Virus record (IMG/VR): IMGVR_UViG_3300005529_000044
Location: 1 to 56,061 of that record
Origin: a virus
Lineage: Duplodnaviria; Caudoviricetes
DNA length: 56,061 nucleotides
Direction: 5' to 3' (one strand)
The notes beneath the pieces were generated by a model. The model was not told the origin of the DNA and searched no databases. It worked only from the letters and a program-made list of their open reading frames with translations. Position 1 is the first letter of the stretch, and the number at the start of each line of letters is the position of its first letter. Below are positions 1 to 56,061 of the stretch, one piece after another. A program made the position numbers and the translations under genes.

Positions 1-934
1 TGGTGGCCGCAACGCCTGTGTCGGTTCGGGTCGATGTCCCGCCGTTGCGAACGGTGCACTGCCAGTTACCAGCGTTCGTCCACCCTCCGTTTGGGTCGAA
101 CTCGAGAAAAACTCCATCGGTCGGATCAGCGGCTGTGACGGAAGCGAATACACCCCAGTAACCCTTGACACTCACGATGGAGGGTAAGTTGAGGCGTGTG
201 CGAAAGTCGAAAGCGTGGAAGTTTGCCGCGGACACGAAATCAGAGAATGCTGTTCCTGCCGCTCCATCCCTCGCTGCTTTGAAAATCGTGCAGTAGTTAC
301 CGCTAGTGGCCCCTGTGTCGTACGATATCCCGGTAGCTTCTCCAGCGCTTGTCACACCCCCACCTCCGCCGCATACTGTTGCGCCGTCCTGCTGGAATAC
401 ACTCCATCCCACCGGATAGAAGTCGGTCTTCACGCCGTCGGAGTAGACGTGGGTGTACTTGGTCATGTCGAGAGGATCGAAACCGCCGCCGCTGGTTGCT
501 GGATTCTCCGGAGCCAGCAGCACGTATGCCGTGCACGTGCCCGAGCAGGGACCTACAACCTGGCCCACCACGTCGCCGCCGCTCGTGGGATAGGCGGTCG
601 AACCCGTATCGTGGCCCTTGCCGGCGGCCGTGCCTGAAATCTGGACGTAATGCTGCGCGGTGGCGGTTCCGTCCATGTCGAGCGGCACCACGCCAACCGA
701 TGCGGCCAGAGACTGGGTGTTCGGTCCGACGCCAGGTTGGCCGCCGATGATCACCCCCTTGAATCCGGCTGTGTCGCCCGCCGACATGATGACGGCATTG
801 CCGGAACTGTCCAGCTTGAAGAGCCGATTGATGGTCGTTCCGGTCGTGGTGGCATTGTTGACCGGATAGCTGATATACAGGCTCTGCGCGAAAGTCACAG
901 CAGCCAGGACCAGAAGCGTCGCCAGTGGTTTCAT
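1..934 (-). CDS. Signal-peptide-bearing fibre/receptor-binding-like protein, 5' part (runs off left edge)
   Basis: My translation: ATG at 934 overlaps the TGA of the upstream gene (ATGA). MKPLATLLVLAAVTFA|QSLYISYPV... stays open to position 1 (...WQCTVRNGGTSTRTDTGVAATT). Absent from the ORF track because it has no stop in the window. Confidence 0.8.
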   Translation of the reverse strand, partial: MKPLATLLVLAAVTFAQSLYISYPVNNATTTGTTINRLFKLDSSGNAVIMSAGDTAGFKGVIIGGQPGVGPNTQSLAASVGVVPLDMDGTATAQHYVQISGTAAGKGHDTGSTAYPTSGGDVVGQVVGPCSGTCTAYVLLAPENPATSGGGFDPLDMTKYTHVYSDGVKTDFYPVGWSVFQQDGATVCGGGGGVTSAGEATGISYDTGATSGNYCTIFKAARDGAAGTAFSDFVSAANFHAFDFRTRLNLPSIVSVKGYWGVFASVTAADPTDGVFLEFDPNGGWTNAGNWQCTVRNGGTSTRTDTGVAAT

Positions 935-2154
935 GATGGCCTCACTAGGGTAAAGTTGTAGGTCGTGCTCGGCGGATCGTTCGCGGTGCCGGTGAGATTG
1001 CAGACCTGTAGGCGGGCGTTTCCGTAGGCCGTGACCTTGGCTTCGGGAAAGACGCCATCCGCCAGTGCCGCCCCGTTCACGTACACGCGGTCGCCTGGAA
1101 ATGCATCCTTGACCGCAACGTCGACGGCTGTGCATGCTCCGTTCGCCGTGCTCGCGATATCGGCGACGGCGGATGCGTAGCCGATGTGGATGACCGAGAG
1201 CCCGTAGGGAACCGAACCGGATCCGGACCCCGCCGGCGCGGAGCAGCCGCTTGAGGCGTCGCTTAAATCCGCGCACCCCATTGTCCCGACCGTAAAGGGG
1301 CTGCCCGGCGAGGTTTGCTTCACCACCTGTGAGGTGCCGCCGGTGGCCGAGAAGTCCGTGGTGCCGCCAGGCAGAGTGAGAACGCTATTGCTGCCGGCAT
1401 TGGCGGCCGGCTTGATCTTGAGGGATCCGCTGTTCGCCCCTGGCAGATCCACGGACCCGCCATTCACCCCGGTCACGACCAGGTTGCCGAGCACCTGCGC
1501 GTTCGTTCCGTCCCAGACAAAGGTCTGATGCGAGCAGGCGTTCGCTGTCGTGTCGATGTCGCCGTGATTCGGGATGGTCGTCGGCCAGACAAAGGTGCGT
1601 CCGCCGGTGGCGTCTTCGCAGACATTGAAGGTCAGTAACTGGCCCGTGGAAGCGCCGGCCAGCGTACTTGAGGTGACGTTACCGGTCAGTGTGATCAGGA
1701 AGGACGTCGCTGTATTGGACGCCGCGGTGAAGGTCGGTGTGGCGCTGTAGGGGACCGTGGTGTACCCGGCCGGATTGCCCGACCCGCCGCCTCCCCCGCT
1801 CATCAGCGTCCAGGTATCGGCCGCCGTGCATCCGTACCAGTTCTGGCCGGCACTTCCGGCCGTGTTGAAAAATACCTCGCCGAGGTCACATTTGGCTGGA
1901 TTCGACGAGCCGATCTTGTGCGAGATGAATTGCCAGGCGTAGGAACTCGCTCCGGTTTGCGTGCACACATACACCTGGCTCGGGTTCGTGGCCGGGTTGT
2001 CGTAGCGCAGGTAGATCGCCCCGCGTTCTCCGGTGCTGTCGCAGGCGGTCGCAGGAGGAGCTCCGGCGCCTTCGAGGTACCGGATCGGCGGCTGGGCGAG
2101 CGCCGGAACTCCAAGTGCCAGCGTCAACCAAAATCGTTGCATGCCACGTTTCAT
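931..2154 (-). CDS. Signal-peptide-bearing tail-fibre-like protein with Cys-paired modules
   Basis: MKRGMQRFWLTLALGVPALA|Q; G/T/S-rich; P..C..GE.FF...GQN.Y.C....W module; ITLTGNVTSSTL...DATGGRTFVWP segment typical of phage fibre domains. Confidence 0.75.
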   Translation of the reverse strand: MKRGMQRFWLTLALGVPALAQPPIRYLEGAGAPPATACDSTGERGAIYLRYDNPATNPSQVYVCTQTGASSYAWQFISHKIGSSNPAKCDLGEVFFNTAGSAGQNWYGCTAADTWTLMSGGGGGSGNPAGYTTVPYSATPTFTAASNTATSFLITLTGNVTSSTLAGASTGQLLTFNVCEDATGGRTFVWPTTIPNHGDIDTTANACSHQTFVWDGTNAQVLGNLVVTGVNGGSVDLPGANSGSLKIKPAANAGSNSVLTLPGGTTDFSATGGTSQVVKQTSPGSPFTVGTMGCADLSDASSGCSAPAGSGSGSVPYGLSVIHIGYASAVADIASTANGACTAVDVAVKDAFPGDRVYVNGAALADGVFPEAKVTAYGNARLQVCNLTGTANDPPSTTYNFTLVRPS

Positions 2155-3350
2155 AGCAGCGGCCTCCAGGCGTAGGTATCGGCCGAATCTTTGAGGCAGA
2201 TCCGGAGCGTGTCGGCGACGCCAGCGCCTCCTTGGACCACCGTATATTTGCCGCGGGCCGAGCTGTCGCAGGTGCCCTCAGCCTGGTTGGCGATCGTCGG
2301 TCCGGTGATCGTCGGAGCGCTTAGGCTCGGCGTTATGATCGTCGGACTGGTCTGAAACAGAGCCGGCCCGGATCCGCTCTCATCGCTCAGAACGCCGGCG
2401 AGCTGGGCCGAGGTCGTCGTAGCGAACACGCTCAGATTGTTGGCGACGTAGGCGATGGTGCCGCCGGTGCCGAAGACGACGGTCGATCCGTCCGTGCCCG
2501 ACAAGGTCACCGTGTTTGAAGCCGTGAAGGTCTTGCCGTCTGCAATGGTGAGCGTCGCCGCGGTGGCCGGAGCGGTGATCGTGACTTTATTGACTGTGGT
2601 CGCCGTGGCCGCTCCGAGCGTCGGTGTCGTGAAACTCGGCGAGACCGCGCGCGCGATCGCGCCTGTGCCTGTGTTGGCCGTCACTGCCACGCCGTTTACC
2701 AGAAAGCTGTTGCCGGCGCCCGCCGTGTCGAACGTCTTGTTGGTCAGTGTATCGGTGGTCGCGCGGCCGACCAGTGTGTCGGTCGTGCTCGGCAGCGTGA
2801 GAGTCCCGGTGTTGACAATCGACCCGATCACCGGAGCGATGAGGGTCTTGTTGGTGAGCGTGTCGGTGGTATTCCGCGCCACGAGCGTGTCGGTGGCGTC
2901 GGGCAGCGTAAGCGCCCGCGTGCCAGTCGGCGTGCCGGTCAGTCCGATGTAGGTCGTTCCGTATATTCCGGTCCCGTAGAGGTATAGGTTGCGGACCGGC
3001 TTGAGCGTGCTGCCGATATCGATGCCGGACTGAAACAACAGCGCTGCGTTGACCGAGGTCGTCGCCAGATTATCGAGGGCCGCCGACGCGCCCCCAGCGC
3101 CGCTATTCAGTTGCTGCGTCCACACGTTCGCCGTGGCGCATTCGTAGAGGTTCTGCCCGGCGGTGGCGTCGGACTTGAAGAACAGTTCTCCCACGCCGCA
3201 GGTGCCAGGCAGGGCGGTCCCCACCTTGGTCGGCCTAGTGCTGATGGCGGCCGATGCATCCACCGCTCCGAGCGCCGAGGCGTCTGAGACGCTGCGCGTC
3301 TGCGCGATGAGCGCGGCCGCACAGAACACGAAGCTGGCAAGAACCTTCAT
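2151..3350 (-). CDS. Signal-peptide-bearing tail fibre protein
   Basis: Start re-called at MKVLASFVFCAAALIA|Q. Two DTLV.R.TTDTLTNKT fibre-shaft repeats; Thr-rich; Cys-paired modules at both ends. Confidence 0.78.
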   Translation of the reverse strand: MKVLASFVFCAAALIAQTRSVSDASALGAVDASAAISTRPTKVGTALPGTCGVGELFFKSDATAGQNLYECATANVWTQQLNSGAGGASAALDNLATTSVNAALLFQSGIDIGSTLKPVRNLYLYGTGIYGTTYIGLTGTPTGTRALTLPDATDTLVARNTTDTLTNKTLIAPVIGSIVNTGTLTLPSTTDTLVGRATTDTLTNKTFDTAGAGNSFLVNGVAVTANTGTGAIARAVSPSFTTPTLGAATATTVNKVTITAPATAATLTIADGKTFTASNTVTLSGTDGSTVVFGTGGTIAYVANNLSVFATTTSAQLAGVLSDESGSGPALFQTSPTIITPSLSAPTITGPTIANQAEGTCDSSARGKYTVVQGGAGVADTLRICLKDSADTYAWRPLL

Positions 3351-3360
3351 GGATCTGGTC

Positions 3361-3729
3361 TCAATTTGCTGGCTTGCCTTCAAGCGGTACGGCTGCGGGC
3401 TTGAGGACGCAGATGTATTCGCCCTTTTCGTTCTGTTGCACGTTGAACCTGTCCCCGCATTCCTTTTGCATCTGGGCACCAGCAGCTTGGAGCGCCTGGT
3501 AGGCCTGGGCCCGGTCGTCGACCAGCTTCCGCATGGGTTCGCTCAGCCACTCGCGAAAGGTCGCGTCCGCGCGCTGGTACGCCCCGGCGGCCTTCTCGTA
3601 GGCGTACTTGGCCGCGATACTGATCTGCGGGTCTGGCGGAGACTTGGGCTTAAACGTTCCGGTGCTGTTGTCATCCTCTGCGAGCATTGGCAGGGCCACC
3701 AGAGCCAGAATCACGATTGCGCATTTCAT
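3361..3729 (-). CDS. Small exported helical protein, possible fibre chaperone
   Basis: Start re-called at MKCAIVILALVALPMLA|E after a GGAGGAAGAG RBS. Helical middle with a C-terminal Cys pair; directly follows the main fibre gene. Confidence 0.6.
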   Translation of the reverse strand: MKCAIVILALVALPMLAEDDNSTGTFKPKSPPDPQISIAAKYAYEKAAGAYQRADATFREWLSEPMRKLVDDRAQAYQALQAAGAQMQKECGDRFNVQQNEKGEYICVLKPAAVPLEGKPAN

Positions 3730-3746
3730 CCGTTTCTCTTCCTCCT

Positions 3747-6700
3747 TCAGAAAGCTGATAAAGCCGCCCGGAAGCGGGCCCCGCCGAGGCAGACCACGAC
3801 GAAGTCGTCCGAGGTCACCGCCAGCCATCCGTCACTGACGCCGGCGCAGACGATGCCCGTGCTCGCTCCGGTCGAGCGCGTATAGAAATTGCCCGTCGAT
3901 CCGATCCACACGTTCGATACCAGGCCGCCCACTGGGGTGTTGAGTGGCCCCAGGAAGTACCGGTTCGAATCGATCACCGCAGTGCCGTTGACGAGGTAGG
4001 GTGCCAGGCCCGTGCCGCCGGCCATATTGATCGATCCGCCGGCGGAGATATCGCCTTGCCCGTTGACGATGAATGCGCCGCCGTTGGCGGTGTAGGCGGT
4101 GGTGAGGCCCGTCACGGTGGAGTTGAAGGCCCCGCCGCTCGCTACGACGTTGACGAACGTGGCGTTGCGGCTCGTATCGATGACGGTCGTACCTCCGACG
4201 CGGTAGGTTCCGCCGTCGAGCGTTCCGGAAAAATCGGCGTCCTGCGTCCATAGCTTCAGCCAGCGGCCGCCCAGATTCGATCCGAGACTGTAGGTCGCGT
4301 TCAGCGACGGCGTGAGCGACCCGGTGACGGTCTGGGAAATGTCCAGCTCCCGGACCCAGGCCTTTCCCCACCGGAAGGCCGAGCTACCGAGAGTGTACAC
4401 GTTGGCGGCCTGTGGGTTCACGTTTCCGTTGAAGTTGAAGAGCGTGGGATTGCCTCCGGAGAGCCGATCGTCCACCTGCAGCACGTAGGTTCCGGAGGAA
4501 TTCCGGAGTCCGACGACGTGAATTACCCCGCCGATCCCTTGTCCCATCGTCCAGTCGAAGAAATCGCTGACGGCGTCCGGCGTGCCGAGTTGGGTTCGTA
4601 GGAACCCGGCATCCACCGTTCCGCCGAAGTTGCCGTTCCGGAAGTATGCCGCGCCCCCGCTGTTCAGGCCGACATCGTTGGTCGTCGCCCCGGCCAGGCT
4701 GGCGGTCGCGCCGAAATTCTGCTGGCTGGTGAAGCTGTTGGTGATGTTCGTCCCGGCGATGATGTAGCTTGCGTTCTGTGGCGTGAGTGTGCGCTCCGTC
4801 GCGGTGCTGAATCCGTCCACCTCGAATCGCAGGAGTTTGGTGGCATCCAGGTTCCCGCGAACGATGTCTGTTGTATCCGGAACCGGCAAGCCGCCGCCGG
4901 CGCCGCATCCGCTACACGTCCCGGTCACGTCCAGGTCCGTCGCATAAATCTTGCGGATCCGCAGCGCGCTCGATCCGATGTCGTACGCATTCGTGGTCTG
5001 CGGCTGGATGTGGCCGAGGAATTGGAATAGCGTCGGGTCACCGGCGTTTCGACGGTCATCGATGTTGAGCACGTACTGGCCGCTCGAATTCCGGAGTCCC
5101 ACCACGTGCTGGACCCCGCCGATCCCCTGACCCATCGTCCAGTCAAAGAAATCCGTGGGCGCATCTGGAGTGCCGAGCTGCGTCCGCAGAAAGGCGGCGT
5201 CGACCGTGCGGCCAAAATTGCCGTCGCGGAAATACTTGCTGGCGAGCGCTTGGCCCACGTCGGCCACGGCGTCTCCGGCCAGGCTCGCAGTGTGCGTTTG
5301 CACCTGCGAAAACGTCTGCGCAATGTCCGTGCCCGCAATGGTGTAGCTGGCATCCTGCGGCGTCAGCGTCCGCGTGGTCGCCGTGGTGAAACCGTCTACC
5401 TCAAACCGCAACAGTTTGGTGGCGTCCGTCGATCCCTTGACCACGCTCGTCGTATCGACCACCGGCAGTCCGCCGCCTGATCCGCAACCGGTACACGTGC
5501 CGTTCACGGTGAGGTTGCCGACGATCAGGTTGCCGTTGCCGCCCATGTTGTCCCCGATCCGCAGCGTGCTGGCGGCGCTGCGAAACAATTGAGTGTCAGC
5601 CACCGGGAACGAGGCGAGATTCACGCCGCTATACCACAGGATGTAGGCATCCGAACTCATGTTGTAAGTCAGCGCCTGCGTGAGCGTCTTGACGGAGCCG
5701 CCGTTCACCGTATAGAGGCCGCCGCCCGCAAAGTAGGCCGTGCGGGTGCCCGCGTTATCGAGGAAGTCGACCACGGAATTGCCGGACTGGCTGGCGCCGT
5801 CCTGGATGGTGAGCGACGTAACCCCCGTGCCGGCCGTTTGATTCTTGAGCTTGAGAGAGCTGACCGCGTAGTTGGTCGAGGACAGGAAAACGTTGTTGTT
5901 CGCGTCGAGCGTCCACATGCTCGAGCCTCCTCCGCCCGTGCCTTTTGATTCGATCTGAACCAGTCCGGTAAACGGCGGATTGAAGCTGAAGACGAGGTCG
6001 CCTGACGTATTCCGCGTGTAAGAGCACAGCACGGCCAGCCTGGGCGTGGCGCTGTCGAAGCAATATGCTACGGGCAGCGTTCCCTGCCCGTGCGTAAGCG
6101 CCAACACGGTGAGCGACGTAGCCGAGGTGACCGTGGTCGTGTAGGGCGTGCCGGTGCCGCCGCCGCCCGAGCCGCATGTTTGAATCGACAGGTTTCCGGC
6201 GCCGTCGTCCGTCCAGCACCCTGCTTGGCTTTGGGAGGGCAACTTCCAGGTGACGTCGGCCGTCGCGGAATTGGGCGCGGAGAATCCGACATAATGCGCG
6301 GTCGCCGCCTGGTCCCGGAATCGCAGGTAGCCCGTGACGATCTCGTTTCCGGTCACCTGCAATTTTTGGCCGGTGGTGGGCGCTCCGCCCACTCCGACGT
6401 TTCCGGCAGAGTAGTAGATGTCGCTGCCCGAGATCACCCAGGGCTGCGTCCCGCCGCCACCCCCGCCGCCCGAACCGGACACGTTATCGACGGTCCAGAC
6501 GACGGCGCCCTGCGCGGTTCGCAGCTCGAGCTTATAGAGCGAACTTGACGAGAGCCAGATATCGGCGCGGCCCGCTCCGTCGAGGATGACCGGATTTGAA
6601 TTTGCCACGCTGGCACTCGAACTGGTGTAGGTGGCAAGCGGCGTGGTCGTGCCCGCCACGTAGGAGTAGAGCAAGCCTCCCACGATCGGGTTGCCGTTGT

Positions 6701-6815
6701 TATCGAGCCCGGTGAATTTGGGAGGCGGCGCGAGCGTGGCCTGGCCGGAGACGGCCGCCGCGAGCAGAATGGCTAGTCCGGCGGTGCGGGCGAGCCTGAA
6801 AAGCTCTTTTCTCAC
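3747..6815 (-). CDS. Main tail fibre (1022 aa) with podophage virion-attachment N-domain preceded by a signal peptide
   Basis: MRKELFRLARTAGLAILLAAAVSG|QATLAPPPKFTGLDNNGNPIVGGLLYSYVAGTTTPLATY...NPVILDGAGRADIWL...YKLEL...VWTVDNV. Gly linkers, internal duplication, and P..N.TY.LGS...RW..LW fibre repeats. Confidence 0.88.
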   Translation of the reverse strand: MRKELFRLARTAGLAILLAAAVSGQATLAPPPKFTGLDNNGNPIVGGLLYSYVAGTTTPLATYTSSSASVANSNPVILDGAGRADIWLSSSSLYKLELRTAQGAVVWTVDNVSGSGGGGGGGTQPWVISGSDIYYSAGNVGVGGAPTTGQKLQVTGNEIVTGYLRFRDQAATAHYVGFSAPNSATADVTWKLPSQSQAGCWTDDGAGNLSIQTCGSGGGGTGTPYTTTVTSATSLTVLALTHGQGTLPVAYCFDSATPRLAVLCSYTRNTSGDLVFSFNPPFTGLVQIESKGTGGGGSSMWTLDANNNVFLSSTNYAVSSLKLKNQTAGTGVTSLTIQDGASQSGNSVVDFLDNAGTRTAYFAGGGLYTVNGGSVKTLTQALTYNMSSDAYILWYSGVNLASFPVADTQLFRSAASTLRIGDNMGGNGNLIVGNLTVNGTCTGCGSGGGLPVVDTTSVVKGSTDATKLLRFEVDGFTTATTRTLTPQDASYTIAGTDIAQTFSQVQTHTASLAGDAVADVGQALASKYFRDGNFGRTVDAAFLRTQLGTPDAPTDFFDWTMGQGIGGVQHVVGLRNSSGQYVLNIDDRRNAGDPTLFQFLGHIQPQTTNAYDIGSSALRIRKIYATDLDVTGTCSGCGAGGGLPVPDTTDIVRGNLDATKLLRFEVDGFSTATERTLTPQNASYIIAGTNITNSFTSQQNFGATASLAGATTNDVGLNSGGAAYFRNGNFGGTVDAGFLRTQLGTPDAVSDFFDWTMGQGIGGVIHVVGLRNSSGTYVLQVDDRLSGGNPTLFNFNGNVNPQAANVYTLGSSAFRWGKAWVRELDISQTVTGSLTPSLNATYSLGSNLGGRWLKLWTQDADFSGTLDGGTYRVGGTTVIDTSRNATFVNVVASGGAFNSTVTGLTTAYTANGGAFIVNGQGDISAGGSINMAGGTGLAPYLVNGTAVIDSNRYFLGPLNTPVGGLVSNVWIGSTGNFYTRSTGASTGIVCAGVSDGWLAVTSDDFVVVCLGGARFRAALSAF
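4320..5477 (-). repeat. Tandem duplication of ~579 nt (193 aa) inside the tail fibre
   Basis: GGGLPV.DTT..V.G..DATKLLRFEVDGF.TAT.RTLTPQ.ASY...FLRTQLGTPDA..DFFDWTMGQGIGGV.HVVGLRNSSG occurs twice; anchors at 5461-5477 and 4882-4898. Confidence 0.92.
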
Positions 6816-6910
6816 ATAGCCCTCGATCAGCCTCTCGGCTGTTCCGGCCCTTACCGTCTCGCGACGTCAGGACCGCACTGGCTTTCGTAAAACAGTTTAC
6901 CCCAGAATTG

Positions 6911-7720
6911 TCATCTTCCAACTCCGACGAGCGACAGGCCTCCGCTGGGCGGGCCGGCCGGCGGGGCCGCCTCGTCGACTGCGAGAAAGACTGAGGCGCA
7001 ATCGACGGCGGTGCCCGTCGGATCGCTGGTGGCCGTGGTTCCCGTTAAGATCCGAAACTCGCCGCAGGCGTCCATGTTGCTGGCCGCGCCGCCCGCGTTC
7101 GATCCGTTACACGTGCTCGAGGTGAAATTCGTGGTCGCCGTCCACGTTCCCCCCGTGGCTCGCTCGAGCGCCGTTGCCCGCAGGAACAGATGCTCGGAGT
7201 TGGTGAGGCTGCCTACCGTCATCGATCCCGGATCTGCGGCGTCGTTGGCGAGATCCTGCGGCGTGCCGACGATCGAAACAACGTTGCCAGAAGTGATCTG
7301 GAATTCCTTCACGACGATGCCGCGCGCCGTGAGCGAGGAATGGTTTAGCGTGATGGTGCTCGTGCCGGAAGTAAGCTGCGTCGCGAGCTTGGAATAGAAC
7401 AGGCACACGGTCGCCCCGCCGGCCGCCGCGCCCTGGCCGTTGGTGAATTCGCGTAGCTTGGTCCAGGTGTTCGAAGCCGAGTCCTGGACCGATGTGCAAT
7501 CGGTGCTGTTTCCGTCCGTCGTCTGGACGTTGTCCATGCCCGCCCACAAGATCGCGACCTTGCCGGCCTCCATATTTTCGGTTGCGACGGTGCATGTTAG
7601 CGACGTGCCGGCGGTCTTCGAATTGGCCGTGCAAGTTCCAGCGTTACCCGCCCCAGTTCCCCAAGCCGCATGTGCCGGGATCGCAATGATGGCTACAAGC
7701 GCCAGGGACAGTCTTTTCAC
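6911..7720 (-). CDS. Signal-peptide-bearing beta-rich virion accessory/fibre-tip-like protein
   Basis: GTG start at 7720 after GGAG. MKRLSLALVAIIAIPAHA|AW; several Cys; C-terminal PPAGPPSGGLSLVGVGR. Confidence 0.7.
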   Translation of the reverse strand: MKRLSLALVAIIAIPAHAAWGTGAGNAGTCTANSKTAGTSLTCTVATENMEAGKVAILWAGMDNVQTTDGNSTDCTSVQDSASNTWTKLREFTNGQGAAAGGATVCLFYSKLATQLTSGTSTITLNHSSLTARGIVVKEFQITSGNVVSIVGTPQDLANDAADPGSMTVGSLTNSEHLFLRATALERATGGTWTATTNFTSSTCNGSNAGGAASNMDACGEFRILTGTTATSDPTGTAVDCASVFLAVDEAAPPAGPPSGGLSLVGVGR

Positions 7721-7737
7721 GGGGGGTTCTCCTTGTT

Positions 7738-8028
7738 TTACGTGTGGCACTCGGGGTGACATCGGCAGGCGCCCTTGCGGCAGTACACTTTGCACTTCGG
7801 GCTCTCGCCGCCAGTTCCGTCGGGCCCGCACTTGGTATCGCAGATCCCGCAGTTTTTCTTGTAGCCGAAACCGTCAGTCGCTTGGCACCAGCGCGGCTGG
7901 CCGTCATGCTGCGGATTGCCGTCGCCTTCGTAAGGCGGGATCGGGCGATCGCCCTGGCCCTGGCCGAACAGGAGCACGGCCCAGAGTAAAGCTGCGCCTG
8001 CGACTTTACATTTGCGTATAAGAGACAT
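7738..8028 (-). CDS. Small exported Cys-rich protein
   Basis: Hydrophobic leader ...AALLWAVLLFG|Q; 9 Cys in the last 50 aa. Confidence 0.65.
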   Translation of the reverse strand: MSLIRKCKVAGAALLWAVLLFGQGQGDRPIPPYEGDGNPQHDGQPRWCQATDGFGYKKNCGICDTKCGPDGTGGESPKCKVYCRKGACRCHPECHT

Positions 8029-9823
8029 GGATGTGCGCGTTTACGGCGGCTGAGTTAGTGAAGCAAAGCGCCTGGCTGGCGGGCGTTGAGTAGACTGTCC
8101 CGAGGCCGCTGCCTTCGACGATGCCTGATTGGGCGATCAGGTCCCAGGCCGGGCTCAGGCTCGTGGTGCCGGTCCCGCAGTTAGACCCGGTTCCGTATTT
8201 CATCGTGACCGTGGTGGTTCCGTTGGCCATCACGGAGAGCTCGCAAATGTAGATCGCGGTCGATCCGGATGCCGCGACGATTTGCGTCGTCGTCGCCGTC
8301 GTCATGTCGAGAACAGCCGTCGAGCGGCAGGCGATCACGCCCTGTAGGTTCCCGGCGGTGAGCGCGCCGAAATACGTGGCGTTCGCCGGCACCGCGGATC
8401 CGGTTGCCCCGTGGCCGAAGTTGGCGATCGCGGAGTTATCGGAGGCAAGCACCACGCGCTGGACTCCCGTTCCGGCCGTGCCGTTGCCCATCGTGACCGC
8501 GACGCCATTCATCTGGGCCACATTGGTTGAAATGTTCGAAGCGGCCGAGGTCTTGATGTTGACATCGAGCGCCGAGGCCGTCGAGGTGAGCAGATTGCCC
8601 GATCCGTCCGCGGTGCGGACGACGCCGATTACCTTTGTGGTTTCCGCGCCGAGCGTGGCGTTGACATTCCAGGTTCCGCCTTGATTTGCCGTCACTGTGC
8701 CGCTGACCGGCTGCGTTGCTGCGGAGCCGTCGACCTTTAGGGCTCCGCCCACGCTCACGGTTGCGGCGTTTCCGCCCTGGCTGATCGTCGCAAGCCAGGG
8801 CGTGGTGTTGGCGGTGTTACCAGGCTGCACGGTCCAGGTGCCGCCCTGGTTCGAAGTCACCGTCCCCGAGATTGGCTGCGTCACGCCCGAACCATCGACC
8901 TTAAGGGGGATCATCGAGGCGATGCCCTGCACCGTGATCACATCAGCGCTCGCGACGCCTGCGGTTCCGAGCGCTGGCTGTTTCGCTGCGGTCGCCGCGC
9001 CGGTCGGAAGCGGAAGGCTTGCGGCCGATACCGGCTGGGTTGCCTGCCAGAAGGTTCCGCTCACGGGCTGCGTTACTCCTGAGCCGTCCACCTTCACGGG
9101 CGTCATCCCAGTGATGCCCTGCACACTCACGACGTTGGCGTTCGGCGTTCCCGCCGGGCCGGTGGGCGTGCCGCCCGAGCCTGCGGCCACGTTCACCAGC
9201 AGATTTCCGGAACCATCTACCTTCACCGGCTGCATATTGACGCCGTCGGTTGCCCCGATCGGAGTGCCGCTCGAAGGAAACGCCGATCCAAACGATGGAC
9301 CACTCGATGCGCTGCACCCGGTGACGCAGTTGACATAGGCCGGGTTCGCGGAGCTGGTTCCGACGACAGGCCCGATCACCTGGCCCTGGGCATTCGCCGC
9401 GATTACGAACAGGACTGCGAGCGGCGAGGCGAGGCGCAGGAATCGACCGAGCCGCATCCAGCGGCCCGACGCTACTTTCGCAGCCTTGAGCTTTAGCCGG
9501 TCGTTTTCTTCCCGCGCCTGGAGCAGTTCGTGGGCGAGCGCCCGGCGGATCCGCTCCTGGCGCGCGCGCTGCTCTTCGGCCAGCTTCTGGTGCGAGGTGA
9601 AGGCGGTGATGTGCGCGTCCAGAATCCGGCCGAGAATATCCAGGCGATCCTGGGCGTGCCGGTGGTCGGAGCGGTATTGCTCGATCGAGCGGGTGTGCAG
9701 ATCTAGCGTAGTCTCGAGCAGCTCCAGGTGCCGCCGATAGTCGGCGTCGAGGCGCGAGATCGCCTGCTCCCACTCCTGGACGTGGGCGAGGTCAAGTGGC
9801 GGCTTGGTGATGGATACGGCCAT
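8006..9823 (-). CDS. Fibre-like protein: N-terminal coiled coil, internal signal/TM segment, then repeat-rich shaft
   Basis: About 120 aa of charged helix, then MRLGRFLRLASPLAVLFVIAANA|QGQ, KVDGSG(V/A)TQP(V/I)SGT repeats and a C-terminal beta domain with Cys. Confidence 0.72.
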   Translation of the reverse strand: MAVSITKPPLDLAHVQEWEQAISRLDADYRRHLELLETTLDLHTRSIEQYRSDHRHAQDRLDILGRILDAHITAFTSHQKLAEEQRARQERIRRALAHELLQAREENDRLKLKAAKVASGRWMRLGRFLRLASPLAVLFVIAANAQGQVIGPVVGTSSANPAYVNCVTGCSASSGPSFGSAFPSSGTPIGATDGVNMQPVKVDGSGNLLVNVAAGSGGTPTGPAGTPNANVVSVQGITGMTPVKVDGSGVTQPVSGTFWQATQPVSAASLPLPTGAATAAKQPALGTAGVASADVITVQGIASMIPLKVDGSGVTQPISGTVTSNQGGTWTVQPGNTANTTPWLATISQGGNAATVSVGGALKVDGSAATQPVSGTVTANQGGTWNVNATLGAETTKVIGVVRTADGSGNLLTSTASALDVNIKTSAASNISTNVAQMNGVAVTMGNGTAGTGVQRVVLASDNSAIANFGHGATGSAVPANATYFGALTAGNLQGVIACRSTAVLDMTTATTTQIVAASGSTAIYICELSVMANGTTTVTMKYGTGSNCGTGTTSLSPAWDLIAQSGIVEGSGLGTVYSTPASQALCFTNSAAVNAHIHVSYTQM

Positions 9824-9829
9824 GGTGAT

Positions 9830-10132
9830 TTACGGATCGAAGTAAACGATGCCTCCGTATAGGCCTGGACCGGACGCGCTCCACACGACGCCGCCCTTGG
9901 CGGTTTCGCCCTCTTCGGGTGTGAAGTCAAGGCGGCTGTTATTCGGCAGCGTTTGTACTGGCAGGATCGGCGAGCCGTCGGCGTCGTTGGCCTGGACTGT
10001 CAGCGTGCCGCCGCTATTGTTGATGGCGTAGATCCGGCGCACGACGCAATCGCGGCCGATCTCGTTGGTGGCGGCTTGGGGGATGGCTTTGCGCTTGATC
10101 TCGCGTCGCTCGCGATTGCGGAAAAATCCCAA
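9830..10132 (-). CDS. Hypothetical beta-rich virion-associated protein (no signal peptide)
   Basis: Fills the gap between the ejection and fibre genes in operon orientation. Confidence 0.6.
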   Translation of the reverse strand: MGFFRNRERREIKRKAIPQAATNEIGRDCVVRRIYAINNSGGTLTVQANDADGSPILPVQTLPNNSRLDFTPEEGETAKGGVVWSASGPGLYGGIVYFDP

Positions 10133-10182
10133 GCCCGAAGTCCTTTCTGCTTCCCAGCAGTAAGTTCAGTTCCGAGTGTACT

Positions 10183-13100
10183 TCAATTCACGCGCGCCCT
10201 CACCCGGGCGATCTGCTCGGTCATGAGCTCGCGCCGCGTGTCCTGATCCGCGCGCTGGTAAGCGGGGCTGGTAATCAGCCGGGCGAGCGCCTGCTTGATC
10301 GCGACTCCTTCGCGCGTCAGGCGCGCTTTGTATTGCCCGTCCGATTCTGGTTTCTGCCAGGTGGCGTTTGGATGCGCGGCGCGGCGCACCCGGAATTCTT
10401 CGAGCGTCTCGCCCTTCTTCTGTGGGCTGGTGGCCACGGGGACGCGGTTGGCAACCAGTTCCCGCAGGACGAAATCGCCCTGCTCCTTGGCCTTGCTGCC
10501 GATGGTCGGATCGAGGACGGAGCGCCATTCTTGCTTCAGCGTCTCTCCGAATAGGTCGACGCGCTCGGGAAGTTGGTTGCGCAGGCCGGGAATACGCTCG
10601 GCGATTTTCGCGCGGATCTGCTCGCCTGCCGAGGTCGAGCGGGTTTCGCGCCGGGATGTGTCGGCCGCCGCGGCAACGTCGGCGACGGCGGTGGGGATGA
10701 AAGAACCCGCGGTTGAGCCGACCAGCGTCGTGAACTTTCGCTCTGGCTCGTTTCCGGCCTCGACGACTCCACTCATACCCTTCAGCATCGGCTGCTCCAT
10801 CACGGTCTTTCCTGCGATTCCCGCTATGGCTGGAAGATCACCGCGCGCTACAGAATCGCGCTGGAGAGTTGCGCCAAGCACGATTAGGTTTCCGACAGGA
10901 GAGAACGCATCGATCCGGTGCCATTTGCCATTGATCAGGACGGAACCGTACATCCGTCCGGCGGCTTCGGCCACATCCCGTTGGCCCTTTTCGGCCTGGG
11001 ACGTTCCGGTTGCCAGGCCCTTCGAAGACAGCCAGTAGCCGAGCCACAGAAGCGCCGAACCGGTCAGTCCCCGTCCGATCGCGAGCGAAAATGCCCGCTG
11101 CGTTTCCGCGTTCCAGCCTTTCGCAGATATCACCCTTTGGATGGCTACGGCGCTGCGGCCGATGCCGCCCACGGGCGTGTAGTCGATGATTCTCGAAATG
11201 ATGTTTGAAGGCGTGCGCACGAACGGAACGGCCAGATCCATGGCCGCAACCAGTGCGCGGCCGCCGGGCGTTCCCGTCCGCAATAGCAGACCTTTTGCCC
11301 CAGCCCAGGCCTGCGCAATCAGATTGTCATTGTTGAACGTGGCGAACAGAGCGTCTTTCCACGCCTCCGCTCGCATGGCGTCGGTAGGTTCGGCCACGGC
11401 TGCCAGCTTCATGCGCTCCTGCAAACTGCGCTCGTAGGCGTACACCTTGAAGACTCGGTCCTCAGCTCCCATGCTCCGGAACACGGCGTTGATCGCCGTA
11501 TCGAATACGCGGTTTCCCGTATTCACCTCACGCGTGTAGTCGAGCTGCGACAGGTCTTCCCTGGTAGCGCCTTCCCTCAGAATCTGGAGGGCTTCGCGCA
11601 CTCCACGAGTCGCCGCAGCTTTCCCGGCCGCGGCCACCGATCGAGGGCTTGGACCCTGCACCGTCTTCTGCCCGCTGAACAGCTCGAGCGCCGAATCGAC
11701 GATCACGGAAGGCGCGCGACTCACTTCTTCGAGGACCTGGAATGCCGTGTTGCCGCCTAGGTTTCGGAGATGGGTCCGCACGCCAGTCAGGAGTCCCGCG
11801 CGTCGGAAGGCCATGATGGCTTCGAGCGGCCCCGTTTTTTCGAGCTTTGCGAGCTTCCGCGCCAGCTCGATCCGTGCCTGCTTGACGGCCGGATCGCTGT
11901 CCACTTCGGCGCGCTCGGCCGGAGACAGTTCCCATTTGGACGGCGCGCGCTCTTTCGTCACACCCGCCATCTTCTGCTGGATCAGATCGAGCACGCGCTG
12001 CTTGTAGCGGGCCTGCCGTTCGGCAAGGCTCGGTCCTTCGGCCGGGGGCGGGCCTGCTTCGACGCGCGCTTCTTGCTGGGCCTGGCGGATGCGGACGCGG
12101 CGCACGGCGTTTGCTTCAGCTTCCTGGCCGCGCGCGGTGATGCCCTGCACGTCTTTCAAAACTTCGGCGGGCAGCTCGGCTCCCTCCGGGATTCCGATCG
12201 CGCGGCGGGCTCGTGAGAGCCAGTAGGTTACGTCGAACGATCCCTCGGCCATCATCCGGTGATAAGCCAAGTTGCGGCCGTCCTGCGAACGCGTCGGGAT
12301 CAGCACGTCGACCAGGCGGCGGGCGTCCTGCTCCAGGCGCTCGATCTGATCGGTCAGGCGGGCGCGTTCGTCGCCGGTCATGTTGGGCGCATTGGCCGAA
12401 AAGGCCTGGCGCTTCTGTTCCAGTTCAACGTTCAAGCCGTTGAGGGTTTCCCGAGCCGCGAAGCGCACGGCCGGATCGAGCGTGTCGCCCTGCTTCATCT
12501 TCGACACGTCCAGCTTGTCGACGAGCGACGGATCGAGCTCGCGGGCCTGCTTTTGGATGTCGGCGAAGCTCACCACCTGGCGGGCGGGGTTGCGCTGTTC
12601 GAAGTCGGAAAGCCGCGTCTCCATCGCCGTGCGGACGGGCTCGCTGACCTTGGCCAGCAGGTTGGCTTTCGTCGCCTCGTAGGAAGGCGATGTGACCGGG
12701 CGCGACGGTTCTCCTGCGGTCGGTTTCGCGGGTGGCTGAACGGTCTCGCCGTAGCCGCCCTTGGCCATCTGATCGCGATGAAGCGCCTGGGCCCGCATCC
12801 AAACTTTGCCGAGATAGGGCCGGATCTCTTCGCCCAGGTCCCGGAGCATTTCCTCGGACCAGGCCTTGAACTTCACCGCGCCCTTGGCGATTTTGATCGC
12901 GCCCAGCGCCGCGTAGTCGGCGAGCTGCTCGGCGGCCAGGCCGGGGCCTGCGGAAAGCGTCGATCCGGCTTCCCGGACGCGCTTGGCCATGCGCTCTTTG
13001 ATTTTCCGCTCCGCAAAATCGAGCTTCGATATACTGGAGCTGCGGCCGGTGACCGAGGAAGACGGTTCGGTCCCCGGTAGGGCCTCGGTGACGCCGACAG

Positions 13101-15525
13101 ATGCGCCGGGGGCCGGTCGCTCGTAGGCCGTGAGCAGCCACTCCGGGGTTTCTTTTCCCTTGAAGTCGGCCGCGATCACTGCACGGTTTCCGTCTTTCTC
13201 CAGGACCTTGCCCACTGTGCGGCCGCCTTTGCCTTTGATCTCTTCGACGACGGGCATAGTCGAGATCTGGTCGACAATTCGGTCCAGGTAGCCAGGCCGG
13301 CGGGCGTCGATGTGAGAGACGCCGTAGCCCCGCAGCAACCGTTCTCCTTCGCCGGGCGTTCCGTACACCAGTCCAATCGACCCCACCTCCGGATGTTCGA
13401 TGACGCCGCGGGCGTGTCCCGCTTTTCGCTCTCGCAGCCAGGCGAGCGCGTCCTGCGGACGGTTTCGAAATTCGCGCGCAACGGGCCCAAAGTCGTCGGC
13501 TTCCCGGAATGCCTCCCGGAAACTCTCGGCCTGGCTGGGCGGCTCGATCCCTAGTAACTGCTGGCCGCCGGCGCCCATCTGAGCTTCGGATGCATATTGG
13601 CGGAAGGCCCGGGCGGCTTCCGTCGGCTTCTCCTGGAGCTTGCGTGCGATCGCAATGGCCGGTTCGGAATACTCGGCCGGCCCAAACATGCCGCGCTGCG
13701 CCACCAGGTCATCGATAGTCATGTCGCGCCGGCGCGCGTCTTCAAGCAGGCTCACGGCTTGCTTCGTGGCTCCGGTGATGTCCCAGCCTTCAAGGCCTTC
13801 GGTTTTGGCGAGCGGCGCGGCGACCCGTTCGAGCTTTTCGCGGAGCTGCGTCGGCGTATCGTCGAACTGCCGGGCGTCTTCGAACAGTCGGCCGATCATC
13901 AGCCGGCTCACGCGGGCTTTACCCTCGGCGGTGAGGCTGCCGTCCTGGTTCAAGAGCTTGGGCTTTTCCTGGTTGGTGATCACGCCATCGGATACGAGGC
14001 GTTCGACGATCGGCCGGGCGTCTCCAGAAAGCGCCTGGTTGAGCGTTCCTTCCGGTCCCTGCTGGTCGATCCTCCGGGTGATCTCGTCAAGCGTGGGCGC
14101 CGTCACGCGGCGCGAGTCGGCGATCGCGCGCTCGGCCTGGCGTAGCTCGGCGGTCCCCACTTTGTTGAAATCCGTGATGGCGGCCTGCGCGTCGGGCAGG
14201 TCTTGTGCGATTTCGCGCACCGGGTTCCTCTCGAAATTGTGAGGGTTGTGGGAAGGATAGACGTCCTCGGCCTCGCGCAGCGCGTAGACGGCCTGGTAGC
14301 GCTTGCGCTCGCCGGGGATCCGGACCTCGGTGTCCTTGCCATAAAGCGGCGGCGTGGCCGGCGGCCGCGGCTCGATCGTCGCGCGCTGATCGGCAGTCGG
14401 CGGAACTTCGGCCGTGGCTGTCTGCTCGGGCGGCGTGGTGGTGATCTCGGGTGCGGGAGCTGTAGGAGCTTCTTCCGTTTCTGCTGGGTGCTCCACCGGC
14501 TTGCCCGCGTAGCCCTTGCTCACAAGGTCATCGACCACGGCGCGGTCAGTGTCGCTCAGCCGCTTATAGGATTTGCCCGCGAGCGTGCGCGCCAGGTCCT
14601 CTCGCGCGCCTTCGATGCGTGTCTGAGCTTCGGGCACGCCTTCGGCGGGCGGCGCGGCTGTGGCGCGCCGCTGGCCGCGGTTCATCGGTGCCGGCCCGGA
14701 GGACGCGAGGAAGTCTTCGGGCGAGACGGTCCACGTGCCGGCCTTCTGGCGGATCGCGATCTCGCGGTTGGCGGCGGCGCGCTGCTCCGGATTGAACGTC
14801 GCGGCCGCCAGGTCTTCGTTTGAGGCCGCGCCCATCTCGTCCATCAGCTTCTCTTCGGGCGTGCGCGGCGTGCCCGCTGGGATTGGCTCAGCTTCTCGGC
14901 TGGCTGCATGCCGCAGACCGAGTGCGCTCATGCCGGCATTGAGCATTGCGCTCGTGAACAGCTTGGCGGCTTGGGGATAGTCGCCCGCGTCGACTGCCTT
15001 TCGAAACTCCTGGCTATCGCGGTAGGCCGATTCGAGCATCTGCGCGCTGAACCCGGCGCTTATGGCCTTGGGGAGCGCAGCTTTGACCAGCGGGAGCTTC
15101 AAGGCGAGCGCGCCCAGGCCTCCGGTTGCGACCTGGATCCCGACGTTTACCGGGTTGAGCGTCATCTGCTCGGCGAATTCCGCGCCGGCTTTCGCCACAC
15201 CGCCCGCCACGGTGGTGGGCTTTTCGGGGATGCCCAGCGCTTCCTGGATGATCGGCGGTGCGAGGCCAGCGGGTGTCGCCCGCGATTTGACATACGCCGG
15301 TGTTCCGGGCTTCGGCGCACCAGCGGCCTCGTTGCGAAGGCGGAACGCGGGCACGGCTTTGCTGGGTGGACTGATATTATCAGGCGGTTCTGTAGAAGGC
15401 GCGGCCTGGCCGAGGAAATCCTCGGGCGAGACTTTCCACGTTGTTTTTGATACGACGGGCTCCGAAGCCGAAGCGAGAAAGGCCTCCGGCGAAACGGTCC
15501 AGCTACTTTGTGACGGTGTAGCCAT
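10183..15525 (-). CDS. Large DNA-ejection/polyvalent protein (1780 aa) with ddrB-like ParB remnant, PBECR-like nuclease and LPD38-like C-terminus
   Basis: Third and largest gene after the tail genes, as for P22 gp16. Motifs YALREAEDVYPSH; IGLVYG...GYGVSHI...WLLTAYE; THLRNLGGN; VPFVRTPSNI. Confidence 0.78.
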   Translation of the reverse strand: MATPSQSSWTVSPEAFLASASEPVVSKTTWKVSPEDFLGQAAPSTEPPDNISPPSKAVPAFRLRNEAAGAPKPGTPAYVKSRATPAGLAPPIIQEALGIPEKPTTVAGGVAKAGAEFAEQMTLNPVNVGIQVATGGLGALALKLPLVKAALPKAISAGFSAQMLESAYRDSQEFRKAVDAGDYPQAAKLFTSAMLNAGMSALGLRHAASREAEPIPAGTPRTPEEKLMDEMGAASNEDLAAATFNPEQRAAANREIAIRQKAGTWTVSPEDFLASSGPAPMNRGQRRATAAPPAEGVPEAQTRIEGAREDLARTLAGKSYKRLSDTDRAVVDDLVSKGYAGKPVEHPAETEEAPTAPAPEITTTPPEQTATAEVPPTADQRATIEPRPPATPPLYGKDTEVRIPGERKRYQAVYALREAEDVYPSHNPHNFERNPVREIAQDLPDAQAAITDFNKVGTAELRQAERAIADSRRVTAPTLDEITRRIDQQGPEGTLNQALSGDARPIVERLVSDGVITNQEKPKLLNQDGSLTAEGKARVSRLMIGRLFEDARQFDDTPTQLREKLERVAAPLAKTEGLEGWDITGATKQAVSLLEDARRRDMTIDDLVAQRGMFGPAEYSEPAIAIARKLQEKPTEAARAFRQYASEAQMGAGGQQLLGIEPPSQAESFREAFREADDFGPVAREFRNRPQDALAWLRERKAGHARGVIEHPEVGSIGLVYGTPGEGERLLRGYGVSHIDARRPGYLDRIVDQISTMPVVEEIKGKGGRTVGKVLEKDGNRAVIAADFKGKETPEWLLTAYERPAPGASVGVTEALPGTEPSSSVTGRSSSISKLDFAERKIKERMAKRVREAGSTLSAGPGLAAEQLADYAALGAIKIAKGAVKFKAWSEEMLRDLGEEIRPYLGKVWMRAQALHRDQMAKGGYGETVQPPAKPTAGEPSRPVTSPSYEATKANLLAKVSEPVRTAMETRLSDFEQRNPARQVVSFADIQKQARELDPSLVDKLDVSKMKQGDTLDPAVRFAARETLNGLNVELEQKRQAFSANAPNMTGDERARLTDQIERLEQDARRLVDVLIPTRSQDGRNLAYHRMMAEGSFDVTYWLSRARRAIGIPEGAELPAEVLKDVQGITARGQEAEANAVRRVRIRQAQQEARVEAGPPPAEGPSLAERQARYKQRVLDLIQQKMAGVTKERAPSKWELSPAERAEVDSDPAVKQARIELARKLAKLEKTGPLEAIMAFRRAGLLTGVRTHLRNLGGNTAFQVLEEVSRAPSVIVDSALELFSGQKTVQGPSPRSVAAAGKAAATRGVREALQILREGATREDLSQLDYTREVNTGNRVFDTAINAVFRSMGAEDRVFKVYAYERSLQERMKLAAVAEPTDAMRAEAWKDALFATFNNDNLIAQAWAGAKGLLLRTGTPGGRALVAAMDLAVPFVRTPSNIISRIIDYTPVGGIGRSAVAIQRVISAKGWNAETQRAFSLAIGRGLTGSALLWLGYWLSSKGLATGTSQAEKGQRDVAEAAGRMYGSVLINGKWHRIDAFSPVGNLIVLGATLQRDSVARGDLPAIAGIAGKTVMEQPMLKGMSGVVEAGNEPERKFTTLVGSTAGSFIPTAVADVAAAADTSRRETRSTSAGEQIRAKIAERIPGLRNQLPERVDLFGETLKQEWRSVLDPTIGSKAKEQGDFVLRELVANRVPVATSPQKKGETLEEFRVRRAAHPNATWQKPESDGQYKARLTREGVAIKQALARLITSPAYQRADQDTRRELMTEQIARVRARVN

Positions 15526-16765
15526 CGGCGGTCAGGCGGCGCCGCGCTTCCTCGGCACTGATGCCGTTGGCCTGCGCGAAGGCAGCGAGACGGGACTCGG
15601 GAAACTGCTTTGACTGCCGGCCGGTCTTGGCGGTCGGAGCAGGCGTTGACGTCGATACCGACGTGTTCCCGGCCGGGGCCGCTGGTGCCTTTTCCTGGCG
15701 CGCCCAATTGTTATGCGGGACGGCCTGATTGGTCGCCGCGGCGACCTCGTTTTCATAGGCGTACTGCGCCGCGTCCATCCGGTCGACGTGCTGCTGCCAG
15801 GCGTCTTCGGGCTTGACGAGGGGATCCTTGAGATCTCGCAGGTACTGCGCCTTTGAGGCGGCCAGCGCCGCCGATTTCATGGCCTCGATTTGCGCTGCCT
15901 GTGCCGGGGCAAGCTTCTTGGCTTCCTCTGCCTTTTGCTCCATCGCCTTGTTGTGGCGTTTGGTTTCTTCGAGCTCGGCTTTGCGGATGTCGGCCTGTGA
16001 CTGCTGCTCGGGATTCAATCCCGCGGCGTTGGGCACCTTCGACGGCCGCGATTGGACCTCGGTCGCGGTGCGTTCCTTTGCTTCGGCTGTGCGCGCCTGC
16101 TCGCCTTCGATGCGCGCCTTCGATTCGGCCGCCTCCTGCTCTGCTTTGCGGCGGTTGAGCTCGTTGGTGATCTGCTGCTGGGCACCGAGCGCGGTATTGA
16201 CGTGAGTCTGGAGCCATTCATCTCCGGGATACTGCTCGGGGACATCTTCCGGTTTCACGTGGCCCGCGCGAATCAGAGCCGCGCGCGCGGTCTGGTAGGC
16301 TCGCGATCGCGCGGCCAGATCCCGGGCCGCCTTGTCTTGCGGGGTCTCGCCATCGACCGGCGGCGCTTGGGTTGAGAGCACAGCTTGCGCGGCGGATCCG
16401 ACGGCCTTCGTCTGTTTCTCGGCGTTTTCGAGCTCGTTCTGGGTCGCGGTGGCGATCTTCTGCTTGTGCGCGGCGATGATGTCGTCGAGCTTCTGCTGGT
16501 TGCGCGGCCGGACCTTCCCGCGCACCATGGCGGAAACTTTGTCGAGGTCTCCGCCTGACGCGCCGTAGGCCTGCTGGATCGCCTTCTGATCCTCGATGTC
16601 TTCGAGCTGCTCTTGCCGTTTGAGCGCCAAGTTGCGGGCTTCCTCTCCGCGGTAGGCTGCTTCGGCCATAGCGTTCTGAAGCTGCGCGGTCTGCATCAGC
16701 ACGTTGACGGGCGAAGCCACCTGCGGCGGCCGTACCTGCAACGCGATGGTCGGGTCAATAGGCAT
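15503..16765 (-). CDS. DNA ejection protein (gp20-like position)
   Basis: Start re-called at MPIDPTIALQVRP. A/Q/E-rich helical protein with an EETKRHN motif; middle of three ejection genes. Confidence 0.7.
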   Translation of the reverse strand: MPIDPTIALQVRPPQVASPVNVLMQTAQLQNAMAEAAYRGEEARNLALKRQEQLEDIEDQKAIQQAYGASGGDLDKVSAMVRGKVRPRNQQKLDDIIAAHKQKIATATQNELENAEKQTKAVGSAAQAVLSTQAPPVDGETPQDKAARDLAARSRAYQTARAALIRAGHVKPEDVPEQYPGDEWLQTHVNTALGAQQQITNELNRRKAEQEAAESKARIEGEQARTAEAKERTATEVQSRPSKVPNAAGLNPEQQSQADIRKAELEETKRHNKAMEQKAEEAKKLAPAQAAQIEAMKSAALAASKAQYLRDLKDPLVKPEDAWQQHVDRMDAAQYAYENEVAAATNQAVPHNNWARQEKAPAAPAGNTSVSTSTPAPTAKTGRQSKQFPESRLAAFAQANGISAEEARRRLTADGYTVTK

Positions 16766-16769
16766 CGGT

Positions 16770-17624
16770 CTAGGCGCCAGCGAACTGGAACTCGGAATCC
16801 GGGGAGACAAAGGGTGGCGTGCGAATCGAGCTCACTCCTCCCCGCATTCCAGCGGCGATGCGTTTGAGCGCGTTGAGCAACTGGAACTGCTGAAGCGCGT
16901 TCGATGCGCCCGACAGCGCCGAGCTCCAGACGTTGGCCTTCCCGACCGTTCCCGCGGCTTCGGCGTTGCCCTTTCCGGTGATCGCTTCGGTCTGCAATCC
17001 GGCTACGCGCAGCGGAATGTCGGAGGCGTATTCCTGGGCCTGGATGATGCGGCCGGCGTTGTCAGAGGCCATGCTTGCCCCCATGCCCGCGAGGTTCTGG
17101 AAACCCGCTGCCCGCGACAGCGCTGTCTGACGGTTTGTGTTGTAGGTGCCGAGCGCCCGCTCGAATGCCTGCTGGTAGGTCGTCTGGGCGAGACCCTGGG
17201 CGTACTGCTCGATTGCCTTCTGGCTCGCGCCGCCGCCTAGCTGTCCGCGGGCAGCTTGCGATCGCTGGAGCGCCTGTAATCCCTGATTGAGCGTCCACTG
17301 GTAGCCGGGGTCCTGTTCGAGGTCGCTGGGGTTGAACGCAAACTTGTCGGTGAAAGCGCCCGAGTTGAGCACGTTGAGCAGTTGCTTTAGGGCGGTCGAT
17401 CCCGCTTCGGTGTACGGCTCCGTCTGGGCGAGCGCCCGATCGACCGCAGGCTGGATTCCGGATTTCGCTTCCTCGCCGGCTTTGGTCGCTAGTTCGAGCG
17501 CTGCTTCTTCGGCCGAGGCCTGCTGGCTGGCAGCCTTGCCGGCGGCGTGCGAACCGATGAGTCCTCCGGCGACCGACGTTCCCACGGAGGCGATCAGCGG
17601 AATGAACGGGATTACGGCCGGCAT
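16770..17624 (-). CDS. DNA transfer/ejection protein (gp7-like pilot)
   Basis: Gly/Ala-rich N-terminus; DPGYQW.L.QG..A.QRS.AARG..GGG...A...Y.QGLA motif. Confidence 0.82.
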   Translation of the reverse strand: MPAVIPFIPLIASVGTSVAGGLIGSHAAGKAASQQASAEEAALELATKAGEEAKSGIQPAVDRALAQTEPYTEAGSTALKQLLNVLNSGAFTDKFAFNPSDLEQDPGYQWTLNQGLQALQRSQAARGQLGGGASQKAIEQYAQGLAQTTYQQAFERALGTYNTNRQTALSRAAGFQNLAGMGASMASDNAGRIIQAQEYASDIPLRVAGLQTEAITGKGNAEAAGTVGKANVWSSALSGASNALQQFQLLNALKRIAAGMRGGVSSIRTPPFVSPDSEFQFAGA

Positions 17625-18079
17625 TCGCGTTTACTCAGTCCGAAATATAACACGGCGTGGAGCTTTTGTTTTTTGCGCCAGGAATCTGGATCGCGGCCCC
17701 ATTGGCTGAAGCCCGCGGCGATCGCGAGTTTGCGCGCCAGGCGATTGTACTCAGGCACCGCCGTAACGATGCGTTCGCACGATGTGTTGTCGAACGTCCA
17801 CCGTGCCATCTCCCGCGCCGCCGTCACAGCCCGCGCGCCCCAGGCGTTCGGCAAAAGGCATGTGTGCGCTTCCCAGGTCACGCTGTTCTTCGGGCGAAAC
17901 TCAAACAGCCCCAGCAGTTCGGAGCCGTCCCACACCAGCATGTAATGAATCTCGGGATGGTCCACCGGTTGAAATTGCGCCGCGGGCGGCATGCCGTCGT
18001 CGCCGAGCCAGGGGTAAATTTTGGGGTGCGTGATGATCTGGCGGATCAGTGCCACGTCTGTAGACCGCTCGAATCTCAC
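17612..18079 (-). CDS. GNAT-fold acetyltransferase-like protein (DUF2824-like)
   Basis: WEAHTCLLP..WG and VPEYNRLARKLA..AGF motifs; conserved position just upstream of the ejection genes. Confidence 0.8.
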   Translation of the reverse strand: MRFERSTDVALIRQIITHPKIYPWLGDDGMPPAAQFQPVDHPEIHYMLVWDGSELLGLFEFRPKNSVTWEAHTCLLPNAWGARAVTAAREMARWTFDNTSCERIVTAVPEYNRLARKLAIAAGFSQWGRDPDSWRKKQKLHAVLYFGLSKRECRP

Positions 18080-19779
18080 GCCAGCACCGGTTGCCCGCTC
18101 ACGCTTGAGCTGGCCGGGTCCTTCAAAAAATGTCCGGCCCCGCCGCCACCGAGCAGATGATTGTTCCAGATCTTATTGACCGCGGCGGCGGTCCAGCCCG
18201 CGCCGGTCTCCTCGATACAATAATGGCCTCCGCCGTACTCGATCGTGTTTCCCTCGATGCGGTTGTCAAGGCAGAGCAGCTCGTTGCCCGCCCCGCCGGC
18301 GGCTGAGAAAAGCTGGATCGGCGCGGCCGAAGCATCCGCCCGGTGATAGATGGTGTTCTGGGCGCACCGGCATTGCTTGGAATATCCCATCACGATGGCG
18401 CTCACCCCGAAGTTCACCAGCGTATTGTCGAGGAAGGCGAGCAGGACGCTCCCGCCGTTCTGCTGCGAGTTGCCGGCGTTGATGCCGGTCGATGTGTTCA
18501 CGCCGTTCTGGTTCGGACCGAATAACCCGCAGCGGTCGGTTACATAGTCGCTGTCGCCTGGCTCCGGATTCTGGCCGACGTTTGAATGGATGGTCGCCTT
18601 GCGGTGGCCGTCGGTGTCGATGAAACTGCCATTCATCGACATCCCGACGTTTTTCGAATACTCGATGTTTTCTGAAAATCCTCCGTCGATGGCGGTCGCA
18701 AACAGACCGGCCAGATACTTGGGCTCGGCCTGGTCGACGTCGGTCTGGGTCATATAGCCCACGCGGTGGAGCTTGTTGCCGATCGCCGAGCCGACGCGGA
18801 CGTTGCCGACCAGAATCCCATCGAGGCCGATGTCCTCGAAATCGTTGAAGTCGCAGTGAACGCGCACATGCCGCGCATCGAAGCCCATGGTGTGACCCCA
18901 GAGGCAGTTGCCGGTCACGCGGCGCCAGTGGCAGCCGCTGACTTTGAGGCCCTTGACGGATGAGAGCTTGCCCTGCGCCGCCCGCCCATCCATTCTCCAG
19001 AACAGGCCTCCGGTCCAGGAGCCGTAGGTCTTGTCGGCCGGGTTGGTGCCAAAGCGGTGCGGACGGTTGTTTTTGAACCACCAGTCGAGCACCTCGGCAT
19101 CGGAGATATCGGCCGTGTCGGCGTCAAATAAAATTGCATAGCCGCCGGTGTGCTCGATCCATCCGGCGCGAAAGCGGATCCCGGAGCAGCCCGGATGCAC
19201 CCAGATGCTCGTGTTGGCGGTGAGCAAGGCGTGCATCGGATCGGATCCGAAGTCGGTGTAGAGCAGATCGGTCGCCACAGTGGTTGCGCCGTCGATGCGC
19301 AGATTCTCGAAAGCCACGTTCTGGACGTTGGTCAGGTTGAACAGCCCGCGGCCCGCCGGTAGTGCGCCGCCACGCCTAAAAGCGGAATTGTATCCCAGGC
19401 CGAGGATCGACACGTTCGAGGGCACGTCCACGTCAAGAATGTCATAGGGCTGCTCCTGCGGCGGAACCCATAGCACGCCTCCGCCTTGGCCGGTGATCCA
19501 GTCGAAAGCGGCCTTGAGGTTGCGCGTGTTGGCATCGGCGGCGCTGCCGGCCACCAGGCCAAAGTCGCGAACGTCGGCCAGCAGCGGCGGGAACTTGTCG
19601 CGGAGCGCCGCCATCGCGCTGGTGATCAGGCCATACCACTTTTGCCAGTCGGCCGAAAACGCCGCCTGCTGCAGATACTTGTCGAACTCCGGACTGCCGC
19701 TGCGGTTTAGGCCCGGAAAGCGGCTTGCGCCGAAAATCGGCGAACGTAGCGGCGCGGGATCGGCCGGAAGCTGGATCAA
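18076..19779 (-). CDS. Tailspike/depolymerase with right-handed beta-helix (pectate-lyase-3-like); no signal peptide
   Basis: TTG start overlaps the gp10-like stop. DVRDFG....AD.NT...KAAFD...GGGVLWVP motif followed by Asn/Gly-rich rungs. Confidence 0.82.
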   Translation of the reverse strand: MIQLPADPAPLRSPIFGASRFPGLNRSGSPEFDKYLQQAAFSADWQKWYGLITSAMAALRDKFPPLLADVRDFGLVAGSAADANTRNLKAAFDWITGQGGGVLWVPPQEQPYDILDVDVPSNVSILGLGYNSAFRRGGALPAGRGLFNLTNVQNVAFENLRIDGATTVATDLLYTDFGSDPMHALLTANTSIWVHPGCSGIRFRAGWIEHTGGYAILFDADTADISDAEVLDWWFKNNRPHRFGTNPADKTYGSWTGGLFWRMDGRAAQGKLSSVKGLKVSGCHWRRVTGNCLWGHTMGFDARHVRVHCDFNDFEDIGLDGILVGNVRVGSAIGNKLHRVGYMTQTDVDQAEPKYLAGLFATAIDGGFSENIEYSKNVGMSMNGSFIDTDGHRKATIHSNVGQNPEPGDSDYVTDRCGLFGPNQNGVNTSTGINAGNSQQNGGSVLLAFLDNTLVNFGVSAIVMGYSKQCRCAQNTIYHRADASAAPIQLFSAAGGAGNELLCLDNRIEGNTIEYGGGHYCIEETGAGWTAAAVNKIWNNHLLGGGGAGHFLKDPASSSVSGQPVLA

Positions 19780-21179
19780 GCGACCTCCGCATAGCCGTCG
19801 ATGAGCGTTGCCCTGCAGGGATCGCTCACGGTGAACTCGTAGACGCGATCGCGCGCGCGGCCCAGGCGATGCCAGTGCACGCGGGTGCGATACTCGCCCA
19901 GCCGGCCCAAAGAACGCTGGTGCTCGTTGCCCCACGTTTTCCCGCCGTCGTTCGACATGCGCATCACGATCTTTGGATCGTAGCCGGGCTGATCGGCCGC
20001 CACGTCCAGACCGACGCCGCGTTCGACTTCCACCTCGAGTTCCCGGTGGCTCAGAAACTTGTTTTCGCGCGAGATGTGCGGTGTGATCCGCATCCGTCGC
20101 AGCGGCGCGCCGGCGTCGTCCAAAAATTCGGGGCTTTGCTGGTAGATTTTGCCCGAGGCGAAGTCTCCGACAAAATGCTTGTTCCACACAAAAGCGTGGC
20201 AGCGCGCGCGATCGAGCTGATAGCGGCCCCGTTGCGGCGACCACAGGCCCCGCTCGTGCCAGGCGATCTCGCGCGGCAGCAGCGCATCGTATACGAAACT
20301 GCGCTCGGCCGAAGGAAAGTGGCAGACGAGGAAGAAGTGGCCGTGATCCTCGTAGGAGAAAAATTCCGCGTCATCCAGGCGCGCGAAGCTCGCAATCGCG
20401 TCCTCGATGGCGTGGTTGCTGATCCGCACCGGCTGGTACCCGTCGGCGCGCCAGACCACACTCTGGCCGCGCGCTGTCGATCCCAGCCAGGCTGGCCCGG
20501 TCGGCAGAATCGCAATCGCCCAGGGCGAGGCCACGCCCTGTTCGATAAAGGCGGCATCGATGCGCTCAAACGGAAACAGCGCCGCCCCGGTGTCCTGATG
20601 CACTTCAATCGAGTCGAACCCGAAGATCCAGAGCAGCCGGTGATCGGCGAGCAGCGCAGCGATGTAGTCCGGATAGCCTTCCTTGTCCGCCACGTCGAGC
20701 GGATCCCAGGCCGCGCCATCGAGCGAAATCCGGTATTGCTTCGAATTCGGAGTCGAGGCGATATAGTAGCCATCGATAAAGGTCCCCGTCGAAGCCGGCA
20801 CGACCGGCACCACCACCACGCCGTTGGCGAGATAGCCCTGCCCCTCGCTCGTGATGAAGATCGAATTGCCGTTGAGCACCATGCGCACCGGATTCGGCCC
20901 ATTGCCCACGTCGCCCAGGACAGTGAAACTGCCGTCCTCGAAGACTTCACACAGCTTGGCGCCGGCCACGGCGAACAGCCGCTTGTTGCCGGCGAGCAAG
21001 CCGCGCACCGGCTGGTCCGGCAGCGTGCACAAAAGCTTGCGTCCGGGCGTCGGGACGAGCCGGATGGAGCTTTTGCCTGCCGGAGCTTCGACCAGTTCGG
21101 GATACCAGTTGACCGTGCGTTCTCCATCCGCAGCCTTGGCTTCGAGCTCGTAGGTTCCGCCGATGATCGGGATTCTCAA
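19776..21179 (-). CDS. P22 gp10-like packaged-DNA stabilisation / tail hub protein
   Basis: TTG start after GGAGG. TVNWYPE...L.PTPG, DGYYI, RISNHAIE, SNDGGKTW and GEYRTRV.W.RLG.ARDRV motifs. Confidence 0.9.
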   Translation of the reverse strand: MRIPIIGGTYELEAKAADGERTVNWYPELVEAPAGKSSIRLVPTPGRKLLCTLPDQPVRGLLAGNKRLFAVAGAKLCEVFEDGSFTVLGDVGNGPNPVRMVLNGNSIFITSEGQGYLANGVVVVPVVPASTGTFIDGYYIASTPNSKQYRISLDGAAWDPLDVADKEGYPDYIAALLADHRLLWIFGFDSIEVHQDTGAALFPFERIDAAFIEQGVASPWAIAILPTGPAWLGSTARGQSVVWRADGYQPVRISNHAIEDAIASFARLDDAEFFSYEDHGHFFLVCHFPSAERSFVYDALLPREIAWHERGLWSPQRGRYQLDRARCHAFVWNKHFVGDFASGKIYQQSPEFLDDAGAPLRRMRITPHISRENKFLSHRELEVEVERGVGLDVAADQPGYDPKIVMRMSNDGGKTWGNEHQRSLGRLGEYRTRVHWHRLGRARDRVYEFTVSDPCRATLIDGYAEVA

Positions 21180-21373
21180 TTGAGGCCCAGCCTCCAGTTG
21201 ATTTCCTGATTCGTTTCGTCCAGCTCGATAAACAGACGCGCGTATGGTTCCTGGATCTGTTGGCCGCACCCGGCGCAATGCACCGGGCCGCAGTGCGTAA
21301 CCTTCATCGAAACCAGATGGCTCGCGCGGATCTGCCCTGTTGCCCGGATTTCTCGCGGCTTGAACTCTTCCAT
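21176..21373 (-). CDS. Small hypothetical protein with CxxC
   Basis: Tightly coupled to both neighbours; HCAGCG. Confidence 0.55.
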   Translation of the reverse strand: MEEFKPREIRATGQIRASHLVSMKVTHCGPVHCAGCGQQIQEPYARLFIELDETNQEINWRLGLN

Positions 21374-21375
21374 GG

Positions 21376-22140
21376 CTACCGATAGCTCCCCAGGCGCACG
21401 TCGAACCGGTTGTGCCGGCCGTAGCGGAACCGCGTGTAGCCGACGTCGTTGATGAGTGTGGTGCGATTTGCCGCCGCGTTCTTGGCCTTGATGACCGCCT
21501 TGGCGCGTTTCGCTTCCTCGACGACGTAGGGCTGCAATTGCGATTTGGGGTAGAGCACGGCCAGCTCGAGCGCCAGATTGTATTCAAGGGCGTGCTGGTA
21601 GCCGGGCATCAGCCGGATGGCTGCGTTTGGATCCGCAAACTGCTGGACCGATTCCGGGAAATAGAGCGCCACGGTATTGACCGTCGTCGGGATCGGCCAG
21701 GGCGTGATGACGCCCAGGTCCGCCTCGGGGCGGTAGTAGAGCGCCAGCGGCTCAGATGCGAGCTCGCTGTTGTTCATGATGCCCGAGTACTCTTCGGGTG
21801 TGGTGACCCACAGCGGAACCTCGATCGATTGCGTGTTGGGCAGGATGAGCCCGGCGCGCAGCAGATCGACGGGCGGGCCGCCTGCGGTCACCCAGTCGGG
21901 GTTATCCGCCTGGTCGCCGATCGTGTACGACGGCTTGTTCGGCGTCAAGGGAAACGTCGCGCGGTTTTCGGCCCATACGAGCAGCTCTTCCAGTTTCCAG
22001 GAATCGATCAGAGAATTGAGCGTCTGGACGTCCTCGATTGCGAGCGAGTTCGTATTGGTCGGCTGATGGTACTTCCGGCCCGGAGCAGTGGTGATTCGCG
22101 CCAGGCGGCGGGCCTTCATCGCGATGTCGAGCGGCGTCAC
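21376..22140 (-). CDS. P22 gp4-like head-tail adaptor, paralogue 2
   Basis: LNSLIDSW, YTIG, WPIP, PGYQHALEYNLALELA. Confidence 0.82.
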   Translation of the reverse strand: MTPLDIAMKARRLARITTAPGRKYHQPTNTNSLAIEDVQTLNSLIDSWKLEELLVWAENRATFPLTPNKPSYTIGDQADNPDWVTAGGPPVDLLRAGLILPNTQSIEVPLWVTTPEEYSGIMNNSELASEPLALYYRPEADLGVITPWPIPTTVNTVALYFPESVQQFADPNAAIRLMPGYQHALEYNLALELAVLYPKSQLQPYVVEEAKRAKAVIKAKNAAANRTTLINDVGYTRFRYGRHNRFDVRLGSYR

Positions 22141-22149
22141 GGGAATTCT

Positions 22150-22911
22150 CTATTGGCCTGGCGCTGCGGCGCCCTGGGCTCCGCCCATCGGCACGCCCTG
22201 CGACGGTCCGTTGAGCGTCTGCGAGGCGGCGAGCGCTCCGATCGCTTGCAGGTTCGCGTTTTGCAGGAGCTGCTTGGCGTCTTTGGCGATTGCGATGAGC
22301 GCGCCCGCGCGATTCTGGTCAAGCTCGCCTGAGGGAAAGGACGGAAGCAGCTCGATTGCGAGCGCGGCGCGGATCGCCCGTTCGTAGCCCGCCGGGAACA
22401 GAAATGGATCCGTCACTAGGGCGAACTGCGCCAGCACTTCCCAGCCGAAGACCTCAAGCAGCGGCGCTGTGATCGGGATCGGATGAACGTGGACCGCCGA
22501 ACGGCCGTCGGCTGTCAGGAAATCGGTGTCGAGGTAGACCTTGTCGGGAGCGAGCTGCGTCGCAGCCAAGTCACGGATCGCCGCCCACTGCTTCGAAGTC
22601 AGGATCGAGACTTCGCTCCGGAACCCCTGCGTCCCCTGAAGAATGCAAGCGGCCGTTTCCCACAGGATCGGGCGCGGCACGTTGAAGTCGGCCGCGTTCG
22701 GCCCGATCTCATAATCCTGCTTGTTCGCCTGGAGCTGGAGCGTGCGGCGCTTCTTGGTGTAGAGGTTGGTTCCGTCGAGACTCCAGCTTGCTAAAAGCGC
22801 GTTCAGCCGGTTGAGGCCGACAGCGAGATCCTCGGGCGCGCTCTCTTCGCCCGCGGCGACGACTGTGATGTCCTGGAGCGCGCCGGTTATGATATCGCCC
22901 ACGGAGGGCAT
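22150..22911 (-). CDS. P22 gp4-like head-tail adaptor, paralogue 1
   Basis: DIITGALQDI.V.A.GE, LNALLASW, YEIG, HPIP, PAGYERAIRAALAIEL. Confidence 0.85.
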   Translation of the reverse strand: MPSVGDIITGALQDITVVAAGEESAPEDLAVGLNRLNALLASWSLDGTNLYTKKRRTLQLQANKQDYEIGPNAADFNVPRPILWETAACILQGTQGFRSEVSILTSKQWAAIRDLAATQLAPDKVYLDTDFLTADGRSAVHVHPIPITAPLLEVFGWEVLAQFALVTDPFLFPAGYERAIRAALAIELLPSFPSGELDQNRAGALIAIAKDAKQLLQNANLQAIGALAASQTLNGPSQGVPMGGAQGAAAPGQ

Positions 22912-22914
22912 GGG

Positions 22915-23469
22915 CTACTTCTCCTTCTTGGCGGCCTTCTGAGCTTCCTTCAGTCTGGCCTCGAGCGCGGCGTGCGCGGTGCGGAGCTCGTCGAGTTCGG
23001 CCCCCTGCTCCTGGTGTGCCTGCTGGAGCTTGTCGTGCTCCGCCTGGAGCGCGGCATGGTCGGCCTGGAGTTGCGCGTGCTGTTCCGACAGCTCTTTCCA
23101 GGACTTGTCGAACTGTGCAGCCTGTTCGGCAAGCGCAGGTGACTTCGCCGAGCCAGAGGCCAGTCGTTCATCGGCGATCTCGGGTTCGTTCGCCCAGGCT
23201 TCGACCTGGCGCTCGTGCTCCTCGGCATCCTTGACGATTTTGGTCTGGCCGCGCGGCCCCGTCAGGAATTTCGGGTACTCCTGCTTGACCGGGCGCGGCC
23301 TGCTGTTGGGCGGCGATCCCGGCACTTCCGCGACGTCGGCCTTGGGCACGGCCTCGATCTTGTCGCCATGCTGGGCGTACAGCTTGGTATGCTCGATCCG
23401 GTCCTGGACCAGCCGGGCTGTGCCATCCGGCATCGTGAGCCATTTCGGATAGTGGTGGAACGTTCCCAT
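22915..23469 (-). CDS. Head-completion-region protein with two YPK(W/F)LT.P.G motifs and a coiled coil
   Basis: HYPKWLTMPDG and EYPKFLTGPRG; heptad-repeat C-terminus. Confidence 0.7.
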   Translation of the reverse strand: MGTFHHYPKWLTMPDGTARLVQDRIEHTKLYAQHGDKIEAVPKADVAEVPGSPPNSRPRPVKQEYPKFLTGPRGQTKIVKDAEEHERQVEAWANEPEIADERLASGSAKSPALAEQAAQFDKSWKELSEQHAQLQADHAALQAEHDKLQQAHQEQGAELDELRTAHAALEARLKEAQKAAKKEK

Positions 23470-23487
23470 TTTGAGTTCCTTTCCTCG

Positions 23488-23907
23488 CTAGTTCCGCTCA
23501 TCGTAGGACACGATGATCTTATCGCCCGTATTCGAACCGCCAACCCAGAAGCGCTGAAGATCGATGCCGCCATTGGTCGCAGCCGTCGTTCCCGGGCCGC
23601 CGTCGGTGTAGGTGCCGCCGGGAGCGGTCGCCGTCGCCGGGGCGAGCTCGGCGGTGAGCTGGCCGGAAACGGTTGGATCCGGGGTAACTCCCACCGGAAT
23701 ACCGTCCATCACGTAGCCGCGGCCGGTGCCGCCCGTTACCATCTGCACGAAGATCCGGTTGGCAATCTTCGGCTGCGCCGAAATCTGGACGGGCGTCCCG
23801 GCAGTGATGGTGATCGTGATATTGACACGCCGCGCAAAGCCCGGTGCTGCGCAAATACAAAGGGCCGCCGCGAGCGCAAGCAGGCGGCGGCCGGTCACTC
23901 CGAACAT
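23488..23907 (-). CDS. Signal-peptide-bearing small beta protein, putative capsid decoration
   Basis: MFGVTGRRLLALAAALCICAAPGFA|RRV; second gene after the coat gene; start uncertain (23898-23922). Confidence 0.65.
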   Translation of the reverse strand: MFGVTGRRLLALAAALCICAAPGFARRVNITITITAGTPVQISAQPKIANRIFVQMVTGGTGRGYVMDGIPVGVTPDPTVSGQLTAELAPATATAPGGTYTDGGPGTTAATNGGIDLQRFWVGGSNTGDKIIVSYDERN

Positions 23908-23936
23908 AGGACGGAACTCCATCGTTTTTGAGGAAG

Positions 23937-24659
23937 CTAGTACGACGGATTCCACTTCGTGCCGTCCCAGCATTCAAGAAGCGCCTTGTTGACGACCGAA
24001 GTGGTAGCGAGCGAAATGTTGCCGCTCGTTCCGGTGCTGCCCAGACCGTCAGGAATCAGCACCAGGCAGCCGCCGGGTTGCCAGCCGGCTGGCACGGTGA
24101 TCGTATTGACCGCCGTGGTGCCGGTGACATGGAACATCGTGCCGGTGGCCGCGATGGTCGAAGCCGAGGCGACGGCCGAACCGAGCACGGCACCCGGCGC
24201 TCCTCCGACGCCTGAGGCGGTGAGCACGAACTGCCCGCCCAGGCAATCGTACTTATTCCCGCTCGGGAACACGATCACCGGGACGTACGCCAGATTGCCG
24301 CGCGTGCAACTTCCCGAAGGTTCGGCGCGGTTGATGTTGCTGGTAAATGCCGCTGGGAAGCCCCGGTACACGGTCGCGCCGGATAGATGGCCGGCGGCGG
24401 CTGTCCCGTTGCGCCCGCGGTTCACGGTTACGGTGGTGCCACTCACGGTCAGGACCTGCATCAACTCGCGGTCGATCAGCAGCAGGACCTGCGACTGGGC
24501 GGTTTGCGAGGTGATGCCGGTGGCCGAGGCGACGGCGAAGGTAGTTTGGCTCGCCGTGATCGCGGCCGACAAGGTCGTTGTGCCGATCGCGGTTTGGCCC
24601 GAGACAAGGCCTACTGCCAGCAGCAGCGCGGCCAGGATGGTCATCAGTTTCGATTTCAT
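23937..24659 (-). CDS. Signal-peptide-bearing putative capsid decoration/head-fibre protein
   Basis: AGGAGG RBS; MKSKLMTILAALLLAVGLVSG|QT. TTLSAAI...IDRELM.V..V.G..VTV.RG..GT.AA.H..GA.V motif seen in phage structural proteins; immediately after the coat gene. Confidence 0.75.
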   Translation of the reverse strand: MKSKLMTILAALLLAVGLVSGQTAIGTTTLSAAITASQTTFAVASATGITSQTAQSQVLLLIDRELMQVLTVSGTTVTVNRGRNGTAAAGHLSGATVYRGFPAAFTSNINRAEPSGSCTRGNLAYVPVIVFPSGNKYDCLGGQFVLTASGVGGAPGAVLGSAVASASTIAATGTMFHVTGTTAVNTITVPAGWQPGGCLVLIPDGLGSTGTSGNISLATTSVVNKALLECWDGTKWNPSY

Positions 24660-24696
24660 GGTCTTCAAATCCTCCTGTGTTCCTCGTGTTCCCCAC

Positions 24697-25953
24697 TTAG
24701 GCCGCGATCCGGACGCACCACTCCGGACGGAGCACCGCCTCGCCGTGGAGGATCTCCAGGCGGGTCTTGTAGCTGCCGTCGTTGATGTCCCAGTCCCGCG
24801 TGTAGCGCATCGAGATACCGGTTTCCCTATCGGCGATCGAGCTCGCTTCATCCAACCCGTTCGGTTTTTCGAGGAAGCCCATCACGAGCGTGAGCGCGTC
24901 GCGGTGGAACGCGAGGCCCTGCGGGCTGTCCACGTCCGTGATTGTGGCGAAGTTCGCCGTGCCGACGTTGAACACCAGCACGGGAGCGTTGTCGGCGGGA
25001 GCCGCGGTCACGGTCTGGTAGGCGCCGTCTACGATGATCGGCGGCGAAACCGGAATGGCCATGGCGCCACCACCGTCGGCCACCTGGTCGACCAGGACGA
25101 CGAAGTCCTGCAAGCGCCGGGTGTTCTGGCGCGACAGCGGATTCACCGCGTTGACGCCGGTGAACTGGATCACATCCCCACGCTTGAGCGTCGAGGTCCC
25201 TGCGGTCCAGCCGTCGGTGTTGACGGTCTGGGTCCAGTTGCCGTCGGCATCCTGCGTCGCGATCTGATTGGCGCCGTTGACGAGCGGGTTGCCGGTCACG
25301 TGGCCCACCGTGTGCACCGCGATGTTCTGGCTCATGAACCAGTCAAAGCCCGAGGCGCGGTACATCTCGCCCTCTTCATACTGCTTGGCGATGGTCGGCT
25401 GGGGATTAAAGAGGGTCTGCAACGCCGGAACGATGATTTCTTCCATCTCCGGGTTGTAGACCATCGAGCGGCGCATGTCCGGCGGAGCCGAGGAATCGTG
25501 CAGGACGCGCTTGGCCTTCATGTAGGTGGCAAGCGAGTTGGGCGTCGTGCCAGGCGTGCCCACGCACTGGTAGACGTCCTTGTACAGGTTGCACAGTGCG
25601 CGATCGACGTCGTTGCCGAGCTGGGTGGCCTGCGGCCCGATGATGTCTTCGCGGAGCCGCTCGATTGAGAGCTGGAGATCGATATCGTCGATCTGCAAGC
25701 CGATGTTGAGCGGGTGGTTCAGCCGGACGGGGACCGTCGACTGAAAAATGTCCTGGATATTCAACGCCCGCTGTTCCCTCGAAATGAAGCGTTGCGGGCG
25801 GCGCACCATAATGACGTCGCCGATCTTATTCCCCTCTTTCCCAAACTTCGAGTCGTAGGAACGGTTGACCTGGCGCACCATCTTGGTGCTGTTGATGAAT
25901 TCCGCCATGGCCGCCAGGTTTACGGCGGTCGGCGTAATAATGCGATTCGCCAT
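24697..25953 (-). CDS. Major capsid protein, P22 coat family
   Basis: MAN.IIT, NRSYD..F...G.KIGD.I.VR.P, GF..FMSQN, LAFHRDA and R.EILHG...LRPEW motifs. Confidence 0.95.
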   Translation of the reverse strand: MANRIITPTAVNLAAMAEFINSTKMVRQVNRSYDSKFGKEGNKIGDVIMVRRPQRFISREQRALNIQDIFQSTVPVRLNHPLNIGLQIDDIDLQLSIERLREDIIGPQATQLGNDVDRALCNLYKDVYQCVGTPGTTPNSLATYMKAKRVLHDSSAPPDMRRSMVYNPEMEEIIVPALQTLFNPQPTIAKQYEEGEMYRASGFDWFMSQNIAVHTVGHVTGNPLVNGANQIATQDADGNWTQTVNTDGWTAGTSTLKRGDVIQFTGVNAVNPLSRQNTRRLQDFVVLVDQVADGGGAMAIPVSPPIIVDGAYQTVTAAPADNAPVLVFNVGTANFATITDVDSPQGLAFHRDALTLVMGFLEKPNGLDEASSIADRETGISMRYTRDWDINDGSYKTRLEILHGEAVLRPEWCVRIAA

Positions 25954-25966
25954 CGATCTGCTCCCT

Positions 25967-26020
25967 CTGCCTCACGGCAGTGGTGCTGAGCGCGTCTCCC
26001 GACGGGCCCAGGCTACTCAG
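25967..26020 (-). promoter_or_regulatory. Structured RNA element upstream of the coat RBS
   Basis: On the mRNA: CUGAG/CUCAG stem enclosing CGUC-GGGA-GACG, then CUGCC-GUGA-GGCAG. Both loops are GNRA. Confidence 0.5.
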
Positions 26021-26032
26021 ATTCGTCCCGGT

Positions 26033-27163
26033 CTAAAAGCGCCGGCGCGGATGGGCCTTCATGAAGTCGCTCACGGGCGAGTCTCCCGAGGCCATCTTGT
26101 CGTAGTCGATCGCGGCGCCGCTCACGCCGGAGCTCGAAGCCCCAACGGTTGCCGGCGGCGGTGCGGCCGGTTTCGCTTTTGACTTTCCTGGCGTCTCGGC
26201 CTGGCGCGTCTCGGCGCCTGCCTGCTTGCCAGTTCCATTACGGTCGGTCGCTGCCGCCTTTTCGCCGGCTTTACCAGCGGCATCGGTGGTGCGGTCGCCC
26301 GCTTTCTTGAAGAACGTCGGCAGAAGCTTTTCCATCTCCCGGCGCGCCCGCCGTTCGGCTACCGCCCGTTGCGCCTCGGTTGCGGTCTCCGGCAGGTCGG
26401 TCGCCAGGAAAATGCGCTCGCTTTCCTCGATGTGATGCTTCGCCAGCTCGTAGGCCAAGCCGGCCGAATCTTCGACACTCAGGATGACGCTCGCCATGGC
26501 GGTTGAAAGCAGCGCCTCCGGATTTGCAACTACGTCGTCGTAGTCCTCAAACCGTTCGCGCGCCTCCTCCTGCTGTTCCTGCCAGCGCTTGCCGCGAGCC
26601 TTGGCCGATTCGGTCTGCTCGGCCTGCTTCTTCTCGCTCGCGGTTTTGACTTCCCGTTCGTGACTCTTCCGGTCCGCTTCCGCTAAAATCCAGTCCGAAA
26701 AGGCCTGGTCGTAGGCAGCGTCGGGATCCTCGGCGTTCAGGAAATCGGCGCGCTTCGGGCGCGGTTTGGGTTGGGCAGCAGCCGTTTCGGTCTTTGCCGG
26801 CGCGGCTGCGCCTGCTGTTAACTCTGCGACTTTCGCTTGGAGCTCATCGACCTGCGCCTGAAGGCGCTGGTTTTTGAGCTTTTCGCGCTTGCTTCCCGGA
26901 ACCCTGTTCCGCTCCCGGTCTTCTGCTCCACTGGCCTCCGCGCCCTTTGACGCATCGGCGGAACTGCCGCCGTCCTTGCCGCCTTCGGCCGGCTTCCCAT
27001 CGGCGGCCGCGGTTTTGTTGCCAGCTTCCCCGCCTGTGGTCTCGGCCGCGCCTTCGGAACCCGGCGTTTCCTCCTGGCCCTCAAGCTCGGTGACTTCGTA
27101 ACCAGCCTCTGCCAGCGCTGCTTTCGCTACGTCCGGCGGATCGCTCGTCTGGATGTGCAGCAT
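26033..27163 (-). CDS. Scaffolding protein
   Basis: Lies between portal and coat; acidic low-complexity N-terminus, KPRPKRADF..YDQA..DW motif, LAYELAK; start 27163 or 27172. Confidence 0.85.
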   Translation of the reverse strand: MLHIQTSDPPDVAKAALAEAGYEVTELEGQEETPGSEGAAETTGGEAGNKTAAADGKPAEGGKDGGSSADASKGAEASGAEDRERNRVPGSKREKLKNQRLQAQVDELQAKVAELTAGAAAPAKTETAAAQPKPRPKRADFLNAEDPDAAYDQAFSDWILAEADRKSHEREVKTASEKKQAEQTESAKARGKRWQEQQEEARERFEDYDDVVANPEALLSTAMASVILSVEDSAGLAYELAKHHIEESERIFLATDLPETATEAQRAVAERRARREMEKLLPTFFKKAGDRTTDAAGKAGEKAAATDRNGTGKQAGAETRQAETPGKSKAKPAAPPPATVGASSSGVSGAAIDYDKMASGDSPVSDFMKAHPRRRF

Positions 27164-27171
27164 CGGAAACA

Positions 27172-27201
27172 ATCATACGCTCAAATGTTGCGAGCCTGCA
27201 A
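27172..27201 (-). promoter_or_regulatory. Sigma70-like promoter before the scaffold gene
   Basis: TTGCAG-18 nt-TATGAT in the short portal/scaffold gap, 8 nt upstream of ATG 27163. Confidence 0.45.
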
Positions 27202-27205
27202 GCCC

Positions 27206-29365
27206 TTAGGGTTGAGCAGGGGCGGCGGGTTCGCTTTGTGGGTTCCCGCGTTCGGCCGGCGGCGGCATCTGCGTGCGCAGGTCGCGCTGCAATTCGGCGT
27301 CGTGCTCGGCCAGCGCCACATCGACGCGGCGGCCGGCTTCGACGTCCCCGGATTTTAGTTCGGCGACGGCAAGCGTAGTCCGGTTCTGGGCGTCGGCGAT
27401 GCGCTCGCGCGAGGCGAGTTCGAGCACCTTGGCCTTGCGCTCGTCTTCTGCGGCGTTCAGGGCCTTCGTCAACGAATCGGCCAGCTTCTGGAACACCTGA
27501 AGCTGCTGCTCGAGCTGCGCAATCTGCGCCTGGGCCTTGGGCGGGATCGCCTCGTCGCCGGCATTGCGCGGGTCAATCGTATCGGCAATCTTTTCCGCAT
27601 CGGGCGCGTCCGAGGTCCGGATCATCATCGGCAGGGCCGGGGCCATCGCCTGCGGGAAGCTCTTGAGCAATTCGAGCAGGAAATCAAGCGACTCGCGGCG
27701 CCGGGTTTCGAACTTCGGCCCGACCGATACGACGACCTGGTAGTCGCTCGGATCGAGATCGACGATTTTCCCGTCGCCCAGGTCGGCCTGCGGAAACTGG
27801 TCGCCCGCGATCAGCTTGACGCTCCGGTGCGTGCCGTCCGGATCCTGGATCATGCGCTCTTGGTCGCGGTTGAAGACTTTCGGGATCATCCGCAGCAGGA
27901 TTTCGCACACACGCTGTTCGTGGCGGCTGTAGTTGTCCACGTAGTGGAAATGGCCGATGTCCCCGGCCGACTGGCGTGCCAGGATTGCCTTGCCCGACGT
28001 TTCGGGACCTTCGTTGCCGAGCGAAGCATCGTAGGTGTCGAGCTGGGCCTTCAGATTATCGACCGCCAGACTGATGCCCGCCATGATCGACTGGATCTCG
28101 GGACCGGCCGTCTGCCGCTGCGGCGCTGGCAGCAGATTGCCGTTCACGGATTTCTCGTTGTAGGGCAGGACCCCGAACGGTTCTTCGTTGGCGTTGTCCC
28201 AGAAATGGCGCAGGCCTTCGATCTGGCCGAGTGCGGCCACGAACGGCGCGAGCGGTGAGAGTCCGACGACTTCGGCGAGCTTCGAAAGCATGTAGTCGAG
28301 CAGCATGCTGGCGTCGCGGGCGCTGAACACCATGCCGCGCAGCGCGCGCTTGCCATCGAGCAGGATGCGTTCCCCGATAATTGGCACGAACGGAATGCTC
28401 GTGTCTTCCCAGACGATCTCCTCTGTCAGGAGCTCGACGCCGTTCAAAGTGACTTGCTTCACGGTCGGCTGGTCGAGCGTGCGCGACGCCAGCGCTACGG
28501 CCCCGGCGGGCAGCGCCCCCTGGATCACCGTGCCGTCCTCCAGCCAATGGATTTCGATCTTCCGGTTTTCGACGAACCAGTATTCGGCCACTACCACGTC
28601 GCCTTCCGGAAACCAGTCGCGCTTCAGGTCGTCGCCGATCGAGGTGAATGATGCCAGACTCGCGATCTGTCCCTTCGGATACGCCTGTTTGTAGCGCTCC
28701 AGCGACAGGCGGCGGACGACGAAGAGCCAGCGTGCGTCGCTGAAGTCGAATTTCTTGGCCTCGGGATCCCGATAGACCTGGAAGGGACTGCCGATCTCCT
28801 CGATCGCCAGCGTCTGGTTGAAGATCGAGGTATCGAGCGGTCCATCGGGGAGATTGGTCGTCTCGTACTGTTTCGTGATCCGCACCCAGCCGAGGCCGCC
28901 GGTGAGCGCGTCCTCAAACGCTGTCTCCTGGGCGATGTCGGCATGGCAAGCGTTTTTGATATGGCGGATGAAGCCTTGGAAGACCTCGGCTGCTTGCTTG
29001 CTCGCGCGGCCGCCGTAGGGAATGGCCCTGCCCTCGGGCGGATTCTGGCGTGCGTGATTCACCACGCGCTTGATCGCCGGCGTGAGGCGATCGATCGTCA
29101 GCACCGGCCTGTCTTTCTTCCGGCGTTTCGCCTCGCGCTTCGGATCCCAGTGCCGGCCAGCCCGAAACTGATGGTCCTCGAGCATCTGCTGCCGCTCTTG
29201 ACTCTCCGCGTTGACAGCGACGGCAAATCGGATTCGGGCTTGCTTTAGGATTTCTTCGGCGCGGGATTGCTCGGGAGTAAGGCCGCTGTCCGGCGCCGCG
29301 ATCCGCGCGGTCGCGTTGGTGCCTGTGGGCCTGCGTTTCGCTGCCGCCGTTTCCTGGGGATTCAT
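27206..29365 (-). CDS. Portal protein, P22-like
   Basis: 719 aa after TerL; RPVLTIDR, GLGWVRI, VAEYW, IPFVPIIG and SGKAILARQ..GD motifs. Confidence 0.95.
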   Translation of the reverse strand: MNPQETAAAKRRPTGTNATARIAAPDSGLTPEQSRAEEILKQARIRFAVAVNAESQERQQMLEDHQFRAGRHWDPKREAKRRKKDRPVLTIDRLTPAIKRVVNHARQNPPEGRAIPYGGRASKQAAEVFQGFIRHIKNACHADIAQETAFEDALTGGLGWVRITKQYETTNLPDGPLDTSIFNQTLAIEEIGSPFQVYRDPEAKKFDFSDARWLFVVRRLSLERYKQAYPKGQIASLASFTSIGDDLKRDWFPEGDVVVAEYWFVENRKIEIHWLEDGTVIQGALPAGAVALASRTLDQPTVKQVTLNGVELLTEEIVWEDTSIPFVPIIGERILLDGKRALRGMVFSARDASMLLDYMLSKLAEVVGLSPLAPFVAALGQIEGLRHFWDNANEEPFGVLPYNEKSVNGNLLPAPQRQTAGPEIQSIMAGISLAVDNLKAQLDTYDASLGNEGPETSGKAILARQSAGDIGHFHYVDNYSRHEQRVCEILLRMIPKVFNRDQERMIQDPDGTHRSVKLIAGDQFPQADLGDGKIVDLDPSDYQVVVSVGPKFETRRRESLDFLLELLKSFPQAMAPALPMMIRTSDAPDAEKIADTIDPRNAGDEAIPPKAQAQIAQLEQQLQVFQKLADSLTKALNAAEDERKAKVLELASRERIADAQNRTTLAVAELKSGDVEAGRRVDVALAEHDAELQRDLRTQMPPPAERGNPQSEPAAPAQP

Positions 29366-29625
29366 TCCGCTCTCAAGGCTTCTATGATCTGGTCGGCGGT
29401 GACGGTGACTTCTTCGCCCTTATAGCGCACGATGAGGCGATCTATACCCGTCATCTCGGGCCTGCTCTTATCGTAAAGGCTGAGCATTATTGACTGCGCT
29501 CCCGACAGCTTCACGCCGGAGCGACCGAGTTGGAGCTCCCCGGATTCGCGTTGCTGGCCAACGAGCGTGCCCGCGACGGCCGCCAGCAGCCGGATGATGC
29601 CACGGCGCTTCATGGGCTCGGTCAT
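29362..29625 (-). CDS. Small hypothetical protein with twin-arginine-like leader
   Basis: MKRRGIIRLLAAVAGTLVG|QQ; overlaps both TerL and portal by 4 nt. Confidence 0.6.
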   Translation of the reverse strand: MTEPMKRRGIIRLLAAVAGTLVGQQRESGELQLGRSGVKLSGAQSIMLSLYDKSRPEMTGIDRLIVRYKGEEVTVTADQIIEALRAE

Positions 29626-31178
29626 TTCATCCAGCCCCCCGTGCTGCCATAACTCTCAGCGGAGTACTCTGACGCCTTGGCCTTGGGCGGTTCGGCTTTC
29701 ATGATTTTTCGGCCGCTTTCCCATCCGTAACGGAGCGCATCCTGCAGGTGGTCCTTCTGCTTGACAATCTTACCCTTGTCATCGCGCCGGTACAACCGGA
29801 ATTCCGCGAAGAAGTTCTTCAGCGTTTCAAACACTTTGAGTTGCCCCTGTGTGAACGCCTCGAAAACATCCCATACCCCGGTCTCAACCGCGTTCTCCGC
29901 CTCGACGATATGCAGGCCCAAATCGCGGTACATCTGGATGAGCTGGCGGCCGTCAACCTGGCTGCGGCCGCGGGCTGCCGGATCGATCACGCCCGGGATC
30001 CACTTGCCCGGTGCCTGGATCGCGACGACGTGGGCGGACGGCGACATGCCTTCTTCCCCCGCTCGGTAGTACTCGTGGTAGGCGACCACCTGGCCGGTGT
30101 CCGGATTTCGTGCAAGCCAGATCGCCGCGGTGCGATTCCATCCGACGTCGAGCGCGTAGCAACGCGGCCAGTGCTTCGGGATCGGGAAGGGCTTGATCGC
30201 GATCTCGGTTTCTGAAATCGGGTACACCGCGCCCGAGCCCATCTGGGGGATACCCTTGGTGCGCGCGTCGCGCTGGTAGGGCGGAATCTTGGCGAGCAGG
30301 TCGGCCTTGGCTTGTTCAGTCAGGTGCGGCGCGTCATCCCAGGTCGCCATCACCACGTAGGTCGCGGTCTGGTGCTTGGTCCAGGTCGCCTCGGCGTTCT
30401 TGTATTCGTCTTCGGTGGAGAACTGCTCGGCGAGCGGCCGCGGCGTCCTGAGCGGAATCTGCTCGCGATAGAGATCCATGGCCTCGACCATCAGCTCGGT
30501 CATGCCGTGCATGGGCGTCGCGGTCAGATACACGATGCCGCCGGTGGTGATCGTGCGCAGCAAACACTCGACCCAGATTTCTTTCGGGCATTCCTCATCG
30601 AGCCAGATAACGTGAAGCTTCTCGGCGGAGAAAATATCGACGCCTGATTCGTAGCTTTTGAAGGTCAGTGTGCTGATGCCGCCCGATTCGTGGCGGATGC
30701 GGACGGTGTCGATCGCGTCGGGTGTTCCTTGGCGCATGCGGTAATCGACGATCGAGTCTGCCGGCACCATGCCAGTCCCCACGCCGATGACTTTGTCGGC
30801 CGGCTCGCCCAACTCGCGCGCAAGCTGGCCCATGAGCTCGGCCTGCACGGAGTCGCGAACTTTGGGCCCGGTGAGCCCCGCGGCCCAGGCCTTGATCGGA
30901 TGATAGAAGCGCTTCCCGGTCCACCACGCAGGATAACGGCCGGTCAGGTGGAGCGCGGTCTCGTAGGCGCCGGTGGTGCTCTTCCCGACCTGGTTGCCCG
31001 CCACAAATGCTCGCGCGCGGCGCGTGCGTCCAGCTTCGAAGAATTCCAGGTGCTTGGGGTAGAGTTCGCGGCGAAAGCGACCCTGGCTCGGGAAGTAGGC
31101 GCGGAGCCGATTGCGGGCGTTATCTAAAAACGCCAGGCGCAGGGCCTCGGGGTCCACGGCGTCGAGCGATAGGCTCAT
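29622..31178 (-). CDS. terL: Terminase large subunit
   Basis: Walker A AGNQVGKS, Walker B IWLDEE, LTATP; RNase H-like domain with ALDVG and DHLQDALRY. Confidence 0.96.
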   Translation of the reverse strand: MSLSLDAVDPEALRLAFLDNARNRLRAYFPSQGRFRRELYPKHLEFFEAGRTRRARAFVAGNQVGKSTTGAYETALHLTGRYPAWWTGKRFYHPIKAWAAGLTGPKVRDSVQAELMGQLARELGEPADKVIGVGTGMVPADSIVDYRMRQGTPDAIDTVRIRHESGGISTLTFKSYESGVDIFSAEKLHVIWLDEECPKEIWVECLLRTITTGGIVYLTATPMHGMTELMVEAMDLYREQIPLRTPRPLAEQFSTEDEYKNAEATWTKHQTATYVVMATWDDAPHLTEQAKADLLAKIPPYQRDARTKGIPQMGSGAVYPISETEIAIKPFPIPKHWPRCYALDVGWNRTAAIWLARNPDTGQVVAYHEYYRAGEEGMSPSAHVVAIQAPGKWIPGVIDPAARGRSQVDGRQLIQMYRDLGLHIVEAENAVETGVWDVFEAFTQGQLKVFETLKNFFAEFRLYRRDDKGKIVKQKDHLQDALRYGWESGRKIMKAEPPKAKASEYSAESYGSTGGWMK

Positions 31179-31191
31179 TCGATCGCCAGCG

Positions 31192-31767
31192 TTATGCTGC
31201 GGCCCCCGGCGCTGGCCCGGATTGGGCAGCCACCTGCTGCATTTCCCGCTCCCTCAGGCGCTGGTGCGCTTCGGCAATCTGATCCGGAGTGAACAGCTCC
31301 TGAAGCCTGATCGCCTGTTCGCGCACGTGCACCTCGGCCTGGATCTTCAGCGGATCCTCGGGCGGCGTCTTGAGCATCGTGTCGAGCTTGTCGCGCTGCC
31401 CCAAGAACTGTTTGCCGAGCCACACCGCCATGGTCGCGTTGCCCTTCTTCAGCAGTTGTAGCTGCTGTCGGCGAATGCTGATCTTGCCGACGTTGCGCCC
31501 GCGCTCGACGATCGCCTTGACGTCGTCGGTCGCCACGAGCTTCTCGACCGTCGAGAGGGAGACCCGGAAGTAGGCGGCGATTTCCTCATAGGTGCATTGG
31601 AGCTCGCAGAGTTTTTCGAGCTGGGCGAGATCGATTGGAGCCTTGGGTCGGCCGGCCTTTCGTTTGGGCTGGGACGCCCGGGCGTCGGCCTTGGTTCCTC
31701 GATCTGTTGCTTTCCGCGCGCCACGCCTTTTTCTGGAACCCGTAAAAATACCCTCGCACCGGCGCAT
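31192..31767 (-). CDS. terS: Terminase small subunit
   Basis: GRPK..ID...EKLC..QCT.EEIA..F.VS..T HTH and GNATM.VWLGKQFLGQRD; directly upstream of TerL; start uncertain. Confidence 0.82.
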   Translation of the reverse strand: MRRCEGIFTGSRKRRGARKATDRGTKADARASQPKRKAGRPKAPIDLAQLEKLCELQCTYEEIAAYFRVSLSTVEKLVATDDVKAIVERGRNVGKISIRRQQLQLLKKGNATMAVWLGKQFLGQRDKLDTMLKTPPEDPLKIQAEVHVREQAIRLQELFTPDQIAEAHQRLREREMQQVAAQSGPAPGAAA

Positions 31768-31792
31768 CACTTCCACCGGCGTCGGCTCTATT

Positions 31793-32143
31793 TTAGCCGC
31801 GATGCGTGTCGCCGGGGAAGAGCGCGGCGCGCTCGGTCTCGCGCCAGGCGGCGCGGGCCAGCTTGCGATCCTCGGCGTCTTTGAGGGCGCGGATGCGGAA
31901 TTCAATGCGCTCATGATCGCTTGCGCGGCGGTAGAACCAGTCGCTGAAATCGGCGCAGGCCGAGTTCATTTCCGTGATCTGTAAGCGGTGATCGGGCAGT
32001 TCTTTGACGCGGCGATCCCGGCGCTCAACAAGCCAGAAGGCGACGAAGTTCAGGAATTTCGATGCGTCGGTTGCTTCCGGCAGAAGCTTCGACGGGTCGA
32101 ACGGCTCACGTTCGGCGCGGCGTTTGATGACGGGCTGGCTCAC
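31793..32143 (-). CDS. Hypothetical protein
   Basis: In-operon ORF with coupled start. Confidence 0.55.
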   Translation of the reverse strand: MSQPVIKRRAEREPFDPSKLLPEATDASKFLNFVAFWLVERRDRRVKELPDHRLQITEMNSACADFSDWFYRRASDHERIEFRIRALKDAEDRKLARAAWRETERAALFPGDTHRG

Positions 32144-32307
32144 GGTAGCGTTTCCTCTTCGAAGGCGTGGCGATCCGATTCGAGCTGCCGCAGGTAGAGC
32201 GGCTTGTGCACGATGACGCCGCCGTCGGGCTTAGTGCCAAGAGAATTCGGCTGGGAATCGGCACGCCCTGGCTGGTCGGCGCGATTGTCCTGTTCGCGGC
32301 CGTTCAC
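32140..32307 (-). CDS. Small hypothetical protein (55 aa)
   Basis: My translation MNGREQDNRADQPG...EEETLP; GTGA overlaps on both sides. Confidence 0.45.
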   Translation of the reverse strand: MNGREQDNRADQPGRADSQPNSLGTKPDGGVIVHKPLYLRQLESDRHAFEEETLP

Positions 32308-32498
32308 GGTTTGCGGCGGATGATTTTGATCCGCTGGCGCTGATCGGCCTCGTGTTTCGCCTGGGCCTGGCGGCCCTTTTCGGTTTCCCTGTTGCCTCGC
32401 ATGTAGCCGAGCTTGTTCATCGTCCCGTAGACGGCCCCCGGGTTGTTCGGGTATTCCTGCTTTAGCTTGGCTTCGAGGAAGGCAGGCATGGGGATCAC
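32304..32498 (-). CDS. Small basic hypothetical protein
   Basis: MP.FLEAKLK.EY...AVYGTMNK; coupled to neighbours. Confidence 0.6.
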   Translation of the reverse strand: MIPMPAFLEAKLKQEYPNNPGAVYGTMNKLGYMRGNRETEKGRQAQAKHEADQRQRIKIIRRKP

Positions 32499-32725
32499 TT
32501 CTTCTTGCGGGTCGCCGTGGCGGTGGTGCCGAGCGTGCGATTAGCCTTCGCGCGGATCGCCGCAGCCATGGCGTGCGAAAGGTTGCCCTTCTCTTCCTGC
32601 TGTGTGGCGCGGGCTTTCGCGTTGGCGGCGTGCGCGCGATCGGGCATGGGATATTTGCGCTCTCCAGGCTCGCCGAACGAGCTCGACGGCAACTGCTTGC
32701 GGCGCTGGATGGTGAGCTTCGCCAT
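32495..32725 (-). CDS. Small basic protein, DUF6582-like
   Basis: Start re-called at MAKLT; RKQLPSSSFGEPGERKYPMPDRAHAANAKAR. Confidence 0.7.
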   Translation of the reverse strand: MAKLTIQRRKQLPSSSFGEPGERKYPMPDRAHAANAKARATQQEEKGNLSHAMAAAIRAKANRTLGTTATATRKKK

Positions 32726-32994
32726 CAGGATTTCTTTTTGCCGGCCTTGCCGTCTTCGTCGCCCTCGTCTTCCACTTCGACCTCGTGGCCGAAGTGCGTG
32801 GCGATCGCGTGGAGCGCGTCGGCCATGTCGCCATGGACCGTGGTTGTGGGCTCCTGATACATCTCGCCGCCGTGCGTCCTGCACTTTACGGTGTATCCGC
32901 CATTGTCGGCCTGCTCGATGTCGGCGGAGTAGCGAAGCTTGGGCGAGCTCTTCTTCGCGACCGCGGTTGCTTCGGAGTTCGATGTGCGGCGCAT
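32725..32994 (-). CDS. Hypothetical protein
   Basis: IEQADNGGYTV motif; first ORF after the 33.0-33.2 kb leader. Confidence 0.6.
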   Translation of the reverse strand: MRRTSNSEATAVAKKSSPKLRYSADIEQADNGGYTVKCRTHGGEMYQEPTTTVHGDMADALHAIATHFGHEVEVEDEGDEDGKAGKKKS

Positions 32995-33207
32995 TCTGCC
33001 CGGAAGATTACCACGGATCGGGCGACGAAGGGAAGCAGAAATGTTTCGAGGCCGGCTCCCGTTGCAGGCTGGCCGGCCTCGTTGTCGTCTATAGCTTCGT
33101 TGCTGTGGTTGGCTTGTTCCCTTGTCAGAAAGATCGTCTGCTCTGTGTGAGCCTCCCTTCCGCCGCTGCGGCGGCTCCGTAAGTATACTTAAAAATTCGC
33201 GGGCGCG

Positions 33208-33990
33208 CTAGACGTGGAAGATCGCCCGGAGCGCCTTCACGCCGTCGCGGATTTCTAAGAGTGCCTGGCGGTCGGCGTCGGTCAATCCGGTGCTTGCCGT
33301 TGGTGCGTTCGGGTCCTCGCCATCCTTGACGATCCACGGCGCCGTGATCGCGCCGCCGGTGATGATGACCCGCTCGCCCGGCTCGAGATGAATCGGGACC
33401 GGCACAGGGGGCATCGTCGGCTCGGGAGCTTGGTCTGGAACCTCCGTCACCCATCGGGGTAGGCCCTCCGATGTGTCCCAATGTCCGGGAGCTCCCACGC
33501 CGTGCGCATATTGCTGCGCCAGTAACGCGGCCGCATCGACGGCCTGACCGGTTGGCAGGCTGAAGGCCCACATCCGCCGCGTTTCGCTTCCGTAATCCAC
33601 GGTAAAGAACGCGAAGGCAGTTGCGGCCTGGTCCCAGAGGCCGGAGCCGCCCAGCTCCTGCATCAGCTTGCGCGCATCGGCTTCGCTGCAAAGACGGCCA
33701 GGATCTATCTGTGACCCGCTGCTCATGCGCGCAGGGGTGGGTGCCGGCGAATATTTCGGATACGTCATCAAGCCCGGCAGGTTCACGCCCGCCTGGTCAG
33801 CCGAGATCGAGATCGATGTTAGTTGCTTACCGTCCCAGACGGCGTAGGTTCCGCCGCTCGGTTTCGCGGGATCGAACCAGGATTTCGGCGGCAGCGCCGG
33901 ATTGAAGGTTGGGGCTTGTTTGCCGGTCTTTGCCAGGTAGGTTTCGCGGTTGAACTGCTCGAACAGGTAGGCGCTTTGCAAGGTTCGCAT
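33208..33990 (-). CDS. Hypothetical Pro/Trp-rich protein (260 aa)
   Basis: GAGG RBS; protein-like composition. Confidence 0.7.
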   Translation of the reverse strand: MRTLQSAYLFEQFNRETYLAKTGKQAPTFNPALPPKSWFDPAKPSGGTYAVWDGKQLTSISISADQAGVNLPGLMTYPKYSPAPTPARMSSGSQIDPGRLCSEADARKLMQELGGSGLWDQAATAFAFFTVDYGSETRRMWAFSLPTGQAVDAAALLAQQYAHGVGAPGHWDTSEGLPRWVTEVPDQAPEPTMPPVPVPIHLEPGERVIITGGAITAPWIVKDGEDPNAPTASTGLTDADRQALLEIRDGVKALRAIFHV

Positions 33991-34071
33991 CAGTTGTCCT
34001 CTTCCCGTCGGCAGTATAGAACAAAAACTGCGGAATCTGTTCCGGAAAAGTTTTGGGCGCGGAAGAGGGAC

Positions 34072-34377
34072 TCATTTCCCGCCCACGGAGGAGGCCGGGA
34101 TTCTAGCGGCGCTTTTCTCGGCTTTGGCCGGTTTCCGGCCCGGGATCTCCGACTGCCGGGCCAGATCGATGATCTCGGCCGCCCGTTCCCAGGACAGGTA
34201 TTGCGGAGGCTGAAGGAGATTCGAGCGCACGGTGATCATTCGCCGCTGGTCGTCGTACCAGATTCCATGGAAGTGCTTTAAGTTCAACAGGTCCAGCAGA
34301 ATCCGCATCCGCTCGGCTTCGGAGGGCACCCAGCGGAGCCTGCGGGCCGTTCCACGTCGATTCAATAACTTATCCAT
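34072..34377 (-). CDS. Hypothetical basic protein
   Basis: In-operon ORF downstream of rep. Confidence 0.5.
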   Translation of the reverse strand: MDKLLNRRGTARRLRWVPSEAERMRILLDLLNLKHFHGIWYDDQRRMITVRSNLLQPPQYLSWERAAEIIDLARQSEIPGRKPAKAEKSAARIPASSVGGK

Positions 34378-34615
34378 GTGGTTCGGTTTTTGTGGGGGTC
34401 ACATGAACCCGAGAATGGGCCGATAGCCCCGCAATCGCGTTTGGGCGCGTTTTGGCGCGTCGGTTTTGGGAACGTCTCTCTGGTCGATTCGGCCCGCGAG
34501 AATCGCAGCAGCGCCGTCCTGGGCGCTGCTGCATGGGGAATCTTGCGCATGCCTGAAGCGCATGCGATACGTGCATGTTCCCCGTGAAGGCTCGGTCGGT
34601 TGCGCAAAGGATTGC

Positions 34616-35338
34616 TCACTCGATTGCCCTTCGAAGGTCCCCTGGCGTCTGGAACCCCTGGGATGTTGTGGGTTTTCTTTTCTCGTAAGTGGCTGAAGCC
34701 ACAAGCGAGCGCGCCTCGTTGCCGATGGTAATTTGTGGTAGCGGCTCGCCGTCGGGAAGCTTCAGCGCTCCGGCTTCTTCGAGCCGATGCATGATCACGG
34801 TGACGTCGAGCGGTCCAGTGATCGGCGTCCCGGTCGCGACGATCCAGCGCTGCGCGAGCTTCCAGAGCCGCTCGGCCGTCTTGTCTCCGCGGTAGTAACT
34901 GGGCATGCCCATGCTTCCCTCGATGAGCCGAGCGGTGGGTTTCGTTTCCAACAGCGGCGGTGTTTTCTGGTTGGCTCCAGCCGGAGGCTCCATGGAGATA
35001 TGGATGGAGGGATCACCTGAGGGATCACCTGAGGGATCATTTTTCCCGCCCTGAGGGATCAAATTTATCCGTATCTGACTTAAAACGCGCTGTTTATTAG
35101 GACGACGGGAGGGATCACCCAAAATCTGTTTCTTTGATGTGGAATTTCCACGCCTTTGGGTGGAAATCCAGCCCTTTTCGCGGAGGCCGGCCATCGCGCG
35201 CTTGACCGTCGGGACGCTCAGTTTTAGGTCTGCGGCGATCGTCTTCTGGCGAGCGATCGTATAGGACTTTCCAAAACAGAAGTGCTTCAGCCGGAGGTAG
35301 ACCCGGCGCTCGGTGCGGGTGAGCGGCTCGGTCGTCAT
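34616..35338 (-). CDS. Replication initiator with N-terminal winged HTH (HTH_36-like)
   Basis: Start re-called at MTTEP; QKTIAADLKLSVPTVKRAMAGLREKGWI; iterons lie in the central linker as in lambda O. Confidence 0.8.
   Translation of the reverse strand: MTTEPLTRTERRVYLRLKHFCFGKSYTIARQKTIAADLKLSVPTVKRAMAGLREKGWISTQRRGNSTSKKQILGDPSRRPNKQRVLSQIRINLIPQGGKNDPSGDPSGDPSIHISMEPPAGANQKTPPLLETKPTARLIEGSMGMPSYYRGDKTAERLWKLAQRWIVATGTPITGPLDVTVIMHRLEEAGALKLPDGEPLPQITIGNEARSLVASATYEKRKPTTSQGFQTPGDLRRAIE
35007..35117. repeat. Putative origin: five GAGGGATCA iterons plus an AT-rich tract
   Basis: Copies start at 35007, 35019, 35031, 35053 and 35109; AT-rich stretch at about 35061-35100. Confidence 0.8.
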
Positions 35339-35532
35339 GCGGAGGCCCCTTTGGCCTTGGCGGTCGTGCGCGGCGTTCCGACGTGCCAGGCACGGCAGCG
35401 CCAGCACCAGTAGGGGACCTGAGGAACGGGGTTGCCGTCGCGTTTTTCGAGCGCGCGGACGTGCGCCTCGGCGGCGCCCTGGGACGGGTGGCGGTGCTTG
35501 CCGCAGGGCCGGACGCGGATGCGGACGCTCAT
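35335..35532 (-). CDS. Small Zn-finger protein
   Basis: CGK.RH....A and PYWCWRCRAWHVG. Confidence 0.7.
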   Translation of the reverse strand: MSVRIRVRPCGKHRHPSQGAAEAHVRALEKRDGNPVPQVPYWCWRCRAWHVGTPRTTAKAKGASA

Positions 35533-35662
35533 GGCTGGTGATTATGGATGCGCGAGCTTGGCAAGCGCAACGGCTGCTGGCGATCGACCCCGGCCGCCTG
35601 AAACATCTGCATCATCAGGGAAGTACCGCAGCGGCACTGTCCAGAAACGAAAACGGCTTGCT

Positions 35663-35983
35663 TCACTTGGCATCCTCCATGTGGGTGTGGCGTCGCGCCG
35701 GGGTACCGCACGATACGCGCGTAATGTGAAACTTTATTCCTTGCGCGGAAAGGACGCTCTGGCAGAACTCCATGATGGTCAGAAGTTCTATTTCCGTATC
35801 CGCCGCTTGACGAAGTCGCTCTAACAGCGGCCGCAAAATCGCCGCTGCATCGGGTCCGATCTTCCGGTGAAACGGTATTATCGGCGCTTGGCCATTAAGC
35901 CGAGCCATCCCCTCCGGATAGAAATCCGCCAGGGTGGGCTGAAACGGCGGGAAAAAATCGTTGATCGAAACACTTTGCTCCAT
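35663..35983 (-). CDS. Hypothetical protein
   Basis: AGGAG RBS; in operon. Confidence 0.5.
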   Translation of the reverse strand: MEQSVSINDFFPPFQPTLADFYPEGMARLNGQAPIIPFHRKIGPDAAAILRPLLERLRQAADTEIELLTIMEFCQSVLSAQGIKFHITRVSCGTPARRHTHMEDAK

Positions 35984-36031
35984 GGCGTCAGAACTCCTTC
36001 GCGCACCCCCAACTTCCGCCCGATACGCGCT

Positions 36032-36316
36032 TCATGCGATTTGCTTCGCGTTTTGGCGGCGTTCCTCGATCCGCCGCGCATGGGCCGCCACATCGCGGTT
36101 CGCGGCGGGCGGAAGTTGGAAAAAATCTCCGGAGGGTGCCTGCCCGCCGACCGCTTTCACCATCTCCACTTCCACCTTGGCGACGTTGATGATCGTTTGC
36201 GCAACATCGCTGATCACCTTTGCTCGATCGAGATCCATCGGCTTGTCCGGATCTTTGAGCGCTTCGAGGGTTTCAAACAGGTGGTCGCGAAGATCGGTGA
36301 TTTTATTCTTTGCCAT
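36032..36316 (-). CDS. Conserved phage protein
   Basis: KNKITDLRDHLFETLE.L.D....DLDRAK.I..VAQ.IIN.AKVEV, a family I recall adjacent to this HNH type. Confidence 0.75.
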   Translation of the reverse strand: MAKNKITDLRDHLFETLEALKDPDKPMDLDRAKVISDVAQTIINVAKVEVEMVKAVGGQAPSGDFFQLPPAANRDVAAHARRIEERRQNAKQIA

Positions 36317-36983
36317 GGGACTCCCTTAATTTCCGTTTCAGAACGCCGTTGAGCTGGATCACATCGGCGAGCTCGCGAGGCAGGCGGCCCCACATGCGGT
36401 TGCGGTGCGCCAGCGCGGCGCGGCTGATCAACTCCAGGTTTTCGAGGGTGCAGTTCTTCCGGTTGCCGTCCTTGAACACGACGACGTGGCCTTTTGGGAC
36501 GGGTCCGTTTTTCTGCTCCCACACATAGCGGTGGTATTGCGGCCAGACGCCTGGATTTCCCCAGCCTGTCGGCTCTTTGCCGTAGACTGCCTCACGAAGT
36601 TTGATCCGCAGATACCCGTCGCTGTCCGGGAGGATCGTGCCGACCGGCACCCAGTTCTTCGCGGCCATCCCGGAGCGTTGGCCTTTCTTGAACTGCGTCT
36701 CCTGCATCCGGCCGGGCGCAAATCCGGGGCGCCTCAAACCCTTATTTGCGGGAGTCTGGCCCTTTTTGAACTCGGTGGTGGGACTGATGCGCTGGCCCTT
36801 TTGGATCCGGCATTCGCGGCGAAGGTAGGCCGCGTCTTTCCGGAGGCCCAGTTTTTTCGCCACCTGATAGACGCTGCTGGCGGTCCGCTGCAAACGCGCG
36901 GCGATGGCTTGCGTGGGTAGCGAGGCGTACAGTTCCTCAACCGCTCGGAGCTCTTGCTTGGAATAGAACCGCCGACCCATCAC
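36303..36983 (-). CDS. HNH endonuclease (HNH_3-like)
   Basis: FKKG repeats; HRYVWEQ.NGPVP.GH.V.FKDGN..NC..ENLELI.R......N. Confidence 0.88.
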   Translation of the reverse strand: MMGRRFYSKQELRAVEELYASLPTQAIAARLQRTASSVYQVAKKLGLRKDAAYLRRECRIQKGQRISPTTEFKKGQTPANKGLRRPGFAPGRMQETQFKKGQRSGMAAKNWVPVGTILPDSDGYLRIKLREAVYGKEPTGWGNPGVWPQYHRYVWEQKNGPVPKGHVVVFKDGNRKNCTLENLELISRAALAHRNRMWGRLPRELADVIQLNGVLKRKLRESHGKE

Positions 36984-37195
36984 GCTTTGCGCATCGCCTC
37001 CAGCTTGCGCACGTAGTCCTCGGCCTCGCGCCAGTCTCGGCGATCGCGCTGGACTTGGCGGACCTGAGCCTCGTCGCGCGGGTCGGGTTGGTTCGTGCCA
37101 GGCACCAGCGCGGTCTCTATCGCCGATTCGAGATGATCCTGGAGCAGGGCGAGGAGGCGCGTCAAGCGCGCCATGTCGCGCTTGGTGAGCCTCAT
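36980..37195 (-). CDS. Hypothetical protein
   Basis: ATGA-coupled. Confidence 0.6.
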   Translation of the reverse strand: MRLTKRDMARLTRLLALLQDHLESAIETALVPGTNQPDPRDEAQVRQVQRDRRDWREAEDYVRKLEAMRKA

Positions 37196-37476
37196 CGGCT
37201 CTGCTCCTGGTCGTGCGCGGGATCGCTACCGCGCCGCATGATCTCGGCGTTGGCCGGAAAACCCGCTTCCGCCACGCGCTCGATGATCCCGCTGACCATC
37301 CTGCGGGCGATCTCGGACGCTGGTCCGCGGTTACCAGGATGCCGGAGCGCGAGCTGGAGATGGCCGACGATGGCGGCGCACGTCACTAGGTCCATGTAAA
37401 CCGGCTGAAGGTAGTCGCGCCCGCGGGCGCTCATGCTCTCCTCGCTTGCGGCGCGGATCAGTTCTGCATCTGTCAT
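37192..37476 (-). CDS. Hypothetical protein, first gene after attP
   Basis: GAGGAG RBS; LQLALRHP motif. Confidence 0.65.
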   Translation of the reverse strand: MTDAELIRAASEESMSARGRDYLQPVYMDLVTCAAIVGHLQLALRHPGNRGPASEIARRMVSGIIERVAEAGFPANAEIMRRGSDPAHDQEQSR

Positions 37477-37500
37477 CGCTGTGTCTCCTCCTCGTCTTGA

Positions 37501-37727
37501 CTTACACTGCGTCTTACACTGACTTGCTGCGCGCCAGTGCGTTTCGGTGCGTATAGGCCTTGGTATTCTGCTGAATCTATAGCGTGGAGTTGCACCGGAA
37601 TGCTGCGGATTTAGATTCGTAATCAGCAGGTCGCCGGTTCAAGCCCGGCGGGTGGCTCCATTATTTTCAGTACTTTGCATCGCTTTCCCTATCCATACAG
37701 GACGTGTCTTACACCGTCGGCTTACAC
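37501..37727. other. attP site with paired CTTACAC arm-type repeats
   Basis: CTTACAC at 37501, 37513, 37708 and 37721, flanking the tRNA-derived core, just downstream of the integrase. Confidence 0.85.
37614..37660 (+). tRNA. 3' half of tRNA-Thr(CGT) (att core, not a complete tRNA)
   Basis: GATT-CGT-AATCAG anticodon arm, GCCGG-TTCAAGC-CCGGC T arm, GGGTGGC-T-CCA; no D arm or 5' acceptor strand. Confidence 0.88.
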
Positions 37728-37797
37728 CCGTAGTTTTTACCGGATCGGCGGTTTGCGCGAAGCCGTACATCGTCACAGCCGCCAACAAAAGGAAAAA

Positions 37798-39096
37798 TCA
37801 CATCGTCCTCGCTTTCTCTTCCGGCGCCGCGGCGTCCTTGGCCTGCATGTGCTGGCCGAGCCGGACGGCCAGGTCTTTGAGGCGCCGCTCGCTCACGATG
37901 TGGTAGCGATCGAAGACGGCCCGCGTCTTGTGGCCTGAGATCTCCATCGCTTCTTTTTCGCTGAAGCCCGCCTCTATCATGTTGGTGACGGCAGTCCGGC
38001 GCAGGTCATGAAAGAGCTGGTCGGGGATACCGGCGAGCTCGCATGCTGTCGCCCAGGACTTTCGGAAATCGCGCACGCGCCGGCCTTCGTGCTGTAGCAG
38101 ATAGGGACAGGCGAGACATTCTTTTGACTGCGGATCGTCGCCCGTGACTCCGCTCTCTGCCGCTTCGGCGTGGGGCGTTCCCGTTTTGTGCCCGGCTCGC
38201 TTGCGCGATATAACCGTTTTCCCAGGTTCGCTTGCCTTCCTAACGTGGGAACTCGTATGTCCGTGGCTCCCCGCAGTCAAAGCCTTGTGACGCAGCCCCG
38301 CGATCGCCATCTCTAGCTCGGCGGCCATGTCGCCGTAAATGGGCAGGTAGCGCGGGTGTCCGTTCTTCGTGGTCGCTCGCCTGATCAGGATACGACCGGC
38401 CTTTAGGTCGATCGCGTCGATCCGGATGCTTGCGATCTCGCCCTTTCGGGCACCGGTGTGGTAGCCGATCACCAGCGCGATCCGCGCGTATGGCGGCAGG
38501 GAGTCGCGCACGGCCTTGTATTGGTCGTGCGATAGAATGCCCTCGCGTGGATCGCTTTCCGGCAGCATTTCGAAGTGTGGGATGCGGGTCACCAGCGGAG
38601 GGTCTTCCATCGCACCCAAGTTCAAGGCTCGGCGAACATAGGCGAGCTCGCGATTGATCGTCGCGTTTGCCGGCCGCGGTTTGGCCTGTTGGCGATGATA
38701 AGTATACCTACGTATCAGCGCGCTAGTGACGTCTTTCGCCTTGATGGACCCGAACCAGGCGCGCAACCGCCCTGGCTCTTCTCGGCCGTCGCCTGGCCGC
38801 AGCCAGCTATTGACCAAACGCAGCGAATGCCGGCCTTTGGTGCGATAGGAGTCAAGAAGCAAATCGAATAGCTGCGCCATCTTTACTCGCTCTGGCAGCA
38901 CGTCAGATTCGGAACTGGTTGCCGACATCTTGCGACGCAGAAACTGCACGGCCTCGTCGTAGTCTTCGGTTTCTGCCGGCAGCGTGACCGGCTTGCCCTG
39001 GACGTAATAGCGCACGTACCATGTGCGCGTTTCTTTGAGTTGGCCATCGCGGCCGCGATAGCGCTGGTGGAAAACCGAACCGCTGGAGAGCTTCAT
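37798..39096 (-). CDS. int: Tyrosine integrase
   Basis: ATINREL, TGARKGEI (R), TTKNG (K), FHDLRRT (HxxR), SGHKT, FDRY (Y). Confidence 0.96.
   Translation of the reverse strand: MKLSSGSVFHQRYRGRDGQLKETRTWYVRYYVQGKPVTLPAETEDYDEAVQFLRRKMSATSSESDVLPERVKMAQLFDLLLDSYRTKGRHSLRLVNSWLRPGDGREEPGRLRAWFGSIKAKDVTSALIRRYTYHRQQAKPRPANATINRELAYVRRALNLGAMEDPPLVTRIPHFEMLPESDPREGILSHDQYKAVRDSLPPYARIALVIGYHTGARKGEIASIRIDAIDLKAGRILIRRATTKNGHPRYLPIYGDMAAELEMAIAGLRHKALTAGSHGHTSSHVRKASEPGKTVISRKRAGHKTGTPHAEAAESGVTGDDPQSKECLACPYLLQHEGRRVRDFRKSWATACELAGIPDQLFHDLRRTAVTNMIEAGFSEKEAMEISGHKTRAVFDRYHIVSERRLKDLAVRLGQHMQAKDAAAPEEKARTM
38123..38281. repeat. 159-bp inverted-repeat-bounded structured segment in frame within int
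   Basis: TTTGACTGCGG (38123-38133) and CCGCAGTCAAA (38271-38281) enclosing internal stems. Confidence 0.75.
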
Positions 39097-39353
39097 GACG
39101 TGACCTTATTCCTCCGGATCCATTCGTCGAGATCCTGTAGGTCAACCATCTTACGCCGGCCGCTGGCGACGACGGGCAGCTCGTGGCGCTCGATCATCGT
39201 CCAGATCTGCCGCTCGGAGAGTGCCAGGTATTCGGCGGCCTGGTCGACGGTCAACAGCCGCCGATTGGTCGCCGGGTTCACGTGCAAGGCCTCGCGCACG
39301 GCGTCGCCGACGATCGAGCGCAGCAGCTCGGCAAACTGGTCGAACAGACTCAT
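39093..39353 (-). CDS. xis: Excisionase (HTH_17-like)
   Basis: RLLTVDQAAEYLALSERQIWTMI....LP.V..GRR..V...DLDEWI; coupled to int. Confidence 0.88.
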   Translation of the reverse strand: MSLFDQFAELLRSIVGDAVREALHVNPATNRRLLTVDQAAEYLALSERQIWTMIERHELPVVASGRRKMVDLQDLDEWIRRNKVTS

Positions 39354-39679
39354 ATTCCGCTGTAGCCTTCCGGTTTCGGTTTCTTGATCGTGCTGTCGAC
39401 GAGCTGGCGCTCGCGCGAGTCGTCGCGCTCCATCTCGATTCCGATCTGCACGCCGAGTTGCAGCGCCATCCGACAAGCATCGAACAGCGATGACGAACCG
39501 CAGAGCACCCCCGCGATCGTCTGATGGACGTGCGGGTGCTGGGCCATCTCGGTCGCCAGGTGCGCGTATTTTTCGCCGATCGCGGCCGCCCGGATCAGCG
39601 CTTCGAGGTGTTGCTCGGGCGGCGCGTCCCGCTTGGTCGCGATCACCACGGTGTCGAAGGCTTCGGCGAAGGTCTTCAC
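39350..39679 (-). CDS. Hypothetical protein
   Basis: GTGA-coupled. Confidence 0.55.
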   Translation of the reverse strand: MKTFAEAFDTVVIATKRDAPPEQHLEALIRAAAIGEKYAHLATEMAQHPHVHQTIAGVLCGSSSLFDACRMALQLGVQIGIEMERDDSRERQLVDSTIKKPKPEGYSGI

Positions 39680-39927
39680 GATTTTGGTTTCCTCGCGAAG
39701 TCCCCGGCCATGGGGCAATCTATGAAATGGTTCAGGCCGGCCGAAGTGTACGGCACGTTCTTCCCGTTGCGGTGGCGGACGAAATAGATCGGCGCGCTAC
39801 AGCCGCGGCAGATAGCCGGCTCGCCGATCAGGTCGAGCAGCTTCTTCATGGCCGCGGCCTGCGCCTGGACGCAGAGCACGTCCGCGGTGTGCGGCAAGCG
39901 GCAGAGTCGGCACAGATCAGCCGGCAT
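39676..39927 (-). CDS. Zn-finger protein
   Basis: CRLC and CRGCSAPIYFV...NGK.VP......NHFIDCP. Confidence 0.7.
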   Translation of the reverse strand: MPADLCRLCRLPHTADVLCVQAQAAAMKKLLDLIGEPAICRGCSAPIYFVRHRNGKNVPYTSAGLNHFIDCPMAGDFARKPKS

Positions 39928-40195
39928 CGGGCGTCTCCTCTCGTTCGGCCGCGGCGGCGGCCTCGATCTTCGATTGCAGGCCTTGGCGCGTGGCGGTGCG
40001 CTCGGCGATCTGGCGCGCCTCCGACTCGAGCACGCAGCAGCCGCAATGCGCCGTCGTGCCCCGGTATTCGCGTGGCGCGCCCGACTTGTGGCCGCACTCA
40101 AGCTGGAGATACTCCCAGCCCGGCGCTTCGGGATCCGGCCAGCGGCGCTCGATGCGGCGATCGAAGTTTACCGGACGCTTGATGCGGTCAGCCAT
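39917..40195 (-). CDS. Hypothetical Zn-binding protein
   Basis: LECGH...HCGCC. Confidence 0.6.
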   Translation of the reverse strand: MADRIKRPVNFDRRIERRWPDPEAPGWEYLQLECGHKSGAPREYRGTTAHCGCCVLESEARQIAERTATRQGLQSKIEAAAAAEREETPDAG

Positions 40196-40431
40196 AGATT
40201 TCCTTCCAGCGCCGGGCGGAATTGCTCAAGCTCGCGCTTGATCATCTCGAAGTCTTCCCGCCGGACGATGACGTATTTCCGCCGTGCATCGCGAAAACCT
40301 TCCTTCACCATGGCGATGCATTCCTCGCCGCCCGCGTCGCACTCAACCTTCAGCGTTTCCGGCGCCGACAGCTCGATTAGCCGATCGAGGTCGCCCTGGA
40401 GCAGGCGGCGAGCTTCGGACAGGTCAGGCAT
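40168..40431 (-). CDS. Hypothetical protein
   Basis: In operon. Confidence 0.5.
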   Translation of the reverse strand: MPDLSEARRLLQGDLDRLIELSAPETLKVECDAGGEECIAMVKEGFRDARRKYVIVRREDFEMIKRELEQFRPALEGNLWLTASSVR

Positions 40432-40636
40432 AGAGCTCCGTGAGGCGACGCTGGAACGTGAGTAGCTCGGCGTGCAGCCGGTCGAGCTCCGCGGCGTCGA
40501 TCATGGCGACCGGCGGCAAGCCGGCCTGCAGGGCTTCGGCCTGGAGATAATCCGCGACGCGCAGCGTGTCGACGTGGGCGATGATCCGCTCGAGGTCGCC
40601 GGCCAGCAGCTTCCGGTTGAGATCACTCACGCGGAT
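40424..40636 (-). CDS. Hypothetical protein
   Basis: In operon; start uncertain. Confidence 0.45.
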   Translation of the reverse strand: MRVSDLNRKLLAGDLERIIAHVDTLRVADYLQAEALQAGLPPVAMIDAAELDRLHAELLTFQRRLTELYA

Positions 40637-41105
40637 TACTCCCGGGACCAATCAGCTTTACGAACAGTTCACCGCGCCGTGCCAGGCCACTATTCAGATA
40701 GTGCGCCGCGCAGCCCTCGATCGTGGCAGGATGGTCGACACCGGCGACCCACACCAAAGCTCCGCGCGCGCGCTCGGCCGCGATCCAGTTGACTTGTTCG
40801 GGCTCGAGATGCGTGGCTTTCTTCCGGCCTGCGCGGACCCGCTTGAATTCCCACCAGAGAACCTCGGCCGCCGGCGCTTTCAACACACCATAGCCCCCAG
40901 TCGGCAGTTCGATCAGATCAAAACGCGAGTAGCGAATGAAAAGCCGATCGCATGCCCCCGCCTCGCCGGTCCGTTTACGTTTTCGCTCGCTGAAATTTTC
41001 TTCGTACTTGAGCACCCTCCAGCCGTCGAGCTCCATCGCCTGGACGATGGTTTGCTCGATGTGGATTTCTTTGGTCATATAGCGCACGGCTACGGGGCGG
41101 CTCAT
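40623..41105 (-). CDS. VRR-NUC-like PD-(D/E)xK nuclease / putative resolvase
   Basis: E..IEQ.I, GACDRLFI, WWEFKR, L.PEQ.NW motifs. Confidence 0.75.
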   Translation of the reverse strand: MSRPVAVRYMTKEIHIEQTIVQAMELDGWRVLKYEENFSERKRKRTGEAGACDRLFIRYSRFDLIELPTGGYGVLKAPAAEVLWWEFKRVRAGRKKATHLEPEQVNWIAAERARGALVWVAGVDHPATIEGCAAHYLNSGLARRGELFVKLIGPGSNPRE

Positions 41106-41557
41106 GCCTTGGGCTCCGGTGCGGGCAGCGCGAGTTGCGCATTCCAGACCTCGAACGCTGTGCGTCCGTCGGCTGCTAGCGCGTACGGCATGAACACTTC
41201 GTGCGGTTTACACATGCCGGCTTCGATCATCGCGTTCTGCACTTTCACCCAGGTGAGTAGTTGCCGCCAGGCGATCCGTTCGGCCTTGGCCTGGAGCTTC
41301 GATCTCTCCGGCACGTTCGACCCTGCGCGGCGCTTTAGGTGCTGGTAAACGCCTTCTATTCTGGCTGGCATCGAAAAACTGATATCTCGGCCCTCGGCGC
41401 GCAAGGTCCAATCGATGCCGGTGATCTTGCCGCCGTCGTCGTGATGTGTGGCTATCCGGCGGGCTCCCGCCTTTACCAGTTCGGTCGCAATCTCAGCCGC
41501 CGAACGGTCGGCTTCGACCTCGGTCGATTCGAGAAACATCGGCTTCTTCATGCTCAT
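41102..41557 (-). CDS. Conserved phage hypothetical protein
   Basis: AERIAWRQLL.WVK.Q.AMIE......EVFMPY. Confidence 0.72.
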   Translation of the reverse strand: MSMKKPMFLESTEVEADRSAAEIATELVKAGARRIATHHDDGGKITGIDWTLRAEGRDISFSMPARIEGVYQHLKRRAGSNVPERSKLQAKAERIAWRQLLTWVKVQNAMIEAGMCKPHEVFMPYALAADGRTAFEVWNAQLALPAPEPKA

Positions 41558-42216
41558 CGCAGGAAGTTCTTCCGCTGGCCGTCGCTATCGTCGATGCGCG
41601 ATTCGATCGCCTTCTGGTCGCGCAGGATCGTGAGCACGGAATAAATTGCCGAGGGCGTTGCACGCAGTTCTTTGATCAGGTCGGCCGAAGTCATCGGCTT
41701 CTTGCGCAGCGCCGCCAGGATTTCGGCTTTGCGGCCCGACGGCTCCGGCGCTGGCTCGCCTGCGGGTGCCGCCGGTTTCGTGCGACCGCCGCTGCCGTTT
41801 GCCGTACGTTGCCGGCGCGGCTTGTCAGTCCTATTTGACCCGGCTGCGGGTTCGTCAATTTTATTTGACGCCCGGCCGACCTCGATGCGGGCGTTCGTAA
41901 CGGTGATAGGCCCCCTGAGTCCCGGATCGTCGACGAGGTCCGGCGCGTCCGGCGGCTCCTGCTCCGGCGCTTCGCCCAGCAGCAGCAGGCAGCGGTGTTC
42001 CATCTGCTTGCAGCAGGAAATCAGCACGCGCAGGCTGCCGCGATACGCCTTTTGGTCGAAGGGCAGGCCCTGGAGAATCGCGTCGATCGTCTGGGCGCCC
42101 CGGATCATCTCCCCATGCAGCAGGATCTGATCCTGCGGGAGCTCGTAGAGCTGGAGCTGTGGCTCGACCGGTGGAGGCGGATCGGGCGGCGGAGGGATGA
42201 ATCGCGGGCGCTTCAT
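41554..42216 (-). CDS. Protein with C-terminal winged HTH
   Basis: ILAALRKKPMTSADLIKEL....SAIYSVL..L. Confidence 0.65.
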   Translation of the reverse strand: MKRPRFIPPPPDPPPPVEPQLQLYELPQDQILLHGEMIRGAQTIDAILQGLPFDQKAYRGSLRVLISCCKQMEHRCLLLLGEAPEQEPPDAPDLVDDPGLRGPITVTNARIEVGRASNKIDEPAAGSNRTDKPRRQRTANGSGGRTKPAAPAGEPAPEPSGRKAEILAALRKKPMTSADLIKELRATPSAIYSVLTILRDQKAIESRIDDSDGQRKNFLR

Positions 42217-42800
42217 CGCGTATTCCTCCGGATCGGCGTCGTCTTGCCCTTGTGGCCGGCCTGGCGCTGTTCGTGCTCTTCACGCGCTTCGCCGCGGAGT
42301 GGTAGTTCCTCCTGGCCGTCGTCGTGTTCGTCGGTATCGTGCTTGGCATGCTTCTTCAGCTCGCCGTACGTGGCTTTCAGCCGCGCCTTGGCGTCACCCA
42401 GGATGCGGCCCCAGGTGCCCAGCTTGGTTTCGAGCCCGTCATCGGCGCTCTCCAGCCGAAATCGGAGCACGGGCGGTTTCTCTTTCCCCTTCGTGACCTC
42501 GGGGATAAAGACTTCGAAGTTGCCGATTTTCTGTGCGCGCAGTGTGATCTCGTGCTGGGCGAGCTCACTTGCCGCGGGCGTCAGGATGATCTCGCAGGCG
42601 ACCAGCGCGCCGCGTAGTCCTGGCGTGCCGCGCACCGTCTCGGCCGGGAGGTCCTGCCAGCCCATGGCCTCGCGGATCGGCAGTAGCCAGGCCGATTCGA
42701 AGTAGGCGCGCACCGACGGACCGCCGGGTCCGCGCTTCGGCTTGGGCACGAACTCGAACCGGGTCAGGCGCGCGCCGGTGAATTCGATCACGTTCTTCAT
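42213..42800 (-). CDS. Hypothetical protein
   Basis: Start re-called at MKNVIEF after GGAGG. Confidence 0.65.
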   Translation of the reverse strand: MKNVIEFTGARLTRFEFVPKPKRGPGGPSVRAYFESAWLLPIREAMGWQDLPAETVRGTPGLRGALVACEIILTPAASELAQHEITLRAQKIGNFEVFIPEVTKGKEKPPVLRFRLESADDGLETKLGTWGRILGDAKARLKATYGELKKHAKHDTDEHDDGQEELPLRGEAREEHEQRQAGHKGKTTPIRRNTR

Positions 42801-42801
42801 G

Positions 42802-43053
42802 TCAGTATTTCCCTCCGTGGGTGAGGGCCGAATTGCAATCCATCCGGGCCTCGCGGATTTTGCGGATCGCAACGGTCCGGTCGGGCCCGGGCGGCACGTG
42901 CTCGATGATCGTGTGCACGGCATGTATCAGAGCGACGCGCACGGCATGCCCGCGCTCGGTCTTCTGTTGATCCCAAGGATGGTATTCGAACATGTCGCGC
43001 ACGGTCGCGCGCACTTCGTCGGTCAGTTCCGTCGCTCGATTCAGGTCAGGCAT
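42802..43053 (-). CDS. Acb2/Tad1-like nucleotide-sponge anti-defence protein
   Basis: MFEYHPW..Q......VR.A......I...VP.GPDRTVAIRKIREARMDCNSAL resembles the F.YH.P...CP..RE.S.A.TKL.EA.MWAN.AI family pattern. Confidence 0.7.
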   Translation of the reverse strand: MPDLNRATELTDEVRATVRDMFEYHPWDQQKTERGHAVRVALIHAVHTIIEHVPPGPDRTVAIRKIREARMDCNSALTHGGKY

Positions 43054-43363
43054 GGGGCTCCTCTTCGGTGGGGATGTCGTCAACTGCGGCTTCTGCGGCG
43101 GGCGGCGCGGCCTGTACGACAGGCGCCGGTACCGGGCGCAGCACGCCCGCGGCGCGCGCCCGGTGATATTCGTCCTTGAACTTCTCGACCAGCTTCGGGG
43201 TGACCTTCACGCCCCAGACCTGGACCAGGATTTCTCCGGCGGCGTTCTTGCCGATCAGTCCCTCGCGGCGGCCGCTGCCGGCGACGTCGATGGAAGCCAG
43301 CAGATGGCAGTGCCGACGTAGCTCGGCGAGCGTCATGGCGTAGCGGGGGCGAGGGTCGCTCAT
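43046..43363 (-). CDS. Hypothetical protein
   Basis: ATGA-coupled. Confidence 0.55.
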   Translation of the reverse strand: MSDPRPRYAMTLAELRRHCHLLASIDVAGSGRREGLIGKNAAGEILVQVWGVKVTPKLVEKFKDEYHRARAAGVLRPVPAPVVQAAPPAAEAAVDDIPTEEEPHA

Positions 43364-43581
43364 GAATTGATGTGTTTCTCGCGATCGCGATCGACCTGGT
43401 CGAGCGCGTTCAATGTGGCGTCGAACTTTGCCGGTTGTTTCAACACCCACCGGAATAGATCGATCATGATCGGGTTGATCGCTTTGAAATGCTCAGGAGC
43501 GTCCAGGACTGCGTCGGCGTTGGCCTGGCATTCTTCCAGGTGCGCGAGCGCGCGGCGGATCTCGGCTTCGCTGCGCATCAT
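43360..43581 (-). CDS. Hypothetical protein
   Basis: MRSEAEIRRA...L.WVL motif. Confidence 0.6.
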   Translation of the reverse strand: MMRSEAEIRRALAHLEECQANADAVLDAPEHFKAINPIMIDLFRWVLKQPAKFDATLNALDQVDRDREKHINS

Positions 43582-43706
43582 GGCTCGAACGCCCTCACGA
43601 AAAACAGATACAGCCGCATCCACCAGGGCATCCGCGGTGACAACACGGCCCGCCATACCAGCACGCGATAGCCGGGCGTGAGGACTGCATACGTGCGCGT
43701 TCTCAT
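43578..43706 (-). CDS. Small hydrophobic/basic peptide
   Basis: ATGA-coupled at both ends. Confidence 0.4.
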   Translation of the reverse strand: MRTRTYAVLTPGYRVLVWRAVLSPRMPWWMRLYLFFVRAFEP

Positions 43707-43819
43707 GGGTGCTCCAGCCAGCCCAGATACCAGAGCCCCAGGCCAATTGCGATCACGGCCAGAATCACCTCGAGCAGCACGCCGGCGGCCCAGTCGCGCA
43801 ACTCGCGAGCGCGGCTCAT
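43703..43819 (-). CDS. Single-TM micro-protein (38 aa)
   Basis: My translation MSRARELRDWAAGVLLEVILAVIAIGLGLWYLGWLEHP; GGAGG RBS; overlaps the parB stop. Confidence 0.5.
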   Translation of the reverse strand: MSRARELRDWAAGVLLEVILAVIAIGLGLWYLGWLEHP

Positions 43820-45384
43820 TTGGCGGCCTCCTTCCGCTTTGCGGCCTTCTTGTCTTCGGCGGCTTTTTCAGCCGCGCGCTTCTTCGAAGCTTCGAATTTG
43901 GCGAGCATCGGTGCACCGACGCTCTTCTGCAATTCGCCGAGGTCGATGCCGGCGCCGTCCAGGATGCGCTTGTCCAAGATGCTGCCGGATAAGTAGCGCG
44001 GGTTCCCATAGGGATGCATCGCGCACAGCCCGAGAAGGAGACCCTGAACGGAATCGTCGTTTGGGATCGCGGCAAGCAGGGCCTTTTCCAAATCGGCGTG
44101 TTTTGTTTTCGGCAACCGAAGAATGTGCGCCAGCTCTTTGCGGCCATCGTCGCGCAGGTAGCCCGTGACGAGCTTCTCCGCGATGATGTGCAGTTCGTGC
44201 TCCCCCAGGCCTTGGTCGCCCGCTATGATCTGGCGGACTGCTTCGCGGCGCGCCTCCACCCGGATCGTCTCGTCGAGGCGCTTCTTCTTGTCGGCCCACT
44301 TGTCGGCCACCGTGGCCGGCTTGCCGAAATCGCTGCTCTGGTACTGGCCGTGCTTCTTGCACTCCTGCGAACGGCAGATGAGGACCGTGTGCCCCACGCG
44401 TTCGGTTCCTGTCGCCACCAGCGCGGGCTCGGCGTGCTTGCACTTATCAGACTCGGTGCGGATCAGTAGGAAATTGCTACGGCCGATCACGCCCGCCGAC
44501 AGCCGGTCGCCCCAGTCGAGCGTCACGCGCGGCAGGTCCGGCCTGGTCTGGATCATCACCTGCACGAAGGCCGCCCGCTTGGCCTCGAAGCATTTCCCGT
44601 CGAGGCACTGGTCGCCCTTCTTCATGTCGTCGAACAGCTCGGCGTTGGCGCCCGTGCGCTTCTGGCAGGTGGTGCACGGCCCGGCCTTGGGCACCAGGTT
44701 CGGGTCGGATTTCTGCCAAGGCGCGCCGGCCAGATTCCGGTGCACGTGCTCGCGAATCCAGCGGGCCAGCTCGGACGCGGTGATGCCTGCCTTGTCCGGC
44801 TTCTTGCCGTTCCAGCTCGGGCGGAAGCAATAGGCAAAGGCCTCGTTCTGTCGGTCCTCGGGAAGGCGGCAAATATGGAGCGCGTGACCGTACGTAATCT
44901 TGCCGTCGAAGTACGCGGTGCGCGCCTTCGAGATCAACTGGAGCAGCTGGATCCGCTTGTAGATGTAGCTGCGGTCCTTTCCCACCTTTTCGGCGAGCAC
45001 GTCGGCGTTGTAGGCCTCGGACTGGAGTAGTCGCGCATAGCCCTCCGCTTCTTCGAGCGGATGCACATCCTCGCGCTGGAGGTTTTCGATCACCTGGATT
45101 TCGAGCGCCTGCTCGTCGGTCAGCTCGATGATGCGAACCGGCAGCACGGCCAGCCCGGCCAATTTGGCGGCCCGGAAACGCCGGGCGCCGGCCACGATCT
45201 CGTGCTTCTCCTGGTCTTTGCCACGGGCTGGCCGAACGAGCAGCGGCTCCAGAATGCCGTGCTCTTTGGCGCTCTGGGCGAGCTCGCGGAGTTTCCCTTC
45301 GTCGAAGTGCCGGCGCGGGTTAGTCTTCGATTCGACCAGTGCGCCGATCGGGAGCTCCACGAGTCGGCTCTCAGTGGCCGGCAT
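43816..45384 (-). CDS. ParB/RepB/Spo0J-family protein with long C-terminal region
   Basis: NPRRHF, GILEPLLVRP, IVAGARRFRAA, ENLQRED, HTH, and Cys cluster CTTC..C...C. Confidence 0.92.
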   Translation of the reverse strand: MPATESRLVELPIGALVESKTNPRRHFDEGKLRELAQSAKEHGILEPLLVRPARGKDQEKHEIVAGARRFRAAKLAGLAVLPVRIIELTDEQALEIQVIENLQREDVHPLEEAEGYARLLQSEAYNADVLAEKVGKDRSYIYKRIQLLQLISKARTAYFDGKITYGHALHICRLPEDRQNEAFAYCFRPSWNGKKPDKAGITASELARWIREHVHRNLAGAPWQKSDPNLVPKAGPCTTCQKRTGANAELFDDMKKGDQCLDGKCFEAKRAAFVQVMIQTRPDLPRVTLDWGDRLSAGVIGRSNFLLIRTESDKCKHAEPALVATGTERVGHTVLICRSQECKKHGQYQSSDFGKPATVADKWADKKKRLDETIRVEARREAVRQIIAGDQGLGEHELHIIAEKLVTGYLRDDGRKELAHILRLPKTKHADLEKALLAAIPNDDSVQGLLLGLCAMHPYGNPRYLSGSILDKRILDGAGIDLGELQKSVGAPMLAKFEASKKRAAEKAAEDKKAAKRKEAAK

Positions 45385-45670
45385 TGGTCGCTTCCTCGGC
45401 TGGCGTGTCGTACTCGTGCAGCGCGTCGTTATTGTGCGTGCGCTCGCGCCGGATTTCGAGCGGATAGCGGATCAGCAGTTTCTCGTCCTCCGTGCGCAGA
45501 ACGCAGTGCATGCGGTTGAACTCCCAGGCCATGAGCGTTCCGGCCTTCACGTGCAGCACGGGTCCGAGCATGTAGGAGACTGTGACCTTTTTGCCGAGGA
45601 ATTTCTCGATCTCCTGCGGCCAAGGATTCTGCTTGCGCGGAACGAATTTCCTGCGCGGCGCCGTCGTCAT
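45371..45670 (-). CDS. Hypothetical protein, possibly Sm/LSm-like
   Basis: FLGKKVTV......GTL......MH.VL pattern; AGGAG RBS. Confidence 0.5.
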   Translation of the reverse strand: MTTAPRRKFVPRKQNPWPQEIEKFLGKKVTVSYMLGPVLHVKAGTLMAWEFNRMHCVLRTEDEKLLIRYPLEIRRERTHNNDALHEYDTPAEEATNAGH

Positions 45671-45814
45671 GCGCGTGCTCCTGTCGATTCAGATTTTGGG
45701 GCGATGGGGGAAAGCGTCCCGCGCTGCGCTCTCGGTGCCCTGTGACTGCGTCCATCTCGCCAGGTGTGTAGAGAGACGAACCAGAAGCTCAAAGCGCAGC
45801 GCGCGATGCTCGGC

Positions 45815-46042
45815 CTATCCGATCTCCGCCAGTTCGCGGCGGCGGAATTGGCGCCCGGCTTCTTCGTGTTCGAAACGGTCGAGAGCGACGATCAAGTCGC
45901 TTGTCTGCTGCCGCGTTAGGTCCGCAAGCGACTGGAGGGCGCTCTCTTCGGCCACTTCCCGCGCCATCGCCAGCAGCTCTCCGTCCGATACGCCGAGGCG
46001 CTTCACACGCTGCTCGAGTTCGAAGGCCTGTCCGGGCGTCAC
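45815..46042 (-). CDS. Hypothetical protein
   Basis: GTG start after GGAGG; SLADLT..Q.SDLI..L. Confidence 0.55.
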   Translation of the reverse strand: MTPGQAFELEQRVKRLGVSDGELLAMAREVAEESALQSLADLTRQQTSDLIVALDRFEHEEAGRQFRRRELAEIG

Positions 46043-46311
46043 GCGGCCCTCCTGGTGCGCTCGTCCTGCCGGCGCCGCCATTCCGCGTAGCCGTGGTCCA
46101 AAACTTCTTCGCTCGCCGCCGTCTTGGTGATCCGCGCCTTCCGCACCGCCTTGTCGAAGCTGTAGCCCATGCCGAACAAAAGGCCCGCAAACGTGCGCCG
46201 CGTCATGTAGTTCGAGCTCAATTTCCTTTTGCCCGATGGAGTTCTGGGCGGAAGCGGTTCAAAGTCCCCGCCCTTTCCGCCAGAATCGATCGGCGTGGCA
46301 CGATCATCCAT
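46039..46311 (-). CDS. Hypothetical basic protein
   Basis: Start re-called at MDDRATP after AAGGAG. Confidence 0.55.
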   Translation of the reverse strand: MDDRATPIDSGGKGGDFEPLPPRTPSGKRKLSSNYMTRRTFAGLLFGMGYSFDKAVRKARITKTAASEEVLDHGYAEWRRRQDERTRRAA

Positions 46312-46510
46312 GTTTTGCTCCTTTACTGAAGGCCGCGGCCGCCTCCTGTTCGAATTCCGGAAGGATCCGATCCAGGATGTCCTTGAGCGCAGCACCGAGA
46401 CTCTGGCGTCGTGCGCCTGCAACAGCAGTGAGACGTTCCTTCGTTTCCAGCGGGATACGCGCCTGAAGCAGTTCCAATTTCTCAGCCTTCTTTCGTGGTA
46501 TGTTCTTCAT
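46304..46510 (-). CDS. Ribbon-helix-helix regulator (Cro-position)
   Basis: LLQARIPLETKERLTAVA......LGAALKDIL: alternating strand plus two helices; first gene of the leftward operon. Confidence 0.65.
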   Translation of the reverse strand: MKNIPRKKAEKLELLQARIPLETKERLTAVAGARRQSLGAALKDILDRILPEFEQEAAAAFSKGAKHG

Positions 46511-46532
46511 GCTGTTATTAGAAACCATACGG

Positions 46533-46562
46533 ATCATACTGCATGCATGTGATGCATGTCAA
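46533..46562 (-). promoter_or_regulatory. Leftward early promoter/operator
   Basis: TTGACA-tgcatcacatgcatgcag-TATGAT. Confidence 0.82.
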
Positions 46563-46573
46563 GAGGAATTTGC

Positions 46574-46879
46574 ATGTCCATTGAAAAGCACGTACAGGTG
46601 CGGCTGAACGAAGCCGAGAAGCAAAAGCTAAAGATCCTGCGCCACGAGATGCAAGTCGACAGTCTCCAGGAACTTATGCACCGGATCGTTCTGGCCGCCA
46701 TCGAGAAGACCGACGTGCAGGCGAGCCGACCCGCCCAGCATGAGGCCCTTTACCAGAAGGTCGCGTTCATCCTCAGCCACGGCGAAGACGCCGATCGCGC
46801 GACGCTCGACCGCTACTTGGACTTTCTCGCATCGGAAATACGGGCGCGCCGGGCACTTCGGAAACACGGTTCACGGTGA
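46574..46879 (+). CDS. Ribbon-helix-helix regulator (repressor position)
   Basis: KHVQVRLNEAEKQKLKIL......SLQELMHRIV; GAGG RBS; divergent from the leftward operon. Confidence 0.68.
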   Translation: MSIEKHVQVRLNEAEKQKLKILRHEMQVDSLQELMHRIVLAAIEKTDVQASRPAQHEALYQKVAFILSHGEDADRATLDRYLDFLASEIRARRALRKHGSR

Positions 46880-46942
46880 TCGAGGGCCGGGGGCATCGAT
46901 CTATCGACTGAAAACGGCCAAAATTGATAGTACTAAAACCGC

Positions 46943-47248
46943 ATGAGTTTTTTCCTTAACACGAACTGGCCCGGAATCGGCACAGCAATCTTTAAGCTGG
47001 GCGCATCGTCCTTATGGCTAGCTCTGTCCTTTCGATTCGGCTTCCGCTGCCGGCACGAAGACGGGGGCACGCTTGATTCGCGGCCTGGCTCAACCCTAGA
47101 AGCGTTTATGGTTTTCCCCGTTGTTTCAACGATTCCCGCTTACCTGTTGTTCGAAGGCCAGTCCGATTACGCCTTCGCCCTCGTGGTTTTGTCCTGCGCC
47201 GCGATGGTTCTCGGCTACAGGCGCGCTCGCAAGCACAAAAAGCCCTGA
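46943..47248 (+). CDS. Membrane protein in the immunity region
   Basis: About three hydrophobic segments; visibly AT-richer than its neighbours. Confidence 0.6.
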   Translation: MSFFLNTNWPGIGTAIFKLGASSLWLALSFRFGFRCRHEDGGTLDSRPGSTLEAFMVFPVVSTIPAYLLFEGQSDYAFALVVLSCAAMVLGYRRARKHKKP

Positions 47249-47257
47249 TTTTAGTCG

Positions 47258-47287
47258 TTGACATGCATTACATGCATGCTGTATGCT
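47258..47287 (+). promoter_or_regulatory. Rightward early promoter/operator
   Basis: TTGACA-tgcattacatgcatgctg-TATGCT; 27/30 identical to the leftward one. Confidence 0.82.
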
Positions 47288-47300
47288 TTGCATGTAACGC

Positions 47301-47405
47301 ATGAGCCGACGCATTCCCCACCACGTCATCGCCCGAAACCGCGCCAGGGTCGAAGCCGACTGGAACTGGCAACGCCACAATCCCGCGCTTTCCGGAGGCA
47401 ACTGA
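47301..47405 (+). CDS. 34-aa peptide, first rightward ORF
   Basis: My translation MSRRIPHHVIARNRARVEADWNWQRHNPALSGGN. Confidence 0.35.
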   Translation: MSRRIPHHVIARNRARVEADWNWQRHNPALSGGN

Positions 47406-47408
47406 GTC

Positions 47409-47612
47409 ATGAACTGCTACGCCATCCGCACGCTGAGCGATCGGAAGTTCGTCGGCTCGATTTACGCCGATGACTGCCACACCGTGCCAAGCCCCGATCC
47501 GGATGATCCGACGACTCTGACAGCCTTCGATGTCGATGGCCACTCGGTCGCGTATATCTGGAGCGATCGCCTGTCCTGGGAGATGGATCAGCACTCGCGG
47601 AGGAAAATCTAG
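47409..47612 (+). CDS. Hypothetical protein
   Basis: GGAGG RBS. Confidence 0.6.
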   Translation: MNCYAIRTLSDRKFVGSIYADDCHTVPSPDPDDPTTLTAFDVDGHSVAYIWSDRLSWEMDQHSRRKI

Positions 47613-47845
47613 TGCGCCGCCTGCCCCGCCGCATCGCACGCCGGCGCGCTGGTGACGCGCTCGCCGCCGAGGAATTCGATCGCCACAATCCCGAGCCCGT
47701 GAAGCCCGGCGGCCCGTGCGCGCTGTGCGGCAAGCCCGAAGACGACCACTACGCCGGCATGTGCGATGACTGGCGCCCCTACACGCCGAAGAAGGCGGCA
47801 CCCTGGAAGATCGACGGCGAGTTTGACGCTGGACTCGAAAGATGA
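47612..47845 (+). CDS. Small Zn-binding hypothetical protein
   Basis: CALCGK...H....C. Confidence 0.55.
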   Translation: MRRLPRRIARRRAGDALAAEEFDRHNPEPVKPGGPCALCGKPEDDHYAGMCDDWRPYTPKKAAPWKIDGEFDAGLER

Positions 47846-48495
47846 GCACGCAGCCCGCCCTCGATCTCCAGGCGTCCAAGCCCACGCTGCGCTTCGACGC
47901 CGTCGCGCACAAATATTTTCTCGATCCGGAAGGCGTCGAACTTCCCGGAGTCACCCGCGCGCTCGAGGGCGCTGGCATCGTCGACTGGTCGATGGTCCCG
48001 CGCGATATTCTCGTCGCCGCTCAGGAGCGCGGCACGCGCGTCCACGAAGCGCTCCATTACCTCGATGACGGCGAGCTCGATGAGCAAAACCTCGATCCCG
48101 CGATCCAGGGCTACGTGAGCGCCTGGCCCAAGGCCAAGGCACAGCTCGATATCGAAATTCTGCTCGTCGAGCACATGGGATTCAGCGCGGCGCATCGCTA
48201 CGCCGGGCGCATGGATCGCGTCGTCACGCTTCCCAAAAAAGGCGGCGGCCGGAGAAAATCTGTGATCGATTTCAAAACCGGCATCGTGCTTCCCGGCCAC
48301 GCCGTGCAGCTCGCTCTTTACGTGAGCCTGCTCCCGAATCCGTTCGAGTACGACCGGATCTGCCTTCAGTTGAGCGCCGACGGCACCTACCGGGTTCACG
48401 AATATCCGCCCGAGACCTTCCAGCGCGATCTGGCGATCGGCCGTGCCGCCGTCGGTATCTGGCACTGGAAGCAGAGTCAAGGCAAACGAGTTTAG
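47842..48495 (+). CDS. PD-(D/E)xK exonuclease (recombination module)
   Basis: LPGVT, RGT.VH, E......YAGRMDR, IDFKTG, QLALY. Confidence 0.88.
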   Translation: MSTQPALDLQASKPTLRFDAVAHKYFLDPEGVELPGVTRALEGAGIVDWSMVPRDILVAAQERGTRVHEALHYLDDGELDEQNLDPAIQGYVSAWPKAKAQLDIEILLVEHMGFSAAHRYAGRMDRVVTLPKKGGGRRKSVIDFKTGIVLPGHAVQLALYVSLLPNPFEYDRICLQLSADGTYRVHEYPPETFQRDLAIGRAAVGIWHWKQSQGKRV

Positions 48496-48507
48496 AGGAG
48501 GAAAGTC

Positions 48508-49263
48508 ATGCAACCATCGAAAGCAGCCACGCAGGCCCTGCCCGGGCCGCGCCTTGTCCCGGTCGCCCGGGAGATCGATCCGGAGTTTCAGGCCGCGCTG
48601 AGCTGGCCGGAGCGCGCTAAAACGCTCAAGGTCATCGACGCCGCAACGCTCCAGCTCGCCGCCGATGAACGCGCGGCCGCCAAGGCCTTAATCGTCAAGG
48701 CACACGAAAGTTTCGATCCGATCTGCAAGTCGGCGTATGACGCCTGGCAAGTCGCCATCCGCAAGCGAGCCGAGATCCTCGACCCGCTCGAACAGGCGGT
48801 GAAGATTTACGACAGCGCGATGGTGGCCTACAACCGCGAACAGGAACGAATCGCGCGCGAGACCCAGCGCAAACTCGAAGAAGAGGCCCGGCTCCGCGAG
48901 CTCGAGGAACGCGAGCGCGAGATTGAGCACGCCGAAGCCACCGGCGCCACGCCGGCCGAAGTCGCTTCGATCATCGAGCGGCCGATCGTCGCGCCGCCGG
49001 TGGTGGCGCCTGCCCCGGCCAAACCCGCCGGCGCCGTCATCAAGCAGAACTGGAAGGGCCGCATTTCCGACATGCGAACCTTCATCACGCACCTGGTCCA
49101 AAACAAACGCTGGGAGCTGCTCGGACTGCTCGCCGAGGACTCGCCTGCCTGCAACAAATTAGCCGGCTCCATCAAAAACACCGGCTCCATTCCTGGCTTT
49201 GAAGCCTGGGACGCGGGAAGCGTCGCCAGCACAGCAAGCGGCCGCATGCCGCGGAGGTCGTAA
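48508..49263 (+). CDS. Coiled-coil recombination-module protein
   Basis: Long helical region and a C-terminal IPG motif; between the exonuclease and the annealing protein. Confidence 0.65.
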   Translation: MQPSKAATQALPGPRLVPVAREIDPEFQAALSWPERAKTLKVIDAATLQLAADERAAAKALIVKAHESFDPICKSAYDAWQVAIRKRAEILDPLEQAVKIYDSAMVAYNREQERIARETQRKLEEEARLRELEEREREIEHAEATGATPAEVASIIERPIVAPPVVAPAPAKPAGAVIKQNWKGRISDMRTFITHLVQNKRWELLGLLAEDSPACNKLAGSIKNTGSIPGFEAWDAGSVASTASGRMPRRS

Positions 49264-50051
49264 TGCCTGAAAGTGAAGCCCTCACACCCACGTCCGTTGA
49301 TCTGGTCGAATTCGGCACGTTTCGCAAGCCCGAGCACGCGCTCGCCGAGGCCGAGCTCGTCGCCAAGGCGTTCGCCCTGCGCGCGGAACGCCTCAACCTG
49401 TTCGTGCAAATCGGCCCGTCGAAGCACTTGAAAATCGAGGGCTGGCAAATGCTCGCGATGATGTATCGCGTCTCGGCCGGGATCGTCTCGACCAAGTACG
49501 TCACGTTCGGCGAATTCGAGGGCTTTGAGGCCACCGCGGAAGCCATCTACGTCCCGACCGGCCACCGGATCTCGACGGCCGAAGCGATGTGCATGAATGA
49601 CGAGGACCGGTGGGACATGCGCCCGGAGTACGAATACATCGAAGGCAAAAAGACGCAGGTCGGCGAGGTGGAGGTGCCTCTCCAGCAGTTGCGCTCGATG
49701 GCGCAGACGCGCGCCTGTTCGAAGGTCCTGTCGAATCTGCTGCGGTTCGTCGCGGTGATGGCCGGCTTCGCCGGCACGCCGGCGCACGAGATGACGGGCA
49801 GCAACGGCTCTGCGGCGACGCCCGCATCGGCCCCGCAGCGCACCGGGGCAGCGGCGCCCACCGATCCAATCAGCGAAAAGCAGCTCGGCCGGCTGTGGGC
49901 GATCGCCAGGAACGCCGGCAAGTCCGATGAAGCCGTAGGCGTGGTGCTCGAACACTTCAAGTACTCGACGGCCGCCGGCGTGCGCGAGGCTGCCGCCCGC
50001 GTGCAGCGCAAGGACTACGAGGCGATCTGCGCGGAGCTGATGCGGCAATGA
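49263..50051 (+). CDS. Putative ssDNA-annealing recombinase
   Basis: KHLKIEGWQ, AEAMC..DE..W, SMAQTRA.SK, GF.GTPA.EM; C-terminal ISEKQ..RLWAI. Confidence 0.65.
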   Translation: MPESEALTPTSVDLVEFGTFRKPEHALAEAELVAKAFALRAERLNLFVQIGPSKHLKIEGWQMLAMMYRVSAGIVSTKYVTFGEFEGFEATAEAIYVPTGHRISTAEAMCMNDEDRWDMRPEYEYIEGKKTQVGEVEVPLQQLRSMAQTRACSKVLSNLLRFVAVMAGFAGTPAHEMTGSNGSAATPASAPQRTGAAAPTDPISEKQLGRLWAIARNAGKSDEAVGVVLEHFKYSTAAGVREAAARVQRKDYEAICAELMRQ

Positions 50052-50106
50052 TCAAGAAGGGCTTCCGCAAGGATTACGACGCGATCGTCGCGCGGGTGAT
50101 GCAGTC

Positions 50107-50292
50107 GTGACGCGCTCCGCGAAAGCCTCGGCCGGCCCTTGCCCGCACTGCTGCGACACCGGCCTGGTCGCGGACTGGGTCGGCGATTCGTTCCAATTCC
50201 GGCGCTGTATCTGCGCGGCCGCGGCCAGCCCGTTTCTCGAGCACTGGGTCGGGCGAGTTATTCACCCTGACGATTTCGTGATGGTGCGCTGA
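50107..50292 (+). CDS. Small Zn-finger protein
   Basis: CPHC.DTG and RCIC. Confidence 0.55.
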   Translation: MTRSAKASAGPCPHCCDTGLVADWVGDSFQFRRCICAAAASPFLEHWVGRVIHPDDFVMVR

Positions 50293-50391
50293 GGCCATGA
50301 TCCTGGCTTCGCTCATCGCCGTTTTTATCATCGTCGCGCTGCTCTGGGCGATCACGTCCGGAGTCGGCCACGACGATCAATGGAGGCACTA

Positions 50392-50691
50392 ATGGAAAAG
50401 CAACGAGTCGATTCTTCAAGCATCTTCGCGATCGGGCGCGACCAGTCGGGAACCGAGATCCAGTTTCACGCGGCTGGCTGCAAGGTCCGGACCAAGCGCG
50501 GAGGCGACGAGGTTCCCTGCGATTGCGAGGGCGGGGATACCTACCATTTCCCGCTCAACGATGAGGAGCACGCCGCGCTCGTCTCCGCGCCCTCAATCGG
50601 CGGCTACTTCATGCGAAACATCCGCCACGCCAAGAAACGCGATGGCTCGCTGCGCTATCCGGGCACCAAGCGCGAGGCGACGACGGCATGA
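50392..50691 (+). CDS. KTSC-domain protein
   Basis: VDSSSI.AIG.....EIQF...Y.......H.AL..APSIG.YF..NIR. Confidence 0.8.
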   Translation: MEKQRVDSSSIFAIGRDQSGTEIQFHAAGCKVRTKRGGDEVPCDCEGGDTYHFPLNDEEHAALVSAPSIGGYFMRNIRHAKKRDGSLRYPGTKREATTA

Positions 50692-50831
50692 ATCTCCGTT
50701 ACCTGACGGTTGAGACGCGCGTCGGTTTCTGGCAGCGGTGGAAGGTTCTGATCACCGGCCGCGTGCGCGTGAAGGTCCGCTTGGCCGAGCCGATTGCGAT
50801 CATCGAAGCGGCAGAGCTTTCTAAAGTCTAG
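50688..50831 (+). CDS. Small hypothetical protein (47 aa)
   Basis: My translation MNLRYLTVETRVGFWQRWKVLITGRVRV...; ATGA-coupled; stop overlaps the convergent gene. Confidence 0.5.
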   Translation: MNLRYLTVETRVGFWQRWKVLITGRVRVKVRLAEPIAIIEAAELSKV

Positions 50832-51676
50832 CTGCGCGGAGTGGCCGCTGCTCGCCAACTCGGACGCCCCGATACCAGCACGCCGCGCCAGGCCTCGTAG
50901 AACTCCATCTGGTCGCGTGCGGCGCCGTGGCTCTTACACCAGGCGGTGCCGTCTAGCGGGATCACGTTGGGCGGGATTCGTTCGGTGCCGTGCTCGGGGC
51001 CGCTAAATCCCAGTGCGCGGTCGCCGAATCCGCCCACGCCCGTCTTGACCAGACTCCACAGGTTCCGAGGCACGGACCCGAGCCATCGGTAGGCCCCGCC
51101 CAGCACCTCGTCTGCGCGCGAATACACCACCAGACAGGTGCCCGCGATCTTCGCCACAGCCGTTGCGTAGGCCTGGCCGGTCTCGATCGCTTCATCATCG
51201 ACGGCCGCATTGGTCAGGATCAGATTGCGGAAGGCCAGATCTCCCGTGCGGTTTGATTCGAGCACCACCAGATTGCCCAGGCTGTGCGCTTCGGCGTCGA
51301 TTCCGTTCGGACTTAGGGCCTGGAGGATCGTACGCAGCCGGCGTCCGGCATGCCGGGCGGAGTACTCGGCGACCACGTACGACAGCGGATCGAATCCGGG
51401 CCAGAGGACCAGCATGGCCACCTGGTAGGCTCCCGTCTCACCCAGAATGCCGCGCAGTTCGAGGTTGCGGCAAATGACGGCGAACGCGTCTTCCGCCGCG
51501 CGTTCGGTATTGTTGAACCCTCCCACCACGACGAGCAGGCGGCGCGCCAGGGTGAGCTCCCGGAGGCGCGCCAGCGCTTGCTCGCCCTCGAGGGTGTCAC
51601 TGCCGACGCGCAGGAAGGGACTTCCGAACCAGAAGCGCGACCCGAAGCCGCGGCACAGGGAAAGGATCAGACGCAT
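50828..51676 (-). CDS. Alpha/beta hydrolase (DUF900-like esterase/lipase)
   Basis: GGFNN oxyanion motif, AHSLG nucleophile elbow, AAVD, S..D.VL, ALG..GP, and a SH His. Confidence 0.85.
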   Translation of the reverse strand: MRLILSLCRGFGSRFWFGSPFLRVGSDTLEGEQALARLRELTLARRLLVVVGGFNNTERAAEDAFAVICRNLELRGILGETGAYQVAMLVLWPGFDPLSYVVAEYSARHAGRRLRTILQALSPNGIDAEAHSLGNLVVLESNRTGDLAFRNLILTNAAVDDEAIETGQAYATAVAKIAGTCLVVYSRADEVLGGAYRWLGSVPRNLWSLVKTGVGGFGDRALGFSGPEHGTERIPPNVIPLDGTAWCKSHGAARDQMEFYEAWRGVLVSGRPSWRAAATPRS

Positions 51677-51685
51677 GTGGCTCTC

Positions 51686-52228
51686 CTACTTGTCGCGACC
51701 GAGGGCGATTCCCGTCCAGCAGCCGCCCGCCGGGAGCGTAATTTCGGCCGGCAAATCGAGGATTCGAAGACGAGCCGGGTCCGGCGCGGACCGCTGTAGT
51801 TTGGTCGCAATCCAGTGCGCCAGGCCTGCGGCGATCGCGAGCGTCGACACGGCCTTGGTTTTCTCGCTATCGGTCAGCTTGATCAGGTTCCCGCCGGTGA
51901 GCGCCGCCCCTCCCAGGCTCAAGCCCTCGCCGACGTCGAGGGCGAGCTGGGCCCGGGAGCGCCCGACGGCACGGACCGCGAGGGCATCCGTGGCGCCCGG
52001 GCTGAATAGGAAGACCCCCTGTTTGGCCGCTTCCTGGATCACCTGGCCGGCCGAGGCCCTGGAGCCCGCGGCCGTCGCGCAGACCGCGACGTTCCAGGCG
52101 GCTACACCCGCGTAGCGGCGTTCGAGAAACGCCCGGGCGATCGCGGCGGGGGTGGGTGTGGCCGTGACGGTCACCTGGCCTGTGGCGAGCGCCGCAAGGC
52201 CATACGCGATGGCAAGAACGCGAATCAC
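51686..52228 (-). CDS. Exported/membrane protein in the lysis cassette
   Basis: MIRVLAIAYGLAALATG|Q; internal Gly/Ala-rich hydrophobic helices; Cys pair. Confidence 0.6.
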   Translation of the reverse strand: MIRVLAIAYGLAALATGQVTVTATPTPAAIARAFLERRYAGVAAWNVAVCATAAGSRASAGQVIQEAAKQGVFLFSPGATDALAVRAVGRSRAQLALDVGEGLSLGGAALTGGNLIKLTDSEKTKAVSTLAIAAGLAHWIATKLQRSAPDPARLRILDLPAEITLPAGGCWTGIALGRDK

Positions 52229-52713
52229 CTCGGGGTGCCTTTCTCAAAACGCCGCCTATACTCGGCCCACCAGTCGCCCAGAAACACGGCTTGCGCGGCC
52301 GCTAGGCTGAGCTTGCCTTTGCAGACGTCGCGCTTGAGCGCATTTTCGAGGCGATCTTTTTCGTGCGCGCCATACGGCCGCGCCCACGGTTCGGGCCAGA
52401 GATTTTCCTCGCCGCGCGGAGCTCCGCCGAGCTCGAGTGGCACGCGATGATCTTCTTCATAGTCGGCCGGACTGGGCCCGCCCTCGGCCGAAAGCCTTAC
52501 CAGAATCAGGAGGCGCTGGAGCTGCTCGATCTTGAGTCGGTTAGTGTAGGCTGCCGGTGGCCGCACGGTTTTGCTCCATCCGGATTTACAGATGGTTGCC
52601 CCGATCGTCTCCTGCGTCACGGCCGGATTCAGCGCGCCCTTGGCCCAGTATGGCGGCAGTGATTGCCCGAACCCGATCGCTGCGGTTAGCGCGAACAGTG
52701 CGAACGCTTTCAT
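52225..52713 (-). CDS. Signal-peptide-bearing HNH-like nuclease
   Basis: MKAFALFALTAAIGFG|Q; YEEDHRVPLELGG.....NLWPE; KDRLEN.L...VC.G. Confidence 0.8.
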   Translation of the reverse strand: MKAFALFALTAAIGFGQSLPPYWAKGALNPAVTQETIGATICKSGWSKTVRPPAAYTNRLKIEQLQRLLILVRLSAEGGPSPADYEEDHRVPLELGGAPRGEENLWPEPWARPYGAHEKDRLENALKRDVCKGKLSLAAAQAVFLGDWWAEYRRRFEKGTPR

Positions 52714-53084
52714 TTTGGTGCCACCAGGTTCGGCTTTCCGCTCGGGCAATGCATGATTTCGAGCAGCTCCTGGAGCGGCTGGTTTTCGTCCGGAATCCCG
52801 GTCCATTTTTTCACGTTGGCGATGTAGGCCTCGGTCTGGTTTTCCGTCGGCGGTGCCCACTTGCTGATCAGTTGGCGCAAGCTCATGCCGCGCGCAATAT
52901 CGAGCGCCACCTGGTGGTACATGCCGGCGATGCCCTGGGCGCGTGATTCGGGAATCCAGAAGCCGCCCGAAACCGCGGGGGATGCGAGCCAGGGCGCGGT
53001 GCGCAGGTTGCCCGGATTATTGGAGAACGCGCGGCCCTCCTGGGTGGCGATGGCGGAGCAGATGCGGTAGAGCAGGTCTGTCAT
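52710..53084 (-). CDS. Putative endolysin (small lysozyme-like)
   Basis: IA.QEG, NNPGNLR, L.QLISKWAPP.EN.TEAY; directly after the holin. Confidence 0.78.
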   Translation of the reverse strand: MTDLLYRICSAIATQEGRAFSNNPGNLRTAPWLASPAVSGGFWIPESRAQGIAGMYHQVALDIARGMSLRQLISKWAPPTENQTEAYIANVKKWTGIPDENQPLQELLEIMHCPSGKPNLVAPK

Positions 53085-53087
53085 GGA

Positions 53088-53555
53088 TTAGGTGGCGGGC
53101 GGCGGTTCCTTCGCTGTGGCTTCTTTGATCGCCGCGGCAGTTTCGGCGGTTTCCGGTTTGCCGTTGAAGATTGATCCGAGCTTGTCGAGCGCCGCCTTAG
53201 CCACCGCAGGCACTTTTCCGCCGTACTTGGTGTAGTTGTCCGTGATCGAGGTGAACTCGTAGAAGCACAGCATGTAGGCCACCGGCTTGTGTACGTCAAA
53301 GCCGATGTCGGTTGAAAAGTAATGGTCGACGATGCCGGCCCCCGCCAGATAGACCAAGGTCCGGCACTTCAGGCTGATGCGTTTTACCATCGCCTGGCGT
53401 GTGAATTTATCCTGCGAGCGCGATCCTAAAAACTCCATCGCCAAGTCGAGCAGGATCAAAATCAGCAAGGCCTGCTCCGGGTGGGGAACCTTGGCCCACC
53501 AGGCGGCCAGCGTTGCTCCCGTGATGCCGGCCCATTTGAACGTCTCGTCTTTCAT
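53088..53555 (-). CDS. Holin (phage holin 4_1-like)
   Basis: Start re-called at MKDET. TM segments, LLD, K, VD and E..SI.DN....G.KVP motifs. Confidence 0.82.
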   Translation of the reverse strand: MKDETFKWAGITGATLAAWWAKVPHPEQALLILILLDLAMEFLGSRSQDKFTRQAMVKRISLKCRTLVYLAGAGIVDHYFSTDIGFDVHKPVAYMLCFYEFTSITDNYTKYGGKVPAVAKAALDKLGSIFNGKPETAETAAAIKEATAKEPPPAT

Positions 53556-53583
53556 TCGGCTGCTCCCGTTTTGTTCCATCGCT

Positions 53584-55881
53584 CTAATGCACTCGTCCGT
53601 TGTTGATGCGCGCCCCGCCCCCTGTGCGGCTGCCCGTATGGCCGCTGGTTGAAGAATCGACTGTGAGATTGCAATTGAGTGGTCCGTTCGGCGCGCTTCC
53701 GATCGCGTTGGTGGCCTGGAAGGCGAAGGTCGCAAGCCCAGGAACGGTCGGCGTGCCGCTGATATTCCCCGTCGAACTGTTCAAAGTCAGGCCGGTGGGC
53801 AGGGAGCCCGACGTGATCGACCAGGTGATGGGCGTGTCGCCCGATGCCGCCAGCGTGTAAGAATAAGCCGCCGCCTGGGTTCCGTTGGGCAGCGGGCAGC
53901 TTGTCGTGATCGTCGGAACAAATCCCCCTAACCTCCACCCCAGGTAGTTGTCGGCTCCGCCGATTCCGGCCACTTGGCCAACTGTCTTACCCAGGAACGC
54001 GTACACATTCATCGGTCCTGCGTAGTTGGTGAATCGATTGCACGGCGGAGGAACCATTCCGCCGAAACATCCGGGGAGCACGTTACCGTAGTCGGCCTCG
54101 TACCCATCGCAGCCTGGGCCGCTGCACGGCATGGAGCCTCCTGGTCCGTCGGCTGGCCCTCCGTAAGCGGCAGAGAATATCTCGTCACCGCGCGTTTTCC
54201 ACGTTGCGTTGCCAGTGGTCTTGTACAGCCAGCCCATGATCCAGATCGCGTCGAAATTACCGATGCGGTTTGTGTAACCTGATTGCAGTCCCGAACCGAA
54301 CGGGACGCAGAAAGACGCAGAGTTGTGACACGTACTTGAGGCTGGAAGGGAACGAGCTATTTGAGGGCTGTCGAAGTTAATAGACGTGTACGATCCTGCG
54401 GATACGTTGCCCATGTAGTTCTTGGTGGTTTGCTCCGCGCCGCCCCACGCTGACGTGAATGTTCCCTGCGTCTGGCTGGCGCAGGATTGGAGCTTCGCGG
54501 TCCACGTCGAGCCAGAGGAGTTCTCGAAGCCGATGTAGTCTGTGCCGTTACAGTTGAAATCAGTTTGTAGGGTCACTCCACCGGAGCATGTGAACGAGGT
54601 CGAGCCAGAGGTGACCGTGCAGGTGCCTCCGTGATTCACGAGTCCGGTTGCGTTCAATCCATCGTTCGGGTGATCCGCGTCGTAGTAGATCTGCCTTCCC
54701 GTAGGATCGTATCCGGAGCTGTAGACCCAGTTTCCGCTCGCAACGAGGGCCGACAGAACCGAGGCGGCGAGCGTGGTGTTGTTGCATCCTGCCGCAGTCG
54801 TGTCGTTCAGAACGTCATAAGCCCGCGCGAGTCCCTGATTGAGAGCGAAGACTCTCCAGGGAGATTCGCCTGGCATCGCATACGAGAATGGACCGTTCTT
54901 TTCGTTCCACCTGCCACTGGCGTCCTGGACCGAGAGCGCATCGTTGACCAGCGTTGTCACCATCGAGCAGTAGTTGGTGTGGCGCGTCGCGTCGGAGTCC
55001 GCACGCGCTCCCACTGCCGCCCAGATCAGACAGTAGCCAGGTTCACGGTTGTCTTGACCGTCTAGGCGGCAAGGACCTACGTTGGAGAGAAAGTTTAGGG
55101 AGTACACCTCTCCGTACAGAGCGGCAAGACGTGCCGTGCCCTGAGCTCCTCCGAGGTCAAGCGCACGAACGTATTGAGAGACGAGTGAGTACCACCGAGG
55201 TGGGTTCAGACCCTGGGGTGCTCCTGACTGAAGTGCCCATTCCCACCAGGTATCTGTGAAGTTCCGGAACGCAGTGAGATACGCAGGGTCTCCCGTGCGA
55301 AGGTACACGCGGTAGATTGCCAGCGCCGGATCGTAGAAGTTCCAAGAGGCTCCGCCGTTTTGTCCGCAGAGGCCCCAGTGCCCGCAACTGTACACCAGCA
55401 ATCCAGTCCCGTATGTCGGGTCGGTGATATCCACTACGCAGCGGGCGCAAGTATAAACGGTGAGGCCGCTCAGTGGACTGGAGTTCCAGACGGTGTTGCT
55501 CAGGCCGCTGCTGTTCGTGGTCGTGATTACGTTGCCGGAGACGCTCGCGACGCCCATGATAAGCCGCGTGTTTGCTGCCCCGTCCGGACCGTTCCAGGCG
55601 ACCAGGATTGTGTCGCCAGGATTCACCCCTGGGGCCGTTGTCCCAGTGAGCGTGATCGGGATCACGTTGTTGAGGGTATACGTGCCAGGCAGCGCCGAGC
55701 CAGTAAGGGGGACGTAGTTCATTGAGTAGTTGACGATCGCATCGACGTCGCCTTTGACCGCGAGGTCATAAGCAGCCCATGGACCCGAGTTCATCGGTAC
55801 GACCGGGCCGACGATATCGCTAAGTGCGTCAGCGCACGCTCCGCATGGTAGAAGAGCTAGGATCGCGACCAAGCGACGCAT
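53584..55881 (-). CDS. Exported glycan-active-like enzyme/receptor-binding protein with C-terminal He_PIG (Ig-like) domain
   Basis: [17 protein letters not shown]|D; aromatic helical repeats ([20 protein letters not shown]) suggest an alpha/alpha toroid; many Cys; [27 protein letters not shown]. Confidence 0.72.
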
Positions 55882-55889
55882 AGTGTGCC

Positions 55890-56061
55890 CTAGTGCCCGC
55901 TGAAGGTGATCTGGAGGCGCATGTTGCTGAGCGTGACAGTCTTTGCCGATGTCGTCTCGGTTACCGCGCGCCCTCCAACGAAGGTAGCGGCCGGAAACGT
56001 TGCGGCCGTGCTAACCGCCGTACCGTTGACAGAGCAGTTGAGTGTGCCGGACGCTGTGGCC
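55890..56061 (-). CDS. 3' end of a gene entering from the right edge, probably the 1..934 gene
   Basis: My translation ...[23 protein letters not shown]...[13 protein letters not shown]. Confidence 0.7.

What the first reader, a model, noticed from the sequence alone, without database searches (positions are those of the whole stretch)
1..24659. Tailed phage whose fibres and capsid-decoration proteins carry Sec signal peptides: candidate two-compartment virion assembly
Seen: a basic/hydrophobic/small-x-small leader on genes starting at 934, 2154, 3350, 3729, 6815, 7720, 8028, 23907, 24659, 52228, 52713 and 55881, and internally in the 9823 gene. TerL, portal, scaffold, coat, both gp4 paralogues, gp10, the tailspike and the ejection proteins have none. 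Most of the exported set also has paired Cys. Established: P22-like virions, including their fibres, normally assemble in the reducing cytoplasm, while disulfides form in the periplasm. Inference: this phage stockpiles oxidatively folded appendages in the periplasm and adds them to cytoplasmic particles only when the holin breaks the inner membrane, or after lysis. An alternative is that lysogens display them on the cell surface. I cannot confirm novelty without a literature search.
Basis: partly seen in the sequence, partly recalled or inferred. Interest (0 to 1): 0.95.

Follow-up and report, generated by a model that had tools for sequence, protein, structure and literature searches.

The report
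Phage tailspikes and fibres with export signals
A P22-like soil phage puts export signals of its host's own kind on its tailspike, its fibres and two genes next to the coat gene, so these outer virion parts probably fold outside the cytoplasm and join the particle only at lysis, which has not been shown for any tailed phage.

Summary
All 12 gene starts carry a basic/hydrophobic/small-x-small leader, and the 9823 gene has an internal one at ATG 9457. Leaders occur on 12 of 30 late and lysis genes and 0 of 34 early genes. Two cultured relatives have 2 of 69 and 1 of 44.

The leaders look like real Sec/signal peptidase I signals:
- 9 of 13 end in [AG]-Gln, as do 27 of 29 outer-membrane proteins of a Bryobacteraceae genome that holds a related prophage.
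- In three families, homologues with and without a leader coexist, and the junction is exact.
- In the post-coat family, 66 of 68 leader-bearing members have 2 or 4 Cys; 14 of 15 leaderless members have 0 or 1.

The exported proteins carry virion-attachment domains. Gene 6815 has a solved-type tailspike head-binding domain directly after its leader. The related prophage repeats the pattern with six consecutive leader-bearing fibre genes.

Export is well supported. Joining of the particle at or after lysis is inferred, at about 50%. Five literature searches found no precedent.

The parts
1..934 (-). Fibre-like gene with a Sec-type leader (junction A|Q); runs off the window start
   Evidence: No Pfam or PHROG family. 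5 Cys in the 294 mature residues seen.
931..2154 (-). 407-aa exported protein, leader junction A|Q, 10 mature Cys. Shares a 48-aa Cys-bearing N-terminal segment with the 3350 gene.
2151..3350 (-). 399-aa exported fibre-like protein, leader junction A|Q. Residues 236-345 match phrog_6002, 'virion structural protein'.
3361..3729 (-). 122-aa exported small protein with a strong ribosome-binding site; junction A|E (no Gln)
3747..6815 (-). 1022-aa tailspike: 24-residue leader (junction G|Q), then a tailspike head-binding domain at residues 36-113
   Evidence: PDB 7eeq_A 'Tailspike head-binding domain', E 5.9e-10, and 9vyg/9vyh tail spike chains. Residues 25-112 align with residues 1-89 of the tailspikes of PBR31 and P26218. 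No alternative start.
6911..7720 (-). 269-aa exported protein, junction A|A, 7 mature Cys
7738..8028 (-). 96-aa exported Cys-rich mini-protein (9 Cys in 74 mature residues), junction G|Q
8006..9823 (-). 605-aa repeat-fibre protein. Residues 1-122 form a charged, helix-like segment. A leader or signal anchor follows from the ATG at 9457 (junction A|Q), then 'VDGS...TQPVSGT'-type repeats.
   Evidence: In its family, 41 of 120 listed homologues have a leader-like N-terminus.
10183..18079 (-). Leaderless internal and ejection genes, almost free of Cys: 1780-aa internal virion protein (15525), 435-aa gene (16810), gp7-like (17624), gp14-like (18079)
18076..19779 (-). Leaderless 567-aa right-handed beta-helix (pectate-lyase-like) protein, 9 Cys; its TTG start overlaps the stop of the gp10-like gene
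   Evidence: No PHROG or PDB sequence match.
19776..22911 (-). Tail hub without leaders: gp10-like head-closure gene (phrog_578, E 5e-100) and two gp4-like paralogues (22140, 22911)
23488..23907 (-). 139-aa exported jelly-roll protein, second gene after the coat gene; leader contains Arg-Arg, junction A|R
   Evidence: (9 of 25 family members carry a leader, 16 do not).
23937..24659 (-). 240-aa exported fibre-like protein directly after the coat gene. Leader junction G|Q, then an anchor beta-barrel and a widespread C-terminal domain; 4 Cys.
24697..31178 (-). Leaderless head genes: P22-type coat, scaffold, P22-type portal and TerL, plus an 83-87-aa ORF (29613) with a weak leader-like N-terminus
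53584..55881 (-). 765-aa exported protein (junction A|D), 20 mature Cys, C-terminal He_PIG Ig domain; last gene before the holin
51686..53735 (-). Lysis cassette: holin (PF05105), leaderless 124-aa endolysin-like gene, then two leader-bearing genes (52713, 52228) where relatives encode spanins
37798..39096 (-). Tyrosine integrase, so the phage is temperate
   Evidence: PF00589, E 1.8e-17.

Best explanation
The window is the roughly 56-kb genome of a temperate P22-like podophage. Its host is most likely an Acidobacteriota bacterium of the Bryobacteraceae kind.

The particle core has no leaders and is built in the cytoplasm as usual. The core is terminase, portal, scaffold, coat, two gp4-like proteins, a gp10-like protein and the ejection proteins.

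The outer appendages each carry a cleavable Sec / signal peptidase I leader of the host's own type. They are the canonical tailspike (6815), a run of fibre-like proteins (9823, 7720, 3350, 2154, 934, 55881) and two genes after the coat gene (24659, 23907). Most of these leaders expose an N-terminal Gln.

These proteins are exported and fold in the oxidising periplasm, with disulfides and probably an N-terminal pyroglutamate. They meet the DNA-filled particles only when the holin opens the inner membrane, or in the lysate, and bind there through their unchanged attachment domains.

Shown: the leaders, their host-type junction, their conservation, the link between leader and Cys in one family, the attachment domains, and the repeat of the pattern in a related prophage. 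Inferred: export itself, disulfide formation, and the place and time of joining.
For: 1. Leaders sit at all named starts, most with ribosome-binding sites. Genes 6815 and 7720 have no usable downstream start.
2. 9 of 13 leaders end in [AG]-Gln. In the Bryobacteraceae genome that holds a related prophage, 27 of 29 N-terminal CarboxypepD_reg proteins end the same way. That genome also has a glutaminyl cyclase (E 1.9e-99) and two DsbA-like genes.
3. A matrix trained on those host leaders ranks the phage leaders near the top of 349 ORFs.
4. Gene 6815 residues 36-113 are a solved-type tailspike head-binding domain. Residue 25, the predicted mature N-terminus, aligns with residue 1 of the leaderless tailspikes of cultured relatives. 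All 29 deposited phage records with this domain match from query residue 16-37 onward, that is without the leader.
5. The head-binding domain shows no relaxed constraint. Leader-to-leaderless identity is 51.2% against 54.5% among leaderless members. Gene 6815 scores 139 bits against a profile built only from leaderless members, whose median is 140.6.
6. Post-coat family: 66 of 68 leader-bearing members have 2 or 4 Cys, and 14 of 15 leaderless members have 0 or 1. A leaderless orthologue sits in the same place after the coat gene in L050.
7. 23907 family: 9 of 25 members carry a leader and 16 start exactly at the mature N-terminus.
8. The related Bryobacteraceae prophage has six consecutive leader-bearing, Cys-rich genes after its ejection genes. 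One is its head-binding-domain tailspike. It has no large leaderless fibre candidate. A third P22-like contig, L187, has a leader-bearing tailspike with 21 Cys.
9. The exported genes are packed in the late operon, with gaps of -23 to 95 bases.
10. Outer parts of P22-type particles can be added after assembly. Dec binds mature P22 capsids in vitro (PMC6449081, passages read). Tailspike addition to P22 heads in vitro is recalled (Israel, Anderson and Levine 1967), not seen here.
Against: - No trained signal-peptide predictor was available. My rule is simple and also fires on non-coding frames.
- No experiment shows export, cleavage, disulfides or presence in virions.
- The phage has a leaderless 567-aa beta-helix protein in the tail module, so it may not depend on the exported set for adsorption.
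- That protein has 9 Cys and gene 23907 has none after cleavage, so Cys content is not a clean marker.
- Among 80 IMG/VR loci with the head-binding domain, only 1 truly has a leader. The 29 of 150 among protein representatives is inflated, because the query contained the leader.
- A bacterial tailspike-like enzyme, WceF, is exported and keeps a P22-like head domain without being a virion part (PMC7949094, passages read).
- The host is inferred from homologues in metagenome-assembled genomes, not known.
- Whether capsids and periplasmic proteins meet efficiently before dilution is unknown.
Confidence: 0.5

Rival explanations
1. The proteins are exported but never join the virion. They act as free periplasmic or secreted enzymes and adhesins on the infected cell's envelope or slime. 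They might thin exopolysaccharide so that progeny escape, mask or destroy receptors, or help lysis.
For: - WceF of Pantoea is a Tat-exported, tailspike-like glycanase that keeps a P22-like head domain (PMC7949094, passages).
- Bdellovibrio uses signal-peptide-bearing, phage-fibre-like adhesins (PMC10769870, passages).
- P. gingivalis phages encode five unknown Q-rule signal-peptide proteins, read by the authors as modifiers of the host surface (PMC10367356, passages).
- The window has a leaderless beta-helix protein that could serve as the virion's own spike.
- Cultured relatives have one leader-bearing gene between tailspike and lysis genes.
- Gene 55881 sits next to the holin and shows no attachment domain.
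Against: - Gene 6815 is the only gene in the window with the lineage's head-binding domain, and that domain is as conserved as in leaderless virion tailspikes.
- Leader-bearing and leaderless orthologues occupy the same syntenic slot after the coat gene.
- The related prophage has no large leaderless fibre or spike at all.
- Four families would each have had to change job while keeping their attachment ends.
Confidence: 0.28
2. Mixed fate. Export is partial or slow, so a cytoplasmic fraction (uncleaved, or made from another start) builds the virion while the exported fraction has a second job.
For: Nothing direct. It would reconcile conserved attachment domains with ordinary cytoplasmic assembly. 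Several genes have in-frame GTG or TTG codons inside or after the leader.
Against: - Genes 6815 and 7720 have no alternative start in their first 36 codons, and the others lack ribosome-binding sites.
- The Cys pairs that go with the leader argue that the functional form folds in an oxidising place.
- An uncleaved hydrophobic leader in front of the head-binding domain would probably disturb binding (inference).
Confidence: 0.1
3. Lysogens express these genes and display the products on the cell surface, as lysogenic conversion or adhesion, independent of virion production.
For: The phage is temperate (integrase). Streptococcus mitis displays phage tail-fibre-like PblA and PblB on its surface (recalled, not read here).
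Against: - The genes lie inside the late operon on the same strand, with gaps of -23 to 95 bases.
- Promoter-like sites in 1-16000 number 2 against 2.0 expected, and terminator-like sites 13 against 15.7 expected. This scan covers sigma-70-type sites only.
- The two post-coat genes sit between the coat gene and the gp4-like genes.
Confidence: 0.05
4. The hydrophobic N-termini are not export signals. They are chance features of GC-rich coding sequence, mis-called starts, or cytoplasmic-face membrane tethers.
For: The simple rule fires on many non-coding frames of this 63% G+C sequence. No trained predictor was run.
Against: - Leaders are absent from 34 early genes and from the core virion genes.
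- Homologues keep the leader's features while its sequence drifts: 64 of 68 end in [AGS]-Gln.
- The junction matches the leaders of the proxy host.
- Leaderless orthologues begin exactly at the predicted cleavage point.
- With the positive charge at the N-terminus, the protein body should lie outside the membrane (established positive-inside rule).
Confidence: 0.04

Closest known systems
Tailspikes of P22-like podophages with the 'PxPK-QFFD-NG-PL-GGKLYSY-AGTTTP' head-binding domain (Xanthomonas phage PBR31 gp34, Rhodoferax phage P26218 gp26; PDB 7eeq, 9vyg/9vyh)
   Same: The N-terminal head-binding domain is the same (44-52% identity). The place in the genome is the same, after the ejection genes and before the lysis cassette. 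The portal, coat and gp10 lineage is the same.
   Different: The cultured members start at the domain itself and have no leader (29 of 29 records). Gene 6815 has 24 extra N-terminal residues that form a Sec-type signal with a Gln junction.
Pantoea stewartii WceF, a bacterial tailspike-like glycanase (PMC7949094)
   Same: A trimeric tailspike-type protein with an N-terminal P22-like head domain that is exported from the cytoplasm by a cleavable signal.
   Different: WceF has a Tat signal, lies in a chromosomal exopolysaccharide cluster, and resembles the P22 head domain in structure only. Gene 6815 has a Sec-type leader without a twin-arginine motif, lies in a phage late operon, and its domain is about 50-60% identical in sequence to virion tailspikes.
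Bacteroidetes Q-rule for signal peptidase I substrates (PMC5837995, PMC10653852) and the Q-rule proteins of P. gingivalis phages (PMC10367356)
   Same: Cleavage exposes an N-terminal Gln. The proxy host has a glutaminyl cyclase gene. Phage genes follow the host's rule.
   Different: The published rule is described as specific to Bacteroidetes (abstract), and 'Acidobacteria' does not occur in PMC5837995. Here the hosts appear to be Acidobacteriota. The P. gingivalis phage genes are of unknown function and were read as host-surface modifiers, not as tailspikes or fibres. Their supplementary gene table could not be seen.
Phage periplasmic proteins with signals: signal-peptide and SAR endolysins, spanins, T4 antiholin RI, T5 Llp, Cor
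   Same: Phage-encoded late or lysis proteins that use the host Sec system. The two leader-bearing genes at 52713 and 52228 fit this ordinary class by position.
   Different: None of those is a virion appendage. The names Llp and Cor and their roles are recalled, not read here.
Coat proteins of filamentous phages (Ff pIII, pVIII)
   Same: Virion proteins made with Sec-type leaders and assembled outside the cytoplasm (recalled textbook knowledge).
   Different: Those phages assemble the whole particle at the membrane and extrude it without lysis. Here an icosahedral, DNA-packaging tailed phage with a holin and an endolysin would add only its outer parts outside the cytoplasm.
Phage L Dec and lambda gpD decoration proteins (PMC6449081)
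   Same: Outer proteins that bind only mature capsids and can be added from outside in vitro (passages). Genes 24659 and 23907 lie right after a P22-type coat gene.
   Different: Dec and gpD have no leader. No sequence match was found. For gene 24659, fold likeness is to tail-fibre, tailspike and capsid-spike anchor barrels. For gene 23907, it is to generic jelly rolls.

Membership tests
Sec / signal peptidase I (type I) signal peptide | Positively charged n-region, uncharged hydrophobic h-region of about 9-18 residues, and small residues at -3 and -1 | tested here: met
   All 12 named starts plus the ATG at 9457 pass a simple n-h-c rule. The rule is home-made and permissive.
Sec / signal peptidase I (type I) signal peptide | Recognised by a trained predictor (SignalP6, DeepTMHMM) | not testable with these tools
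   No such predictor was on hand. As a substitute, a matrix from 28 leaders of the proxy host put the phage leaders at ranks 1-4, 7, 8, 12, 21, 22, 25, 26 and 30 of 349 ORFs.
Sec / signal peptidase I (type I) signal peptide | Export and cleavage shown by experiment | not testable with these tools
   Needs PhoA or BlaM fusions and N-terminal sequencing.
Q-rule signal peptides | Gln at +1 of the cleavage site | tested here: met
   9 of 13 phage leaders, 64 of 68 leader-bearing homologues of gene 24659, 24 of 29 leader-bearing tailspike N-termini, and 27 of 29 proxy-host proteins.
Q-rule signal peptides | Host encodes a glutaminyl cyclase | tested here: met
   PF05096 match, E 1.9e-99, in G001, the Bryobacteraceae genome that holds the related prophage. 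G001 is a proxy, not the proven host.
Q-rule signal peptides | Host belongs to Bacteroidetes, as the rule was published | tested here: not met
   Of the 16 genome loci with the family, 10 lie in genomes titled Acidobacteriota lineages (Bryobacteraceae, Acidobacteriaceae, Terriglobia, Blastocatellia), including the only full-length match. One short contig is titled Bacteroides sp..
P22-lineage tailspike | N-terminal head-binding domain homologous to solved ones | tested here: met
   Gene 6815 residues 36-113 against 7eeq_A residues 13-91, E 5.9e-10; also 9vyg and 9vyh.
P22-lineage tailspike | Encoded in a genome with a P22-type portal, a gp4-like gene and a gp10-like gene | tested here: met
   PF16510 E 2e-127, phrog_578 E 5e-100, phrog_637/12985.
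P22-lineage tailspike | Protein begins at the head-binding domain (no leader) | tested here: not met
   Gene 6815 has 24 extra residues. 115 of the best 150 representatives and 29 of 29 deposited phage records have none.
P22-lineage tailspike | Present on the virion tail | not testable with these tools
   Needs virion proteomics or cryo-EM.
Capsid decoration / cement protein | Gene next to the coat gene | tested here: met
   Genes 24659 and 23907 follow the coat gene with gaps of 37 and 29 bases. The order is kept in L001, L018, L019, L021, L023 and L050 for the first gene.
Capsid decoration / cement protein | Fold like a known decoration protein | tested here: inconclusive
   Gene 24659: the N-domain matches tailspike and tail-fibre anchor barrels, plus a VP1 capsid chain and the Pa223 capsid spike. 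Gene 23907: a jelly roll with best Z 8.2 to Ena pilus subunits and Z 7.0 to the KHP40 cement protein, which is in the range of common folds.
WceF-like bacterial exported tailspike-like glycanase | Tat signal and a location in a chromosomal polysaccharide cluster | tested here: not met
   Gene 6815 has no twin-arginine motif in its leader and lies in a phage late operon.

The most novel reading that the evidence does not exclude
A whole lineage of P22-like phages of Acidobacteriota builds its virions in two compartments. DNA-filled capsids with a bare tail hub are made in the cytoplasm. Every outward-facing part (tailspike, side fibres, head fibre) is exported by Sec, folded with disulfides and capped with pyroglutamate in the periplasm. 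These parts snap onto the particles only when the holin breaches the inner membrane, or in the lysate. The ease with which orthologues gain or lose the leader would then mean that the last steps of tailed-phage assembly are indifferent to compartment.
Probability: 0.45. Interest if true: 0.92.

Novelty: new variant of a known kind. Interest (0 to 1): 0.8.

Why it matters
Textbook assembly of tailed phages takes place wholly in the cytoplasm. A tailspike with a canonical head-binding domain behind a host-adapted export signal challenges that view. The signal recurs in a related prophage and in many metagenomic homologues.

If the exported parts do end up on virions, four things follow:
- The final assembly step can take place outside the cytoplasm.
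- Phage appendages can carry disulfides and blocked N-termini suited to soil.
- Lysis timing becomes part of morphogenesis.
- Annotation rules that treat a signal peptide as evidence against a structural role would need revision. One example of such a rule is in PMC6199706 (passage).

If the exported parts do not end up on virions, these phages have turned their own tailspikes into secreted enzymes, which is also new.

Either way the question is directly testable in any lysogen of this lineage. As a by-product, the Gln junction seems to hold in an Acidobacteriota genome, outside the phylum for which it was described.

Tried and rejected
Searches that found nothing:
- Close relatives by coat protein: none in viral contigs or genome contigs.
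- The best deposited phage portal is only 34% identical.
- No tRNA genes. No terminal repeat, and joining the contig ends does not keep the 934 gene in frame.
- Pfam and PHROGs gave nothing for most exported proteins.
- PDB sequence searches gave nothing for 3350, 2154, 9823 and the beta-helix protein.
- The Atlas gave no usable feature hit for 55881.
- The listing of cluster members gave no organism names for 10 leader-bearing tailspike representatives, only contig sizes of 1.5-66 kb.

Inconclusive results:
- The fold of 23907 is a generic jelly roll. A decoration role is neither supported nor excluded.
- My first classification of the tailspike hits by a motif pattern failed, leaving 86 of 150 unclassed. 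I replaced it with alignment offsets.
- The first 21-position host matrix could not score leaders shorter than 18 residues. I redid it with 15 positions.
- Two of three 'leader+' calls among the 80 IMG/VR tailspike loci were false on inspection.

Ideas rejected:
- Alternative downstream starts as a source of leaderless isoforms.
- Separate promoters for the exported block (sigma-70-type only).

Literature: five searches found no report of a tailed-phage tailspike or fibre with a signal peptide that joins the virion. Only open-access papers and bioRxiv are covered.

Not run:
- Complex prediction, because a pass would rest on likeness to solved P22-type tails and would not separate the rival readings.
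- The look-up of sequencing runs and read laying.
- A scan of metagenome contigs.
- DsbB was not searched. VKOR was not found in G001, which does not show absence in an incomplete genome.

Full report
**What the window is.** The 56,061-base window is the whole record, a virus contig of 63% G+C. It has no tRNA genes and no terminal repeat. Nearly all late genes lie on the minus strand.

Family searches confirm a P22-like head and tail core:
- TerL at 31178-29622.
- P22-type portal at 29365-27206 (PF16510, E 2e-127).
- Scaffold at 27172-26033.
- P22-type coat at 25953-24697 (PF11651, E 2e-40).
- Two gp4-like paralogues at 22911 and 22140.
- A gp10-like head-closure gene ending at 19776 (phrog_578, E 5e-100).
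- A gp14-like gene at 18079 and a gp7-like ejection gene at 17624.
- A 1780-aa internal virion protein at 15525.

A lysis cassette lies at 53735-51686, with a holin (PF05105) and an endolysin-like gene. An integrase at 39096-37798 makes the phage temperate.

The gene order matches cultured relatives such as Xanthomonas phage PBR31 and Rhodoferax phage P26218: ejection genes, then tailspike, then lysis genes. So the window is a permuted genome. The block 9823 to 934 continues across the contig ends into 55881 and then the holin.

**The observation.** The internal leader of the 9823 gene starts at an in-frame ATG at 9457. It follows 122 charged, helix-like residues, so the protein is either an N-in signal-anchored protein or is made from the inner start. 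A further weak candidate lies at 29613.

Most starts have a ribosome-binding run upstream. In 6815 and 7720 there is no other in-frame start codon in the first 36 codons, so the leader cannot be avoided.

My rule is permissive. It fires at 62 start positions over all six frames. At the 5' ends of genes supported by third-position composition it fires on 12 of 30 late or lysis genes and on 0 of 34 early genes (p = 2.6e-5). It fires on 2 of 69 and 1 of 44 annotated genes of PBR31 and P26218.

**Are these real export signals?** Four lines say yes.

First, the junction. 9 of 13 leaders end in [AG]-Gln. Homologues of the post-coat gene occur mostly in genomes titled Acidobacteriota: 10 of 16 loci, including the only full-length one, which lies in a Bryobacteraceae genome. 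In that genome (G001), 27 of 29 N-terminal CarboxypepD_reg outer-membrane proteins end their leaders in x-[AGSP]-Gln. G001 also has a glutaminyl cyclase gene (E 1.9e-99) and two DsbA-like genes. A 15-position matrix built from 28 of those host leaders ranked the phage leaders 1-4, 7, 8, 12, 21, 22, 25, 26 and 30 among 349 ORFs of the window. This is the 'Q-rule' published for Bacteroidetes (PMC5837995, abstract and term search), seen here in another phylum.

Second, conservation. Of the 120 listed homologues of gene 24659, 68 were classed as leader-bearing and 64 of those end in [AGS]-Gln, although the leader sequences differ. 15 were leaderless and 37 could not be classed by my motif.

Third, exact junctions. 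Leaderless members of three families begin where the leader-bearing ones are predicted to be cut.

Fourth, cysteines. In the 24659 family, 66 of 68 leader-bearing members have 2 or 4 mature Cys, while the 15 leaderless ones have 0 (nine), 1 (five) or 2 (one). The Cys columns of the leader-bearing members are replaced by other residues in the leaderless ones. In the 23907 family, the only two members with a Cys pair carry leaders. Within the window, mature exported proteins have a median of 1.70 Cys per 100 residues against 0.40 for 15 leaderless late proteins (p = 0.0013).

**Are they virion parts?** Gene 6815 is the key case. Residues 36-113 match the solved 'Tailspike head-binding domain' 7eeq_A (residues 13-91, E 5.9e-10) and the tail spike chains of 9vyg and 9vyh.

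Searched against 1.84 billion representatives, its first 130 residues hit 22,136 proteins. Of the best 150:
- 115 begin at the domain itself.
- 29, the query included, have a leader abutting it, 24 of them with the Gln junction.
- 6 are other forms.

The share of leader-bearing hits is inflated because the query held the leader. Among the 80 best IMG/VR loci only one, L187, truly has a leader.

All 29 deposited phage records with the domain match from query residue 16-37 onward, that is without the leader. They belong to the same portal lineage, where a host is given it is proteobacterial, and several annotate the gene as tail spike, tail fibre or colanidase. PBR31 gp34 residue 5 and P26218 gp26 residue 1 align with residues 28 and 25 of gene 6815. 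Cleavage would therefore yield a protein collinear with ordinary tailspikes.

The domain is not decaying. Leader-to-leaderless identity is 51.2% against 54.5% among leaderless members. Gene 6815 scores 139 bits against a profile built from leaderless members only, whose median is 140.6 (the set was chosen by similarity, which is a caveat). No other gene in the window has this domain.

Gene 24659 lies 37 bases after the coat gene, and this order is kept in six related loci. One of them, L050, has a leaderless version in the same slot. Its model (pLDDT 90) has an N-terminal barrel like the anchor domains of tailspikes, tail fibres and two capsid-attached proteins. Its C-terminal domain is found in hundreds of viral contigs.

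Gene 23907 is a jelly roll with no decisive match.

The repeat region of gene 9823 belongs to a very large fibre family, in which 41 of 120 listed members have leader-like N-termini.

**Replication in a relative.** I read 38 kb downstream of the gp10-like gene of the prophage in G001. After leaderless, Cys-free ejection genes come six consecutive genes with leaders. They encode proteins of 542, 110, 844, 267, 676 and 1403 aa, with 10, 2, 22, 5, 10 and 26 Cys. The first is a tailspike with the same head-binding domain (55% identity). No large leaderless fibre or spike candidate is present. L187, a third P22-like contig, has a leader-bearing tailspike with 21 Cys. The pattern is therefore a trait of a lineage, not of one genome.

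**Results against the two-compartment reading.**
- The window encodes a leaderless 567-aa protein right after the gp10-like gene. By language-model features it looks like a right-handed beta-helix or pectate-lyase protein (score 0.97; a lead, not proof). It has 9 Cys.
- WceF shows that an exported tailspike-like enzyme can keep a head-like domain with no virion role.
- Cultured relatives each have one leader-bearing gene between tailspike and lysis genes, so a periplasmic protein at that spot is not unusual in itself.
- Genes 52713 and 52228 are in the lysis cassette, where such proteins are ordinary.
- Nothing here shows export, cleavage, disulfides or virion content directly.

**Mechanism and odds.** I put the odds that these proteins are exported by Sec at about 90%.

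I put at about 50% the odds that the exported tailspike, fibres and post-coat proteins are the virion's own outer parts and join the particle when the holin opens the membrane or afterwards. This reading is favoured by:
- the intact attachment domains;
- the shared syntenic slots of leader-bearing and leaderless orthologues;
- the lack of leaderless alternatives in the related prophage;
- the fact that outer parts of P22-type particles bind finished particles. Dec binds mature capsids in vitro (PMC6449081). Tailspike addition to heads in vitro is recalled, not read here.

The endolysin has no leader, so the holin must make holes that pass folded protein. Whether those holes pass capsids is unknown.

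The main rival is free exported enzymes and adhesins, at about 28%. Mixed fate is at about 10%, lysogen display about 5% and non-signals about 4%.

**Novelty.** Five full-text searches found no report of a tailed-phage tailspike or fibre made with a signal peptide. The nearest published items are:
- the Q-rule proteins of unknown function in P. gingivalis phages;
- WceF;
- the Bdellovibrio fibre adhesins.

One paper even uses the absence of signal peptides as support for a phage origin of tail-fibre-like proteins.

I file the finding as a new variant of a known kind: tailspikes and fibres, with export signals. If the two-compartment assembly is real, it would be a new mode of morphogenesis.

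Noticed in passing
G001 loci L097-L126 (proxy host genome); L209: The 'Bacteroidetes Q-rule' seems to hold in an Acidobacteriota (Bryobacteraceae) genome. 27 of 29 CarboxypepD_reg proteins have leaders ending x-[AGSP]-Gln, and the genome has a glutaminyl cyclase gene (PF05096, E 1.9e-99). The Q-rule paper does not mention Acidobacteria (term search).
   Followed up: partly
window 52225-52713 (-): The leader-bearing 162-aa protein in the spanin position of the lysis cassette contains an 'EEDH..PLELGG' stretch that I recall as HNH-nuclease-like. Pfam and PHROGs gave no hit. It could be a periplasmic nuclease rather than a spanin.
   Followed up: no
window 8006-9823 (-): The protein has a 122-residue charged, helix-like N-terminal part, then a signal-like segment, then fibre repeats. 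This is an N-in/C-out topology that would span the inner membrane. A few homologues (P0286, P0365, P0387) also have a long N-terminal part before a hydrophobic segment.
   Followed up: partly
window 7738-8028 (-): Exported 96-aa protein with 9 Cys in 74 mature residues. Its start overlaps the end of the 9823 gene by 23 bases. No family match.
   Followed up: no
L127 24674-25483 (PBR31 gp35); L128 15489-15998 (P26218 gp24): Cultured proteobacterial relatives each encode one leader-bearing protein between the tailspike and the lysis genes. PBR31 gp35 is annotated 'putative structural protein'. No sequence likeness to the window's proteins.
   Followed up: partly
window 21376-22911 (-): The gp4-like adaptor gene is duplicated (26% identity over 190 residues). 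The duplication is also seen in L001 and L021.
   Followed up: no
window 1-934 and 55890-56061: The 934 gene runs off the window start, and an ORF that is open at its 5' end sits at the other end. Direct joining does not keep the frame, so the contig is probably a few bases to some hundred bases short of a full circle. A cluster member of one window protein sits on a contig of 56,227 bases.
   Followed up: partly
L021 1224-6568: A related viral contig has two leader-bearing genes (623 aa, and 1212 aa with 30 Cys) upstream of its portal-coat block. One carries the Cys-bearing N-terminal motif shared by the window's 3350 and 2154 genes (57% over 60 residues).
   Followed up: no
window 10183-15525 (-): The 1780-aa internal virion protein has no Cys at all. 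It gives weak sub-threshold hits to a minor-tail-protein family and to a PBECR1 nuclease family.
   Followed up: no
window 23937-24659 (-), residues about 163-240: The C-terminal 80-residue domain of the post-coat protein recurs at 45-60% identity in at least 326 IMG/VR stretches and in proteins with unrelated N-terminal parts, many of them leader-bearing. It looks like a mobile distal module.
   Followed up: partly

Follow-up and report, generated by a model that had tools for sequence, protein, structure and literature searches.

A podophage tailspike with a predicted Sec-type signal peptide directly in front of its head-binding domain

Tailed-phage virions assemble in the cytoplasm, and teaching places the whole of their assembly there; secretory and SAR endolysins are among the phage proteins that use host Sec. 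A tailspike gene in a 56,061-nucleotide stretch of Caudoviricetes DNA from a soil phage (IMG/VR record IMGVR_UViG_3300005529_000044; the whole stretch is called the window here) raises the question of whether a virion part can leave this compartment before it joins the particle. On our best reading the gene encodes a tailspike or fibre of a temperate P22/Pam1-like podophage; unlike ordinary tailspikes, this one appears to be synthesised in precursor form, with a Sec-type signal peptide that can be cleaved off. A literature search found no precedent for a tailed-phage virion part delivered through Sec and no description of such leader-bearing tailspikes, the supplementary tables of the papers on MAT (mosaic adhesive trimer) fibres and Porphyromonas gingivalis phages lying outside its reach.

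The ORF has the coordinates that the original prediction gave it, lies on the minus strand and translates as stated there, reading MRKELFRLARTAGLAILLAAAVSG before the predicted cut and QATLAPPPKFTGLDNNGNPIVGGLLYSYVAGTTTPLATYT...NPVILDGAGRADIWL after it. Its features are as follows:

3747-6815, minus strand: tailspike ORF, 1022 aa, with a GTG start at 6815-6813 and a stop at 3749-3747
6820-6824, minus strand: SD-like GAGGG (6824-6820), 4 nt 5' of the GTG start, read from the sequence
6744-6815, minus strand: leader, aa 1-24, with n-region MRKELFRLAR (net +3), h-region TAGLAILLAAAV and c-region VSG
6477-6743, minus strand: tailspike head-binding (particle-docking) domain, aa 25-113, from sequence and fold, its first residue being the predicted mature N-terminal Gln25
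6450-6476, minus strand: Gly-rich linker GSGGGGGGG, aa 114-122, read from the sequence
3750-6449, minus strand: fibre/receptor-binding part, aa 123-1022, from sequence

The ORF has a GC3 of 0.81 and is preceded in frame by a TGA stop at 6869-6867. The claim that no alternative ATG, GTG or TTG intervenes between leader and domain holds for all of codons 2-44, where the only non-canonical candidates are ATT16, CTG17 and ATC44; the next start-type codons, GTG45 and TTG48, both lie within the head-binding domain and lack an SD. Positions 6586-6960 were reproduced with 0 differences in contigs of an independent study (run X2 record 16). Because these contigs are identical, and because at least 74 of 150 family representatives show this junction too, the join of leader and domain is neither chance nor an assembly artefact. 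With 0 differences in the leader region, the contigs compared are uninformative on selection, and the cluster members of the tailspike protein, which are identical or fragments, provide no leader variation.

Signal-peptide calls were made by rules rather than by a trained predictor. The leader combines the three regions expected for Sec and signal peptidase I: a positive n-region, an uncharged h-region of ~10-15 residues and small residues at -3 and -1, so that a cut is predicted after G24, between VSG and Q, as had been proposed. Its charge distribution, as read from the sequence, favours an N-in/C-out topology. A Tat signal carries the motif S/T-R-R-x-F-L-K, and a lipoprotein (signal peptidase II) signal has a lipobox with Cys at +1; aa 1-24 contain neither RR nor a lipobox Cys, the first Cys of the tailspike coming not before residue 200, and the leader thus reads as neither. 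An AlphaFold2 model of leader plus domain, of low confidence (4-sequence alignment, pLDDT 58) and left out of the fold search, shows a helix over aa 3-21 and a disordered segment after it.

The identification of the following segment as a podophage attachment domain is borne out by both sequence and fold. Residues 37-113 of the tailspike match residues 13-91 of the Pam1 tailspike head-binding domain (PDB 7EEQ; E 1.2e-8 with the whole tailspike as query, 4e-10 with aa 25-125), at a residue offset of 24, which is the length of the leader, and a sequence match was also found to Pan3 (9VYG). A Foldseek search with an AlphaFold2 model of aa 25-125 (pLDDT 89) returned Pan3 (9VYG, E 7e-6) and Pam1 (7EEQ_A, TM 0.73, rmsd 1.5 A) as best matches and the P22 gp9 head-binding domain (1LKT, TM 0.65) next; in-situ P22 gp10:gp9N and Sf6 complexes were matched as well. 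The domain therefore resembles phage tailspikes and not, as the original prediction had named as the outcome that would speak against it, cellular secreted proteins only. It heads the chain, as the N-terminal part of the mature spike, only once the 24-aa leader is lost. Pfam gave no match for the tailspike protein, nor for most neighbouring proteins.

Comparison of start positions among relatives shows that the leader ends where leaderless relatives have Met1, in agreement with the proposed position of the graft. Among the 150 best of 27,973 family representatives at least 74 carry a leader, and these leaders differ in sequence and share the same n/h/c form. Three regularities mark the leader-bearing relatives: firstly, in 75 of 77 the h-region is followed by [AGST]-Q, with A (52 proteins), G (16), S (6) or T (1) at -1; secondly, 21-24 residues separate Q(+1) from the domain core in 61 of these 75, and 21-25 residues separate Met1 from it in 156 of the 171 leaderless relatives; thirdly, exactly two Cys occur in the domain in 45/77 leader-bearing vs 1/171 leaderless proteins, and a Cys at the LY/LC position in 40/77 vs 0/171. 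The recurrence of the leader, the likeness of the Gln(+1) and Met1 spacings and the near confinement of paired Cys to leader-bearing members together argue that the start is not mis-called. On the domain tree, no fewer than 3 well-supported changes of leader state are required; the best tree needs 16. Scanning viral contigs with the whole tailspike turned up one relative, which is leaderless, and scans with proteins P0111 and P0035 found no close context.

The docking domain of the window tailspike has no Cys. Its 10 cysteines fall into five close pairs (200/214, 252/264, 441/444, 634/637 and 990/1009), a pairing as close as which arose in 15 of 200,000 random placements. The fibre part contains further Gly linkers (aa 215-223 and 292-299) and two ~193-aa repeat units (repeat D1) that begin at aa 450 and aa 643, with a CxxC-Gly motif ahead of each one; two of the five Cys pairs fall in the duplicated unit. 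Paired cysteines form a signature that would fit folding in an oxidising compartment.

Leader presence correlates with host phylum. At genome loci the leader is present in 8/8 Acidobacteriota vs 0/7 Bacteroidota vs 0/3 Bdellovibrionaceae, and the Acidobacteriota loci with leaders occupy the position where related prophages usually have their tailspike. Seven of these eight loci contain homologues of the window's structural genes, which lie upstream in six; at locus L101 a nozzle homologue lies downstream of the leader-bearing spike. The +1 Gln at first pointed to a Bacteroidetes host; this idea was rejected for Acidobacteriota, the phylum of the named host loci with leaders, since the Bacteroidota loci carry none. 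The +1 Gln itself is present in the window tailspike and in 75/77 relatives. The host phylum of the window phage is thus probably Acidobacteriota. The Bdellovibrionaceae matches were considered as MAT fibres and rejected, all three loci being leaderless spikes in a prophage context.

The surroundings of the gene in the window are those of a podophage structural module:

2-3729, minus strand: four late genes downstream of the tailspike with similar leaders (2-934, 931-2154, 2151-3350 and 3361-3729)
6911-9823, minus strand: upstream late genes with leaders (6911-7720, cut AHA before A; 7738-8028; 8006-9823)
10183-17624, minus strand: ejection/internal virion protein genes, which precede the tailspike slot in the order of Xanthomonas phage PBR31
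19776-21587, minus strand: nozzle/hub gene of the P22 gp10 ('stabilization protein') type, with whose product the tailspike is expected to dock
23937-24659, minus strand: gene immediately following that of the major capsid, encoding a 240-aa protein with a leader ending in VSG before Q

The nozzle ORF matches the 'Needle head proteins' of 7EEQ (E 4e-21) and the 'Stabilization protein' of 9VYG (E 7e-15), probably has its true start downstream of 21587, and is conserved beside leader-bearing spikes. Similar leaders occur on ~12 other late genes and on none of the core virion genes; leaders in the window are limited to exterior or add-on late proteins. Those of 2-934, 931-2154 and 2151-3350 end in A before Q, and the stop and start codons of neighbours overlap among the four downstream genes. 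The family of the 23937-24659 protein has both leader-bearing and leaderless forms.

The leader-plus-domain architecture thus recurs across the family, is restricted by host and is syntenic. With indirect support from the cysteine pairing and the conserved junction, we infer strongly, from sequence, that the tailspike is exported and cleaved, and the conserved domain, the syntenic tailspike slot and the Pam1-type nozzle gene suggest, with moderate confidence, that it docks after export; that its trimer binds the tail hub is predicted by likeness to the solved complexes. The full account that we favour, and to which we give roughly half of our belief, is that the spike leaves the cytoplasm, loses its leader, folds in the periplasm and docks onto the particle at lysis. 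Translation would initiate at GTG 6815, and the leader would thread the unfolded chain through SecYEG; signal peptidase I would cleave after Gly24, leaving an N-terminal Gln one residue from the start of leaderless tailspikes; and folding, trimerisation and disulfide formation would take place in the periplasm. DNA-filled particles would meanwhile be built in the cytoplasm without the spike, and lysis would mix the compartments, so that the intact head-binding domain could clip onto the particle's nozzle/adaptor. Ahead of lysis, the spike in the periplasm may also work on the surface polysaccharide of its own host cell. P22 tailspikes are the last component to attach and can be added in vitro to tailspike-less heads.

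The window spike shares its domain fold with the tailspikes of the cyanopodophages Pam1 (7EEQ) and Pan3 (9VYG), with P22 gp9 (1LKT) and with Sf6 gp14, with sequence homology detectable for Pam1 and Pan3, and has in common with this group a modular spike with the domain at its N-terminus, a partner gene of gp10/nozzle type and the gene order after the ejection proteins; those spikes, however, begin at the Met1 of the domain and are cytoplasmic, whereas the window spike has a 24-aa Sec-type leader first. WceF of Pantoea stewartii (6TGF) is described as an exported, trimeric, non-virion tailspike relative with a signal peptide directly before a fold like the tailspike head domain, and as aggregating without this P22-like domain (PMC7949094); a docking-type domain can therefore persist in an exported non-virion protein. 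Unlike the window spike, WceF is chromosomal, lies in an exopolysaccharide gene cluster without adjoining phage partner genes and uses a Tat signal, and its fold match to the window domain is weak (rank 32, E 0.23, TM 0.47). The Bdellovibrio MAT fibres, compared here by description, combine a signal peptide, a conserved beta-rich N-domain of ~130 aa reported to have no PDB homologue and a ~1000-aa mosaic trimeric fibre with swappable tips (PMC10769870), but are cellular, multicopy and surface-anchored. Secreted proteins of P. gingivalis phages, which obey the Q-rule, also have phage-encoded, host-adapted Sec leaders with Gln at +1 (PMC10367356, PMC10653852). These proteins and the secretory or SAR endolysins serve lysis or have unknown functions, whereas the window protein is, by its domain, a putative virion attachment protein.

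These precedents lend substance to a second reading, unlikely in our view but the most serious competitor: the product would be an exported non-virion protein, a periplasmic or cell-surface polysaccharide-modifying enzyme or adhesin acting in lysogenic conversion, superinfection exclusion or release, that keeps its head-binding domain, as a WceF- or MAT-like protein might, only for folding or trimer stability. WceF, whose head domain is needed for solubility, and the MAT architecture speak for it, as do the many neighbouring genes also predicted to be exported and the recurrence of the tailspike's C-terminal fibre modules behind signal peptides with other N-modules (leader-like in 37 of the first 60 of 120 matches listed). 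Yet the gene lies where synteny places the tailspike in a full podophage module and carries the window's one copy of the docking domain, as is also true of three whole genomes, including Candidatus Sulfopaludibacter and Methylobacterium persicinum, with one copy each; the mature N-terminus is kept at the canonical position, and the residues invariant in 24 leader-bearing proteins (one alignment) are consensus positions in a mixed leaderless and leader-bearing alignment. The domain is moreover rare in the host phylum, being found in 1/301 Acidobacteriota genomes, namely the centre genome itself, and its absence from the 300 further genomes means that the phylum does not have it as a common cellular family. 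In the Bdellovibrionaceae sample it occurs in 1/7 genomes as one prophage copy, whereas MAT genes are expected to be multicopy.

A less probable third reading assigns the protein two locations: an unexported precursor, or a shorter isoform from an internal start, would build the virion in the usual manner, and the exported pool would serve another purpose, for instance the removal of receptor or capsule before release. Free depolymerase alongside a virion-bound spike is known in other phages. A Met at the domain start is enriched in leader-bearing relatives (30/77 vs 10/171 leaderless) and could yield a cytoplasmic isoform by internal initiation, and start-type codons occur exactly at the junction in loci L119 and L087; the window tailspike, however, lacks this Met along with any canonical start in codons 2-44 and any SD before GTG45, a hydrophobic leader left uncleaved would remain attached to the docking domain, and the paired cysteines fit folding in an oxidising compartment. 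That the leader is an annotation artefact, through a true start downstream or a chance extension into an Ala/Leu/Val-rich high-GC stretch, is close to refuted: an ORF listing always picks the first possible start and hydrophobic stretches are common in spurious high-GC frames (the plus-strand ORFs of the window), but the first canonical alternative, codon 45, would truncate the domain, an SD-like site precedes the GTG, and the independent leaders of one form, their +1 Gln and their correlation with Cys pattern and host phylum all stand against it.

If export before docking is correct, a spike that crosses the inner membrane and then joins the particle would represent a new assembly route, and would explain disulfide-stabilised, N-terminally capped exterior proteins in phages of soil bacteria. 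More tentatively, and on a reading that we hold to be rather unlikely, podophages of Acidobacteriota, and sporadically of other hosts, may build their virions in two compartments, with a cytoplasmic core (portal, capsid, adaptor, nozzle and ejection proteins) and with tailspike, accessory fibres and the protein encoded after the capsid gene passing through Sec, acquiring N-terminal Gln and disulfides, and joining at lysis. Even on cautious readings, the tailspike marks an extensive group of exported phage receptor-binding proteins that has gone unrecognised and is linked to a host phylum that has been little studied. The rule of leader, +1 Gln and docking domain could help host prediction, and a +1 Gln outside Bacteroidetes bears on the claim that the 'Q-rule' is exclusive to that group. 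The prophage at L119 lies in an isolate that is cultured and harmless, Methylobacterium persicinum NBRC 103628, which opens the question to bench testing.

The window is 87% complete (CheckV), and a second spike could sit in the missing part of the genome. PDB look-ups for ORFs 23937-24659, 18076-20244 and 22150-22911 returned nothing significant; ORF 18076-20244, which is leaderless and lies in the tail-needle slot, has a faint pectate-lyase match (E 0.075) and could be another receptor-binding protein. The 605-aa product of ORF 8006-9823 contains an internal signal-anchor-like segment.

The spike (P0001) proved to be encoded on the minus strand, and its N-terminus, MRKELFRLARTAGLAILLAAAVSG|QATLAPPPKFTGLDNNGNPIVGGLLYSYVAGTTTPLATYT...NPVILDGAGRADIWL (bar, predicted signal peptidase I cut), is as originally read.

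6815 to 3747, minus strand: spike ORF, 1022 aa, GTG start
6869-6867, minus strand: in-frame TGA stop upstream of the spike ORF
4 nt before the spike GTG, minus strand: GAGGG

The original observation that no alternative start separates the leader from the first motif of the domain also held: ATG, GTG and TTG are all absent from codons 2-44, and the first start-type codons past codon 44 (GTG45 and TTG48) both lie within the conserved domain and lack an SD. GC3 of the ORF (0.81) is like that of the remaining coding frames in the window, and the start, leader and junction are identical in independent assemblies from a second study. The charge is +3 ahead of the h-region and neutral behind it, so the leader is predicted to adopt an N-in/C-out topology; it has neither a twin arginine nor a lipobox.

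Spike residues 25-113 match the N-termini of annotated tailspikes and fibres (29 phage records, genomes of 33-40 kb), phrog_26190, and the 'Tailspike head-binding domain' of PDB 7EEQ (E 4e-10), from which the alignment is offset by exactly 24 residues, the length of the leader. The Foldseek listing names 7EEQ as the Pam1 tail machine, and a figure legend of PMC13730344 attributes it to cyanophage Pam1. Searching Foldseek with an AlphaFold2 model of residues 25-125 (30-sequence alignment, pLDDT 89) returned Pan3 (9VYG) and Pam1 (7EEQ_A, TM 0.73, rmsd 1.5 A) at the top, followed by the P22 gp9 head-binding domain (2VKY; 1LKT, TM 0.65), in-situ P22 gp10:gp9N complexes and Sf6 gp14N; Pantoea WceF (6TGF) ranked 32nd. 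Given this ranking, the recognition of a P22-type docking domain stands as a statement about fold, while by sequence the domain is of Pam1/Pan3 type.

The window, a whole IMG/VR virus record, is linear (CheckV 87%). Its minus strand carries a late operon of podophage type, with genes for terminase, portal, scaffold and major capsid protein, a pair of adaptor-like genes, the nozzle, a DUF2824/gp14-like gene, and genes for ejection proteins and an internal virion protein of 1780 aa, after which comes the spike-bearing block. Xanthomonas phage PBR31 has the identical order of internal proteins followed by tailspike. The integrase and ParB genes indicate that the phage is temperate.

19776-21587, minus strand: nozzle gene (P22 gp10-type hub), matching the 7EEQ nozzle chain, E 4e-21
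18076-20244, minus strand: leaderless ORF in the P22 tail needle slot, faintly matching pectate lyase A, E 0.075

The leaderless ORF may encode another receptor-binding or depolymerase protein, this one cytoplasmic; since the ORF as called begins within the nozzle gene, the real start is probably further downstream.

A first protein search found a hydrophobic leader in four of 120 homologues of similar length (P0001, P0035, P0086 and P0111), and among viral contigs one of the 80 best loci had one (L036, N-terminally identical to P0161). Searching 1.84 billion representatives with a profile of leader plus domain (E <= 0.001) gave a family of 27,973 members; among the 150 top-ranked matches, at least 74 have a classical leader directly ahead of the domain, a ranking skewed to leader-bearing members because the profile includes the leader. 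The pooled sets held 248 parsable members, 77 leader-bearing and 171 leaderless, and comparing them revealed several regularities: firstly, [AGST]-Q follows the h-region in 75 of the 77 (-1 = A 52, G 16, S 6, T 1); secondly, this Gln lies 21-24 residues from the domain core in 61 of the 75, and Met1 lies 21-25 residues from the core in 156 of the 171 leaderless members, so that the predicted cut would restore the canonical N-terminus to within 1-2 residues; thirdly, exactly two Cys occur within the domain in 45/77 leader-bearing versus 1/171 leaderless members, and the Tyr of 'GGKLYTY' is a Cys in 40/77 versus 0/171. In an alignment of 24 leader-bearing proteins, Gln25 is invariant. The P0001 domain has no Cys; the whole protein has ten, forming five close pairs, and pairing as tight arose in only 15 of 200,000 random placements, though two of the P0001 pairs lie within a duplicated unit. 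In a domain tree built with FastTree from 183 rows, after removal of near-duplicates and of 11 loci lacking the anchor motif, leader state needs 16 changes, at least three of these forced by well-supported branches, compared with ~60 for shuffled labels. The Cys pattern and the leader charges count as signs of export, and we consider it very probable that the spike is exported and cleaved.

A genome scan taking one genome per species yielded 51 loci, scored for the leader by inspecting upstream frames. All eight Acidobacteriota loci (taxonomy checked: Bryobacteraceae x2, Ca. Sulfopaludibacter, Ca. Acidiferrales, Ca. Angelobacter, 'gp2', Vicinamibacterales x2) have a leader, as do one Hydrogenedentes and two Alphaproteobacteria loci, and an Iamiaceae locus with an ambiguous start may have one; the leader is absent from all seven Bacteroidota and all three Bdellovibrionaceae loci and from most Proteobacteria loci. 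By tblastn, homologues of the window nozzle, ejection, internal or portal genes lie within seven of the eight Acidobacteriota loci, with structural homologues upstream of the spike in six and a nozzle homologue downstream in one (L101). Judged from gene content, the spikes of these loci belong to prophages and are not stray cellular genes. The docking domain is single-copy in each of three whole genomes and turned up in none of 300 further Acidobacteriota genomes. One Alphaproteobacteria locus, in the cultured isolate Methylobacterium persicinum NBRC 103628 (L119, 9941-13214), belongs to a prophage in which a leader-bearing spike (predicted cut ...PASA|ATLLPPG) precedes another protein with a leader, of 660 aa; a start-type codon also sits at the leader/domain junction of the spike.

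About 12 other late genes of the window begin with signal-peptide-like leaders, mostly ending [AG]|Q: four downstream of the spike, three upstream, two directly after the capsid gene and three at the contig far end.

2-934, 931-2154, 2151-3350, 3361-3729, minus strand: leader genes downstream of the spike
6911-7720, 7738-8028, minus strand: leader genes upstream of the spike
8006-9823, minus strand: 605-aa ORF with a ~120-aa coiled-coil N-terminus, an internal signal-anchor-like segment MRLGRFLRLASPLAVLFVIAANAQGQ and a repeat-rich part 'VKVDGSGVTQPVSGT'
23488-23907, 23937-24659, minus strand: leader genes after the capsid gene
51686-52228, 52225-52713, 53584-55881, minus strand: leader genes at the contig far end

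The window portal, scaffold, capsid, adaptor, nozzle, ejection and internal proteins have no leader. The 605-aa product looks like a protein of type II membrane topology. The family of the 240-aa post-capsid protein (23937-24659) contains, like the spike family, forms with a leader and forms without one, the leaderless ones beginning 'MA.N.TTLSAAI...'; the source of one leader-bearing relative names a Bryobacteraceae MAG. By a heuristic comparison, genes adjoining the spike in the Acidobacteriota prophage loci also have leaders, which are absent in five leaderless loci. In several leader-bearing late proteins, such as 931-2154, all Cys are closely paired.

The literature searched (with few subscription journals) contained no description of a tailed-phage tailspike or tail fibre with a secretion signal; the nearest cases there are Pantoea WceF (PMC7949094) and Bdellovibrio MAT fibres (PMC10769870), and Q-rule leaders are known on P. 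gingivalis phage proteins of unknown function (PMC10367356). The +1-Gln 'Q-rule' (PMC5837995, PMC10653852) is described as Bacteroidetes-exclusive in that literature. The +1 Gln is present in 75/77 leader-bearing relatives; the hosts named for genome loci are Acidobacteriota, and the leader occurs in 0/7 Bacteroidota loci.

As to the role of the spike after export, we infer that it would be cut, folded in the periplasm and docked on the particle at lysis; this two-compartment reading is the best single explanation, and we give it about an even chance. Docking after export is favoured because the spike gene occupies the syntenic tailspike slot and is the only docking-domain gene, because the domain keeps its conserved residues and the N-terminus its precise position, because the partner nozzle gene is present and leaders are confined to exterior parts, and because in P22-type virions the tailspikes come last and can be added separately. 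It is weakened by the lack of a precedent in that literature and by WceF, which shows that an exported protein foreign to any virion can retain a domain of this kind. An exported spike that never joins the particle is a less likely alternative. Docking is further weakened by a Met, absent in P0001, that in many relatives could yield a cytoplasmic isoform. Dual pools of the spike are unlikely. That the leader is an artefact is scarcely credible.

At the contig far end, a small lysozyme/transglycosylase-like gene (52710-53084, minus strand; phrog_873) is followed by the leader-bearing 52225-52713 and 51686-52228. No holin or spanin was identified among these genes, which form a possible lysis block. 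The spike itself contains a duplicated ~193-aa module (aa 450-642 and 643-835; window 4395-4646 and 4983-5234, 70% nt identity over 252 nt), each copy preceded by the motif G-T-C-x-G-C-G-x-G-G-G, also present in P0111 and P0161. Its C-terminal fibre modules are also found, among the matches listed (P0390-P0449), behind signal peptides with another N-module, 'Q.TPLTV...GSATGE.RL.ERR.NG.NYVG', a module that P0001 also has, as its second (about aa 150-200).

Follow-up and report, generated by a model that had tools for sequence, protein, structure and literature searches.

Two small genes follow the major capsid gene directly in the window (the whole stretch of 56,061 nucleotides that was analysed), and both begin with what looks like an export signal. 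The locus raises the question of what exported proteins would do in a head module; tailed-phage assembly is treated as purely cytoplasmic, and the export of such proteins is unusual for tailed phages. The products of the two genes, here called A and B, are of a kind normally found on the virus shell, and are probably folded outside the cytoplasm, judging from their sequences and those of their homologues. The reading favoured here, with a probability of roughly 0.45, takes A and B to be accessory proteins of the virion surface, oxidatively folded in the periplasm and reaching the particles only at lysis.

The source phage is a temperate P22-type podovirus, a soil-type tailed phage; it is called temperate because an integrase is present in the window (PF00589, E 1.8e-17). 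Its coat protein is 36% identical to that of PBR31. On the minus strand the coat gene is followed by gene A, gene B and a gene for a 184-aa protein, with gaps of 37 nt between the coat gene and A, 29 nt between A and B, and 18 nt in the third intergenic position. The 184-aa gene downstream of B is conserved in four of the related loci (L012, L014, L015 and L045). No terminal repeat was found in the virus record; a 494-aa frame open across the joined record ends is suggestive of circularity, not conclusive. The features of the locus are the following.

24697..25953, minus strand: major capsid (coat) protein of P22 type, 418 aa (PF11651 P22_CoatProtein, E 2.4e-40; phrog_283, E 1.5e-75)
24671..24676, minus strand: ribosome-binding site AGGAGG of gene A, 11-nt spacer to the ATG, read from the sequence
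23937..24659, minus strand: gene A (P0001), preprotein of 240 aa, 164 homologues at E ≤ 0.001
24597..24659, minus strand: leader of A, residues 1–21, predicted cleavage VSG↓Q (helix 2–15 in the model; homologue rows)
24348..24596, minus strand: N-terminal beta-barrel of A, residues 22–104 (phrog_1101 and VIA-align matches)
23940..24347, minus strand: linker and C-terminal beta-sandwich of A, residues 105–240 (Cys pairs 118/139 and 198/230)
23488..23907, minus strand: gene B (P0002), preprotein of 139 aa, 210 representatives at E ≤ 0.001
23833..23907, minus strand: leader of B, residues 1–25, predicted cleavage GFA↓R, where leaderless homologues begin
23491..23832, minus strand: mature jelly-roll domain of B, residues 26–139 (conserved TAELAPATATAPGG motif; VIA-align)
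22915..23469, minus strand: next gene after B, 184 aa, without leader, coiled-coil C-terminus, between B and the adaptor genes

Gene A starts with an ATG at 24659, and its stop codon ends at 23937. The first-pass annotation had credited it with an AGGAGG site, a leader with a cut predicted before Gln and four cysteines, and all of these were confirmed. The N-terminus reads MKSKLMTILAALLLAVGLVSG↓QT: the n-region MKSK contains Lys, about 15 hydrophobic residues form the core, and positions −3 and −1 are Val and Gly. The cysteines are residues 118, 139, 198 and 230. The AlphaFold2 model had a mean pLDDT of 93 and a pTM of 0.83. Residues 27–99 of the barrel matched the phrog_1101 tail protein (E 1.3e-10), and the best VIA-align matches of the barrel were surface domains of solved virions, namely 9in6_M (Z 11.2, rmsd 2.3, 77 aligned), 8rk3_o (Z 10.7), 8vjh_A (Z 10.0) and 8jov_1 (Z 10.0); a profile search of the PDB also recovered 8vjh_A at E 4.3e-7. 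Searching the PDB sequences with the coat protein gave no identity for chain 9in6_M. The whole barrel of A agreed in both sequence and fold with a phrog_1101-type surface module, and residues 23–183 matched phrog_23837, a 'virion structural protein', at E 7.2e-6 from profile position 11. For residues 156–240 the VIA-align matches (6o38_A Z 6.2, 7rej_A Z 5.6) were in the range below 8 that may reflect a common fold or arrangement only. Among the relatives of A the N-terminal domain was kept and the C-terminal domain exchanged; as modelled, A is a phage surface beta-barrel with a swappable C-terminal domain. The barrel alone also matched phage records, where it occurs as a module within gp15-like proteins of cyanophages and within Streptomyces phage proteins. 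It is a widespread surface module, at most a candidate for capsid binding, and this counts against the virion-surface reading.

Gene B starts with an ATG at 23907, with GGAG 9 nt upstream, and its stop codon ends at 23488. Its N-terminus is MFGVTGRRLLALAAALCICAAPGFA↓RRVN, in which the leader is laid out as a segment ending in GRR, then LLALAAALCICAA, then PGFA↓R. The next in-frame starts after the leader are Val54 and Met56, both inside the fold, so that no start codon is found near the mature N-terminus and the leader is necessarily part of the reading frame. The mature B of the window has no cysteine, and oxidative folding is therefore no explanation for its leader. The AlphaFold2 model (mean pLDDT 87.7) has seven strands, and mature B, of about 113 residues, models as a single jelly roll, similar in size and fold to the trimeric cement proteins.

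The slot after the capsid gene had been noted earlier as that of decoration proteins, and structure prediction against known decoration trimers had been proposed as a check. The fold-level part of that expectation held: VIA-align aligned B with the KHP40 cement protein (7dou_4) at Z 7.1 and rmsd 3.7 over 102 of 124 residues, and with the HFTV1 turret at Z 6.9, both within the range, shared by the structural matches of B, in which a common fold may be all that is seen. The best match was an endospore-appendage subunit (7a02_A, Z 8.4), and all others had Z < 8. Likeness in sequence was lacking, as the B-family profile had no match among PDB chain sequences at E ≤ 1. Foldseek of B against the PDB likewise gave none at E ≤ 0.001, Pfam and PHROG gave none for B, and the BFVD structure matches were uncharacterised small proteins only. 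PBR31 orf023, which follows the PBR31 coat gene, was tried as a relative of B and was unrelated (hhalign probability 1.7%). Complex prediction with three copies of mature B scored 0.47 against 0.00 for the best of three controls, a value reached in calibration by 20 of 30 same-chain pairs and 1 of 23 single chains, the job differing from the calibration in using its own alignment and three copies. The runs agreed in at least 85% of contacts, with partner pLDDT of at least 82, and B is thus predicted to self-associate.

The leaders were judged by own scripts for hydropathy and the (−3,−1) rule, and by comparison with homologues. By these rules both have the layout of Sec/signal peptidase I leaders, with a positively charged n-region, an uninterrupted hydrophobic core of about 10–15 residues and small residues at −3 and −1. 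A lipoprotein leader (signal peptidase II) was rejected for both, as the lipobox [LVI][ASTVI][GAS]C is absent: the leader of A has no cysteine, and that of B has A-A-L before Cys17 and L-C-I before Cys19. A family-conserved Tat leader (S/T-R-R-x-F-L-K) was rejected as well. A has no RR, B has T-G-R-R-L-L-A, and RR occurs within the first 12 residues in only 5 of the 37 B-family leaders.

The alignment of A comprised 69 proteins, namely the query and 68 of the 120 matches listed, those left out being mostly matches to the N-terminal domain only; the tree was built without P0037 and P0048, gene calls truncated at the N-terminus. That of B had 150 rows. Twelve of the 167 B-family proteins were left out, two as long (P0194, P0271) and ten as short or odd (P0210, P0237, P0245, P0249, P0256, P0264, P0268, P0272, P0276, P0280); P0284–P0289 were also outside it, and leaders are present in P0280, P0284 and P0286. 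In both families the leader is a separable module: leaderless homologues begin at the predicted mature N-terminus, with MA..TTLS in A and MR[IV]N in B, within a few residues of the predicted cleavage. The leader of A was kept in 28 of 29 aligned homologues and in 53 of 67 in the larger set, and all 53 leader-bearing rows had A, G, S or T at −1 followed by Gln at +1, with A-x-A↓Q in 29 rows. The hydropathy and (−3,−1) scan of the window found no leader on the portal, scaffold, coat, adaptor, head-closure or ejection genes. Because these structural genes lack such an N-terminus and the leader is kept in A homologues, the leaders go beyond chance. The comparative evidence argues that both are canonical Sec-type leaders, genuine-looking and functional, so that the earlier prediction of export for both post-capsid genes held in its anatomy and gained support from the homologues.

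The leader and paired cysteines occurred together in both families. Columns 118/139 of the A alignment had Cys/Cys in 53 rows and neither in 16, and columns 198/230 had Cys/Cys in 17 and neither in 52, with no mixed row among the 69 in either case; from this pattern we infer the disulfides 118–139 and 198–230. An even number of cysteines (at least two) in the mature part was found in 52 of 53 leader rows of A against 1 of 14 leaderless rows (Fisher 7.6e-12), and in 27 of 37 leader rows of B against 14 of 113 leaderless rows (Fisher 8.5e-12), the Fisher values counting related sequences as independent. The pairs of the B family lie at no fewer than five column pairs (76/121, 89/98, 67/insert, 104/114 and 67/78), in leader rows only. 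On the A tree the leader state changed at least three times, and the Cys state tracked the leader in about 2.8 of 3 independent pairs and was never opposite; the sign tests on the trees were underpowered (A, p 0.25 with 3 pairs; B, p 0.5 with 4 pairs on supported branches). Elsewhere in the window, cysteine is absent from the scaffold, from the ejection protein of 284 aa and from the neighbouring proteins of 435 aa and 1780 aa, and the portal has two in 719 aa. The two families, unrelated to each other, virus-restricted and encoded in head modules, appear to have changed more than once between a state with few cysteines and no leader and a state with a leader and paired cysteines, and this repeated switch is a clear evolutionary signature of a putative relocation into the periplasm.

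The genomic context ties A to the coat gene. Of 50 fetched loci, 41 had an A homologue starting no more than 400 nt from the end of the coat gene, 31 of these with and 10 without a leader, in the same slot. Also in the loci fetched through B, which are unbiased for A, A followed the coat gene in every locus that had one. The coat proteins of the relatives with A in the coat-adjacent slot were only 25–43% identical. The nearest Atlas clusters of both families consisted of viruses to 72–100%, and the families look almost purely viral. The 50,697 phage records, covering cultured phages and virion proteomes, contained no full-length match to A or B; gene B alone found no relatives among viral contigs, and the 10-row alignment A5 no matches among genome contigs. 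The leader of B is a minority state (37 of 150 rows, against 113 leaderless), and relatives whose A bears a leader have a B without one, so that the two are not obligately exported together.

Further leaders are found at other late loci. The stretch from the ejection genes to the holin contains at least eight further consecutive leader-bearing reading frames, most with paired cysteines, and there are additional ones in the lysis region; the leader-bearing frames of the window have their cysteines mostly in close pairs.

8006..9457, minus strand: leader-bearing frame, 483 aa, 6 Cys in the mature part (leader scan)
6911..7720, minus strand: leader-bearing frame, 269 aa (leader scan)
3747..6815, minus strand: leader-bearing frame, 1022 aa, 10 Cys in close pairs (leader scan)
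2151..3350, minus strand: leader-bearing frame, 399 aa, residues 236–345 matching phrog_6002 'virion structural protein'
931..2154, minus strand: leader-bearing frame, 407 aa, 10 Cys (leader scan)
1..934, minus strand: leader-bearing frame, MKPLATLLVLAAVTFAQ↓S, running off the window
53584..55881, minus strand: leader-bearing frame, 765 aa, He_PIG Ig-like domain, upstream neighbour of the holin
53088..53735, minus strand: holin (PF05105), the proposed means of merging cytoplasm and periplasm

Leader-like frames made up 48 of 293 in the loci with a leader-bearing A and 4 of 79 in the others, but the count is unreliable and carries no weight here, as it missed the known leaders of A in L002, L003, L030 and L033. 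Since leaders occur at several late loci and the families look viral, they do not represent a single captured host cassette, in agreement with what had been argued from the sequence alone.

The virion-surface reading has four steps. Gene order and spacing suggest that A and B would belong to the late operon and be translated directly behind the coat protein. The leaders would then carry them across the inner membrane, where signal peptidase I would cut at VSG↓Q and GFA↓R, as suggested by the sequences and the homologues. In the oxidising periplasm A would fold with its two putative disulfides, and B would form a predicted homo-oligomer through the conserved TAELAPATATAPGG loop. DNA-filled capsids are assembled in the cytoplasm, and exported A and B would therefore meet them only at the holin lesion and lysis, when the compartments merge. 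The two proteins may then attach to the exterior of completed particles, where B would act as a jelly roll of the cement kind and A, with its conserved N-terminal and exchangeable C-terminal domain, as a small fibre or an adhesin. For proteins that have to last in the extracellular environment, the benefit of the leader would be oxidative folding. A wider version, in which the clade finishes its virion outside the cytoplasm by sending A, in some lineages B, and at least eight holin-side fibre-like or glycosidase-like proteins through Sec, to be disulfide-bonded in the periplasm and attached to cytoplasm-built particles only just after the holin has merged the compartments, is doubtful.

All evidence for export applies equally if A and B never join the virion. 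Made late, they might stay in the periplasm until lysis, after which they would bind to or cover glycans or receptors of the host, on cell debris as well as on cells nearby, or aid glycan-degrading enzymes that free the progeny; the leader would still serve oxidative folding, with the host surface and not the capsid as target. Such an exported glycan-binding role, judged somewhat unlikely, is a close rival of the virion-surface reading. In L009 a leader-bearing GH27 alpha-galactosidase (PF16499, E 5.9e-39) lies between the A and B homologues, which fits an exported glycan-active role as well as decoration. In L007 a leader-bearing B stands after the head-tail joining genes, beside a leader-bearing fibre-like gene and not beside the coat gene. 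The B domain also forms the C-terminus of P0194, an 861-aa protein with a leader-like segment; a search for longer, fused forms of B found none, which is weak evidence, and only P0194 and P0271 were seen among the B-family homologues. These settings are as suggestive of exported proteins directed at glycans as they are of cement. Moreover, the fold of B is weakly like carbohydrate-binding modules and PPC domains, the profile of A weakly matches the fucose-binding lectin 6htn_A (E 5.1e-4, profile positions 201–236), the N-terminus of the 1022-aa frame shares 47% identity with that of a leader-bearing 872-aa frame of L020, and the eight or more further leader-bearing frames resemble a secretome-like block adjoining the holin. 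However, A is fixed beside the coat gene in spite of the low coat identity, with leaderless, Cys-free forms in the same slot, and it is hard to see why a head module would encode a host-surface factor in a cytoplasmic form. The near restriction of both families to viruses and the leaderless majority of B also argue against this role.

Very unlikely is the possibility that A and B are lysogenic-conversion genes (morons), expressed from the prophage and acting in the host envelope, for example in superinfection exclusion or adhesion. The phage is temperate, and exported prophage proteins in late regions are known, such as Lom and Bor of lambda and Llp of T5. The expected marks of a moron, an own promoter or terminator and a patchy distribution, were not found: the coding (minus) strand had no promoter-like or terminator-like sites in 21000–27500 (sigma-70 consensus only), the gaps around the genes are short, and the post-coat position is conserved in most loci, whereas morons are patchy; also the leaderless homologues in the same slot speak against it. 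Least probable is that the hydrophobic N-termini are not export signals and instead a membrane tether, a buried arm or a start-codon artefact of proteins joining the capsid in the cytoplasm, for although the leader calls rest on rule-based scripts and homologue comparison and cement proteins often use N-terminal arms, B has no alternative start near its mature N-terminus, the AGGAGG site precedes the ATG of A, the n-h-c layout comes with a conserved −3/−1/+1 pattern and leaderless relatives simply lack the segment, and the coupling of leader and paired cysteines, seen in two families that are unrelated, is hard to account for unless an oxidising compartment is involved.

If the wider version is true, in which the clade finishes its virion outside the cytoplasm, morphogenesis in Caudoviricetes would include an extracytoplasmic step that has been repeatedly gained and lost. 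With the exported forms ending on the particle, virion composition would depend on the lysis step, intracellular and released particles would differ, and disulfide-stabilised surface proteins would be open to phages of diderm hosts. It would also matter for annotation, where signal peptides are commonly read as evidence against a virion role. A literature search of main texts found no capsid decoration or cement protein of a tailed phage with a Sec leader, which does not prove the absence of one; in the available part of the RcGTA paper, signal peptides were mentioned in the methods only.

The closest known likeness of B is to the cement proteins of the podophages A1002, KHP30, Pam1 and GP4, which in the available part of the source are described as jelly rolls of about 140 aa that form trimers at capsomer interfaces (PMC13730344). 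Like KHP30 gp15 and its KHP40 counterpart, GP4 gp1, Pam1 gp6 and A1002 gp49, B is modelled as a single jelly roll with predicted self-association, and as in these systems it is encoded two genes after the coat gene. Unlike them, it has no sequence relation to any solved chain and carries a Sec-type leader. We know of no such leader in these four systems.

For A the comparison is with capsid fibres and spikes, of which the phi29 head fibre and Hoc of T4 are examples with an adhesin role. For the gp52 capsid spike of Pa223, host adhesion is proposed in the available part of the source (10.1101/2025.06.11.659172). Similarly to these, A is small, non-essential-looking and of surface type, with a variable distal domain, but it differs from the Pa223 spike in architecture, in its putative cleavable leader and in its covarying Cys pairs, and the match is weak (Foldseek of A against 9ny6_C, E 7.5e-2). 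The barrel of A aligned with J of JBD30 (Z 10.7, 26% identity), a tail-tip chain of phage Chi (Z 10.0), the Mystique tail tube (Z 9.7) and a 398-residue chain of the VP1 capsid entry (Z 11.2), and with the coat I-domains of P22 (Z 6.5) and CUS-3 (Z 5.8), the last two in the range that may reflect a common fold only. In the tail-tip J, tail-tube and coat proteins the barrel is internal to a virion protein made in the cytoplasm, whereas in A it is the first domain after the signal peptide.

A comparable extracytoplasmic step in building the virion is, to our knowledge, without example in Caudoviricetes. The filamentous-phage coat proteins pVIII and pIII are virion proteins routed through Sec, and the Acidianus two-tailed virus grows its tails extracellularly, its morphogenesis continuing outside the cytoplasm; both are conceptual precedents only, from unrelated lineages and mechanisms without homology. 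Tailed phages do export other proteins with Sec leaders, among them secreted and SAR endolysins, spanins, Spackle of T4, Llp of T5, and Lom and Bor of lambda. A further case, according to the available part of its description (PMC10975493), is the esterase PBR31 gp40, which has a signal peptide and is encoded close to the lysis genes. These known exported phage proteins serve lysis, exclusion or conversion and are encoded outside the head module, whereas A constantly adjoins the coat gene, in a slot that leaderless homologues also occupy.

The window has 56,061 bases and a G+C content of about 63%, and its minus strand encodes the late module of a P22-type podovirus, in which the coat gene is followed by genes A and B and a coiled-coil gene:

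29622-31178, minus: large terminase (PF03237/PF17289)
27206-29365, minus: portal (PF16510, E 2.3e-127)
26033-27172, minus: scaffold (phrog_8865)
24697-25953, minus: coat protein (PF11651, E 2.4e-40)
23937-24659, minus: gene A (240 aa)
23488-23907, minus: gene B (139 aa)
22915-23469, minus: 184-aa coiled-coil protein
minus: two adaptor-like genes (phrog_12985)
minus: head closure (phrog_578, E 5.1e-100)
minus: DUF2824 gene of the late module
minus: ejection protein (phrog_598), plus a 1780-aa protein (10183-15525)
37798-39096: integrase
in the window: ParB-like gene
53088-53735, minus: holin (PF05105)

No terminal repeat was found at the window ends (1 and 56061). With the ends joined, the minus-strand ORF leaving position 1 gains about 69 more open codons, with a stop near the start of a 765-aa gene (55881), which would suit a complete, circularly permuted genome. 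Of the relatives of A only one is named, and it is from a metagenome-assembled genome of the Bryobacteraceae, which makes an acidobacterial, diderm host likely. The 184-aa gene includes two copies of the motif YPK(W/F)LT...(V/I)..D..EH followed by the coiled coil; it matches no family and is kept in the related viral-contig loci L012, L014, L015 and L045. Between the head-closure and DUF2824 genes lies a leaderless 494-aa ORF (18076-19560), by sequence reading alone a candidate tailspike; if it is one, the phage could be infectious without any exported part.

The first-pass annotation had predicted both genes directly after the coat gene to be exported and had described the first as having AGGAGG, a clear leader and four cysteines, all of which was borne out. 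Gene A has AGGAGG 11 nt before its ATG, a leader, MKSKLMTILAALLLAVGLVSG, with predicted cleavage before QT, and Cys at positions 118, 139, 198 and 230. In gene B a GGAG lies 9 nt ahead of the ATG, and the leader, MFGVTGRRLLALAAALCICAAPGFA, ends before RRVN; the mature part has no Cys. A lipobox is absent from both leaders, and no alternative in-frame start is present near the mature N-terminus of B. Unlike A and B, the portal, scaffold, coat, adaptor, head-closure and ejection genes showed no leader-like N-terminus in the same hydropathy scan.

Also the claim that leaders occur at more than one locus held. Eight consecutive ORFs, mostly with closely paired Cys, have leaders ending A/G-Q and take up the stretch from the ejection genes to the holin:

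8006-9457, minus: leader ORF
7738-8028, minus: leader ORF
6911-7720, minus: leader ORF
3747-6815, minus: leader ORF
2151-3350, minus: leader ORF
931-2154, minus: leader ORF
1-934, minus: leader ORF
53584-55881, minus: leader ORF, adjoining the other seven if the record ends join

One of these has a He_PIG Ig-like domain and another matches phrog_6002 'virion structural protein'; two further leader-like ORFs are present in the lysis region. In sharp contrast to the paired Cys of these ORFs, Cys is absent from the scaffold, from the 284-aa ejection protein and from the neighbouring proteins of 435 and 1780 aa, and only two occur in the 719 aa of the portal.

The search with A found 164 proteins at E ≤ 0.001. 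The leader is present in 28 of 29 rows of one alignment and in 53 of 69 rows of a larger one, where in all 53 leader rows position -1 is A, G, S or T and position +1 is Gln (29 with A-x-A before the Gln). Leaderless members start MA..TTLS, a few residues from the predicted mature end. In the 69-row alignment columns 118/139 are both Cys in 53 rows and neither in 16, columns 198/230 both in 17 and neither in 52, with no mixed rows; the Cys columns act as pairs. When two N-terminally cut rows were left out, an even mature Cys number (2 or more) was found in 52/53 leader rows vs 1/14 leaderless rows (Fisher 7.6e-12). A tree built from the mature parts, with the Cys positions masked, shows three or more changes of leader state. 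Of three independent contrasts, about 2.8 have the Cys state shifting in the same direction and none in the opposite one; three pairs are too few for significance (p 0.25).

The profile search with B, covering 1.84 billion representatives, found 210 proteins at E ≤ 0.001. The leader is present in 37 of 150 aligned proteins; the remaining 113 start M-R-[IV]-N exactly at the end of the window's leader. Even mature Cys numbers (2 or more) characterize 27/37 leader rows vs 14/113 others (Fisher 8.5e-12). The Cys pairs occupy at least five differing column pairs (76/121, 89/98, 67/insert, 104/114 and 67/78), and only in leader rows, which argues for repeated, independent acquisition. The tree is poorly resolved, and the tree-controlled test of leader against Cys had no power, with four pairs on supported branches (p 0.5). 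Leader conservation, the mature-end starts of the leaderless forms and the leader-Cys coupling, taken together, make the predicted export of A and B well supported.

In the confident model of A (pLDDT 93, pTM 0.83) the leader is a helix, residues 22-104 form a beta-barrel and the C-terminal part is a beta-sandwich. Surface modules of solved virions match the barrel: a chain of the VP1 capsid entry (Z 11.2), J of JBD30 (Z 10.7, 26% identity), chains of the phage Chi tail tip and the GP4 portal-tail (both Z 10.0), the tail tube of Mystique (Z 9.7) and, less strongly, the coat I-domains of P22 and CUS-3. By sequence the barrel matches phrog_1101 (E 1.3e-10), and residues 23-183 match phrog_23837 'virion structural protein' (E 7.2e-6). 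Relatives of 320-358 aa (L002-L004, L008-L013, L045) retain the barrel and have the C-terminal part swapped, which is the modular pattern of virion fibres.

An A homologue has its start no more than 400 nt from the end of the coat gene in 41 of 50 viral-contig loci, many of them near-duplicates. Of these homologues 31 are leader-bearing, each with an even mature Cys number, and ten are leaderless, with mature Cys numbers of 0 (six), 2 (three) and 3 (one). In the loci fetched via B, A follows the coat in every coat-containing locus, with A leader-bearing and B leaderless, and the order coat-A-(0-2 genes)-B is repeated across L008-L015. Both families sit among clusters 72-100% viral. No full-length relatives of A or B were found among the cultured phages searched; the coat protein of Xanthomonas phage PBR31 is the closest from a cultured phage (36% identity), and the post-coat gene of PBR31 is unrelated to B.

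The relatives' head modules include other genes as well. Next to the B homologue there are Cpn10/GroES-like genes (PF00166, E 9.2e-8 and 2.2e-13), with no counterpart at the B-adjacent position in the window; PBR31 has an annotated GroES gene upstream of terminase:

L012, 8397-9017: Cpn10/GroES-like gene
L015, 7581-7979: Cpn10/GroES-like gene
L008, 8674-9081: Cpn10/GroES-like gene
L009, 8876-9448: Cpn10/GroES-like gene

In L014 (1244-2878) and L015 (5188-6822) the coat match stops after residue 45 and resumes about 390 nt further on; the unmatched stretch may be an intron, intein or other insert. A 175-aa ORF of L009 (8371-8898) has a Tat-like N-terminus (MKINRRQLFG...), and its residues 77-119 match the beginning of the P22 portal family over this short length (PF16510, E 6.1e-10). 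L020 has two small Cys/His-rich ORFs (8685-9173 and 11742-12350) inserted among its structural genes that looked by eye like homing endonucleases.

The leaders would give access to the periplasm and so allow oxidative folding of the proteins bearing them, a step that we infer robustly. Since homologues without a leader and with few Cys are found in the same slot of the head module, the shared function must tolerate either compartment, which points to action outside the cell, at lysis or later. As a target, the exterior of the finished particle is the most economical; it fits the fixed coat-adjacent position, the viral restriction, the surface-type folds and the fibre-like modularity of A. The holin gene would provide the means of mixing cytoplasm and periplasm; lambda holin lesions are big enough for capsids to pass. 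That A and B are exported proteins acting on the outside of the finished particle is our tentative reading, with a probability of roughly 0.45.

A less probable but close rival is that A and B are exported, non-virion proteins directed at host glycans after release. In locus L007 a leader-bearing B follows the head-tail joining genes, beside a leader-bearing fibre-like gene and not beside the coat, and in the 861-aa B-family protein P0194 the jelly-roll domain is C-terminal (residues 755-858), with a leader-like segment in the same protein. L009 has a leader-bearing 740-aa GH27 alpha-galactosidase (5772-7994; PF16499, E 5.9e-39) between the A and B homologues of its head cluster. In L020, where A is leaderless, a leader-bearing 872-aa ORF (12287-14905) just before the head-closure gene shares 47% identity at its N-terminus with the 1022-aa leader ORF of the window. 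Such contexts suit exported glycan-directed proteins no less than cement. At the start of P0194 is an RRM domain (PF00076, E 2.8e-16), after which comes the leader-like hydrophobic segment; the protein may be a fused gene call. That A and B are lysogenic-conversion morons is improbable; no promoter-like or terminator-like sites were found on the coding strand of 21000-27500 (sigma-70 promoter consensus). Slightly less probable still is that the N-termini are not export signals and the proteins not exported.

Both exported proteins of phages and accessory proteins of capsids are well known. In the literature searched, no description was found of a conserved post-coat family that combines a canonical leader with covarying disulfides, or of repeated leader/Cys-pair coupling in two head-module families; the finding would be categorically new only if the exported forms were proved attached to virions.

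Comparison of B with decoration trimers, proposed in the first-pass annotation, gave partial agreement. The model is a single jelly roll (pLDDT 87.7) and matches the KHP40 trimeric cement protein (Z 7.1), but the matches are modest and the best are endospore-appendage subunits (Z 8.4 and 7.9), the others being the HFTV1 turret (Z 6.9) and satellite-virus capsid proteins (about Z 7); Foldseek against the PDB found nothing at E ≤ 0.001. Complex prediction with three mature copies scored 0.47 vs 0.00 for the best of three controls, a mark reached by 20/30 proteins solved as one-chain pairs and 1/23 solved as single chains; unlike in the calibration set-up, B was run with a custom alignment and three copies. 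Contact agreement between runs was at least 85% and partner pLDDT at least 82, and the predicted interface would use the most conserved motif of the family, TAELAPATATAPGG. Podophage cement proteins are reported to be trimeric jelly rolls of about 140 residues (PMC13730344), and B is likewise modelled as a single jelly roll.
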